64,000 nt of DNA. Origin: Tubiluchus corallicola. Its lineage: Eukaryota; Animalia; Priapulida. Below, piece after piece: positions 1 through 64,000 of the stretch (positions are counted from its first letter, which is position 1; every line of letters begins with the position of its first letter). The translations under genes and the position numbers were made by a program. The stretch is taken from contig JAQGDQ010000074.1 of the NCBI GenBank assembly GCA_030141605.1, forward strand, positions 434,001-498,000. Direction: 5' to 3'. Below the pieces are notes generated by a model. The model did no database searches. It saw only the letters and a program-made list of their open reading frames with translations, and was not told the DNA's origin.

Positions 1-3000
1 CGGGCCTATTTTAAACTAAAATAACGCCATTCAGTTACCACGCAATATAGACACCTATACAGCCAGTTGCTTAAGAAAGCGTTTTGCAGCTGCATTTACT
101 ATTGCCAATTGTAAACAGTCCAAAACGTTGAACGAGAGATTATTAATAGTAATTTTTGTTTTTCGATGAATCTCGTTGTCCAGTATGAAATAAAAACCAG
201 TTAGGCCTACAGACGATAGTATAAGAGTCTCCCAACTTGGCTAGCTAACCCCAACAAAGCAACAAAATAATGAGTTTATCAACCTAAAATAGAACTATAT
301 ATGCTAAGTAACCCACTCGGCACCTACTACATGCTCGCAGCTTCGCTGAATTCCATCCTTATGCGTAAATAAATTATGTACAGCACTTACGCATTTTGAC
401 GTATGATCCTGTGGATTAAAGCCACGTAATCACTTTAAAGTTATAACTATTAAACCGATGACCAATTTTTACATAAACGCAATTAAACATAAAGATTTAA
501 CTAAATAGAATAACGAAAGAAAGAGTGAACTGCACAAGTTTGTAACCTTCAAATCGTCATCAGCTTACGTATTTGTTTTCAAATATGCCCAAAGCGATGT
601 TTGTCTGGCGGGAGATAAGAATGATTTGAAATTCTTTTGCATTTTAAAGCAAGGAATTTTATACCGTATGGTAATTTCAAAATAATTACTAGTGCATTAG
701 AATACAATATATGTCCTTTAAAACGTAAGCAACATCTTAAAACGTAGGGAAGATAAAAAAGCTAATATTAAACCTGGATGTAAGGGCCATCGTATTACAT
801 ATTCAAGGTAATAATCACTGAACCACAAAGCTCCTTTTGATGAAGCAATTAATTAAACCCAAACGGCATTTTCGAATCTAGCACTTTCAGATGTTAGTTT
901 TTCGCACTAGAGTAGTTACTAACTGATTATATTATTCGAATGCCTAAAAGAACTATGGATAAATAATTAATTCCAGAAATAAACACTAATGATGGAACGA
1001 ACCAACAGTATCGGCTAAACCTAGACTTGAACTATTGCCCTTTTTTCTGATTAGTTTATAAGTCGGCGAGCGCTCTTGTAAACTGAATTGTAAACATTTG
1101 ATGAAACAATAATTGAAATCAGTTTTAACGTTGTGTTTTAACGTTACATCCGATTTTTATGGTAACAAAATAAAACAACAGTTGTGCAATCGTTATGTCA
1201 AACCATTGCAAAATATGTTGTTTTTCATTACGGTGCAGCTAGCGAAAGTATTTAAAATTATTCTCTGTGTACGGTATATTTCCAATGAGTGGCAATAACA
1301 AACACGGACTGAGCCAGGTATGTTTTCTATTACACCGCTAAAAGCGGACCGAACTTCCTAGTTATTGAAGCTCTTTGGCGCACTCGTGAGCTTAATAACT
1401 TCAGGATGGTTAATCTTATGGCGTTGTTGGACAGAACAGTGTGGCTGCTAATGTAATTGGTCAGAGTTTAAGAGTGAAGGGCGAAGATAATTAAATGCAC
1501 CGACACTGTTGAGGATTTTAACTATGGCGGACATTAGATGCCATTAATTCCACCGTAAACCGTTTCAACAAGCTCTTGCCTTCAAACGTCATATTATACG
1601 TTAAAAAATCCGTTATCATTCCAATACCGGAGGTAAGGAAAATTCGTAGTCATAAAAGATTCTGTCAGTCGCCTTGAAAATGTACAAACCAGAATTGTCT
1701 GTTGTAGCCAGGATTAAGTTTCTATCACTGGAGAAATTAGCTTCCGTTTTTCCTGTATAGCCAGTTTTTTCCTGAGAGCAAGCGCGAAAAATAGGACAGA
1801 TTTCCTCTAAGCATGAAATCCAGGCTGCTTCTCATCAAGTCTTTGAGTACCTAACAATATATATTATGTTCTTTAAGTTTACTATGTATCTTGGTAACAC
1901 GAATTTTATAATACCTTACACAATACCCCCAATGAACAATTCCCGATTTGCTTTCTCACCTGATCGATCTTGTGTTAATTTAATTGGTATTCATTTGCAT
2001 TTCAAAGCTTTATGGAAGAAGTATATCTTACAAAAATAACTAATATCTGTTCATGCCGATACTGGTCGAAAACAACCAACTGCTTCCTGGTACACGTCCT
2101 CTTTGTCAAAATTACATATCCGATATCTCACTGCAGCCACAACTGCTCTCGGACCTCTAAATTGTTAGATTATCCCACTTATCAGATTATGTAAAGTTGT
2201 GCGATAGTGTCATTGAAAATGTACTCTCTTCCTTGTGGCTAAAATGCCTCGAAATCTTTTAAGAAACTTTTTAAAGACGCCATAGTTCTTTGCGCCATGC
2301 TAACCTTTATGCTACTGGGTTTTGTTAATTCTTTCGCTGGCATTCCAGTGGTTTAAAAGTTATTAAAATATGTGTTTATTTATCTGATAGTTTATAGTCT
2401 ACCAGTCAAAATTATTCTACAAATGCTTCATTTACTTGGTTACACTATTCAACAGTACTCATATAATTGATTGATTGATTATTGATTAAAAAGAATTACA
2501 TATAATGCAGGACGAACAGTATCATAATAAAACGCTTTTGGTCCACTGAACACTTAAAAAATATAAGGCAGGTATATGTACATAGCAAACAGGCTGAAAA
2601 TCACGAACAACTTAATGTTGCAACAAAACATCGAAAAATTCTTTTTAATGCTAAATAGAATTTATACTGTTAGCAATAGTCTTTTCGCATAATATTGTAT
2701 TTAATTGAAAACAAAATTAATTTCGTACTTTGTAAATATAATCTTAAACATGGGCCACTTTACTTAAGGTCACATTCGTAGGCATGCCTCAACAGATTTA
2801 ACTATAAACCTACAAGCATTCAGAGACATACTGAATAGACAATTTAACATCTGTCCTTTAGGAAATGTCTGCCAACGAGACAGCATTAATTTGCAAAATG
2901 GAGGCTCTTAACATTGCTGTTTTGGAGCAAAAACGTAAGATATATTATTACCAAATATTAAGTTACACTTTATACTTAATTTCGAATCGCGAAGACTTGA

Positions 3001-6000
3001 CCCCTGAGCGCAGCTTAATTTACACATCAGATGCTGTGATTTGATACAAAACTCAATTTCATGTCACCCTTGAAATAATTATTAAGGTCTGTGTCCTTTC
3101 CACGCTATTTTATTTAAACAGGCTTAAGGGTTGTGATAGCTTTTCTTCGTCACCGAGATGTCACGCTAATTGATTTTGTCAATTAGCTACTAGAGCCAAA
3201 ACAGATTAAGTTGAAGACTTCTCCATCTTTTGCAGAAAAAAACTCATGCTACACCGTTTGACAGACAATTTTGTCATTTTGTCGTTTGTCATTTATTTTC
3301 TCCCTCGGATTATGTATACTGTCTAATGTTTAATTTGACAAATAACCGGGTTTATTTTATTTTCTTGCAAAAGTTCTATTGTGTTGGTAGTATAGTCTCT
3401 TATGATTAAAACCTAACGTTTACTATTTGCAACCTTGTTGGCTAATTATTTTCGTTTTTAGAGGCAGTCTACAAAAAATATTTTTGTCATCGGTACAGGT
3501 AAAATGTATAGAAAACTCGAAGCACACTACAATGGAAAATAGCTTTAGCAATTACTCTATAATTAGCCTTAAACAGTAATTAGCATAACGTCATTCGTTG
3601 ATCACGAGACATTTTATATTATACACTGTATAGTAATGATTTACTAGCGAAATTAAAACACGCATAAAATTGTTAGCACTTGTGCTGCTTTGCTGCGTAG
3701 GCAGGCCTCGTTCATTTTGGTTATGGATTAAATTTCGAATATCTTTTTAACAGCGTATAGGACAAGCTAAAAGCTGACGCTAACAACCGGAAATTCTTGC
3801 TAAGCTAGGGTTTAGCTTTTCTTAACAGTGTCGTCAAAGGGGCGATGATTGACCATTGCCAGTTCTATTCATCATAGTAAAACCTTAGTTGACCCTGATT
3901 AAACCGCAATTAAACACTATTCGTATGATGATTTTACCCTGCCGTAACTGAACAAATGGAGGCTTGATTGAATGTCAATTGACAGCATTCTATACAAAAA
4001 TCTCTAGGAATGCATAATTGCGTTTATTTGGAATCGCGTTACCCGAAGTCGCAAAGCTGTTAAGAATCGTCTGAATATCAGGCTGAACAAGTTCTCGTAA
4101 TCTCATGTATAATCCTGTTAGTATTATGACACACAAAGCTGTAAACAATCCTCACAAAAATTGCGCGGCATTTATTTTACAAGTTTAAATAATTTAATGC
4201 GCTATTTATAGACTGCCAGAGGTGGAGCAAGACACGTAAAAATGAAACTGACCTACGACATTGAAAATTAAGCCAAGTGTAGCAAGCCTCATACACGATT
4301 AAGAAACGCAAACAGCTTAGATGTGCATTTTTTTCCTTCGAATAGTTTGAAAAAACACTTTGTGTGACCTAAATTGTTATTAGAAAATAGCCTGCTTTTA
4401 TTAACCAGGAATTTATAGTTTCATCTTTATTTTTGTCGCTATCCAAAAAAAAATAATATTTCTGTTCTTTCTCATTTTTATTGTTGCTAAATTTTCAATT
4501 TTTTCCACGTTCTGTATGTGTCAAATTCTTAGAGTTTCGATATAACATTTGCTTTAGTCATGTTTGCTGTAGATATGGATTCATGGTATGTTTCTTTGGT
4601 CCTTTGTGTACTGATCTATATTTGTATAACCTATTCAAAGATTGATAGCCTCGTCTTTAAACTTTTCGGAAATGCAAGTCTTCAGAGAACGTCACAGAAA
4701 CGCGAAACATTTCAATTTTTCGGTGAACCATGCATGAGTATTTTATCAAATAAGCTTAATTAGTTATATTTAGAACTGTGCCATGTTGCCCGGTTCTTTG
4801 ATGCCCTTTAAGCATCAATTTTTACGACTAGCTATGATAAAAATGTAATTTTCTGAAACGTGTAGGTAAATCTGCAGCTTTCTATTATTAAAAAGTTCAA
4901 AATAAGACCCGCCCAATCACGTACGCCGCTGGTAATTAAAGTTAACCGAATTAAACTTGAGTTTTTTCAGTTCTAAAAAAGCCAGGCGGCATCGAAGCCA
5001 AGGTGTTTTTGTACACTATGACACTTATAGGTCCATTATTATGGTTTTTATTTGCCGTGTAAAAATAACATTTCCTAAAATTCTGAGAAGAGCGGCTTTT
5101 TACCCAGCCAACAAGTCCACTTCAAAACACATTTGATTAACAGCTTTTTAAGTGGAGATTTGCAGAAAGTGTAGGAAGCCAAGGCGTTTTTCCGTTTTTC
5201 TGCGGATTCGGCAGTAAATTTGCACCATTGATCAGAGTACGGCTACAAGCCAATATATTTATTCCGTGTACTGTCATAACACACCGCGAAACCGTCTCGT
5301 TATTCATCATGAATCTACCGTTAAGACAGTCACCCTGATAGCGAAATTCCATCACCTGATGACTAATCGATTGATTGAATGGTGTGTTGGTCAGCCTTTT
5401 TTGTTTCCACGCTGTCCACAATATCTTGAAGGTTTTTAGCTAAAAAGTTTTACTCCCGGAGGGTTTGTTACCCTATGATAGACTCAAGTTACAAGTAACA
5501 TTTTTGGCCCTTAATATTGCATTGGTTTCTTTTCTTCATTTTTATATAAGTTTCTGTTGCTCTTCCTTGCATCCAGTGTCATTTAAACATTTACTTTAGC
5601 ATTTTCGAATCTTCCGAGTTAATTTGTTCTTGGATCTCCAATAACTCCAAAAACCCAGGCAAAGTAAGCAAGATGAACAACAACCAGTGGAATAAGTTTC
5701 TAATTGTTGCATGCGCTCCTTCTCTGTTAATGGTGAGCTGGTAACTTCATTTTCTATTTCATCTTTTTTTTTATTGCTTGTCTTCATATCTTAAATTTCA
5801 GGTATAAAAATGACCAAAATAAAAACTCAGCTGCCAGAAACCGGTTTTAGTGTGTCTGCAATAGAATCTCGTTTGGGCATTCCGAGCTCGGGAAATTAAC
5901 TATATTAATCTACATTAGCTTAATCAAAGCTCAGATTAGATAAATGTAGTTATGGAGGCAAAGCTGTTTCCAGTCTTGCAGACTTCTCAGCAGTACAGTA

Positions 6001-8899
6001 CGGTACATGTAAAGGCACCTCACGAAACCGGAATATGAATGAGGAGACAGAGTAGTGACCGGATCCTCTCGTCACGCATAGCTACATCCGGACTGAATGA
6101 CTTGGTTCATGGAACAAGAATATTACAAGTAAAGAAGTGTTCTTCTTTTTTTAAGCTTAGTTCCATCCTGTCAGATCGTGCCAGCGTTAACACAGATGCC
6201 CGTTTTTTTATATTTACAACAAAATTCACAGAAAAATACAAATTGAACAATAATATTACAATGATGTATAACCTAGGTATTACAGTTATGTACGGTATTT
6301 GTAATATTTTTGGTTTGACTACTCTTGCAAAGTACTAAATACATTTTAGCCTTTATTTGAATGCTTATAGTATATAATAGTTAGAATGCAATTAAAAAGC
6401 CCTTGAAACGTCTTTTTAATTCTAAATAATTCTTTCTTGTACATATTTTCTTGAAAGGGGCACAAAAAGGCCAGAGAAGAATGTCTTTAAATTTGCTTGC
6501 GTAGGCTCTAAATTTAATTGCAGTTGCTAAAGTGAAGATTTTTAGTCTTTGCTCGTATATTCTGCCACTTAATGTAATGGCAGTAATTTCTTTTACGGAG
6601 TAGTTAATTCTTTAATCAGAAATGCTTAATGATGAGCGGCAGACGGATATGGCAAAGTCACGTGGTTATCTTTATTGAATCATAATTAGTATCATTTGAA
6701 TATCACTAGCTGCATCTATCTAAGAAATTTATGGCAACGTAATGATTATCTATAAACGCATAAAAGAGGCTTTTTGATGTATTGACAACTTTCGCCTAAC
6801 GATTGATTAAAATCCTAGGCTTTCATTATTTTGACTTTATAGTATAGACAGTTACTATTGGTGACAAGTCAGTGACCTATCAGCCATGCACTATTTCTCT
6901 CATAATTGTCATTTTATTACTACAGAACTAATTGTGCTGAGATGTTCTTATTCCCAAGTGCTCATGCAGAGCAATGAATGTCCTTACCAAGCAGCTAGCA
7001 ATAAGTTGGTTGGCTTACTATTATTGAGATAACAACCTACTTGCGAGATTTCTCTAGGATAGCGCTTCAGTAGTCACTGATTTTGTGTCCTTTGCAAATG
7101 GCTGATAGATGATTGACTGGAAATAATGCTTTAGTTAATTGTTTTCTAACTACAACACGGCTAAGAACTTCCTATTAATGGTTAAACCTATATGTGAACT
7201 GCATCCTATGTCACAGCAGCCGCTAGATCAAACTACATCAGACCATATAGTGCAGGTCAGACTAAGACTAAACCGACCATCCAACCACCTCACAAGATCG
7301 AATTAAATTAAATTTATTCAGGTGAGACCAGATTAGATCAAATTTCGATTAGATTAGATCTGTTCACTCAGACAGCCAAAATAAATTAGAACTTGGTTAA
7401 GCAGTTGTTTCGAGATCAGACAAGACCGAAATCGCCTTTAGTCAGGCGGTGTGAGCCAGAACATAGCTCCAACTAAATACCGCAGTAGCTTATACTAGAT
7501 TATTTCACACCAGTAACTCTGCTTAATGTAGTTAGTTGAGGCTGGACTGGGACTTATCTCATTATTAAGGATAATTATCTAGCATGAGACACTGTGAATA
7601 AGAGAGGTGGCCACGTTCGGATGCTAATACAGATTCCCTTCAGGCGGTAAACAGCCGAAACCTGGTGGTCGACCATCCATTTATTGGCCAGGTTTGCCTT
7701 TTCATAACTTTGATCACTTTGCAGGTGATAAGTCAATTATTCTCTTTTCCCAAAACTTACCAGCCGCTAGTTAATTTTGTCTTTTCTTTAACGTATGTAT
7801 ATCCCTCTGTTATTCGTAAGCTATTTGAATGACACTCATAACCTTATAAAACGAATATTACTTAAATTTCTTCGGCTTTATAATCTATTGAAGATGTAGC
7901 TAATTTTGCCGCAGAATATAACTCATCGGAAAAGCGCCGAAAACGTCCACTTTCCATAAATTAATTACATGTCTTGCACAACTTAATTGCTGTTATGTAA
8001 AAAGAATTTTTCCGATGCGATACTCAATTACGAAAGAGATTAGTGAACAGAGTATACAAGCTGATTATGCATTTCGTTAAACTCGTAGCCCTGCTCGTTA
8101 CTGCCATTGATGAGGAAGCCTGGTAGACGCTGATAGCAAGTTTATTACTAGCTTAAGCCTGCCTCAGCCGGGATTAAGTGTTTTAATTCCACTTCCAGAT
8201 CTGCTACTCTGTAATTTACAAAATACATGCAAGACAAATGCGAACCTTGTTAGTGCGTATAAAAAGGTAAAATAAAATATTGCATATGACTACTGCGACG
8301 TCAAAATTTTAATTTATCACATAAAAATTAAATAATCCTAAACCGTTTATATTGCACAAATTAGGATGTCTTTTCAAAACACTTGTATTGCGGTGTTAAA
8401 GAGCTGTTCAGTAGCCGTTTAATACAGTATAAATCCATTCCAACAGTTCATTAAAACTGTTCATATACTATGTTCAATACAATGATTCAGTATACCGAAC
8501 CATTGTTACTCAAAAACTGCTATTGTAGTGAAGTTATACTGGTGATCGGGAACAACCTTGCTCACTTTGAGAAATCTGAAATTCACAAATAATTTAATTT
8601 TATTGAACATTCATACATATCCACACTTTTGTAGATTAAAATTAACATTCCTTTTTGTTTTCTTTGTGGCTCGACTCATAAATATGACGATTTCACAACA
8701 ACTCTGAGCAGTTTGCATACTTATATCTGCATTTTGACTCGATATGTGCAACGTGCCGTCATAGACATATTTAAATTTCTGCGCAAATTCAGGCATTTGA
8801 TTACAACACTTCTGCTACAAAAAACATAAACAGCGTCGGGCACAAAACCGAACCTTCATATTCCAAAAAATAAAAATTACTTTACTAAATATTAAAAAA

Positions 8900-9172
8900 T
8901 TGTACCAAGTATCATTAATTTTTCCAGTTATTACATTATCGGTCAGAATTTTTGTTGCGCGTTGCTGTAGTGCTACAATATGCGTTAAACTTCGGGTTTC
9001 TACATTATGAGTTTTGGGAGTCTTATATGATGTTAAGTTTTTTATTGCACTACCGGTTAATTTTATTACATTATGCGCTGACTCATTACATTATGCGTTG
9101 ATTTTTATTGCATTATGCGTTAATTTTTTGTTATTTCATTACCGGGCATTTATTACATTATCAGTTGTAACA
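8900..9172. repeat. Dispersed repeat copy 1 (ttacattatgcgtt subrepeats)
   Basis: Collinear similarity to 32878-33150: gtaccaagt...aaacttcgggtt...ttacattatg(c/t)gttgattttta...cattatgcgttaatttttt...ttacattatcagtt. Confidence 0.7.
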
Positions 9173-9348
9173 GTGTTGAATCCCGCTTCACAAAAGTGTC
9201 GAACTACGCAAAAAAGCTACACACTTTGCCAACAGTACTGTAATAAACTAAAAAAGCAACTAAGCGCAAGGTAGTAATAATCTTGCTTGTTTATGATTTC
9301 ATCTATTCATATTGTATTGTTCACAGCAATGTTTTGTTATATTTACAG

Positions 9349-9510
9349 GAGCAATATTTGAAAATACGTATCGAGACGGTACGCTGCAGAAAGTATTTGA
9401 ATATGCAGTTATGAAGGTCAATCAAAATCCAAACATTTTATCAAATCATCGACTAGTAGCTGACATTCGATATGTGCCAGCAGAAAATAGCTTTGAAGCC
9501 TCTAAAACAG
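9349..9510 (+). CDS. iGluR gene 1 ATD exon (GAIFENTYRD...NSFEASKT)
   Basis: tttacag|GA acceptor and G|gtgagg donor. GAIF...F.YAV..VN...DSF/NSF.ASK is the start of the kainate ATD. Confidence 0.9.
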
Positions 9511-12309
9511 GTGAGGTCGAACATTGTTTGACGCAGTAACTAGCTTTACACACGTCACGCTTTATGGTCACGTGTTACCGTAGAGTAGATATTCCTAAAA
9601 AACAATCGAATATAATAAACTTACTTAATTAAAACACTTGCCCTAACTCAAACACTTTCAATTGACTTTCACACCAGCTTTCAATTTTAGCCCATGATAG
9701 ATGAAGTTCAAACGTTTGACAAAGAGGGCGACTATGTGACCGATAATTTAATATTTTTGGGCTGCCTGACGAAAAGGCTGAATCTAGATAACTGGCAAAC
9801 AAAAACGGGAAATTGGGCGAAAGTCGACTAAAATGACCAACCAAAAAGGGAACACATAGTCTTTCTAGTTTGCAAACTGACAGAAAACAAGAGACAGAAT
9901 AGAAGAGGAGAAGAAAAGCGAGGAAAAAAGTGGAGAGAATGGCAGAGGAAGGAAGAAGACGAGAAAGGAAATGGGAGGGTGAAGAGGAGAATTATTTCAT
10001 GGTGATAAGATGAGAATAGAAAATGATTCTCCTGTGCATTTTTGGGTATTGGAATGATGGTAAAGTATTATTTAAAAAGAATAATTAATCTACTATTAAT
10101 TTTCAAAATAAAGTTTGATAGCTACTACGCTAAAATTATTACTGTCGCAAATTCAATGTAAACCTGCATTAAGTATGTTTTTCGTTGTACGTAGTGTACA
10201 ATGCTGTACATAGTCTAGCAATGTTCAAATCTAATTCAAATCTAAATTTACGTAACACGGTATGTGTTATGGCGCATTCAGACTAGCGAGTTTTCTGTCG
10301 CGAACTGCTCTATGAGTTACTGTCGGCAAGAAATTGCAAATTCAGCTACAGTTGCTGCGAGTTGTACTAAAGTGAGCTCTAATCTGGGCATACTATCGAG
10401 TTACTTTACAAGAAAACGTTAGTTTTACATATTTTTATATCCCGAATTCTCCTCAGATATGTTAGGGTTCTAGCAAATGTATATTATACGGGAGGAAAGT
10501 CAGTAAACTTCATGTAAATTGAACAACATTATACCGATTGCAAAAGTAGAAGAGACTACTTTACAAAATTAGACCATAAAAGGTTTGGGAAATCTAATAA
10601 AACACGTTTAGGGAAGAAAACAGAACCCGAAATTTCTAGATACCCAGACATTCCGGGATGAAAAAATACATAGTAACAGCCATTTGTTAATTAAATTGGA
10701 ACAGGCAAAAACTGAAAAGTGGTTGGCCTATATTATTCGCGTTCTCTTTCAATTCAAGAGAGATAGATCGTGGAAATTAAATGGATTTCAATCAACAAAA
10801 TGAAACAAACTAAGCTATAGTGTTTTGAAGTACAGGCTTTATCCATTGAAAACATTGAAGGTTGAATCACAGCAATTACTGATTGCGTTATGAATGTGTA
10901 TGTGTAATAGCTGGACTGATGTTACTTGGATCCTACTGCTCTATAGCCACTTTGTTAAAGTAAACTACTGCGAAAGTATTGTCTAGTTAATCAAGCTATT
11001 AATGAATCAATCACGAAACGCTTGCAGATAAGTGTTGTCATCTCCATTAATAACTAAAACCAATATTGTAATCATAAAAGTGTCTTAGTAAGCGTTTACA
11101 GAAACTCGTAATTTTTAATAACACAGACTCTCTAATGTATGTTGAAGTTACTGTTATTGTTAAAATTGCTGTCTGTTACTGATGATAAAATTGCTGTTTG
11201 TTACTGATGAAGTTGAGGTCTTCTTACTTGTGTGTGTTGTACTTAAATTCGTTTCAAAAAGTTGACCAAATCTGAAACAATATTGAGAAATTAAAAGATT
11301 ATGTTCACGATGAGTTACACGTAACTGAAACTCAATTAATTAAACAATAAAAAATGGGAAGCATTCAATTATCATTAAAAATGTTTTGCAAGTTATAACA
11401 ACCAAACATTATCTTTAACGGTTATTGATTTTTTTAGTGGTTTCGTTTAGCATTTTCGCGGTTTGCGATTGGTAACGGAACGTGTAACGGAATACTCGCA
11501 ATGGCTAAAAATTCTAAAATTTGTAGTTGGGTGGTCGGTATTAACATACCGGGAAGGCAAAGTAAGCTGTTTTGAAATACAAGTATAGCAGTGTAAAGAG
11601 CAGTATAGAGCTCTTTAATTCTAATTTCTAAACTCTCTCAGCGCGCATCCATTTCTCTCTACAACAAAAGCAAAACACTCGAACATCCTTATAAGCAAAG
11701 TATTTCTGCTCGAGTATCATATCCACCAACGATAAATTTAGATGGATGATTAAACTAATTTGCTGTTCGCCTAGTAAATGATTAATGCGGTTTTCAAGAG
11801 ATTCGTGACTCGCTACTGTGAAGTACATGAAATGAAAAGAGTGTGGGCCTGCCTGAGAGAAATTTCTAAATGCAATTTAGCAAGATTTGCTGTCACTGTA
11901 TAGCTGCATTTTCAAGAAGTGTGAGAATGCGTATAAGAAGCAAAGCAAACATAAGTAAAGCCCTAAATGTTTCGAGGAATTTATGGAATAAAGCTTTTTT
12001 GAATCGTGCCTGTAGACTCCGTTGCTTTTCTCGTTACTTCATCATAGATGTTGTATTTACCGTTCACTTCATCTTAGGTATCACACTGTTATGTCATCAT
12101 TTGTGGTTGCCAGTTCCTTGATTAATAATGACACCATCCACTATTATTATCGTTATTAAAGCGTTGTTTCGTCGTTGTTCTTATTGTCTTGCCTTCAGTG
12201 TTAGGGGTAAACCTAAATATCAGTGTTGCTCGTCATATAGCTGGTGTTGTTCCTCTTACCGTTAGCATCTTTATCATTATCGTTTAACATTGTTGTTATT
12301 GTCATTATC

Positions 12310-12950
12310 ACATTCGTCATCACAGCGTCATCACCATCATTATCATCGCCAAGCACAAAGACAAAGGCAACGTTTATTTACTCTCTCTCGTTTTAACAGA
12401 CAACATTAGCACTAACATTTAGCGACTTATACTGATAACAATACAGTTAGGTCGCAACACACAAATAACGAATGACGTTACAGGGTATATGTTATGCACT
12501 CAAGATTGCATGTTGCAGTCCGATATCTAGACCAATCGACCATACAACCCTGGACGATTATTATCATCATCATCACCACCACAATCATCAGCATCACCAG
12601 TAGCGCCACTTTCTTTATTTTCGTCAACATCATCATTCCTGTCTTAATATCATCGTCGTTATTATCGGTACTATCATCAACATCAATCATGTCAGCGTCT
12701 TTACCAAATCATCATCATTCAAGTCGTCACAGTCATAATCATTTCACTGAATACAGCTGTTATTATTATTATCATCATCATCATCATCGTCGTCGTCGTC
12801 GTTATTATCATCATCATTGTTTTTATCACCATTATCATCATCATCATATCATCACCCACATTTCTTCACTGTCACTATCATGACTTGGTTGATGTCATCA
12901 TCATCCACAATATTACTACCATCATCATTGTCAATGTTGTTATGGTCATG
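12310..12950. repeat. Degenerate (ATC/CAT)n trinucleotide low-complexity tract
   Basis: Runs of catcat/tattat/cgtcgt that produce the spurious His/Ile-rich ORFs. Confidence 0.8.
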
Positions 12951-15900
12951 AAAACTTTTCACGCCATAAGTTTCTGAACACATGAAAATGTCTTCAGCAA
13001 AACTTCTTCATTTTCGCTGAAACTAGATCTATCCTAGATAAATAATTCTCTTCCTAGCTATTTTATATTGGAACGTCTTACTTTGGTCTCACGAGTATTC
13101 ACTCCAGACTTGTAGGCTGTACATCTTAAGAAAGCCGTTTTCATTTGCATAATGTAGAAAATTAAATAATGTACGACAATTTTCCTCCCAACGCATTTAA
13201 ATTGAAATATACTGCATCATAAAACGACTAATTAAGATTCTAGTACAACCAAACTAATCAAATCTTACAATACCGCATATACGGCATCATAATGCTTCGC
13301 AATTCCGAGAATGGATGTGTTTTGTCCATTTTATAGGCTATTTAACCACAGCAATGTTTTGAGAGGAGCTGCAAAATGTTTTCGAAAGGAAAATGTGTAT
13401 AAACGTTGTGAAGTGAGTGCTTACAAATTGTCGCATTTTTTGGAAACATCGCACTTTTCATAAATTTTCGAAGTTTTCTTTTATAGTCCTTGGTCGTCAG
13501 CTTATTCTTTAACATTCGCTGTCTTTAAATAAGTTACCAAGTAAGATTATCATAAAGATGTGCATTTATGATTCTATTTCTTCAAAAAGTAACAGGCTTA
13601 ATGGACAATGACCATGCCCTATAAGCTAATTTTAAAAGCAGTTATAAAGTAAATTTGAATTGAACTGTATTACCAAAACCTTCCTTTACAATACTTCATT
13701 AGTTCCTTTTCTTGTCTTTCCCTCAACACAGTGGATTATGATTAGGACATGGATTAAGAACCATTGCATTTAAAAACTTTACATTGTTGAAAGATAGTGG
13801 GCTGAGAGACTGCTGGGTGAGGAGTGAAAACTAGTGCAACCTAAATAGTATTTCTAAAAAGGCAGTAAAAGAGGGACACCATTTAATAAGCTAAGAGTCA
13901 TCTAAGCCAAACGGGTATAGATGGAGATACACATAAAATATATTTGGGCATGCGCGTAAATAAAAATACTCAACCTTTGTTCTACTAGTACAAGATCTAT
14001 TAACTAAATTTAATTGGTCAGGTGTAGAAATTCAATCTAAACCTGACCTTGAGAACGGTTAACTGGCTTCCCACGCAGTCCGTAAATAACATAATCTGAC
14101 TTTCATCAATACAACAGCATCCAGACATTGTTTCAAGTTTTTGTCGACCGATGAAGTGCACTGAAACTCCAAACGAAAAAGATAATCGAATTTATCTCTC
14201 GACTCATCTTCAAATTGCGGATTACGAGTCATTTCCAGCTTAATACTGTTAAAATCAGTAAGCTGCTGCAGCACTGTTACACTGTATCCGAGTTTTGCAG
14301 TTTTCGCCAATTTCTAGGGCAAAACGTTAAGGCGTAATTTCTGGTGCACGGTGAACTCATACAAGCTTTGCCATAGCTACACCACCTGGCGACAACACTT
14401 CCATGCTCCCAGGAACTTCCAGTAATTATAAGAAAAAGGAAGACTCGTACACGTACTATCCATAGGAAACATGATTTAAACCAGACTCGTGCAGACTTGA
14501 ACCATTATTTTAAAAAATATACTGATTAAAACTACTAATTGGTCGTAAAAAACATTTGTATAACTTCCTGTTCCTAGATACGTTCTTCTATCCGGTCTGT
14601 AAAATAACGATATCATTTGCAACAAAAAGCAAAAGAAGTTTTAGGTTACTTATGACGGTCAGACGGGTCAGTTACCGCTCTGCTATTAATTTCGAATCAA
14701 TCTTCGGCAACTGTTTTTCCAGCACATTGCTGCATTTTATTCAAACCATGTTATTTCCAGTTCTCAGTGTGCACCATTGGTCATTGGTAACTGCCTCCCC
14801 AGCGTAATCCAGAGTGCATATCTGCCGAAAGTGATATAAATTGTTGCTTATTACAGTCCGTGGAGAGAATAGATATTAGAGCTTTTGCAATAGTTCATAC
14901 AGATGTCTCGCCAGAGGACGCAGACTATGAGTAGATTTATGGACAGTCATATTATAAGCGAGATAAAACGTATGTATCTAAGTGTGTTCTTATTAACGCC
15001 TCCATTATTTAGGTTTTACGGTGTATCATTAATTTATGTTTTTGTAACCATTTAGTGCGAGCAAGCCAAGTTATACTTCTCACACACCACACAATGTGAA
15101 ACTCCAAACAGCAATTTTAGTCTCAAGTATAGAGACAAATTATGAACAAAACAGTTTTTGTCTGAAAATCTAACTCAATCCTAAATGGCAGCGAAGCTGT
15201 TTTACAGAATGCAAAAACCTTAAGTTAATTAATTAATTAATTAGAGGCCATTTGTCTACGTACGTTAGAGATCATTATAGTCGCCGCTGATCATTATATT
15301 ATTCCTGCGACGAGTAAACATGACAATTATCAATTGTAACTATTGCCAGAAATTCAACTAACATGAGGCGCACTGTTCTATGTTACCGTTGACAGGAATG
15401 CGTAATTGACAGGCTACGTTGCCCACTACACGAAGCAATCACATTAGAAACAATGTGCTTGTCAAAGGCTAGCTCAGTAGGTGACACTAACTTTGTTTAT
15501 TGCATATAAAAAGTCAAGAACCAAAACTGTGGCACAGGTTTTTATAAGGTGTAATGTCGTGATGAGCCTTTGGAAAGTTACGTACTACAGCTAATAAAAG
15601 AAACAAGTACATTACGGTGAACTGAATTTAAAAATACTGATATGGGCTACGATATCGGAGAATCAAGATTTTTTCAGAAAGTTACAAAAGTGATTAACTA
15701 CAATTACTGACATTTTAAATATTGGGATAATCGATTAATAAAACTAATAACATGTGAAAAAAATAAATGTTAGTAGTACACAAATGACACTAAATTTGAA
15801 TTGGACAAACATGTATTCTAATATTGTTTTCAAAATCGCACGACATTTTTCATAAAGTATCGCATTTAGTTTCCAGCTTTGATTAACTTGAACAAACTAA

Positions 15901-17757
15901 CAGGACAGGAAACGTCATAATTTTATACGAAATATATCCTATATTTTTAATTCACGTTGAAGTGTGTGCGTGGCGCATGCGAGTTTATACTAAACTGAAC
16001 TAAACTGCGTATTTATACACAGAAAATAGTTCGGGATGTTTTACAAGGCTAACTCAGCGTGCGGCGCGTGTCACAAAATTCATTCAAAAAGTGTTGAAAA
16101 TTTTCTTGGTTAATGAGCTAGTGCTTTCTAAATATTTAATTTCGGCAATCAGCGCATTCGCAAAAACTCTTTAGTCGTGCAATCAGTGCAGTCATTAAAT
16201 TCGCCTGCAATCAACTGTTTCAGTGAGTCGATAGCCTAGTGGCCACAATGTAGACATGACAAGCCGACGAAATGAGACCCGAACAATTTTCACCAACAAT
16301 TTGTTTGGGTTCGTGATGTCTATAATAATAAGACATGCAACAATTTTCCAAACTGCGAACACGATTTCTATTTTGATTGGTAAAATGCCCTATGTGACAT
16401 AACAATTTCTGCGACACTGTTTGTGTGGTCAACACGTTTATTCGCTTTCGGTCGGTTAATGTTTTGTGAGTTATTCGACACAGATGAAATTAAGCGTAAA
16501 ATTGAGCGATTTTCGGTCAGTCATTGCCCTCTGCGTCATTGTAACATGAAGGTTAGTAGTGCCAAGTCATTCATTATTTGGACTGATTGAGTAACACATA
16601 GACGTTAATTTCAGTTCACGAACTATTGTGTCTTCATGAAATAGTTCATTTTCAAGCTATTCTGCAGACAATGTAAGTCTTAAGTAACAACAGAAAGGTA
16701 AAACTTGCAGTTTTAGTTATCATGAAGAATGAATGGAAGACAACATTTGAAGATGGTCTACTGCAACGTGATATGCAACGCTGTGATCGTATTATTTCTG
16801 ATTGTCGAGCACAGACAGAGCCTGGTAGTCAGTAGTAAAGCATACCAAACACCACTAAGTTCATGATAGTCTGATACGTATGTGGTCATTTGCCTTCTAT
16901 GATTTTTCATGTACTCCAATCTGTGACACTATATGTCAGTAAGGTATTGACAATATTTTTCCGGTTTTGAATGAGAGGTGAAACCAAAAAGACGGGAAGG
17001 GTAATGGAGGACAGCGGAAAAAAACAAAGAGAGAAAAACGAGAAAGGGAGCGAGAGAGACAGAGAGAGTGGGAGGAGGAGAGATAATATAGTAAAAAGAG
17101 AGAAAGAGAATGAGAGAATGTGACACGGGGGGAGGGAGAGTCTACGGATAGATACCCACAGGGTACCTTTGTTTGCCGATAAAACTATTTAAATCCTACG
17201 AAAACAAGGTAAAACTACAATACACATGAGAAATGTATGCTGCGTACAATCACATACACTCATATGCAATAATAATCTTCACTTACGTCCTATTGAACTA
17301 TGACTATCTACTGATCTAGTATTAATTGTTTGTAATTTTTAATAAAGATATAATTTCATTAAAAAGGTTGCTTATTTTACCTGACCGAGAGTGCAAAACT
17401 CCCTATCTATGCAATGCTTTAGTTAACATAACATACTTTTCCTACTTTCGCCATCTGTCGTTGTGTTGCATATTGTGCAAATTATTTGATTAATATATCA
17501 AGCGAACATTGCCTGGCTCATTATCAAGGGTATACCTGTATACCTTTAACATGAGCCCACAGAACCAAGAGCGAGTATCGAATCCATGGCAGCCGCTCGC
17601 ATATCAGCTCAGCTCTGAACATTACAATTTTAAGCCCAATTACAGCTTGCAACTGTGACGAGGCTTCTGTTTCTGTCGGTATATTGGAAATGTCATTCTG
17701 GAGTTTTCTATTACATTACGTAAAACTGAATGTTGTTGTTCATCATGTTTTTTGTAG

Positions 17758-17873
17758 CGTGTAAGCAAGTCAGTTCAGGCAGTGGACTTGCTGCCATGTT
17801 TGGACCACAAGACAGCTTGCTGGCGTCTCATATGCAATCTATCTGTGATGCTCTAGAAATCCCTCACGTCGAG
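17758..17873 (+). CDS. iGluR gene 1 ATD exon (ACKQVSSG..AAMFGPQ...ICDALEIPHVE)
   Basis: ttttgtag acceptor, gtaaaa donor. Carries the conserved FGP and SICDALEIPH motifs, in frame with the previous exon. Confidence 0.93.
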
Positions 17874-19234
17874 GTAAAACAACTAATACAATTTTCTCAG
17901 TTTCTACAAATACAGTACTTCTGACATCATCATTTGATTTTAGCAAGAAAATATTGAGAAACTGAAAAAAATGAAACGGAATGAATTATTTAGAAAGTTA
18001 CAAGTATACATAAAAATGATCTTCAAATCATTTTTGTTTTATCATTTATCTCAGCTGTGGGCTTAAAACAGCCCACAAAGTCGTAAAAGCTCTATTATAT
18101 GGTTACCAAGGCTGTATGCAGAAAAAAGAGAAAAAAGACTAACTAGATCAAATCCGCCAAAGATACAGGACTTGTCGCGCCAGCAGTTAATTCATCTGTG
18201 TTTGAAGGAACTAAAATCATTCCTGCGTTATGGTCCTAATTTAATTTTGTTACTTATCTAGCTACTCAAATTTCCTGCATAGCTAGTAAGCATATGTGTC
18301 GTCGGAATCTACCCTGTAAGGTATTTTTATTGATTTATGTCTCTTTCAAGAAACTTATCTAATCTTGTAGCTTTAAATTCTTAAGGCTTATATACAGTGT
18401 GGGGATCTTAATCTGATAATGTTTAGGGGATGTTAATCTGATAATTTTAGAACGCAGAAAACTACAGTAAAATTTACCAGTTTGTTCATTAACTGATCTA
18501 ATGTTGTTTAAGACAAATAAAACTTTATTGACATAACTTTTATAATTGGTCTGAGACGACAATGTATTTCAGACTATCTTACTGCTTGGGCGTCAATTTT
18601 GTAACATGTCAGAAATTGTTTTTCTAAACGGCTTCGCAATACTTAAGGATGAAACCAAGCAATCAATTGTAGGCTTATAAGACCTAATAAACATTACTGT
18701 TGCTTACTTGCTCTTAGACTAACAACAACTTTTTCTAACGATGAACTAAAAAACTATGAGTATATCACCAGTAATGAGAAAGTAAAGTGACATCAAAGGA
18801 AGGAATTATTTGTGTTTAGGCAGTGTTCAGGCAGTGGAGTTATGGCAGAATAATTAGGAAATATAAGTTTTCCGTGATGTATATTTTCATCATCAAAACT
18901 GAGTTGTCTACTCTAGCGAAGGGGTGCCATCGCCGCCCGAGCAGGGCAGACACGTGGTACTAACGGCGGCCTATTTTACTACAACCCTATTTTATTCCTT
19001 CTATTTCGCGGTACACAATCTAGTTACTAAAATGAGTGACTAGATTGCAACCGATTGTACACTTTATACTAATTCGTTGTGATCAGCAAAATTGAATGGG
19101 AACACATGCATTATTTTTTATTTTGGAAACCATTATAAAATTCAAAAGAAATGTCATAAAAGTGTGTATATTCTTCATGCAGGGTTAAAAATGTGGCCTA
19201 CTATTTTCGCGCATACTTTCCAGGCGTTTGCAAA

Positions 19235-19800
19235 CCCTGTACCCACAACCAAGCACAATCTACCTTGATACCCAAGACTTCAGCAACAGCTATTTCAATG
19301 CCAAAGGCCTCAGCAGCAGGTTCCTCAATACCCAAAATCTCAACCTCAACACTAGCTACCTCAATGCCAAAAACCTCAATATCCACCATCTCAGCACCAC
19401 TTACTTCAGTACCAACAACCTCAGCAGCAGTTGTCACATTACGGGCATTTTCAGCACCAGCTGCTGAGTACTCAAACTTCAACACCAGCTTCATCAGAAC
19501 CTACAACCTCGGTTCCAGATCAGTGCCCACAACATCAGCACCAGATAACTCAGTATCCACAACCTCAGCACCAGCTGACTCAGTGTCCACAACGTCAGCA
19601 CCAACTACATCTCAAGACTGCAACCTCAGTACCAATTACCTCTGTATCCACAACCTCAGCGCCAAATTTATCAGCACTCACAACCTCGGTACCAGCGTCT
19701 GAGAAGGCAAAATCTCGTCACCAGCTATATTTCAGTGCCTACAACATCAGCATCAGCTGCGTCAGTACCTGCAACCTCAGCACCTACAACCTCTGCTTCC
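19235..19800. repeat. Degenerate 15-bp-unit minisatellite (caacctcagcaccag-like)
   Basis: Recurring cacaacctcagcacca/cacaacatcagcacca units at 15/30-nt spacing. Confidence 0.8.
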
Positions 19801-20027
19801 CGGTATCCCAGTATCAACAATTTAAACACTTTCTTACTTGCACCTGAACTTGCTCGTTCGTTCATATGATGCCTTATAGATATACGTTTTATTGCTATAA
19901 GTATATTTTGATTGTAAAGAGTCAGTTTCGTTGATGGCTGTGAAAAACATTGCTATCATGTATCATAATTCTCAAACCAATATAATGATGAATGCCTGTA
20001 CAACTCTACATTAATAAATTATTACAG

Positions 20028-20178
20028 GTTAGGTGGCAGTACACTAGTGAATTACAAGAAGGAGAAAGATTATCTGTGAATTTATTTCCTGAATACACTG
20101 CGTACAGCCGCGCTTTCCTTGATCTTGTCCAGAAACAAAACTGGACGTCTATTGTGATAATTTATGAAGACAACACAA
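20028..20178 (+). CDS. iGluR gene 1 ATD exon (VRWQ...SVNLFPE...W...IIYED)
   Basis: attacag acceptor, gtaagt donor. Motifs NL(F/Y)P and W....IIYE. Confidence 0.9.
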
Positions 20179-20523
20179 GTAAGTGTTAATTTAAGCAACC
20201 TCGATTCGGTAGACCAGTAAGCAACTCTTTTCGTAATTTCTCTAAAAAAACAAATACCTTCTTTGAGATATTACATTATATTGAGGAAATTCCTTTCTTT
20301 CACTTTATACAATGATACTGCTCGTTTTCACACTTTTTAATGTTAATGTTAATATTGAATAGTGTTGAAACAGAAAAGTACTTGAGAAGAATGACCAAAA
20401 GACCAAAATTTTGTGATTCCTATCTACGTGTAATAATGAAAGCACCAATTATAAGTAAAAATGGTTTCGTCGTTTCGAATTTGTCGTTAGACTTTTACGA
20501 AAAATATTATTTTCTTTTTTCAG

Positions 20524-20699
20524 GCTTAATAAAGCTGCAAAATGTTATAAAAGAGCCGTTATCCACGCAATTGGAGCTCTATGTCAGGCAAATGAATGGC
20601 ACAAACCACCGACAAATAATGCGATATATAAAGAAAATCCGCAGATTCCATATTATTGTAGACTGCAGTCCCGAGCACACCATGTTAATAATGAAAGCG
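20524..20699 (+). CDS. iGluR gene 1 ATD exon (SLIKLQNVIK...HIIVDCS...MKA)
   Basis: ttttttcag acceptor, gtaaaa donor. Motifs LIKLQ and IIVDC. Confidence 0.9.
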
Positions 20700-22135
20700 G
20701 TAAAATAATTGAAACATTGGAAAGTGATTCATATATAATTTAGTAAAGTTTTAAGTAATTTAGTAAAGTTAGTACAGTTGCATTTAATAAAAAGTGAGCC
20801 AGGGATAACATCATAATGTCGTGAGTGTAGATGATGGATTAAAAGTAGCATATTAATTAAAGAACTCACTCCAGAAATATTCATTCTCCAAAAAGAATTA
20901 TTCCAAAAACACTCAGTGAGCGCTGTAAAACATTATCAGCCACTGATAAAACTGTAGAATGCTTTACAAAAAGATAAGCATTCAGTACAACAGACACCTT
21001 TTTGGCACTGGAATTTTAACTTCGGAACTGCTGCTTCCCTCTGTACATCAGGGGCTGGTTTCCAAATATGCTCTGTTAGTCAGACTAAATGTCACTTTTT
21101 CAGTCGATTGACAGCCTTCACGTGATGTATGTTACCGTGATGTTATGTTTGAGATTACGCCTATTTGTTACCCACATCATTTTAAGAAGCTCAAGTCCCT
21201 AGAGCTTCTATTTAATTCCCTAATGGGACGGGCTCTAATTGTGCACTAAACTCACCCCCAGTGCTCTTCCATAGTACAGGCTTCAGTGCCTTTTAGTTTG
21301 CTTCACTTTTAATAATTTACAGCATACTGTAATATAGCAATTATTGTGCTTGGTCTCAATGACCTTGGTTCATAATTTTGAATAAACCCTTTATCAGTAC
21401 CTATACGATCTCACACTTTCTTAAATAAAAGCATTATGCAAATAACGATTTGCATATCTTTTTATAGTTTTATTATATGTGTTAAATATAGAAATTTTTG
21501 TAGGGAAGCAATTGAACATTAAACTTTGGGAGTTTTAAACGATTTGGAACTTGCTCGCCTGCATCTGTGTAACTCTAGTAACATCTCAGTTATCTTATTA
21601 ATTCTCAAACACAATAATTCTTCGCAGGCAACCCACCCTACATAATACCCAGTTAATACACAGCTTAATATAGGGGACATGTATTAATTAAACGCAATTA
21701 CAACGTAACATATTTAATGATTAATATAGTGACGTGACATTTTTACTTCGAATCCGCTTTCTATACTTTCCTTTTTTATCCTTTACATTTCCCCATTTTT
21801 CTCTTTATTTTGAAGACGCCAACTGCATAATAACGCAAAATATTCATTGTTTTCAGTTTTGTATAAAACAGCAAATTTACAACAAATTTGGTCGCTTGGT
21901 AATTTTTCAAAGTTGGCTTCTAGGACTCTAACATATTCAAAGTGAAGGTTACGGGATTACTTGTCAGATTTGATTGCCTTTATAGCCAAGTATAAGAGCC
22001 AAGTATAAGAGAGTTTTTCTCAACTTTAACATATATTCTAGTCGGAACTAAAACTTGAACTAAAAGGTAATACATAAAATTAAACCGGCAATTGAAACTA
22101 AATGGTTGATAAAAATGCAATTATTTTTACTTTAG

Positions 22136-22189
22136 GCTCTACAGCTGGAAATGCTCAACAGTGCTTACCATTATTTAATAACGAGCTTG
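22136..22189 (+). CDS. iGluR gene 1 ATD exon (ALQLEMLNSAYHYLITSL)
   Basis: ttttactttag acceptor, gtaagt donor. 54 nt, homologous to the 54-nt exon of the minus-strand gene. Absent from the ORF track. Confidence 0.9.
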
Positions 22190-22736
22190 GTAAGTGGCGC
22201 CAATAATTACAATTAATTAATGTTGTTGACAAAATTTAAAAAATCGTTGAAAGTTGCCTTCAACAAGCACCCTAAATATGGATTTTATACGTTATAAGTT
22301 CGAGGTAAAATTTCTTCAATGGAAGCAAAGTGTCATCCTTCAAGCAAACTTCCGAAGTTTGCAAGATTGTTCAGGAGCAAAATGTTTTCGCGGATGCTCT
22401 TCCACGTTTTAGTTGCCTCTGGAAAACTAGATCATTAACATATATTTAATTGGGTTTTTCAGTATACATGACCTCGATAGATGCCTAAATCTTGCTTCCA
22501 TAGCCTTTAGCGAATGAAGAAGTGCTACCTCAAATTCTTTAAAGAAACGTTTATTAACTTATAAAGGCTAAAAATGCAAACCTTTCTTTGAAATATAAAT
22601 CCATTTATCCAACTCAAATATCTGTAGTATCATATTATACAAAAATACTTAATCGTGTAAAACACTTATCGTGTAAAACAAACATGTAAACATTTTTATG
22701 AACTTGCGTTCAAAATGATTTGAAATAAATATTTAG

Positions 22737-22886
22737 GATATAGAAATGTACGACTGGAAAGATTATAAATACAATGGCGTCAATCTGACAGCCTATAGAA
22801 TCATTGACTATGAAGATCCTGATGTGAAAAGTATTCTGAAGGCCATGCAAGGTCGCGGTATTTTAGACAAAAACGGAATGATACGG
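22737..22886 (+). CDS. iGluR gene 1 ATD exon (DIEMYDWKDYKYNGVNLTAYRIID...MIR)
   Basis: atttag acceptor, gtaatt donor. Y.GVN(L/I)T motif; 150 nt, phase 0. Absent from the ORF track. Confidence 0.9.
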
Positions 22887-23725
22887 GTAATTCACGTGTT
22901 TATTTGTTTAATTTAATAATGTGTAGTCTTATGAATAGTTTTCGTTACTGATTAATAAAACGGAATAAAATTTCTTATACTTTTAGTAACTTGTCGGTTG
23001 CATGTACTTCTTTAAAAAATATAATCAAAGAATGGATGATGCCATACATGTAGTTTCTTATACTGTTGCAGTACGCAGTAAATGATTAGTCACTGTCTGT
23101 CACCTACCAATTTAGTCTCGCTTATATAAAATGGATAATTTAACCAGAGTAATGTGTAACGATTCTCTTGTTTTCCCCGAACCTACTTTCACAAATCGCC
23201 GTCTTTTAAACTTTCTGATTTATTCCTTAACTTAATTTGCACGTTGTGATGAGTATTTGCTGTTTCGCTAAAAGCCGACTGATGGAAATCTTCCACTTCC
23301 TGCACAGAATACTTTTTTGCATAACCGCTAGGCGATTTGTGCCAAATGATGTACATCTAATACAAAAATATTCCCACTTAACTCCCAATGCTAGTCTACA
23401 AGATTTCCGATATTTTAGTATACTGCGCGGTGGGACATCCATTTAGCAGTGGTTTAGTCAGTTGACAGCAAAGATAGACGATAGAAGTGATACATAGAAT
23501 AACAGATGGAAAGAAAGAATTGATTGTCTGAGGAGCAACAAGACTTTGAAACAGGATCTTGTGTATTTCCTAACTTGTACATAAATTTAAAAGCTGTGTT
23601 GCATGGAAAATAACTTCTCCTTGCTTGGCAGCTTCCTTCGTTAATCTGCTAGGTGACCGGCTGGTCCCTCGATTACCTTATTCATTTGAAAGAAACGACT
23701 TGATTTTTATTATTTTTCACTGTAG

Positions 23726-23878
23726 GCAGAAGACGCCATGATGTATGATGCTGTTCACATTCTGGCAGTAGGGTTGCAGGGGCTGCTAAGTAATGGAAGC
23801 CTAGATACACGCGCCATATCCTGTGACGGTGGCGACGCCTGGATGCAAGGCAGCAGCCTTTTCAACTACATAAACTCG
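23726..23878 (+). CDS. iGluR gene 1 ATD exon (AEDAMMYDAVH...SC...W..GSSLFNYINS)
   Basis: tttttcactgtag acceptor, gtaata donor. YDAV motif; 153 nt like its paralogous exon. Confidence 0.92.
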
Positions 23879-24036
23879 GTAATAATTACCAAATGCAGTA
23901 TTATTTGTGCCGCGATTAATAGGCGAAAGGCTGGCCCATTTGTTATTTTATTGCAAGATGTTAAGAACTGACCATGTTCAACAGAGGAACCTATGTTAAC
24001 AAGTAGTTAATCATGACTGTAATTTTTCTCATGCAG

Positions 24037-24141
24037 ATAAGAGACTGGAAAGGCCTCACCGGCAAAATAGCGTTAACTGATGGCAAACGAACACGGTTTC
24101 AGATGGAAGTCCTTGCTCTTTATGAAGTCGGTCTTAAAAAG
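24037..24141 (+). CDS. iGluR gene 1 ATD exon (IRDWKGLTGKIALTDGKRTRF...GLKK)
   Basis: tttttctcatgcag acceptor, gtagct donor. GLTG.I....G.R..F motif; 105 nt. Confidence 0.9.
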
Positions 24142-24199
24142 GTAGCTTTCATCTAAAATGTCCTCCATATCTTTTTCAATCTTTTGTTACTTAGCTGAC

Positions 24200-24268
24200 C
24201 AAACTTGACCGAAATTCATGGCGTTGGACTTGTAGTCCAAAGGTCCTTGGCCCAAATTCAGCCTCATA
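24200..24268 (+). pseudogene. Degenerate tRNA-like sequence (tRNA pseudogene or SINE head)
   Basis: Perfect anticodon-like arm TTGGA-CTTGTAG-TCCAA followed by AGGTC. The A-box (ttgaccga) and T-arm (ggcccaaat) are decayed. Confidence 0.45.
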
Positions 24269-25044
24269 GCTTGAAATCTTTGCATTGAAATTTTCAGTTT
24301 GACATTTCGCATTTTATTTCTTTCTGTCAAGTTTAGTTTCAAAAATTCAGTAACACTCTGTTCATTCACCCATAAACCAGTATTGAAATCAAACATATAA
24401 ATAATTAACTGATTGGCTTAATAGGTCTCTAAATAAGCAATTTGCATGATTGGTAAAACACAAAATTGTTAAGATAACATCTCTATCTGAGAAAGTGTGG
24501 CTGTGTCGTGCCAATTACCTGAACCAACTTTTCACATCTTTAGCCACAGTCTCCTATTCAAAATATGCCTTAAATTTTAGGCGTACTACTCGATATTATG
24601 CCTTGACTTTCTTTTGTTGTGCATGTGTTACATCCACTCAAGCATCAATACAGGGATTATTCCAAAAATTTCACATTTACATACATTTAGGTTGTTAGAT
24701 CACCATTTTCTTGACATGCCTTTGATAAATTACCCTTTTCGTTATTGATTGCGATCATGTAGCAACTTCTTGGCGTCCGTTCATTTTCCCTTCCCACAAT
24801 TCCGACGCAGATAAATAAACAAGATGAGATACTGTATATTAGGGCTCATATACATCCATTATCATCAAAGTACACCAAAAGCTATTAAAGAAGATCATGA
24901 ACATTATGTGCGACTTCCAGGGGCGAATACTGCCTACTCTTCAAAACAATGGTCAACATATTCTGTGTTTTAAAATGATTTTTAAAAATCCCTTAACCTA
25001 ACCGACATGTTTTTCATCTCGTCAAAAAACGCTAATAAACAATA

Positions 25045-25185
25045 CATATAAATGACTCAAGAGATGTAGATTGTATTTAATAAAACGTAATATTTCGTTA
25101 TAAACATCTTATGATGATAATAGTTATAAGAGACGAAATATCGTGTTTTCAAATATAAATCTACATCTCTTGTGACGTTTATATG
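25045..25185. mobile_element. About 140-bp foldback / MITE-like element
   Basis: caagagatgtagatt (25058-25072) is the exact reverse complement of 25158-25172. The inner atatttcgt/acgaaatat and outer catataaa/tttatatg also pair. Confidence 0.65.
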
Positions 25186-25620
25186 CATTTCTAGTAAACC
25201 CTAAATCTATATAAATTACGATCTTTTTTATTAATTTCTAGTATAAAATACATATACCAGCGAAGCTGGGAATGTGGACATTTATTACCCTTTGCCGAAT
25301 CTTTCTGCTCAACGTGCTTGTTTTAACGGATTCACTTTGTTTGATATTAGATTCTTGGTAAATTTATTTATAAGGACAAAATGGTGCTTTAGGTTTGTTA
25401 TACCGGCTAGAATAAAAGTCGTATAGTTGGTTAACCCAAAGCAAGAGGAAGCATACGTCATAATCTAAGTTTCTCAAGGCTGTTATTCTCAGAAAGAATC
25501 TAGCAACGCTTATCACTATTTTAAAGGCAGTCAGTATATCACCCTAAAGCTAGTATCCTATTTGTATAGTATCCTATAAAAATAAAACGATAACTTTTGC
25601 CCCTCTTATCTTTATTTCAG

Positions 25621-25725
25621 GTTGGGCGTTATAACTCTTCGACTGGGCTAACTTTAGCATTTTTTGACATAACTTCGGATAAAAAAATTTTCACCAACAC
25701 TACTCTGAAAGTCACCACTATTCTG
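25621..25725 (+). CDS. iGluR gene 1 last shared exon, ATD-S1 linker (VGRYNSSTG...NTTLKVTTIL)
   Basis: tctttatttcag acceptor, gtaggt donor (phase 0). N.TL.VTTIL is the start of S1. Confidence 0.92.
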
Positions 25726-26380
25726 GTAGGTGTTGTAGCACAAGGTAAAATAGATGTTTCAGCACAGGTAGATTTCTCACATGCTAACAGCTACAGCTTT
25801 TTAAAGAGACGCAAAATATAAACGTTCTTTTAATTTTTGCCGAGATTGTCATAATCACGGGCTTCCACACACACTAAGATTGTCAATGTTAGAATAGTTT
25901 AGTCACACAAGTTACCTGTCCAGTTATGTACAGTGTACGCCATGCACGTGGAAAATTTGTCATAATTTGTGAATTTGTAATTATTATAATTATTTATAAC
26001 ATTTAAAACTGCACATGGCTGGATTATGATTTGAATGTTAATTTAGAAAATATTGATTATTAAAATTATAAAAAAATTGGGTCAACAATTCTGAAGTAAA
26101 TTGACGTCTTGTTTCTGGTTTTAATTTCTCTTTGTTTGTATTACTGAGCTTCGCAGCTGCTTTTCATTATTTTGGGGATTTGCTTGGATCGTATGTTGCT
26201 TTTGTCGTTTCACCATGTTGAATTATTTTTGCTCTTTGTTGTTTTATGTATAATGATCTCTGAAATAAATTTCTAGTCAGGATCAGCACGAGAACAGGTT
26301 GAGAAGAAACGGAAAGGAAAAAAATATCTTCGAATTACCACCATAATAGTATGTTCTTGTGTTTACAGTTTTCTGTGTGA

Positions 26381-26535
26381 GCATGCACACTAACTGCGGA
26401 CGGGTGGAGAGGCTGCATTAACATGGAAGCGTGTTGTTAGATTTTTAAACTAATCAAAAAACTTGTTGCATTAACTAACACAGGTACTTGCTAATTGCTG
26501 CAGATACTAACTGCATGTCGTCTTGTTTCTTACAG
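26381..26535 (+). promoter_or_regulatory. Candidate intronic splicing-regulatory cluster and cryptic 3' splice site
   Basis: ACTAAY at 26389, 26449, 26474 and 26506 (TACTAAC), GCATG at 26381, TGCATG at 26512, then a pyrimidine tract and CAG at 26533-26535. Confidence 0.5.
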
Positions 26536-27859
26536 AAATTAGAGCACAATAGTTCTAATGCTTGTTGTTTGACGTCGAATAAATAGGCTGGTCATTTTAA
26601 TGCCTATTTTCGCAGTTTATAAAGTAAGATTAAGAACGTCTAGAAAGATCAGTTTTACATATAACAATATTGGCTAAACAATATGTTTCAATTATACTTT
26701 ATACAGTGTACAATATTATGTTAGTACTTGAAAATGTAAAAGTTACCATTCATGTGCAATCCGTCTATTTTTATTGCAGTTTATGGTTTTTTTTTTGTTG
26801 TTGTTGATGGCAAACTGTTTTTAATGTCGTTTTACTGAAAAGTGAAATCGGTAACCTTTATAGTACCTAAAATTAACCAGTTAAAATTTGTAAGGACAAT
26901 ATTGTTTGCTGTAATTATTTGTCTAAGTAGTTCTAAGTCTAATGGCATGTCTCATGTCTCTTATTAAAACATGCAGGCCTTATTTAGACTGAATAGTATT
27001 TTTATAACGATAAATAATGTCAACTAAACTGGAACCACGGTTCATGTTGCTAAGCTCATTAACTCAGTTCTATCAAACGCAAGAACAACTGATAATCTTT
27101 TTTCCATTTCTAGATGGGCGCACTTATTTTTGGGTTATTTGCTTGCGCAGTAACTCTATAAAAAGGCTTTTTCACCCTTTTGCTATTCTCGTTCTCATTG
27201 TTTTTCGGGTGATAAGTTTTTATCAGTTCTTAATATTGTGATGTCACAATAGAGTTGCTCTGTATTCCAATTTTTTACGGAAAAACGGATGACAACAGTA
27301 ATGGTGTTCTACATGACGTATCCAGGCAGTTGGACAAATAAAAACTCAATAAGCGAGTAACTCAGTGCTTCGTATTCCGGGCTTGTTCAGCCAAAATTGT
27401 TAAGCAGTTGCTTAGACCATAGCTGCTGATCACCGGACAAATGCATTAGTAATCAGGGTCATAGGTAGATTTGCCAGAAAATGTTGAATAAATCGTTCTT
27501 ATTTAATTTAAAGTAGCCCCTCGACTCATATTTTAGACTCTTTTAAATAACAAGAAGTCAATAGTTTATTTTCGAAATTGGGCTCTCGCGTTAGCAGCTT
27601 TTAGCATACATTATAGAAATGGCTTATGTTTAGCAGCAACACGATGAGCTTGTAGTACCTTCCATTGCGTCTTGAACTGCTTCTAGACCCGTCCGCCTCC
27701 AAAGCCGTTATAGTACGCTAAGACTGTGACTGCGCCTTGTTGCATGAAGGTATGATTGTAAGCGCACAAATCTAATTAATAATAGATCAATGTTAACCAC
27801 CTGTTTTGTCTACATGAGCAACTTAATTAACCAACGCTGATGATATACATGAACTCCAG

Positions 27860-28063
27860 ACGGCTCCATACGTCATGGAGAAAAACGATTCTACACGAGG
27901 GAATTCCAATGCAAAGTTTGAAGGCTTCTGCATCGACATGCTTGACGAAATAGCCGCCATGCTTGACTTCACGTATGAAATCCACAAAGTAAAAGATGGA
28001 AAGTACGGAGCTGAGAATAAAGACGGAACTTGGAACGGAATGGTTGGAGAATTAAGGAGAGGG
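27860..28063 (+). CDS. Module A exon 1, S1 (TAPYVM...FEGFCIDML...DGKYG...WNGMVGELRRG)
   Basis: ctccag acceptor with a weak pyrimidine tract, gtaaga donor. EGFCIDML and WNGMVGEL motifs. Confidence 0.92.
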
Positions 28064-28858
28064 GTAAGAATTAAACTGGACGAATTAGTGGCTAAATAAA
28101 GCACGGTTAGAGACAGAAGATGCATTTTATTGGCGTTGTTTTGTATTTTACCATAACATCAGTTTAGTGAAAGTGACGCAACGGTGAGACCCGTTGTTGA
28201 TTTTAACTTTTGCGTAACCCTGAAATTTTGTGCCCCACTCAACTATAAAAACACAAAGTCTAATGCATATGCTGCATTCAAAACGCTATACAAAGTATAG
28301 ATGTAATTGGGAACTGAGGCTCCTATGTAAGTAGACGCTTGACAGATAGCAGGCCTGAAAGCCTCATTTCAAGTACAGCCAGTCCCGACCGATCATTCCA
28401 TCTAATTTTGTGCCCCCTCCGCTTGTTGTGAATAGATTGTCACCAAACTCCTGTATCATTTTGATTGAATCGTATGCCGCCTATGATTACACCAGTAGAA
28501 ATGTTGCCGTTAAAGTTCAATAATTCTAGATGCCGAAATATAATTTGACAAAGAGCACGAAGCCAAAAATAAACATTGAATCCTATATTCGACCTAAATA
28601 TTTGGCAGTTAACTTGTTTGTTTGTTTTTGTGTATTATGTTTTAAATCATTATGCAAGAGTCTCAACACGTAATGGCAAAAAAGTTCATTATGATACAGT
28701 GCAAAATTTCTTCTGCATGCCTAGCTGAAACCGTGTTGGCGTATTAATTAAATTAATAATAAGCGTCATAGGAATATGATATTTTTTCTGTTTAAAGATC
28801 TTTGTATGAAGATCTCTAGAGAGTTGCTTGGTTTAAAATATTCTCCTTCTGTTTTCAG

Positions 28859-29419
28859 GAAGCCGACCTTGCCGTTGCTCCATTAACAATTAACTACAAG
28901 AGAGAAACAGTAATTGACTTTACAAAGCCCTACATGACCTTGGGAATAGGAATACTATTCCGAGTTCCAAAAAGCAGTCGACCAGGCCTGTTTTCATTTC
29001 TTAACCCACTGTCGGTGTACATTTGGGTGTATATTGCCACCGCCTATGCAGCTGTGAGCTTGTCGTTATTCGCATTAGCCAGATTCTCTCCCTATGAATG
29101 GTACAACAGTCATCCCTGTGAAGTAGACAGTACAGAGATTGAAAACCAGTTCACCCTGTCCAATAGTTTCTGGTTCACCATAGGCACTCTTATGCAACAA
29201 GGTTCTGATATCAACCCACGTGCAATATCTACGCGAATCATTGGTGGCATTTGGTGGTTCTTTACCCTGATTATCATCAGTTCTTACACTGCAAATCTGG
29301 CTGCTTTTCTCACAGTTGAGTTGATGGTTCAACCCATCAAAAACGCTGATGATTTGTCTGATCAGACAGAGATAGCATATGGTACGCTAGATGGAGGGTC
29401 AACTCAAACATTTTTCAAG
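28859..29419 (+). CDS. Module A exon 2, S1-M1-M2-M3-S2 start
   Basis: gttttcag acceptor, gtaagt donor. [27 protein letters not shown]; 561 nt. Confidence 0.96.
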
Positions 29420-30143
29420 GTAAGTATAGAAAGCCTGCAAAGCATAGTTACCTAAACAGTTGCGCCCAACCGCCCATCTATGGCAGGGATGTTGTCCTCG
29501 CCAGTTGAGATGAGTGTCCTTATATGCATTAGAATGAGTTATATTACTCCTAATGTAGTGCAATCTCTCTAATTAGCATTGAGTCGTATATTCCTCACCA
29601 AGTAGCATAAATATTGTCTTCATATGTCAAGCATGTCTTTTTATCAGTAATAGCTTTTGCGGTGGAGCGAGATGATAAGAGAGTCATTCAAAGCTGCTAT
29701 CTGAGCTAGCCTTAGCCTTGTGTATGCTTAGACTTAGACACAGTCTTGTAAATAATTGTTTTTTTCCAACTAATGTTGAAAAATCATATCTTTTTTTGCT
29801 CTTCACTTCAGCTCACCTTGCCATACATTACTATTCATGCATTATTCTACATGCATCTTACCTTGCCCTGTCTTGCTTATTTTGCCTCATCGTGCAAAAC
29901 CCTGACATGCCCATATCATCCTGTATGCTACTCTATCCTACTCCAGACTTCCTTTCAAAAATATACATTTAATGATGTAGAGACAATGTTTTATATCAGT
30001 TGCACACTGACCGTATGCATCGTTTGTGCGCAAAATCAATATCCTAATTATGTGCTGCTATAAATAAATAAATTAAGCAGCATACGATGAGAATTATTAT
30101 ATGTTAGATGAATAAATTAGCTCAGATACTTTTATTCTATTAG

Positions 30144-30366
30144 GACTCAAAGATCGACACCTACAGAAAAATGTGGCGTTTTATGGACAGCAAGCCTGAG
30201 GTATTCGTAAAAAGTAATGCAGAAGGGGTGCAGAAAGTGCTAAATGAGAACTATGCTTTTCTTATGGAGTCAACAACCATCCAATACGCTGTCCAACAAA
30301 ACTGCAACTTAACACAAGTTGGGGGCCTTCTAGATAATAAAGGATATGGAATCGGAACAAAAATTG
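30144..30366 (+). CDS. Module A exon 3, S2 ([11 protein letters not shown]...YAFLMEST...[12 protein letters not shown])
   Basis: ttctattag acceptor, gtttgt donor. Canonical S2 motifs. Confidence 0.95.
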
Positions 30367-30544
30367 GTTTGTTTCTATTTGGAAGTTAATAATTTAAAAA
30401 AAATTTGTGGTCACTATGATAGAATCAACCTATTGATTCCAAATAATTTTGTATTTTTTTACAACTGACATAGATTGTTGCTAAAATTATGCGTGTTTTA
30501 TTTACCTGATATACCTGTAGTGTTATGTAAATGGTGTTTTTCAG

Positions 30545-30656
30545 GCTCAAAATGGACTGAAAAAATATCATTAGCGTTGCTGGACTTACAGGAGAAAGGG
30601 CGCATACATATGTTATACACAAAATGGTGGAAACACCATGGAATGACTTGTAACAG
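30545..30656 (+). CDS. Module A exon 4, S2 end (GSKWTEKISLALLDLQEKG...KWW..C)
   Basis: tttttcag acceptor, gtaagt donor. LQE.G and KWW motifs. Confidence 0.94.
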
Positions 30657-31064
30657 GTAAGTTCTCTGTGTTCTAGAAATGTAAAAATACAGAGGATCTG
30701 GGTTCAGTTCTCAGTGGAAGCACATTTTTTCAAACTTTCAGGCTTCTTAATTAATTTTCGCTTGTGTGTAATACAACAGTAGCGACAGTTCATAACGTTA
30801 TATAAGATACTTGGTATTACTTGGTATACTCTGCAGCTTGGTGTTCATAACTGTGCAGTGAGACAGTAAAACAAATCAGTAGCAGAACCTGCACAACAGC
30901 TTGCCATACAACTATGGTAACAACTACTATTGTTATTGCCCGATGTTGCTCCCCCCCCTCTCCAGTTGTCCATGTGATCGACTCCCACACACACACGCGC
31001 AATTCGAACTCTTCCTATTTGGTTCGCTGTCAGGAGTGTAGTACGGGTAGTTCTTTTGCAGCAC

Positions 31065-31280
<216 letters not shown>

Positions 31281-31659
31281 CCCATTACCTGCAGGCGCTT
31301 TTACACTGGTATTCATGCATGTCTACATGTATTCATGTATGTCTGCATGCAGTGGCTTCATAGTTGATTGAACTATTACAATGTAAAAGTGATAGTGAAA
31401 AAGATGTGGTTTTTCGCAGTCGTTATAATACTAAAGCATCATTGCAAAGTACAAAAAACTGTTATAACAATTAAATATACAACCGTTCCGGCCTACCAGT
31501 GCTATAATATATTATAGCATAGGTGCTTTAATAATATAATTAAAAGGTCAATATAAGTGATTTAAGCCTGCTGGCTTTTACAAAAAATGAATAAATAAAC
31601 AGCTGCCTGTAGTCCCAAGTCAGCGGTTTTACTGCATGAGCACTAGATGGATTGTATGT

Positions 31660-31770
31660 CGTTTCGCCTGGGCACAATTCGCCAGTGCATCTTTCGCCAG
31701 TCTATTTTTTCGCCACTCTATCTTTTCGCCAGTCTATCTTTTCGCCGGTCTGTATTTTCACCAGCCTATC
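31660..31770. repeat. Short tandem repeat (tttcgccagtctat-like unit)
   Basis: About 6-7 degenerate copies of ttcgcca/ttcgccg at 15-17 nt spacing. Confidence 0.7.
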
Positions 31771-32877
31771 GTTTCACAGGGTACCGTGACTAACACTGAA
31801 GACTTAACTGACCTAGAAGTCACGACTGACCATTAGATATCGACATTGTTTCATTTAAACGCTTTATGAACAGAATATAAAATCCTACGGGGCGTGCCAT
31901 ATATCATTGGATTCGCAATGAAATGTAGAATCTGATACAATGCATCAATATTGCGAGTCGAGTTTCGTTCAGCCAGAAAAAAGGCAAAAAACTTCGAAAC
32001 TAATCAAAAAGTCTTAAAGTCGAGCCTTCAAAATTAGCAAAGACTATAGCGACATGCTAAAAAGGCAAAGTCCTTTAGACAAAAACTAAACACAACTTCT
32101 AAAAGAATATTTCTTTTGCTACCAGGACCTTCCGTTTTTTGAAAGTCGTTAGCCACGCCGTCCAGAAAGCGCCAAATAACACGTTAACGTGACGTTTTCG
32201 ATCTCATAACTTAAGCGTAATGACAAGTGGTGGCCCTGATTCTGGAGGCCCTTGACCCCTGCTATTCCATACCAAATTTTGTTAAATTTTTTAATTTAAT
32301 TTTTGAGTTATTAAAAAAATTGTACCTCGGAAATTAAGTATCGAAGCACGAAAATACCAGATTCTGAGTGCTTGCATTTTCAGTATGTTTAATCCTGCGA
32401 TGTTAATGGCTAGCCACCTAAACTAGGAATTAACATTTTAGGCTAGGAATTAATACGTTTCATTAACATTTTCCCTGGTTTTTAGATTAATCCCTAGTTT
32501 TTGTTAATCCATAGTCTTCTTAAGCATTGCAGCTAGTTCTAATGTCCGTACAGCGTTTGGTCATCTGTTAGGAGCGTGGATTTCAGGGTCTCGCCAGCGT
32601 TAGGGATATTATTTCCTAATTTTAAGAGCGTGAAAATGGGTCTGGGGAATTGTTTGCGGAAGAGGTGCTGAACGTGGGGGGAAGCCATGGTTTAGGGTAC
32701 TGATAGAGAATTGATTGGGCTATCACTAGACTGAACGAAGATAGTGGAAATTGATTCCTTTGGTAGTAATGACTCCTCAAAGCTATCCCTTTTTCCTATG
32801 CCTTAAAATGGGGGACAAGGTTTTGGCTTCCCTATACCTTATGTATGAGAGGAAATGGCCTTTACATAACAGAACTG

Positions 32878-33150
32878 GTACCAAGTTACATTAATTGATC
32901 ACATTTTCCGCTTGAAGTTTTGTAATTGCAAAGTAAGTTTGCTATTACAAAATAGGCGCTAAACTTCGGGTTATTACATTTTTCATCTTGTGAGTCATAC
33001 ATCGTGCATTGGTTGTTTTTATATACATTTTCCATAAATTTTAATACATTATCGGTTAGTTATTACATTATGTGTTGATTTTTATCACATTATGCGTTAA
33101 TTTTTTCTGTAGTAAAATATAAAGCATTTACTTACATTATCAGTTATAAT
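32878..33150. repeat. Dispersed repeat copy 2
   Basis: Same ordered motifs as 8900-9172, in the same orientation. Confidence 0.7.
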
Positions 33151-33311
33151 AACAATACTATGTAATTTCATCCGCATGTTTTAGTGGGTTTTCAGCGGAA
33201 ACTTAATACTCGAGTCATGTTTGGATATTCGAAACAACCACGTTCCTATGACCATAAAATAGCTGTTACGTGGCATTTAGTGTGGTGTTTTAGAATAACT
33301 TACCTTCACAG

Positions 33312-33465
33312 GGATACGGAGAAAAAGGAAAGCAAAGCTAATGAGCTTGGCGTTGAGCAAGTTGGTGGCATATTTGTGGTTCTTCTTGGAGGCCTGGCGG
33401 TTGCTATGGTGATGGCCATTGTTGAGTTCGTCTGGAGTACAAAAAAAAGTGCGCAAATTGAAGAG
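33312..33465 (+). CDS. Module A exon 5, M4 (ANELGVEQVGGIFVVLLGGL...VEF)
   Basis: ccttcacag acceptor, gtttgt donor. GGIF.VL.GG M4 motif. Confidence 0.94.
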
Positions 33466-34055
33466 GTTTGTTTAGATTAATTATAAAAACCCCAAACAGG
33501 ATTTAATTAATGTAAACAACAAGCTGGCTCTATCTCAAATATTAAGCTGTTCTAAAATTGTTTTAAATTTGATTTAAATTTGATTTTCTTTGTTTATTAA
33601 TTTAAACTTTGTTACATTTAATTTGCAAAAGTTATTTATTTGATCGCCATTTCAATTTCAAGTGCATGCTGATTTTGTTATTTTAATTTTGTTTGACAGG
33701 TCACCTGAATTTTCTTCAATTTCGGATGACTGACCTGGTGACCATCGGTTTTGCGCCACCCTGTCTCTTTTTTTCTGTTTATTATTTTATTTTTGTTTAT
33801 GTTCATTTGTAAATCCTAAGAGACAAATAAACATATACTTACTGGTTTACAGGACAGATATGAATTAAATAATAATGTATGTGTAGGGCTATAAAATCAC
33901 TGGAAGATGTTTTTCTTCTTATTCTATGTCTTCTAGCTAGAGATCGTTTTTACATAAAGCACACATGCAAAAAAATTATATCATTGTTCTCTTAAAAGCA
34001 CTGTGAACTTATATTTCTTTATATAGGTATTGTCACTACATTTATCTTTTTGTAG

Positions 34056-34325
34056 CAATCTCTCTGCACTGAAATGGCAGACGAATTTAAATTTGCCATC
34101 CGTTGTTGTGGAAGCCAACAGAGACCTGTTCTCAAACGCAAGTGTTCACGGTGCTCGCCAAGAAACACGTACGTTCCACGTCAATCCAGTGGAGATCATG
34201 GAATTTACATGGAGCCGATCGGATTGAATTTGTCAAGAATTCCAAACATTGCACCACACCATCAGAAGTTGTCACCGAGTCATCATAGCATGTACAATAA
34301 TTATGAATCCAATGTTGATGATTAG
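34056..34325 (+). CDS. Module A terminal exon, cytoplasmic tail ending ...YESNVDD*
   Basis: ctttttgtag acceptor. Homologous to the module B tail; TAG stop; AATAAA at 34586 and 34607 downstream. Confidence 0.9.
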   Translation, partial: QSLCTEMADEFKFAIRCCGSQQRPVLKRKCSRCSPRNTYVPRQSSGDHGIYMEPIGLNLSRIPNIAPHHQKLSPSHHSMYNNYESNVDD

Positions 34326-34585
34326 GGACTAGATGCTTAGTGTATTCGTAATTTTTTATTGTGACCTTTGCTGGCAGTTACGGAAGATTGTAGAAAAGGA
34401 TTTCATTTCAAATATGAAAAGGATATATACAGGTGTCATTTGCAAGTTAACTTCAGTGATTGTATATTACGGCAGTGCTTGTATAAGATACTGCTCTGCC
34501 TGGATATTAAATGTATTGTCCTCCACAAGTTTTGAATAATGCATATTGATATTATTATGACAAATATGGCTAACATGCATAATAC

Positions 34586-34612
34586 AATAAAAAAATTCTT
34601 AAGATTAATAAA
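34586..34612 (+). terminator. Candidate polyadenylation signals for module A
   Basis: Two AATAAA hexamers about 260-285 nt after the module A stop, followed by T-rich sequence. The AT-rich background lowers specificity. Confidence 0.4.
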
Positions 34613-35053
34613 TAATTTAGTTAACATCATTTGTGAAAGGATATTACAGCTTTAGTTTTTTGATTTTTAAGTTATTCGTATGAAAGAAAGAATTTATACA
34701 AATGTCAATTGGTCTTTTTGTAATTATTATAACTAGTGTCTTGTTTTTTTTTAATAACTAGAGCTAAATTGTTATGTTATTTTGTAATAATGGTGACCAA
34801 TTGTAACGGTCGACTGTTTTTAATTATTTTTTATCTTGTGAACAAGTACGAGGTATTCCCCTACAGGAAAACTGACATTGTAGATTACATTATATATTAA
34901 TGTTTAATCTTTAATGTTTGGTGCTCTAGTTACACTGTGCACACGATGAAGAAGTGAAATTATTTCAGAAGTTTTATCAAGATCGTCTAACATAATTTAC
35001 TTGCATTATTTACGCTAGGAAAATTATAACCCCAGTCGCCGAATCACTACTAT

Positions 35054-35155
35054 CTTCATCATTGTCGTAATCATCATCAACATCATCAGCAGCAGCATCA
35101 CCATCATCATTGTCGCCGTCATTATCGTCATCAGCTTCATCATCGCCATCATTAA
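35054..35155. repeat. Degenerate (CAT)n tract
   Basis: Direct reading. Confidence 0.75.
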
Positions 35156-37690
35156 CATTGCAAAGGTTTTCCACATTTTTTTCATGTAGCTGGCGTCCAA
35201 ACAGTGTATAGGCCCATGATTGCCAATTGTTGCAATATAACCGTCTTTCATTATTGTAAGGTTCCTCCTTTATAGACTGAAGGACAATCTACCTATGATA
35301 AGGTTGTGCAGGTACAATTGTGAATATTACATAGTATTGTTATTGTTGTTATTTACTACTATTTATGTACTAACTATTAATGCTTTAATACAATATGTAG
35401 GCTTGCTCAACTTGTATAAGTACATGTATATTTAAAAACGCTTTTAGTTAGAAAACCAAATTCTGGCAACAAGCGTCGTCACTCCTCGGTCAGTCAGTTG
35501 CACTTTTGCATTGGCATTAACGTTTCTATTTGTTATACGTGTCAATTTAGCATTAAATTTTATGTATAAATCAAACAAGCTTTATTTGATGAAGAGAATT
35601 TCGAGGTAAAAACTCATTATTATGCACATTGTGGTTGCGAAACGAAAAAGTTATATTGCAAAATAAGCAAAAGACAAGTTACTTGTGAATAAGTTTTTGG
35701 GGTACCAATGAACATGCAGACAAAACATATTTTTATGCAATAATACCCAAGCAGTATCACTAAATGGTAATAACATCAAGTAATATTAAGTTTTATTGTG
35801 TTATTTATTTATTTCAATATGCATCTCGAAACATCAGCTTAGTTTCTACAAGTTTTTGTTTCTACATTTCTTAAGGATGAAGCTTAAGTTCCTCGGCTGT
35901 TACTTTAACAGAAATTTGTTTTCGGTGCATTAAAATTAATTGCCTGCCTAATCTAAATGCTAAAAATGCAATTTAGTACCAAACTTGACCGCCTTAATAT
36001 ATAAAACTAAAATGTGTCTGCTACCGGCAGACTTTTTTCTTCCAAAAATATTGCTGAACGTTTTTAAGATTAAACATGTTATAGCACAAGAACAGTTCTA
36101 TCTTGTGAAATGAGCTATATTTATAATATAGCTTGTTCGATTTCTGGAAGACATGTGCTTTTTTCTTTTATAAACATATAAGTCAGCTCACATTAACTCA
36201 CAAGACAACAGAATCTGCAAGTGAATGATAACAGCCTCTTGTTATATGACGAACAGATTCCTTGTGCATTTTGTTCACTTTCTTTGTTCAAGAGAGTTTT
36301 TAAGCCAAATGGCACACTTTCACGTTTCTTATTTGCACTTTCAAGCCTTGTTTTACATGCTTTTTTTGGGACATCATGATTCGTTACTGACCGTTTTGTC
36401 CATGCATTTTCATTGTTCGAACCAGGAACAACAGGCAGAACGACACGTAATCACTACTGGGGATAACTTCACTCCCTTAGCTTGGAACTTTTATAGTATC
36501 TAAGTAAGGTGAAAAGAAGTACAACATCACTCAATGTATTCTATTTTGCAAATAACTCAAGCTTCGACCAAAACGTGATACATCATACATGGACTGAAAT
36601 ACTAAACTCCTTTGTTTCGCAGACTGCATTACCACTTTATGCCTATCATGTTCATTGGTTCTAACAACTTTCATAATTAAGTTAATTACAGCTTGGTTTT
36701 TTTAACATTTTCTGACAATCCCTCCTCTTTCTCAGCCTTATTTTTTGTTGTCAAAAAAGTACAGTTGTCGTCTTGACTAAATGTCTCCATAGTTCTGCAC
36801 CAAGAACTCTGATCCATTTTCAGGCTGATGATTGTGCTGACAGGCAAGATCGTCATGTCCAGGTGTGAGTCTCTCAACTTGCTTAGCAGCATGAAAGTTC
36901 GATGAAGCTAACTGAGGAGAATGTTGTTGCTTTTTCTCTTATATTTTTTACTAATTGCATGTTTGTTTTCAGGTTGCCCAGGTTCGTGCTGACCAGAATG
37001 CGCGAAGCACGTTGTTACCTATTTAAAATCTAATGAATATAAACCTTTTTATACACTTAAAATTAAAACTGGCACATGTCAATGTTCATGCTTCCTGGAA
37101 TCATGAGTCATTAAGTATCTGCTTTAGAGAGACACCACTAGTAAGGCTTTGCCTTTAAAGTTTATCTTGAAAGTTTACTATTGAAGCACCTGGCGGAGTG
37201 TTTCGTCAGAAGGGTGCAGAAAGCTGCTAATTACTTGGTGCTTTCTCTCTATCTCTCTCTCTCTCTATCAATGCTTAACGACTCAAAAGTTTTACCAGCA
37301 AGAATATGAGAGTGCATGCCTTTTTTTCCTTTCGCAGACACAGCATGCTTGCCAGTGGCACGTTAGCATTGCCATTTTAATACAATTTTGTACTTACACA
37401 TTTACTGCACTTTAGTTACGCTAAAATAATTATTAGTCGACTTTTTAAACGTAGTTTCGTGCTAAACTTTGCCAAAACGTAATGAGCTAACACGTAGTTT
37501 AGCAAACTGAACCTTTTATTTTGCTAAACTTTGCCTATACATATAAAAGCGGTTATGTTATAATCTCATGTGTCAAAGAATTTACAGTTAATACGATATT
37601 AAAGCTTTTAATGTAAATTTAAAATTCCCCTTTGGTGTAATTCGTTATTTTTGTGATTTTTCAAATACACGATTCTCGCTTAATTTTAAG

Positions 37691-37903
37691 GAAGAGCCAT
37701 ACGTTATGACGAAAACGAAATCTGACAGCGAACCTGAACCTAGAGGAAATGATAGATACGAAGGGTTTTGTATAGACATGCTAAACGAAATTGCGTCCAA
37801 GTTGGGTTTCCAGTACATACTAGAGCTGGTCCCAGATGGCGTGTATGGACTTGATCTTCCAAACGGAACCTGGACTGGGATGGTACGAGAACTTGTAGAA
37901 GGG
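37691..37903 (+). CDS. Module B exon 1, S1 (EEPYVM...GNDRYEGFCIDML...WTGMVRELVEG)
   Basis: aattttaag acceptor (phase 0), gtaaac donor. Homologous to 27860-28063. Confidence 0.92.
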
Positions 37904-38585
37904 GTAAACACATTTTTAAAGACATTTTGTATAAAATGTTCTTGCATGCTTTTGCAATAGTATGTAAGGGTTTACTTTATAGTTTTCGGAACAACCTGTT
38001 GATTGCATGCCTCTAACTGTTGTTATGTGAGCAGCATTGCTGATCATTCTAAAACGGGTCGCCACACATTACCTACTGATTGAAACCTATGAAATGATCT
38101 AAAATATCTGTAACTAGAAAAGAATAATACATTTTCTATCGTTATAAGTGCAATACAAAACTATTGAAGTTTTTGACTTGTTTGGACTAAACACTATTTA
38201 TCTGCTACGCAAAGATTGGTGTTATTTGGAGTACACGAATAGGAACACTAATACGTTTCACACGTACATAAGTCAATTGGAGATCATTGCATGACATAAT
38301 TTAACATGAGAGAACAGCTCTTACTCAGGTTTTTACTATCGTAGATTTTCAACTGCAAAGTATGAAATCGAAAGGAGCGAACAGTTAGTTTTGATATTAT
38401 GAGAAGTTCTGTTATTTATTGTGGCACAAATGTATGGCTGCTGAGCTGAGTGGGTTTGCAGGCATTACAACTGTACTGACGAGACCTTACTGTGTTTACG
38501 GACTTGCGCCAGTGATTTTCAAAGCCTAGTTTGTATCGCAAAGCCGCAGAAGTGAATGATTGAATAATTTCTGTTTATTTTTCAG

Positions 38586-39146
38586 AGGGCAGACTTGGCC
38601 GTTGCTCCGTTGACGATCAACTACAAACGCGAGAAGGTCATCGATTTCACAAAGCCATTCATGACTCTCGGCATCAGCATTTTATTCCGCGTTCCAGAAG
38701 GAAGTCGCCCGGGCTTATTCTCGTTTATGAATCCTCTCTCTGTATATATCTGGATATATGTTCTAGCTGCGTATGTCATAGTGAGCTTATTTTTGTTTGT
38801 TCTCGCGAGATTCTCACCATACGAATGGTACAATATGCACCCTTGTGACTCTCAGGATGGCATGGTGGAGAACCAGTTTACGCTTATTAACAGCTTTTGG
38901 TTCACCATCGGCACGCTGATGCAACAAGGTTCAGATATCAATCCGCGTGCTGTTTCCACAAGAATAGTGGGCGGTATTTGGTGGTTCTTTACCCTGATCA
39001 TCATCAGTTCTTATACAGCGAACTTAGCTGCATTCTTAACAGTAGAACGTATGGTGTCACCTATCGAAAATGCAGAGGACTTATCTTCGCAGACTGAGAT
39101 ATCATACGGAACCTTGTCAGGCGGATCTACGATGACATTTTTCAAG
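38586..39146 (+). CDS. Module B exon 2, S1-M1-M2-M3-S2 start
   Basis: tttttcag acceptor. 561 nt, ending at TFFK exactly like module A, but followed by a non-canonical gcacgt (GC) donor. Confidence 0.92.
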
Positions 39147-39395
39147 GCACGTACAAATGACTTATGTTATGAATTTAAATGATAAAAAATAAACATAAAT
39201 TTGATAAATGCTAAAAACAGAAGGTGCTATACGACCTACCAATTGCCAGAATATAGGTATCTCATTTTTAAATTTCTACTAGTATGATACTGTTTGTTCT
39301 GAGAGCAAGTACTTAGGTTTGTTTATGCCGCAATTGGAAATTTTAACATATTTTTCTTTTTGCATCTGCTTTATCCCTTCCTCTTTCCCTTCGCG

Positions 39396-39400
<5 letters not shown>

Positions 39401-39463
<63 letters not shown>

Positions 39464-39500
39464 ATGTGTGCGTGCGTGCGTGCGCGTGCGCGTGCGTGTG
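39401..39500. repeat. Compound microsatellite (CT)n(GT)n(GCGT)n
   Basis: Direct reading. Confidence 0.95.
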
Positions 39501-39870
39501 TCCGTTTTTATGAGCTTATTTCTAGTACCTGTACAGTTTACGAGCTTTCTTCTCCTGAGGTGAATAATTCATAACTAACAAACAAGACAGATGCACTTTG
39601 GGATTATGATTTGCTGCTGTTTTACTGCTCTGTGGGAAAAATATTAAGCCGTTGTAGCTGGAATATAAAACAAGTATTTTAGCTTAGTTTAGGTTTTTAC
39701 GTTTTACCTAATGCCTTACAAAGACGTAACTTAAATTATACAAATAATACAAAAAAAGGAATACAAGCAGTGATCAACAAAGTAACAAGATATTGCTTTC
39801 AACCGGTTACTCAACTGGTAATAAAAGCAGCATGTACTCGTAAATAAGACGGTTTTTTTTTAAATTATAG

Positions 39871-40096
39871 GACTCCAAGATAGAACTTTATCAGAAGATG
39901 TGGCGATACATGCAGTCAGCAAAGCCGTCTGTTTTTGTAAATAGTTACAAGGAAGGCGTTACTTGGGTGTTAAATAAAAATTACGCATTTCTCATGGAAT
40001 CCACCACTGTACAATATGAGATACAGAAAGACTGCAATCTTACGCAAATTGGCGGGCTGCTTGATACTAAGGGATATGGCATTGGAACACCAAGAG
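39871..40096 (+). CDS. Module B exon 3, S2 ([11 protein letters not shown]...YAFLMEST...GYGIGTPR)
   Basis: ttatag acceptor, gtattt donor. S2 motifs. Confidence 0.95.
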
Positions 40097-40671
40097 GTAT
40101 TTTTCTCATTTATGACTTGTTTGATGTCTTAACGAGAAACGAGCTATCCTTAAACTGCACCGATTATTGAAGGTCTGCTGCGCATGTAAGCCGCTATGAA
40201 GTCTATTATTATTTTACATTGAAGCGTGCAAGAAATCGCTACACATATTCCATTTCTTTTATTTTTTAAGCATATCATTCATTCAGGTAAACAGCATTTT
40301 AAAGACTATCATAGTGTTTGTAGTTTTTATCGGTATCGAAGAACAAGCAGTCGGTCACTAGCTTGCAGGATGGTGATTCAGGCATTAACGACTTTGACTC
40401 AAAGGGTTAACCTAAGTAGAATAAAATAGCCAAGCTCCAAACTCACATTGTTTTTTAGTGTACAAATTTAATATACTCTATTCTCAAAATCAACGCAAAA
40501 CGCATTTCTTCTAAATTAATTTCATTAGTTATTTATGAATTTCGCTGCCGTGAATGTGACAATTTTATATTGGCCACACTTACTTGAGAAATAGAGAGCA
40601 GTGATGTAGGAAAAGAAAAAAGCAGCTAATAAACTTGCGGTGCTCCATAACTTTATAGATCTTTCTTCCAG

Positions 40672-40783
40672 ATTCTGTTTGGAGGGATAGAATATCCCTT
40701 GCGCTGCTGGAACTTCAGGAAAAGGGCAGAATACAGATTCTGTATACCAAGTGGTGGAAACACATGGGTGCTTCGTGTAACAG
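40672..40783 (+). CDS. Module B exon 4 (DSVWRDRISLALLELQEKGRIQILYTKWWKHMGASCNR)
   Basis: ctttcttccag acceptor, gtgatt donor. 112 nt as in module A. Absent from the ORF track. Confidence 0.94.
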
Positions 40784-41085
40784 GTGATTTTATACTTCTA
40801 CTGCCCAATGACTCATAGAGAAATTCCATTGATTATCTACTGCTTTTAGCAAAAAATATAAAAAAGGCATTTAATAAGACGAGTTCTAGTTAATATTTTA
40901 AATAAATGTTTACTATTTACATGTTACTTATTTTAAGATTATGTAATCGTACTCACTTGCTGTAGTGTGTGGAAACACTCAACATGTGTTACTCTAAAGT
41001 TGCTCATAAACTCTGAAGGAACAGTTTCTCGTAGGACATATGAAATCTAATGAACCATTTTGTGTAACAGTGTTCTTTGTTTCAG

Positions 41086-41239
41086 GGATAATAACAAAAA
41101 AGAAAACAAAGCTAATGAGCTGGGAGTGGAACAGGTGGGAGGCATTTTTGTTGTCCTTCTCGGGGGCCTTGCATTAGCGTTTGTGGTGGCCATAGTTGAA
41201 TTCACTCTGAATTCAAAAAGGAACGCTCAAACTGATAAG
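41086..41239 (+). CDS. Module B exon 5, M4
   Basis: ctttgtttcag acceptor, gtgggt donor. 154 nt as in module A; ANELGVEQVGGIFVVLLGGL is identical to module A. Confidence 0.94.
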
Positions 41240-41534
41240 GTGGGTTTATTCAAAATTATTGCTAAGTTACACATCTGCATTCACCTTCATAATGAGACCT
41301 GTTTCAAACGTCATTTGTTTTGCTTCAAATTCATGTGCGTATTCAAAATTCGGAATTTCCTGCTACTGATATGTACCGTCACTAGTAGAAAATGCAAAAA
41401 TTAAAGAATTTAATTGTATTATAATATCATTCCTTATTATTAGTAATGTTTTAGCCATAATTGTGTAAAAGCGATTGAGTAGTTCTATACTTATTAAAAT
41501 AGTGAGCATCATTTTCGGTTCTAATTTGTTGCAG

Positions 41535-41771
41535 CAATCTGTGTGCTCTGAAATGGCGGAAGAATTTCGATATGCCATTCGTTGTCATGGCAGCCAACAG
41601 AGGCCAGCTCTGAAGCGGAAGTGTTCGCAGTGCGAACAGCAACAGGCAAACACTTACGTACCGGCAGGCGACGCTGTGTACATCCCAGAATCTAACGGAG
41701 GCGTAATGCAAATGATGGAGGTGCGCAGATCGCCCGTACATTATAACTACGAATCAGCTTCTGAGATTTAG
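41535..41771 (+). CDS. Module B terminal exon, cytoplasmic tail ending ...YESASEI*
   Basis: tttgttgcag acceptor. QSVCSEMAEEFRYAIRCHGSQQRPALKRKCSQC; TAG stop. Confidence 0.9.
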   Translation, partial: QSVCSEMAEEFRYAIRCHGSQQRPALKRKCSQCEQQQANTYVPAGDAVYIPESNGGVMQMMEVRRSPVHYNYESASEI

Positions 41772-43254
41772 GAAAACATTTTACAAAGATGAAGAATTTG
41801 CTCGAGATCCTGCAAAAAAGTAGTAGACCACATTGGTCATATCAGTTACTGTAATTCACGAGTTTAGTGGCAACGGAATTGCAACGATGAATAGCCTGCG
41901 GAGGGATACAAAACTCGGTTGGTCGGTCTGAACCGAACCTTGTCGTAAATCAACGACTGACTGCATTTGAAATGAGGCTTTTTGACACTCACCACCTGAC
42001 GATCATCTACAGCTAGATAGAGGTCGTTTCCAAATAGTTCTGTACTACATATGGTTCTGTGAACGTAGAACATTTTAATAAGAAAAGCAGAGATCCTGTT
42101 ATAAAAGTTTGCTGCTGATTAATTGTAATTATAATTAGTTTTAGTGTAGTTAACTAACGATTTGTTTTCTTTTACCTATTTATTGTTTTTTTAATTCTCT
42201 GTTAGTACGATATTATAAAATGAATAGGGATCCGTAACGGACAGGCTAAATAAGAAAAAACGCGTGCATTGATCAGATAAGAAAAAGCAGTAATTCGGAA
42301 GTCGATCGTTGAGGAACCCCCTAATGAAGATACGAAAAAGTAGTGATCCTGAGATGTATCTTTGTAGCACACTACAGTTTATATTTTGCATATGCACGTA
42401 TACAGATACAGTACTACGTTCAAAAGTATTACGTTTATGTATTTTTTCAAGTTGGGGAGGGGCAAAAATTCAATACGTTTGCGTTGTCACTAATTCCCTG
42501 CAGAGATTACAAGTGCTGTCAATATAAGCTATATCGGTGGAATGTTTGAAGACTGCTTAATGTAATATATATATATAATGGCCTGCTAATGTTGTAAATA
42601 CTGTTTATTAAATACTTATATCACAGTATAATACAAAATATAGGCATAATGTTATTGTCTGCTACAGAAATTTATTTTACACAGTATAAATGTCATATAA
42701 ACACCTAATTGTCATTTGGCAGAAGAATGTAACTGCGTTTGTATGTCAGAATTGTAGTAACTCTGCTTGAGATACAGTATAGGTCTCGTAACTGCACCCA
42801 CTTGGGCCTTATGGATCTTGCGTTAGGCTAATATCGCAGTGATAATCTCATTCATGACGATTGATTAAGATGAACTAGCAGTTGACATTCTCCTCTATAT
42901 ACTACCCCTAATAGTTTCGAGGATGCATTCCAAGACACTGTTAAATCTGAAAATAACATAAGATATTTATGGCCATTTGAAGTACGAGTTTCTATTCAAT
43001 TTTTATCGAGAAGGGCAGAGATTTGCAATCGTTAACTAAATCATAAGTCAGAAGCTATTCTCCTCGTAGTGTACAGACATGATGTAAATACGGCATGTAC
43101 ATGAAAACAAATTTAAATTTTAGGCAATCATTCCTGTATAGCTTATAGTCTACATTTTCTAGCTTATACATGCTATTTATGTTTGTTTAATCGTGTTGGC
43201 ATTCCTTGTTTACGTATTGCTATAAATATTGTAAATTAAACAAAAAGCTTGTAG

Positions 43255-43451
<197 letters not shown>

Positions 43452-45757
43452 AAAACTTACTTGTCATTGTTTCACCTTCAATGCCCTAACTATCTAAACA
43501 AAATAACGCTAATAAAGTAACTATAATTACATAATAATTTATTTCAATTTTTGTACAAAAACAATATAATCGCGCCACAAAAATAATAAGCTAAAGCAGT
43601 CAATTTCGTCTAGCACAAAAATAAGCAAAGGGGCTCCTCAGTAATTTTGGTAATTTACGTCTTATAGTCATCAAAGTGGCAGCATTTACCTCATTAGTAA
43701 ATTACTAGTCTTTGGATTTTAAAAACTAGTTAAGACTCAATTTTTTTCAGTTCTTCCTTTGTTTATACTCTTAGCCAAGCTAAACTCTCACTAAATAAAT
43801 GCATTATTTTTATTTTCTATTGGGGTGTATTTCAAAATGTCTTTTCATTAAGGCCGTCTTTAAGGGGTAAATGCCTACGTGCATGAGAGAAATATTAATA
43901 TTATGTTTTGAATATTCCTTTGTAAATGGTACATAAACAAACCATATAGCAGAATGACAACCAAACTGAACTTCAGAAGTGTGTATTGAAAAACAATTTA
44001 AAGCTCAACTTCCCCATTTTGGTGTCAAGATCCTTGCCACAAATGGTACTGTGATATAAGCCTACTTGATTAAGTGATTTTATTTCTTTCAGAAACACAA
44101 CGCTCCCTATTAACAAAAATTCAAACTGCACAAAGGCGATAGAGAAATTAACAGATTGAGAAAACTTATACGACGTAGATAGGCTAACATTAATGCTCTA
44201 CTATAATACACAAAAATGACGATACGCTTGTATGATTGAAAAACGCATTGATGTTACCATGATGCTATAGGGCAATGTAGTATACATTTACACTTATAAT
44301 GTACATTTCATCGTACATGTTACAATAGATTTTTACACTATTTACAAATCAGTAAAATAATATAGAAAAAAATCTAACAAAACGTTTCAGTAAATTTTTG
44401 ACACATGTAGGCTATCTGTCATAGACTGAAATGCTATTTCATTAGACTTCAACAAATGCGTGAAAATTACAAGAGAAACATTTTAAATACTTTAACTATT
44501 GGAAAGAATGTTCTATTTTTAATTCGTTGATGCATTCTCTGTAGTTCTATATCTTGAGGCTCACGATTCTACAGAACTTAATAATCACCCAATAATTCTG
44601 ACTGTGTAGTATGGCTTACCGATGGCAAGTTGCATAATTACGCGAAACTTTAATATTAAAAAATCATGCCACAAACAATTTAGTTACCTATGAGACAAAA
44701 TCCCATAATAATTTATAAAATGCACATTTAGGTCGTAACAAAGCAAATTATTACACAATATTAAAGCAGCTATCACATATTTTATTTAGTTTGTAAAAAA
44801 ATACAAAATCTGCCGAGTTTATGTTAGATAATGTAAAGCGTTTCAGAAATGACTCACTAGCTTGATTTTCAATTTTCAGATTTTCTTTATAACTAATTGA
44901 CCAACGACGTTCATCTTCTGCTGAACTCTTACTCAATAATTGAGAATGTTTTTCACTCTAAATTTGAAAATTTGCGCTGATTTCTTCTTTTTCCTGCTAC
45001 TATTCTGACTCTAAAACGGAAGCGTAAAATCGCTGCTTAGATATACATCCATACGGGTATAGAAAACAGCATGGTAATGATGGCTGGCGTAAATTAAAAT
45101 CGCTACAGTAGACTAAAGAAGCGAACTTGGTTACCACCAAAGCTCTCACGAATCCTAAGCCCAGCAACAAACTGTCTGGTTGGAATATTACTGTAATTGT
45201 TTTATTTTTTAATACATTTTTAAAAATAATGAGAGATATTTGAAACACCCGATTAATTTTTATGACGGTTTTGTAAAAACTGGTTCCTTAGGCACGCCAT
45301 ACAAAATGATCGGTCAATTTAGCCAAAAGGAGAGAAAATTATTTATTAGACATTGCAGGCAGAAAACTTATATATTAGGCAAAGCGGCCAATTTTGAACG
45401 TGGATCACAGGGACTTTTGTGTTTTATTTAGTTACCCATAGAGTATGTATCTCTATGTATAGATACAGCTATGTATCCATAATTGACTAAAGCACAGAAC
45501 ATATTAAAGCTTGAACCAGAAAGGTACGAAGTGGGCAAACAGACGTTAATGTCGGAAAAAACATACCATAAAAAATTAATAGGCAACAAATTGGAAAGAA
45601 ACAAAAAAGCGTTAGTTAGAAGGCTCTTGCTTTCCTACTTAGTTCGGTTGTCTTGTTTTCTTTTCTAAATCATCGAGGCAAAGAGCGTTCATTTTTATAT
45701 GCTTAAAACCATTCACTTCATAACGTATGACGTTTTAAGTGGTTTCAGCATGCTGTG

Positions 45758-45982
45758 CTACATGATGTCGCGACTATGTCCTATATGCAAAGACGGGACG
45801 TGTACAGAATCTCTCGGCGAGTACTGCATTGCAGCTAATGTCAACGCATTCGGTGGAATGCCATTCTTATCTAAAAACTTTTCCACGCTAGGCCGCTTCC
45901 GCAATGGCGGCACTCTGTCTTTGCTTCCTTTGCAGGCTATCGCAAACTTCATTTGTTGCACGAGTTCACTACAAAGCGTCTT
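45758..45982 (-). CDS. iGluR gene 2 terminal exon, cytoplasmic tail ending ...SRDIM*
   Basis: ttttgcag acceptor. TLCSEL...KFAIAC.GS is homologous to the module A/B tails; TAG stop. Confidence 0.88.
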   Translation of the reverse strand, partial: KTLCSELVQQMKFAIACKGSKDRVPPLRKRPSVEKFLDKNGIPPNALTLAAMQYSPRDSVHVPSLHIGHSRDIM

Positions 45983-46199
45983 CTGCAAAACGATATGTAT
46001 AACAATTAAAAAAGATAAAAACTAATCGAAAAAGTTGATCAGCAAAATTTGTATTGTAGTTAAATAAGGTGGCATTAACTCAGTGATATATTTTTTAGAC
46101 ACTAAAGCGTAATAAGCCATAAACACCAGCTAATTCGCCTACATTGATCAATTAGTTACGCTGATTGATTGCTTACTAGGAATGTGAGAATTGAGACAT

Positions 46200-46275
46200 A
46201 TCAGTTCATGTGGCAATGCGTGCTGCTTGAGAAGGCAAAAAAGTTTCTGGATTCGAATCCTGGCTGGGTTCGAAT
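46200..46275 (+). mobile_element. Possible tRNA-derived SINE head remnant
   Basis: B-box-like ggattcgaatcc and gggttcgaat, preceded by a weak A-box-like stretch. Confidence 0.3.
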
Positions 46276-46457
46276 ATATACGCTATTAGATTTTCTAATT
46301 CTGCCTTACTACAATTTAATATGTCTAAATACATCTATTAAAAGTTGACATTTGTCACCATTATTATTATTAACGAAAAGATGGTAATGCATTAGCCACT
46401 GATTTTCAGTATATTGTACCAAAAGAAGTTTTTCAGTTTTCACTATTTTCCACATAC

Positions 46458-46726
46458 CTCATCTTCATCTGCAAATTGCCTCGCTTTCCAGATGAACTCT
46501 ACGATGCCGACAATTATGGCCATGAAGAGGCCACCAATCAGGAGTACAAAAACGCCTCCTAGCGTGGTAAGATCTAGCTCGTTTGCTTCCTGCTTTTTCT
46601 GGTCTTCCGTTTCAGAGCAGCCCCCTCCAGCCATGTGTTTCCACCACTTGTCCTTTATCAAGTGCAGATCTGAAGACTCTTGCAATTGGAGGATGGCACT
46701 GGAGACTAGATCACGTAGCATTGAAC
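46458..46726 (-). CDS. iGluR gene 2 S2 end + M4 exon
   Basis: ttttttgctag acceptor, gtatgt donor. AILQLQE, KWW and GGVFVLLIGG motifs. Confidence 0.95.
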
Positions 46727-46852
46727 CTAGCAAAAAACAAATAACAAAGTTGGAATTTAACGCTTCCAATCCAGCGTTAACAAGTACCTAGTCACGACAA
46801 ACTGCATTCCGAAAGAAACAAACAAATAAGCAAGTTTTCAGTCCACTCAAAC

Positions 46853-47160
46853 AACAAGCGCCAATACTAGTAGTGACATAATACTTATTGTGTGTCCTAA
46901 TGTTTAGATGATAATATATTCATCGTTCTCCAAGGCGAGACCTGAAAACGAAATCAAGCTTTTTTTTACAAAAATTTACCATTTACTGTAAAAATGAAAT
47001 TTACAGAAATGCCTGTCAAAAACAAACTTTCTTACAATTAAATGTGTTAAAGTAATTTTTTTAAAATCTCTGTCAAATCACCTTGGAGAATAATGATTGT
47101 ATTATCATTGAAATACCAAATAAATCACGCGTTATGTCACTACTAGTGCAGGCACTTGCT
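46853..47160. mobile_element. About 300-bp foldback / MITE-like element in an intron of gene 2
   Basis: actagtagtgacataa (46866-46881) is the exact reverse complement of 47132-47147. The inner pairs atgataata/tattatcat and ttctccaagg/ccttggagaa are nested symmetrically. Confidence 0.75.
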
Positions 47161-47256
47161 GTTTCTTTCTTAATAAAAGTTATATTCGTTCACCATATGT
47201 ACATTTAGAACGTTTACTACAAACATAAAAGCAAATTTTAAAGCATCGGCACATAC

Positions 47257-47479
47257 CTTTTGGAGTTCCAATTCCATAACCTTTGGTATCCAGAAGTCCT
47301 CCGACTTGCTGCAGATCGCAGTCTCGTTGTATGACATACTCCACCATGGTACTCTCCATAAGATAAGCATATTTTCCTGCTTTAACCCTTTGTACTCCAT
47401 GTTCACTGGTGTTGCAAAACACGTCAGGATTTCCTGACATGAATGCCCACATTTGCTCATATGTTGGAATTCTAGAATT
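47257..47479 (-). CDS. iGluR gene 2 S2 exon ([11 protein letters not shown]...YAYLMESTM...GYGIGTPKG)
   Basis: atttag acceptor, gtatgt donor; 223 nt. Confidence 0.95.
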
Positions 47480-47881
47480 CTAAATTTTTAAGAAGAAATA
47501 TTACTTTTCTCACTTTTTGTTACCTCATTAAAACAGAATAACTCATAAATGTATAAAATTCTAAAAAGTAAAAATATTTGTCAGAAAGTTAGACAAAATA
47601 GTTGGCTTGCTTAGAGACCAAAGCTTAGCAATGCTGGACCATATCAGTAAACGGACATAAGGAAAACGTTTTTGACAGTTTCACATCACACATTGCCCTT
47701 AGCTATAATTAACCTCGTTAAGGGACTATGTACACCCGTCCGAATGTGGCTAAGACACCTATGTCTGTTTAGAAGATTGTTCTTGACATGAGATCCACAG
47801 CAATCTATAATAATGTAGGCACTGCATGCTGGACCTCATTTTACACATTGCCGAACGGTATAGTAAAAATGTAAAACTGAC

Positions 47882-48099
47882 CTTGAAAAAGAGCTTGGTT
47901 GAGCCACTATCTTGGCACCCATACCGAATGTCTGTCTGTTTAGATAGATCATCTGCATTCTCTATTGGCGTTACCATGCGTTCTACAGTGAGGAACGCAG
48001 CTAAATTTGCAGTATATGATGATATCATAATAAGTGTAAAGAACCACCAGATTCCTGACACCATCCTCGTAGACATGGCTCGAGGCATTATCTCAGAGC
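47882..48099 (-). CDS. iGluR gene 2 M3 exon ([12 protein letters not shown]...[15 protein letters not shown]...SGSTKLFFK)
   Basis: ttttttcccag acceptor, gtcagt donor. SYTANLAAF motif. Confidence 0.96.
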
Positions 48100-48724
48100 C
48101 TGGGAAAAAATGAATACTTTGACTAATTTTTGCAAAACTTTAGGTATTTCTAGTGCAAGGAAGGTTTTTGTCAAAACAGTCGCATGGATTACAGTCAAAA
48201 GATAGAAACTACGACGACTATAAAGTGTCAGTCATTCGATATTTTGTCTACCTTGTTGTTTAATGTTGTTCATTGGTTGCAAGATAATTAGATGAACTGT
48301 TTCAATGCACCTTTTGAAAAAGATTACATTTTCAGTGCATTAGCCGAACTGGTGACACAAAGATAAGTGACTTATTCACACGTTGACCTTGATATTAAGC
48401 TTAGAAGTTCCATTGTATAACCAAAACGTTCTACTACTCATTCCAAGTAGAACAGAAAGGCAAGAAGCAATACACTTAAGGAACAAGCATGACATAAATT
48501 TTAATTAACAGCGTCATAGGAGAAGCACGAATACAGAAAAGAATCAATAATGTTCATTTTAACCCAACGATAAATAATAATCACTGTCACATAATACCTG
48601 GTGAGACATCAAAATTTCCCACTAAATTTCTACAGTCCAATATTTTTTCTTTTCATTAGTTGACAAGACTACAACAACATGTACTTAGTGCAAGAGGGAA
48701 AAAATAGCAAGAAGGAAACACGGG

Positions 48725-49035
48725 AGAGACAGTAAGAGAAAGACAGATAAGCAGATGAGTAGGCAAGTAAATCGATAGATATAGGTAGATATGTATTGGT
48801 AAACATAGGTAGATAGATAGGTAGATATAGATAGGTCGGTCGGTCAGCCAGAAAGTCGGTCACTGGGTAGGTAGGTAGCTAACTAGATAGACTGATATAT
48901 GAACGAACAGACAGATAGACAGACAGACAAAGGGATCGACAGACAGATAGATAGGTAGGCAGATAGGTAAATAGACAAACACGCGGGCAGGCTAGCTGGC
49001 AGGCAAACTGAGAGAGACAGACAGACAGATAGACA
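48725..49035. repeat. Degenerate (GATA/GACA/GGTA)n tetranucleotide tract
   Basis: Direct reading. It starts about 10 nt into the intron after the MQQG exon of gene 2. Confidence 0.8.
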
Positions 49036-49043
49036 AATTTTAC

Positions 49044-49162
49044 CTTGTTGCATCAGAGATCCTACGGTAAACCATAAGCTGTTTAAGATGCTAAATTGAT
49101 TTTGGACAATGTCCGAATCTTGATTACACGGATGAGGATTGTACCATTCGTATGGTGAAAAC
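49044..49162 (-). CDS. iGluR gene 2 M2 pore-loop exon ([12 protein letters not shown]...[14 protein letters not shown])
   Basis: ttcctgtag acceptor, gtaaaa donor. Absent from the ORF track. Confidence 0.95.
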
Positions 49163-50626
49163 CTACAGGAAAAACAATCATAGTGGGTAAGGGTATTTTA
49201 TTTAGTTCCGCTTAGGAGATACATGTAATAGCTTATAAAATTATGATGGTAAATTAGTCGAGGATTTTTTAAAATGTATGACTAAATGTGTTTCAATAGC
49301 ACAATTTAGCTTTGTGTGATGAGAATTTATACGGAAACTGCGAATTTGCTTAACATTTGTACGAGATACAGAACAACGAAGAAAGGAAAAATAAAAAATG
49401 ACATCGTCTGGTGTTAAAAAAGTGTGATGTGATTCTCGCTTCTCTTCGTAAAAGTCAAATTGGTCAAACTACCCTATGTTATACAGGTCTACTGAGAAAC
49501 GGTATACTTTTCAATTGAAATCTCACGGCACGATGTTAATTGCAGTTAGTGCTGAATATTGATGTTGAGAAACTTAGTACCAAAAGAATTGCCATGAACA
49601 TGAAAATCTTATTTAAACTGTTTAAAATAATAATATATTGCTTTTTAATTTATTGTAGGTATATTTATTTCAATATTCAAGTATTGAAAAGCTACTCAAG
49701 GTCGTTTAATTGTTAGTCAGAGTACACGCAACATATAATCACATCCTATTAGAATGACATAAATTTATGTTAATTCTGTCAATGGAACACCAAATGAGCT
49801 TATGATGCCTTCTTTTCATTGCGGGCACATCTATATCACATCTCTATATTACCATTTCAAAATTTGTGCGAAAATATAATACGGCGCAGCACATTAGCAA
49901 ATAAAGATGGAGGCGTAAAACGGAAGTTAAAATTTATCTAACACAATTAATCCAGCCAGGAGAAATCTAAAATCAAATAAATGTCTACTTACTGCATTGG
50001 TCAAGGAAGCATTATAGCACAATTATAGTATTAAACATTGTCAATGCGAATATTTAAGCTGTATACAGTAAAACATAGTATATTTTCCTTCCAAATTTGT
50101 GACTGTTATAAAAGAAACAACTCTGAAAGCTTTCTGCACGTTATAAAATTATTTTGTTTCCTTTGGTGGAGCTGAAGACTCAAAAGACAGTGCTAAAAGG
50201 AAGTAGCTATAGGCAATAAAAGCAGCATCTCTTTAGGCTTTACTTAAAGGGCCTACCGCTTGCTTTGCGTTACTTGCATTATCACAAAGACTTGTTGCTA
50301 CTATTGCTACATATTAACTCTCTGCAATGACGTTTAATCTGTTGTTCAAAATTACTGTTATGACAATAGCCAAGTCGTAAAATTTTCACTTAGCCTTATC
50401 AACTAAGAAACCCAGTCAATTTCCCCTCATGCCCCTACAGTGTTTTGGTGCAGAAACAAGACCGTTGCTTGAATTATCGTAAGAAGTACTAAGAGCGTTT
50501 TCCTGTTAACAAAGCAATCGTTCAAACGATCGTTTGTATGTACTACCAATAAAACACTGTTGAGTTCTGGGTCAGCTTGATTCGTTTATTGTAGTATTTA
50601 AATTTGCGTCGGAACACTTAACTCAC

Positions 50627-50850
50627 CTTGCTAGTACGAAGAGAATGAAGGAAACTCCTAAGTAAGCGAGGATCATGTACATCCAGACACTTAGTGAGAG
50701 CGGCTCAAGAAAACTAAAAAGTTTAGGATCTTTTTTCTCGGGTTTCTTAAATAAAATGCTTATTCCCAGGTTCATGTATGGCTTGGTGAAATCTATCACC
50801 TCTTCTCGTATGTACGTTATGGTAAGCGGAGCAACGGCCAAGTCCGCCTT
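50627..50850 (-). CDS. iGluR gene 2 S1-M1 exon ([24 protein letters not shown]...FVLAR)
   Basis: ttattacag acceptor, gtgagt donor. Confidence 0.95.
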
Positions 50851-52054
50851 CTGTAATAAAGAAGAAAGCTGTAATATAACTACATGATAAAGATTCTCGG
50901 TATAATAAATTACAGAAATAATTGGCGGAAGCCTAACTAGAATTAACATTTTTCATTGCTTCTTTTCTGTAACAAATTGACATTTAGGTAAATTGAACAT
51001 TATCGCGCTTATTGTGCCATTGGTATTATTTTGTTTTTTGGGTTGCAATAGTTACCAACGATTATCACCATATTAAAAAATAATTTCAAATCATTAATGC
51101 ACAACTCTTGCCAATAAAAAAACTCCACAACGCAAGTTTTCCCAGGTTACTTTTTACCGGCAAACGGTAATAATAAATTAGCAAGAACAATTAATTTTGC
51201 TGGTGCCACTGCATACAAAAGCCTAGTGATTTAAATGACAAGTAAAATAATTGACTAATTAATCAATTAGTAAAACAAACGATGTTACTTGCTCGACATT
51301 ATGAGTGACCCTGGAACGAAACATTTATTTGGTTCTGGTTTTGACAGTCAAATTAATAAGCTCATTATAGAGCTATACCCGCTCATTAAGTTAGTTTAGG
51401 AAAGTAAATGTGGGCATGCAAAGATACTAAAGCAAAAAGTGTTCATTTCTAGAATACGAAGTTATTTTGATTAACTGGCAAGCAACGAATGACACAGCGT
51501 CAGTGTGGACCTCAAGCACAGTAAACCGCACCCTCGTTTTGATTTAACTTTCTTTTGGATTGTCAGCATGAGTTACATTTACCAAGCGCTTGATATCAGA
51601 TAAGCATAATCAGTTATAACAAAACCCATTAAAACTCGACAAAATCTAAATAAACCTTGATAGCTCCTGAGGATATTCTAAATTATCTTTGCAAATGTTG
51701 CCTTTTCCTTATAAGACGCTTGCCGGAATCATGCAAATGTTCAGATGCTACGTGCACGTGTGCACATTATGGAACATCAGTGGATAAATTAGTCTTATGT
51801 AAATTAGCCCTGTTGTAAGCATTTGGAAATTCTCCTTCCCTTTTTATTTGAATGAACTTGCAAGAAACTCAATAGGCTATTACGGTTCAGGTTGAAAACA
51901 TCTTTATTAATTTAGTTTCATTTGAGCTGTAACAAGGCACAAACACATTTATTAATAGAAAAAAAAATATTTCATTCGTTACACTTGTTTTGTGCCTTGT
52001 TACAGATAAAACTCTGGTGGAGAAATAAACGAAATCTATCATGCCATCTATCTG

Positions 52055-52200
<146 letters not shown>

Positions 52201-53446
52201 TACCAGCCGTACACTACATTAACATATTTTTCATATCTACTCTTTCTAAAACGTGTAACCTTGCAAAATTGCTCGATTAATAAATATTCCTTCAACGCAA
52301 GGAAAACATTCGTTATCTGCTTAAATTCTCAAAAACTTGCCACGTATGTTCGTCAGCCATTTTGCTCGCCCCGTTATTACGATGTACTTTTTACCATTTT
52401 CTTTGAAAATTTTACGCCTGACAAAGCAGCAGCATCTAATAATCCACAGACACGAAATTCAATATAGTCACGTACGCGGTTGCGTTTCAACAAAGACTTA
52501 ATACTCAAATCACAATTTTAATATACTCATAGACGAGGGATTTTAGAAAGTTATAACGAAACTGCTCAAACGTGGACGGTTTTCCAAGCGTTTTCACAGC
52601 TCAGTGAACTGAAGCCATAAACGTACATACTTTGCTGCTGTAAATGAGAAGGATTGAAGAATCATAATTGAGAAGCCTAATCGTTAACTATATGCGAAAT
52701 AGTTATAAATTTATTACAAAATTCACGGAATATCTGAGCGTTGTAAAGACTGACGTTACATCCAATAGACAAACACTCTTGAGCTGAAAGAAGTTTTTCC
52801 TGGTATTGAAGTTTGAAATGTTAGATATTGTTTAAATTACGCTAACAACAGCAAAAATCTTTACATTTACTTGATGTTGGAGAAAATATTATCATACACT
52901 TAAGATGGATGCCTATTCTGGCTTTCAATACGAGTACGTGGAGTTGAGCAGATTTGTTTTTGAAGAAATTACATTGAACTTAAACTGCTAGGTTAAACTA
53001 TATTATCAAGCAGGCTAGTCTATTGTGACTATTTACAGAACATCATCGTTAATAAAGTTCAGCAGCATAACATCAAAATATGTTATGTGGTCTATTGGCT
53101 ACTACCTTATTTGTAACAAAACACTTTTGTACAAGGATTTATCTATGTATAACAGATTTAACAGTTTTTCTATAAGGATTTATAATGTTGCATTATTAAC
53201 TTGTGGCATAATCGTCGTCGAACATATTTTCACAAAAACACAGTAGCCAACATTGCTTCATTAGGCTTGAAGTATGCAATGGTATACATTGTGAAATCTA
53301 CTTATAAAGTTGCCTGTGAGAAGCGCAAATAAGAATTCGTCATCATCACTATAATCATCATCGTTTATGAAAATTTTTACAACGTTTTAAAATTTTAGTA
53401 ATTCTTATCTTTCAGTAATCAGCTATTTAAAAAAAGATTAACGTAC

Positions 53447-53653
53447 GTGATCCATGAGTTCTCTAATCATGCCATTCCAATTTCCTTCAGAGTCAGGCGC
53501 ACCGTACTTCCCGTCCTCAACTATGTGAATGCTGTAGCTAAAGTTTATCTCTTTCGATATTGCTTTTAGCAAATCTACACAGTATCCCTCGAAGCGGTCA
53601 TTTCCAACATATGTTTTGTCTTTGCTGTTTTTAAGCATTAAATATGGAGGCTC
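53447..53653 (-). CDS. iGluR gene 2 S1 exon (EPPYLM...[13 protein letters not shown]...[11 protein letters not shown])
   Basis: ctag acceptor, gtacgt donor. [12 protein letters not shown] motif. Confidence 0.94.
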
Positions 53654-54035
53654 CTAGATTCGATTTAAAAGATGCAAGACGAATAGCCAAACAATCACCA
53701 GTTGGACAGCCAACCAGTCAGTCTGTCAGTCTGTCCGTCCATCAACATCAATCAACCAAATGGTCAGTCAGTCAGGCAGGCAGGCAGTCATTGAGATACA
53801 GTGGATGAACATAGACATTCCTATTAAACTTTACTAAAACTTTAACAAAATAACGTTAAAATACTTCTATGGGAGCTAACGCCATGAGTGTAATAATCTT
53901 GTAAATTTTTAACATTTTCAAATTTAACGTATTTTCACATATTTAGGGAATTTTATAGTAAAATTTCAGCAAATGCAAACCTTCATCACTATACAAATTG
54001 CAAAGATTACAAGGTATTTTATTACATTTACTTAC

Positions 54036-54149
54036 CAATATTGACGTGACTTCTAATACTTTTCCTTGAAGACTTTCTTTTAAATTTTCTATCACCATGG
54101 AGTAATTTTTCGTTATCCTCACCCCATTTGTAATATTCCATTCCCCAAT
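54036..54149 (-). CDS. iGluR gene 2 ATD-S1 linker exon (IGEWNITNGV...SLQGKVLEVTSIL)
   Basis: ttttcag acceptor, gtaagt donor. IG.W and L.VTSIL motifs. Confidence 0.92.
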
Positions 54150-54316
54150 CTGAAAATTATTTACAAAACTTATTCTCTCTTTAAGTTACTATAAGTTACT
54201 TTATAGTTTTAATGAACAAATTTGCAAATGAGAAATTAGAAGACCTAAAAAATTCTGTCCCCGCCATAATTGGAGTCTATATCTTCTATTTTATTGTCAT
54301 TGTTCAGCTAATAATA

Positions 54317-54780
54317 GGGTAAAATGGAGTAATGTCGGACATGGGCTAATGTCGGACAATAAGTTTTACGTTCTCCTAAAACCCAACAAATTACGTGGAC
54401 GTTGTTTTTTTCTTTCATTGTTAATACTGGCACATCATATCTTTAGACTGGCATATTCACCATAGTCTAGTAGTTCGTCTTCAGGCAGCGGCATGGTCGT
54501 GAACCTAAATGCTCGCTCGGTGAGTACGCTTGTTCTTAATCGCAGTAACTTTTTTGATTTATAATTATTAATTATTAAATAACGCATTAATTATTTACAA
54601 CATCCTCTTCAGAAATGGTTTATTTTGTAAGTTACTTCTTCCCTGACGCTTTAACCCACACTTTGTAAACACCATATTTGTTTGTTTATAATACAACACA
54701 CTGAAGCAGTGTCCAACCTTACACAAAGGCCTAGGCTAAAGTCGGACAATGGAATTTTTGTGTCCGAGTTTTGCCTGAAA
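54317..54780. mobile_element. Probable non-autonomous DNA transposon fragment
   Basis: Tandem taatgtcggaca x2 near 54330-54358, a third ctaaagtcggaca near 54736, and an inverted tgtccga near 54760. This subterminal-repeat layout is typical of TIR elements. Confidence 0.4.
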
Positions 54781-55010
54781 TAATTGTTTGTGTAGGTAAA
54801 TAACATAGATTTTTGGCCATGTGAGTGAAAACGTAAAAATAACATGTCCTAAATCGTTTTACAAACATGGCAGGAAACCGTTATCGAAACGCCTAGAAAG
54901 AAAAAATGCTGCAAACGTCAATAACATTTCTTTCCATAGAGAGGAAAAAGAGGAAAACTTCAGCAGTGGAGCTCCGATCAAATGCAATCTGTGACCAAAT
55001 GTAATCTAGT

Positions 55011-55014
<4 letters not shown>

Positions 55015-55105
<91 letters not shown>
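55015..55105. repeat. (AC)n microsatellite
   Basis: Direct reading. Confidence 0.98.
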
Positions 55106-55109
<4 letters not shown>

Positions 55110-56183
55110 TTTACACATGGCTCACTCAATTCGCGACAAATTATGCAAGCTTTAATGCCTTTTAAATGAATGTAGCAAATGAAAATCTTACTAACTTTAT
55201 GCAGAATTTAGATAACAAATTATCAATTTTAAAAGACATAATAAACTCAAAGTCTATAATACAAGACAAAACGCTTGTGCAATATAATTAAGGTGTTCAG
55301 CGTTGGCGTAACCTGACCATGTAACGAAAACTTGTCGAGCTGATCTGGCTTCATAAAGGGGAGATGGTGATTTCAGAAATTAAACCATTTCAGAAAATGA
55401 AGGAGTACACGCTTTGTGCGTACGAACAATTTAGACATGCTTAAGGAATTAGTTGCGATTCACGTATCACGTGTAATTATTTACCGTTAAGTGCACTTAA
55501 GTTCTGCATGCGTAAGCGACTTAGGCGTAATTCACGTACCGCACTTACGAAAGAAGTTAGTTAAGCATGCGCAAGTTGCGCGTACTTAAGGATTCAGATG
55601 TGATTCGCGAAACTCAAACCTGCCGTAGAAACGTGCGTAAAGTTACAAGTGGTCGGAAGCATTCGTAAGTCTGTTTTAGCGACGCAACTCACCCCTCATC
55701 AACTCATCCAAGTTTTTTGGCTTCCACTTTATTTACATTTTCATTAAAATGTATTGTTCGCATTCCTAATTCTCGCAAACAGTAGAAGTAGTAGTAGTAA
55801 TAGTAGCAGGGGTGGTGGGGGCGGTGTTGCAGGAGTTTGTCGTGGTGCTACGTGATGACAACACTCTGTACGTGGTCATCCACAATTTTCGCACCTACGA
55901 TAGTCACATGATCATGCAACATGGCATATCTAGCCATTCCCCCATCGTAACCCGAACATCTGAAAGTGACAGGGTGCAGTGGTTGTGGCGGCAGCAAAGT
56001 TTGTCATTTGCTTTTCATTCAAATTGATCGTCATAATACAAAATTAAGGTAAGGCAATTAGAGTTAGTTCGTCATAAACATAATAGTACTTTTCTTTAGT
56101 ATCCTCCGCACAATGCAACCGGACTAACAAGCAACAAAATTTCAAGGTAAACAAAATGAATAAATTAGAAACACCTACAGAAT

Positions 56184-56185
<2 letters not shown>

Positions 56186-56257
<72 letters not shown>

Positions 56258-56281
56258 CCTTTTTCTTGCTCTCTCTCTTCT

Positions 56282-56374
<93 letters not shown>

Positions 56375-56410
56375 CCTTTTTCTTGCACTCTCTCTTCTTT
56401 ATCTCTACTC
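56186..56410. repeat. Bipartite (CT)n microsatellite with a duplicated ccccctttttcttgc spacer
   Basis: Direct reading. Confidence 0.95.
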
Positions 56411-56806
56411 TCTATCCACTTTTTACAATTTCTTTTATTCGATTTTCTTTGCGTAAATCAGCAACGAATGTTCAACAGTAAAGTGTTCAACATTTCTCTT
56501 ATGTCGTCACTGATTAATTTCTTTAAAATGTCTCTTTGCAAAATATTTAAAAGAATTTAATTACCATAACCACATAGTTGTTCGTATGTTGTTAATTATG
56601 TCAGACGTTACTTGCAAGTGTTTTTATCCCAGTGTTTTACATTTCATGCAGCCACATGCTTTCCCGTTTTCCCAAATTCCTTAACAATATTGTTTTAGTT
56701 TATCAGGTATTATTCCAAGAAAATTGTAAGAATATAGATAGAAACCTGCAAAAACAGTTTTGTTCGATATTACTTCATTTTACCTAGGTAATAGGTAATT
56801 TCTTAC

Positions 56807-56911
56807 CACTTCTAATCCGTTTGTGGTCAACTCCACTACATCTAGATGAAAATTAGTTCGTCGACTGTCTTCATCAAATCTTATGTCTCCAGACAAGCCA
56901 ACCATATCAAC
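56807..56911 (-). CDS. iGluR gene 2 ATD exon (VDMVGLSGDIRFDEDSRRTNFHLDVVELTTNGLEV)
   Basis: atttag acceptor, gtaaga donor. GL.G.I.FD...R..F.LD motif; 105 nt. Confidence 0.92.
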
Positions 56912-57620
56912 CTAAATCCAATTTGTTAAAGCCAAATATATAATTAAATATTTCCTAGACAAAATTGCAGGCATTATAAAATAGAATTGAAAGCAAGATC
57001 ATCAATAAACTCAACGGCGTTTTCTTTTACTCAAGGTTACCTTGTTACATGTTTAAAGTCCTAATCATGGAAATTATTTGAATGCAAGGCTTTTTCAAGA
57101 AAACATTTCGCAGAATTTTGAATCCCGATGTTGTTCCTGCGACGGCGATCGCCATACAATGGAAGAAATATAGAAAAACGTTACTGTCACAGTATATTTG
57201 GTGAATACTTGGGTTCATAGTTAACATGAAAAAGGAAAACAGTTCTTTCTTCAATATAGACTTAATTATTCAGACGAGTAAAACTACCCCATTGTCGAAA
57301 ATAAAGATCCCGAGAGGAGATAATTCACTATTCTGTTTAATTTATTCTGGATAGATAGAAACTACCCAGCGTTTCAAACAAAAAAATCATTTTAGGTAAT
57401 CTGGGGGACATTACCTAATGTGACCATCTGACCAAACCGAAAAGCATATTTTGATAAAACAAAGTCTTACGGCATGCCCAGATGTCACGTCTTAACGTGG
57501 AATTTCTTTCCATTCTTGGTTCTCCACATGAGTGAACAAACAAAAAACAAACCTGTGAGAGGATTTTGGCCATTGCAATCTCTCTGAACAGACCATTGCT
57601 GTTTACTATATAGTACTTAC

Positions 57621-57773
57621 AAGTTTCATATAATTCACAAGGCTACTTCCGTATCCCCAGCTTTCCTTCTTACTGCAACTCAATGGTGAAATATCCATGC
57701 TCTGAACTTTATCAAACTCCACAAGAGCTTGTACAAAAAGGAAGACCGCGTCATAAACAAGAGCTGTTTCAAT
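57621..57773 (-). CDS. iGluR gene 2 ATD exon (IETALVYDAVFLF...LSC....W.YGSSLVNYMKL)
   Basis: tttctag acceptor, gtaagt donor. YDAV motif; 153 nt. Absent from the ORF track on this strand. Confidence 0.92.
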
Positions 57774-60431
57774 CTAGAAATACAAAATCAATAATAAAAA
57801 TTTTCTTAGCGTTATTTCTTAAGGTTTACTTTTCAGGTAGAAATTATTTTATAACTAACGGCACGTGGAGTACTATGAGAACTTAGCTTTTCGGATCGTT
57901 AGTTTAAACCATAAAAATATTAGCATCTGTATAAAGGTAAGATACAAAAAATATTTCACACCCAAATAACACACATTATTAGGCATTCAGTTGGCATTTG
58001 AGTCCTATTTAAAGTGTAAAGATATACACAAAACGATTTGTTTAGAAAAATAGACATGCTACAGTACAATTCACATTTTGATAGTCTTATAATTACTAAA
58101 AATTAATTTTATTGGAGCAGTAAAAGTAATTAGTTACTTAAGCACCTAATTAAGCAATTTTACTGACACTTAGAAACAGCAAGATCATGTAGCTGATTTA
58201 ATTACTCTAAAATCTGAATACTCTAATTACTCTTACTGTTAAATTAAACATTAAATTATTTATATCCATAGATTTCCCTTTCTATTCACACGTGTAAGCA
58301 GTTGCGCAGTAGGTGACTTTCGTAGTAGGCAATTAAATTTATTAGGAGAATCTCCTGACTGCATTGTTACAAGTAGAATATAAATTTACAATTTCTACAA
58401 TTCTTCAAATTAACCACCAAAGAAAGTTTATTGTGAAGCTAATAAATCGCGCCATTTCTGTTTTACAGGCAGTTCTTGCAAACTTGAACGTAATGAATAA
58501 TGCAACGAATGTTGACAAGCAATTGAAGAACTGATTCATCTAATTGTTTTAATACACGCTTATAGTCAAAGCATGTCTTTTGGCTAATTCCTGTTGAGTG
58601 ATTTGTGAGGCTCTGCCAATTAAGCGCGTGTGTGTCAGCGATAAAAAGACGCATAAAATCGGATTAGTAAGCAAACACGAAAAGAAGCAAAGTCACTCAA
58701 TTACATCTGGAATAGATAAGAAATGCTCAAGAAAACACCAGATCGATAAGTTTGTTATATGGATGAATTCGATCAGAAACGAAGTTGCAGACAAAATGAT
58801 CTGAGCGGAACCATACAAAGCCAATAATAATAATGCCAGCTTGTGCGTAACTGTGATCCTTGCCATAATTGCACTTGTGTAATGACAAAATAGGCTTAAC
58901 AAACAATATTAATTGTAAAGTTAAACTTGGTGCACAATAGACCAAATTTCATTTTCTAAATATTTAAAATTTATTTGTTGCTTGACTGGCTAAAAAATAT
59001 TGAAATTTTGAAGCTAAATTATTAAAAAATCGGTTAATTAATACACATCAAGACAAAATTAGAATTTTAAATTTCAGTTATTCATGTCATATGCTTATTA
59101 TTTATTCTTGTGGAATTTTAACTACACTTTTAACATTTTTGTGGGTAAAGACAAATTACTGCTAAAATATGATTTGAAAAAATAAAAAAGGTATAGTAAA
59201 GGTGCATTATTATTATTGTTGTTGTATATATAAAAGCAAAGTCTACCTTTATAAAATAATGCATTACAATTTGCTGTAAAGTCATAATAGGGCAAAATAA
59301 AAGGGTCTCATCTAAGTAAAACTATGCAAATATGAAAGAAGTTATGATAAAATTGAAAAAGAACGTGTAATATCAAATAAAAAATATAACGAAATTTAAG
59401 AAAACTTTTATTAAATAGACACTCAAGCAAGAAAAATATATTCATGTAAACACAGAAAAAGTTACAAGTATAGCAGAAAATGAAAGTAAAATGTAGGGCA
59501 AGTATTAACAAGTGCAAAAGCTATCAAAAATATAATTGCTGTTTTATATTTACCGGTATGCCACTCGAATTCTGAAAATTTATAATACAGAAATTTAAAG
59601 CTTGCTTAAAATTTGTGATTGATTTATTATAATTAGCCTTACTAGTTCTATTTTCGGATAGGTGCAAAATATTAGACTTTAATATTATAAATTCATTATG
59701 CAACTTCTGCAATAGCACCTACTACATTTATAGGTAGCTGCTACAGCACTGCAATTTTAGCTTGGTCACCAGCAACTACAGCAACATTCTACATGTTTTC
59801 AACTGACAGTTGCAGCTACTTAGAAAATCTATTATGTTAAAGTTTGGCTGCAGTGTAGTACAATGTTTCATTGTAAACACAACCTTTGGCGCCTCATTGC
59901 AGCCCCAAAGGAGTTTCACGCATTATAATTATTGCCGTATTTATTTTTACGCAGCTGGTTGTCTCACAAGGCTATACTTAATTACGCCAATAAAGTGTCA
60001 CTTATAGACTCAACTTACGTACATAATTTTCATTTCGCCATTATTTTTATCAGGATCCGCAAGGTATGAAAAGAGAATCTGAAATATCTGCGAAATTGGA
60101 CCGTCTCAAATATTCCAATTCCATTTACACTAAAATGATGTGCTCACCCGGTGTGCCGGTTTGGCAAGATTCCAACCAAAAAAACATTTTCGTTAACAGA
60201 TTACAGATTGACAAACTGTCTCAGAGAACGCGTGTCAAAACTAAGATTCAAGATTGTTACTTATTGAGACTTTAGGCCACTTATCTTTCTTGGAACAATG
60301 ACGTTTGGCATCGTTTTAAGGAAAATACAAGTTTAACTTAATTCAAAACAGTATATTAGTAACACGGTGCCTTTATTTAGTTACATAACTACAATTATGT
60401 TGCCAAAAGGCACTGCAACAACGACACTCAC

Positions 60432-60659
60432 TCTGATTCCCATGCCATCAGTCAACAATGGAGAGATCTTATTCTTGATTTCTTCCTGTGCCACATCATC
60501 TAATACCCGTATTTGCCTCCTCTCATTCAATCCCATGCGCATGCGCGCCACTTTGGAAATTTTTGGAGGGTTAAACGCTGATACATAATCTACTAGCGTA
60601 AAAGCTGTGATGTTTGTTCCGCCGTACATGAATTCACTGAGATCTAGCGTATGGACGTC
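60432..60659 (-). CDS. iGluR gene 2 ATD exon (DVHTLDLSEFMYGGTNITAF...GIR)
   Basis: ttttttag acceptor, gtgagt donor. D.HT.DL..F.YGGTNIT motif. Confidence 0.9.
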
Positions 60660-61855
60660 CTAAAAAAGAATAATTTTTTAACAGCCTAAGATAACCTCTA
60701 CGAGGAAAATCTCAAAAAATGTTTAACTAACGTAGCCCCATTGCCCTACATCCACCACCAGCCTCGCCCGACCAAGGTTTGTCATTTACGTGTGCCCGTC
60801 TGCAAGTACATAAGACACATACAATTTATATGGAAGTGGGCAAAATCATCCACCTGCAATTCAACCAAAAGGCACAAGCTAAAATAGTAACACTAATTCC
60901 AGTGCCAGACAACAGTCTAACACGTAAACATTAAGCTACGTTACAAATAATGTATAAACAGAAAGTTGGAACCTAATTTCAACATCGTCTCTACGGCCTA
61001 TATAATTTCACTCAGACTATAAATTGTATCTCAGCCTATAAAACATTGCAGCTAAAACTTTTTAACGCTTTCTTGGCTATTAGCACTATTTACAGTCTTA
61101 CATCTCAAAGGGTCAATCTGGATAAGCGGTCCGAAGCATGCATGAGGACAGCCGTTTATTTTTTCGAACTAAAGTTTCCAACCTAACTCATGCAACAGGA
61201 GGCCTATTTCTAATTTGACTTGTTTTTATCCCATGCCGACAATATTATATAATGATATTTATAGAACAGCAAACAACTAATTTATATTTGGTAACAGAAT
61301 AGTGTTGCTGCAATCGCCTGTTTTTCTTGTCGATTGCTTTGAAAAGTACTACTTTGGGAAATTATTTTTTGTTTATCTTTGTAGCAATCTTTAAATAATA
61401 GCAGCACTAATTCAGGCTTAAGTAATAGCAATAAAAACAATTGTTAGTGGTTCTACAAATCTAAAAAACTGGCAGTTTGCACATCAAAAGACTAAAGCTT
61501 GAGGTTATTTTGTCATGACCCATCATAGTTGTTCACTATATTCCGCCCACATTTTAAAGAAATTAACATCAAAATGATACAGGCCGCAAAATCAAATAAG
61601 CAGATATCTGCTGTTGCAAAAATAAATAAATAAACTGGCTATCAGTTCAAGTATAATTTCACTGGTAGAAGTGAACACCTCTTTTTATTTCTTTTACAAA
61701 AACATTATACAATCGGTGAGCAATAATTATTTCTTGTAACTTAATGAGTTTCTCTATTTTCTATAACTAACGACGTCACCTTTGCAATGCTTCACCCTTG
61801 GAAAAAAACAAGCCAAAAGATGTTTTTTAACTAATAAAGCAGTTAAACTACTCAC

Positions 61856-61909
61856 CAGTGAAGTTAGCAAATAATGATAATAATGAGTCATCATTCCTAT
61901 CTGTTGAGC
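61856..61909 (-). CDS. iGluR gene 2 ATD exon (AQQIGMMTHYYHYLLTSL)
   Basis: ttttgcag acceptor, gtgagt donor on the minus strand. Typical kainate AQQIGMM..Y.Y..TSL motif. Confidence 0.92.
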
Positions 61910-64000
61910 CTGCAAAATGTTTAAAATAAAGTAAAATAAATTTGTGTTAATTATCATTAATGGAATTTAAGCTTCGACTTTCTATTTATAGGTATACATC
62001 ATAAATCGAAGATAAAGGTTTTTCTCGCTATCATCCAGCTGTAATTTTTTCTCACAATCTATGATGTCAACATATCATAAACTTACTAATTACATTACGC
62101 AGAGACAAATTTGTTTCCTCTGATGTTTAATCACCTTCACTAATGCAGCGGTTCAACCCATTTTCAATTTTTTACACTGAAAATTTGCCCATTGTGACAC
62201 AAATTGCCTGCTTCCTGTAGCTTAATTCAACTTGCTGAACTATTTTTTGTTCTTTGAACAAATGTGACTATGATAAAAGGCAGTTTTCATTAGTTTTTGG
62301 AGTGCTTTGAACCTAAAATACCCCCTTTTACATTTGTATTCAAAAGTTTTGGCTTCACTGCGGTGCTTGTGCCTGAATAATTTTAATTGTATAATTTTAG
62401 TAAATTACCGTATTTCGAATGTAATAATAGAAACACATATTTTATAACAAACTTAGTGACGCTGAACATTTCCTTACAATAATCATTTAATATAGCTGCT
62501 TTCTAGTGTTAAACCAGCCCTAAACAGCTTAAGGTATTCTCCTCAGAGCTTTGTGTTAACATGCACGTGTACTAAGATGACCAACTGACATCACATGTCA
62601 ATTTCTCTGATATAAGAACTTCCCTGAGTACAAATTATCCCGAAGATGTTTTAAACTTGAAACACATTGTAAATTTTCAGTAAATAACATATCGGAGGAT
62701 TTTGAATTTTGAATCTAATTTCATAAAATGTGCGCATTATGAACGCAAACACTGTTAGATTTCACGCCATTTAGTGCTTAATTAGACCTAAACCTAAAAT
62801 GTTCATGCAGCATAATAATAATTAAAGAAGCCATAAAACGCAACATTTATTACTCTTTTGAGAATAATTTTCAAATAATTTCAGAATCTTTCAGTTGTGT
62901 TTGGCGGTTCTAAACTCGCTCCCCGTGCATTTCGGAAATTATGAAAGAAGTCTACTGCAATACTGTCAGTTATTAACTAGACTGAAAACAATTTATTATG
63001 ATCGGATAGAAAAAAAAGTTTAAAACCCATCACTTAATCATCTATTAGTAAAAATGTAGCATTAATAATAATTATTAGGTACATGTTTAAAATATTTATA
63101 AATACTTACAAAACGTGTGGTGCAAAAATCAGGGAAATCACATTATGGTAGGGATAATCATGAAATCGATTTTCGAAAACTAATATAGTGTACGGTTCAA
63201 AATTTTTACGGTTATATTAGCATTAAACTCTAGGTTAGCATTATCATAAAATAAAACTCATGCATAAAGGTTTGTGGATGGATCGAATTAGTGAAAGGTA
63301 TGTCAGATTGGTAAATGGTAGGTGAAGACGAGATGAGAATGTCAGTTTTTACTTTCAAATTAAAGGTGACAAACCAACCTCGATCATGTTAGACATCAAA
63401 CAAAAATAATTGAAACATTAAAGAAAAACGAATGATAAATACATCAGCGACCTAAATGGACGGCCGGCAATATTTCTGCTTTGCACAAAAAGTTCCTTAA
63501 ACAACCTGAGATTCGAAACTTCTACTAAATATATTTACTATCTACTAATGTTTACTTCTGCTAATATTTACAAAAAAAAATTAGCAAGACTTTTTAACGA
63601 AACAGCAAGGCTAATGGATGACTACTTTGAATTCTGCCACGGCACTACAAATAGTGGGAACAAGTTTCAAAACCTAAATCGGAGCGGCATGCGCAATTTA
63701 AGTAAATAATTGACTGATTATGGTTTTCACAGCCTGCCTTATTCTTATCGTAAGGGTATCTCAGCTAGCTGACGCCAGTGTGTATGCCCTGGTGTGTGCT
63801 GAAGCTGGTGTTTGCAATGAGAAAATGTTTTCTGTTTTTTTGTTTAAATTTAGAAGTTCATTGGTGTGAAGTTTTTGAGATATGATACTGCCAAAATACT
63901 TGAAGCTGTAATGATAAACAGATTAACTGAATTAACTGTTAAAACGAAAAACGAATTTACAAATGACATTGCGCGATGAATAATATTTCAATATATCTTG

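Follow-up and report, generated by a model that had tools for sequence, protein, structure and literature searches.

The 64-kb stretch of DNA analyzed here (the window) contains, on its plus strand, a kainate-type glutamate receptor gene with one ATD encoded by nine exons, followed by two open six-exon blocks, cassettes A and B, that each encode a ligand-binding domain (LBD), pore, and tail. We propose that this is one gene giving rise to two subunits with the same ATD, in which the ATD is spliced to A through a small additional exon (9b) and is likely also spliced to B with A skipped, and we put the probability of this reading at about 0.65. Splicing of the ATD to B appears likely from the anatomy of the locus, selection, and the orthologue models. 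A fuller version of the proposal, which we regard as an even bet, is that the two subunits combine an identical assembly domain with a separately evolved pocket, gate, and tail, one of them with a 24-residue basic linker that resupplies the first LBD strand, allowing heteromers from one locus, and that the arrangement is a whole-half version of the S1-exon switch at the same donor in spiders and insects.

Gene Organization

The gene was rebuilt from the window, and its domain order (ATD, S1, M1–M3, S2, M4, tail) is that of a kainate-type iGluR subunit of the CG11155-like kind. ATD exons 1–8 were modelled on the plus strand at 9349–9510, 17758–17873, 20028–20178, 20524–20699, 22136–22189, 22737–22886, 23726–23878, and 24037–24141, with an open frame and canonical splice sites, and exon 9 (25621–25725, plus strand) carries the end of the ATD and the first LBD strand. 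Together these exons (9349–25725) stay open over 390 codons, with AG/GT splice ends and a final donor in phase 0, bearing out the initial annotation, which had nine ATD exons ending at a single phase-0 donor at 25725; this is the proposed shared donor. Of 6021 plus-strand donor-like sites, the one closing exon 9 scored highest (18.3) against a first-LBD-strand profile. Contigs of a probable RNA run, X2, contain the joint 20178^20524 between ATD exons and show exon 9 spliced onward (contig 10). The ATDs of arthropod orthologues are 36–42% identical to that of this gene. No phase-1 candidate for a signal-peptide leader exon was found within 1–9348, and the leader may lie outside the 64-kb window. 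A second kainate-type gene adjoins on the minus strand, tail to tail, and the window is without any N.

Cassette A (27860–28063, 28859–29419, 30144–30366, 30545–30656, 33312–33465, and 34056–34325, plus strand) encodes 507 aa running from S1 through M1, M2, M3, S2, and M4 to the tail, with Pfam matches to Lig_chan-Glu_bd and Lig_chan. Cassette B (37691–37903, 38586–39146, 39871–40096, 40672–40783, 41086–41239, and 41535–41771, plus strand) is predicted to encode 500 aa, and the donor after its second, 561-nt exon is GC, not GT. Intron phases are identical in A and B (0,0,0,1,2,0) and the stops are separate (34325 and 41771), as expected from the earlier description of two six-exon blocks with matching starts and their own stop codons.

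Both cassettes begin inside the LBD, about ten positions into its profile: the second residue of A exon 1 (A1) falls on position 11 of PF10613, and the third on chain residue 14–17 of solved kainate LBDs. Since B starts at the position homologous to A, it needs an upstream exon to supply a signal peptide and the first strand. With B placed directly after exon 9, the frame stays open for 890 codons, and the predicted junction of exon 9 with B exon 1 (B1) is the canonical kainate receptor junction of vertebrate GRIK1 and GRIK2.

Divergence and Selection of the Two Cassettes

The A and B proteins are identical at 346 of 515 aligned positions. Across the 561-nt exons, 391/561 nucleotides are identical and our recount of residue differences gave 34/187, the same figure as the earlier hand count. 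The same note had described many synonymous changes and no evident intron similarity, which agrees with what we saw: 91 of the 153 codons for the same residue in these exons differ synonymously, and self-blastn of the window returned four A-versus-B matches, all centred on exons and none in introns. The 492 aligned codons give a saturated pS of 0.78 and a pN of 0.21, indicating that both A and B have long been kept as protein and that the duplication is old, with both copies intact, as had been claimed.

The A/B codon comparison indicates that B is under purifying selection. The branch leading to B is also shorter than that leading to A (0.21 versus 0.41 in the tree), and A-specific changes outnumber B-specific ones against four of five outgroups, significantly so against two. 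Judged by these measures, B is the less changed, more conservative copy.

Exon 9b and the Splicing of the ATD to Cassette A

The RNA status of X2 is the guess of the search tool, and its species label is the same as that of the DNA run X1. The evidence from X2 consists of three contigs over 20000–31040, and contigs lose rare forms, though the GT..AG joints they contain fit spliced RNA. One of these contigs runs from 25674–25725 to 26277–26348 and on to A exon 1 and A exon 2, with every joint GT..AG. The ATD is therefore joined to A in this contig, as the initial annotation proposed, but not by the direct splice 25725^27860; it passes through a 72-nt exon that had been missed. This exon, 9b (26277–26348, plus strand; joints 25725>26277 and 26348>27860), is in frame and encodes 24 aa, giving an ATD-9b-A subunit of 921 codons without the leader. 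The direct joint 25725^27860 is absent from the joints listed for the three contigs over 20000–31040.

Exon 9b is rich in lysine and arginine, and its end is a second copy of the first LBD strand. In the search with the first-strand profile it ranked second of 6021 sites, next after exon 9, and when compared with the last seven residues of exon 9 it ranked first of 3991 open sites. A repeated first strand like this was found in none of the 394 retrieved homologues. In the A form, 9b likely supplies the first LBD strand, with the ATD–LBD linker longer by 24 residues.

The X2 contigs hold parts of A exons 1–4, and 13 of the 14 listed exon differences from the window are synonymous, which makes X2 a diverged population or a close relative that shares the use of exon 9b. 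The contig spanning the exon 9 donor includes 52 nt of this exon and crosses the donor unbroken, giving no sign of a strong second branch in that sample. This speaks weakly against an abundant second splice branch at the exon 9 donor, for one sample.

Some further observations were made on the two runs. Sequence words from B exons 1–2 were nearly absent from X2, and no RNA run was listed; we did not count this as evidence either way. In X1 (contigs of about 300 nt, depth about 5), 29 of the 30 bins of 20–31 kb were covered, and depth over the ATD was not above depth over A; contig depth is no copy number.

The Region between the Cassettes

The 3.4-kb gap between A and B (34326–37690) had been described as holding no recognizable ATD, linker, or signal-peptide exon. 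The tBLASTn check proposed with that description gave no match of the ATD to 34326–37690 at E ≤ 10, while in the neighbouring gene on the minus strand the same search picks out the ATD exons despite their divergence (best E 2.8e-5). The first-strand profile reached at best 4.5 in the gap, compared with 18.3, 8.9, and 8.0 for true linker exons and up to 7.6 for non-exon noise; the true linker exon of the neighbouring gene ranks first on its strand at 8.0. The absence of an ATD thus stands, but the gap is not featureless, as it holds an exon-9-like frame in phase 0 ending at 34461.

This ATG-led frame of 43 codons (34333–34461, plus strand) lies in the 3′ UTR of A. Its open stretch starts with an ATG 8 nt past the A stop, it is in phase with B and ends at a phase-0 GT, and over the last 16 codons it is similar to the exon 9 end (BLOSUM 31 over 16 residues, z 5.1), the best of 2379 open sites. 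Only 3 of 181,011 resampled sites reached this score, as did 0.2% of gap-sized resamples, and 170 control peptides reached the same z in 0/170 cases within the gap and 7/170 window-wide. Three comparison lengths were tried and the frame led at two, which brings the corrected P nearer to 0.01 than the uncorrected value of about 0.002. The position of the frame is the one in which a fragment of exon 9 would be expected after a tandem duplication, and we consider the frame a probable relic of the duplicated exon. It is also the best candidate in the gap for a leader or linker specific to B, and a chance resemblance is possible as well.

If the frame were a leader, B would be a separate gene lacking an ATD, with a promoter in or near the last exon of A or in the gap and a leader, best placed at 34333–34461, spliced in phase to 37691. 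iGluR-family proteins without an ATD exist, among them the kainate-binding proteins and the insect IRs. The frame also has what such a leader would call for, namely an ATG, a hydrophobic start (best 8-residue hydropathy 2.9, compared with 3.0–3.5 in five orthologue leaders), an exon-9-like end, and phase 0. However, its donor scores 0.0, a value matched by 43% of GT sites, and against the ends of 15 orthologue exons the frame fell below exon 9 in 15/15 comparisons and at or below 9b in 11/15. Moreover, because the ATG at 34333 lies just past the A stop and upstream of the poly(A) signals of A, the promoter would have to sit inside A. A scan of the gap for leader exons, whose donor cut-off left out the 34461 frame, gave three other leader-like matches, no more than background predicts, given 6 in about 20 kb of non-coding sequence elsewhere; none of the three ends in the strand motif, and two lie on a pyrimidine tract near 36970, out of phase with B. 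We consider an ATD-less B gene unlikely.

The same frame could instead act as a linker, with B using the common ATD through its own copy of exon 9 or through a small exon in the gap (exon 8 or 9 to 34378–34461, 36824–36862, or 36973–36981, and from there to B1). A tandem duplication would be expected to place an exon 9 copy just past the A stop, where the frame is found, and A itself is entered through such an exon, 9b. The gap also holds two small in-frame candidates with good splice scores, 36824–36862 and 36973–36981, whereas three other stretches of intron, about 12.8 kb together, contain none. However, only 20–22 local sites went into training the splice matrices, the 34378–34461 candidate scores poorly (acceptor −0.9, donor 0.0), and splicing exon 9 directly to B1 already gives the canonical GRIK1/GRIK2 junction, so we think entry to B through a gap exon improbable.

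We give an equally low chance to two complete tandem genes whose second ATD the assembly has dropped somewhere in 34.3–37.7 kb. Complete tandem kainate receptor pairs do occur, appearing as double-length fusions in 5 of the 394 retrieved models. Here, an ATD as diverged as A and B are from each other (synonymous saturation) would not collapse onto the first, no N interrupts the window, and a clean loss would have to take out 1.2 kb or more of coding sequence together with its introns, which amount to 16 kb in the first copy. Finally, that B is a recently silenced half and only the ATD-9b-A subunit is made is very improbable: only A is seen spliced in the X2 contig, but B is intact in its 500 open codons, its five introns, and its conserved binding and pore motifs, and has changed more slowly than A.

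Orthologues and Origin of the Duplication

In a tree of 29 rows, A and B are sisters (99/98) and lie nearest to the arthropod CG11155-type kainate receptors. The pair lies outside a clade of 19 rows (chelicerate, pancrustacean, and one further; 100/100), and its placement as sister to the chelicerate and pancrustacean clade has support of 93/85 (not starred). Quick trees of the S2-tail and ATD regions gave the A/B pair (96) and put the gene either at the base of the clade containing Drosophila busckii CG11155 or outside that base. These trees are without named myriapod, sea-spider, or onychophoran rows, and the lineage of the host, an invertebrate, had no named proteins in the searches. With A and B as sisters outside the chelicerate and pancrustacean clade, the duplication of the whole half looks independent of the single-exon duplications in insects, crustaceans, and spiders, and looks to be lineage-specific. 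The best tree from S1 alone also joins A1 with B1 (89, unstarred); an alternative grouping A1 with the “first” S1 exons, under which A1 would come from the other of two ancestral S1 exons, was not rejected (p-AU 0.225), and in this S1 dataset both S1 copies were captured in only 4 of 12 concatenated models.

The initial annotation left it as a question whether orthologues such as CG11155 are already annotated with this layout. Orthologue models in insects, crustaceans, and spiders do use duplicated exons, in the form of duplicated single S1 exons followed by one common S2 and tail, and in pancrustaceans the M1-region exons are duplicated too. The same donor position leads to either of two S1 exons in Tribolium (models P0058/P0059) and to alternative S1 exons in Argiope (P0146 and P0147 versus P0150 and P0143); these isoforms are automated database models. 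Whole duplicated halves, with one ATD and two S2 regions, were found in 0/394 retrieved homologous proteins, a retrieval whose ranking was dominated by the duplicated-exon models in one search and which drew on only 13 candidates in another, so it may miss relatives of the same layout. Annotation would also tend to hide this layout.

Proposed Mechanism

For the preferred reading, one ATD with two alternative halves, the choice may be made at the exon 9 donor. Two AATAAA signals 260–280 nt past the A stop (34586/34607, to 34612, plus strand) are a likely proximal poly(A) site, and candidate distal signals for B are predicted at 42607 and 43235 (ATTAAA) and 43511 (AATAAA; 42607–43516, plus strand). 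If splicing into A were accompanied by cleavage at the two AATAAA signals (about 34.6 kb), the transcript would end there, as in Drosophila 3′ tandem cassettes, and two AATAAA signals so soon after the A stop are what the coupled splicing and polyadenylation model of those cassettes requires. On read-through, the exon 9 donor would reach 37691 and A would be dropped as part of a 12-kb intron. Exon 9 would then supply the first LBD strand in the B form, the task that likely falls to 9b in the A form.

Docking and selector RNA pairing was also looked for, and the best pairing (−24.4 kcal/mol) was within the range of 10 control region pairs (to −24.8). The Rbfox-type motif TGCATG seemed over-represented in the stretch that runs from intron 9 into B (12 in 16 kb versus 11 in 46 kb) but was rejected, as its reverse complement is equally frequent there (12).

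Likely Function and Significance

The glutamate-contact motifs and the M3 gate motif, whose roles are known from GluA2 and GluK2, are present in both A and B, as is Q at the pore editing site. The halves differ where pharmacology and gating are likely tuned. In the M3–S2 linker motif, which carries arginine in 309 of 414 homologue motifs, A has leucine; at a further position A has asparagine, as GRIK2 does, and B the tyrosine found in 131 of 183. In work on GluA and GluK receptors, such positions affect gating and agonist selectivity, and the A/B residue differences likely do the same here.

The common ATD would likely let both subunits assemble with the same partners. CG11155, the name that model P0100 bears in its source, is ukar, with Ekar as its sister gene. 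In the fly, ukar is described as acting with KaiRID and Ekar in one pathway (bioRxiv 10.64898/2026.03.20.713276).

The diversity of iGluRs is normally ascribed to whole-gene duplication and to splicing that varies short segments (PMC13520880, PMC8257547), and no precedent for an iGluR with alternative whole halves was found in the open-access literature at the level of titles and abstract openings. One ATD with two halves at about 70% identity amounts to a natural domain-swap experiment, in which the locus separates the traits set by the ATD (assembly and synaptic placement) from pharmacology, gating, and anchoring. It also means that the same exon boundary has been used repeatedly in arthropod-type kainate receptors to vary the part after the ATD. 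Gene predictors would probably break up or shorten a locus of this kind, so further cases may have escaped notice.

Comparison with Known Systems

The closest parallel in organization is with Drosophila CG42235, Pip, and PGRP-LC, in which a common set of 5′ exons precedes multi-exon 3′ cassettes that were duplicated in tandem, have separate ends, and are selected through coupled splicing and polyadenylation; in CG42235 the cassettes number five to seven, with six to eight exons apiece, and some such clusters are described without RNA pairing (PMC6191721, PMC9013439). The locus described here behaves like a 3′ tandem cassette gene, with three of four core features found. As in CG42235 and Pip, the common exons are followed by a tandem of homologous multi-exon cassettes, a separate stop and a predicted poly(A) signal go with each of these, and the common exon is joined to the proximal cassette (in one X2 contig, via 9b). 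Unlike those genes, there are two cassettes, each encoding half of an ion channel in full (ligand binding, pore, and tail), and the splice to the distal one is predicted; unlike the clusters that bear pairing, no competing RNA pairing rises above background.

The nearest relatives by sequence are the CG11155-type kainate receptors, at 58–66% identity over the half for most full-length orthologues and about 40% over the ATD. They have the same tail motif and the same ATD-final donor, which leads to alternative S1 exons in their models, but the duplications in those models are of single exons, with one common S2, M4, and tail.

Among iGluRs, AMPA flip/flop likewise draws diversity from duplicated, mutually exclusive exons, with a swap of 38 residues that differ at 8–10 (PMC8257547), compared with about 500 alternative residues here, differing at about 30% of aligned positions. 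The 21-residue insert encoded by GluN1 exon 5 lies at the ATD–LBD interface and alters gating (PMC8257547), and the 24-residue exon 9b, at the ATD–LBD boundary, would be its functional parallel.

Orthologue models and the neighbouring receptor gene

Many insect, crustacean and spider orthologue models in the database run both alternative exons for S1, the first segment of the LBD, or both exons of the region around M1, the first membrane segment, together in one protein (P0015, P0026, P0061, P0074, P0089, P0148 and others). These concatenations are probably annotation errors that mask mutually exclusive exons. Tail to tail with the A/B gene lies a second kainate-type iGluR gene on the minus strand (45750–62000), which is no close relative of A or B and has a more finely split exon structure than either cassette. 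The LBD-pore-tail half of this gene, an open frame of 494 aa, is spread over seven exons that run from 53653 down to about 45750, and the gene's ATD exons are found at about 54.0–62 kb.

Repeats and contig depth

The contig depth in X1, a DNA run in which such depth is not a copy number, rises about tenfold across 20963–22290, a stretch that is probably a multicopy element within an ATD intron. A degenerate tandem repeat with a unit of about 57 nt occupies 19383–19795, also in ATD intron sequence, and a dispersed 200-nt repeat is present in two copies that are 75% identical (8977–9170 and 32951–33149), one of them inside an intron of A.

Splice-site features around the cassettes

Directly 3′ of 9b, the extra 72-nt exon between ATD exon 9 and A, the plus-strand stretch 26380–26540 combines a cluster of TGCATG motifs with three ACTAAC sequences that resemble branch points, and an AG/GT junction lies near 26483; it is possible that these elements regulate the 9b/A choice. 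The 561-nt exon of B uses a GC donor (39146–39148), while its counterpart in A uses GT. Upstream of B, two in-frame plus-strand exon candidates with good splice scores were identified, one of 39 nt (36824–36862) and one of 9 nt (36973–36981), and three intron stretches elsewhere, about 12.8 kb in all, contained no comparable small in-frame candidates. Neural microexons have a branch-point-like motif and TGC immediately upstream, and the 9-nt candidate resembles them in having both directly 5′ of it.
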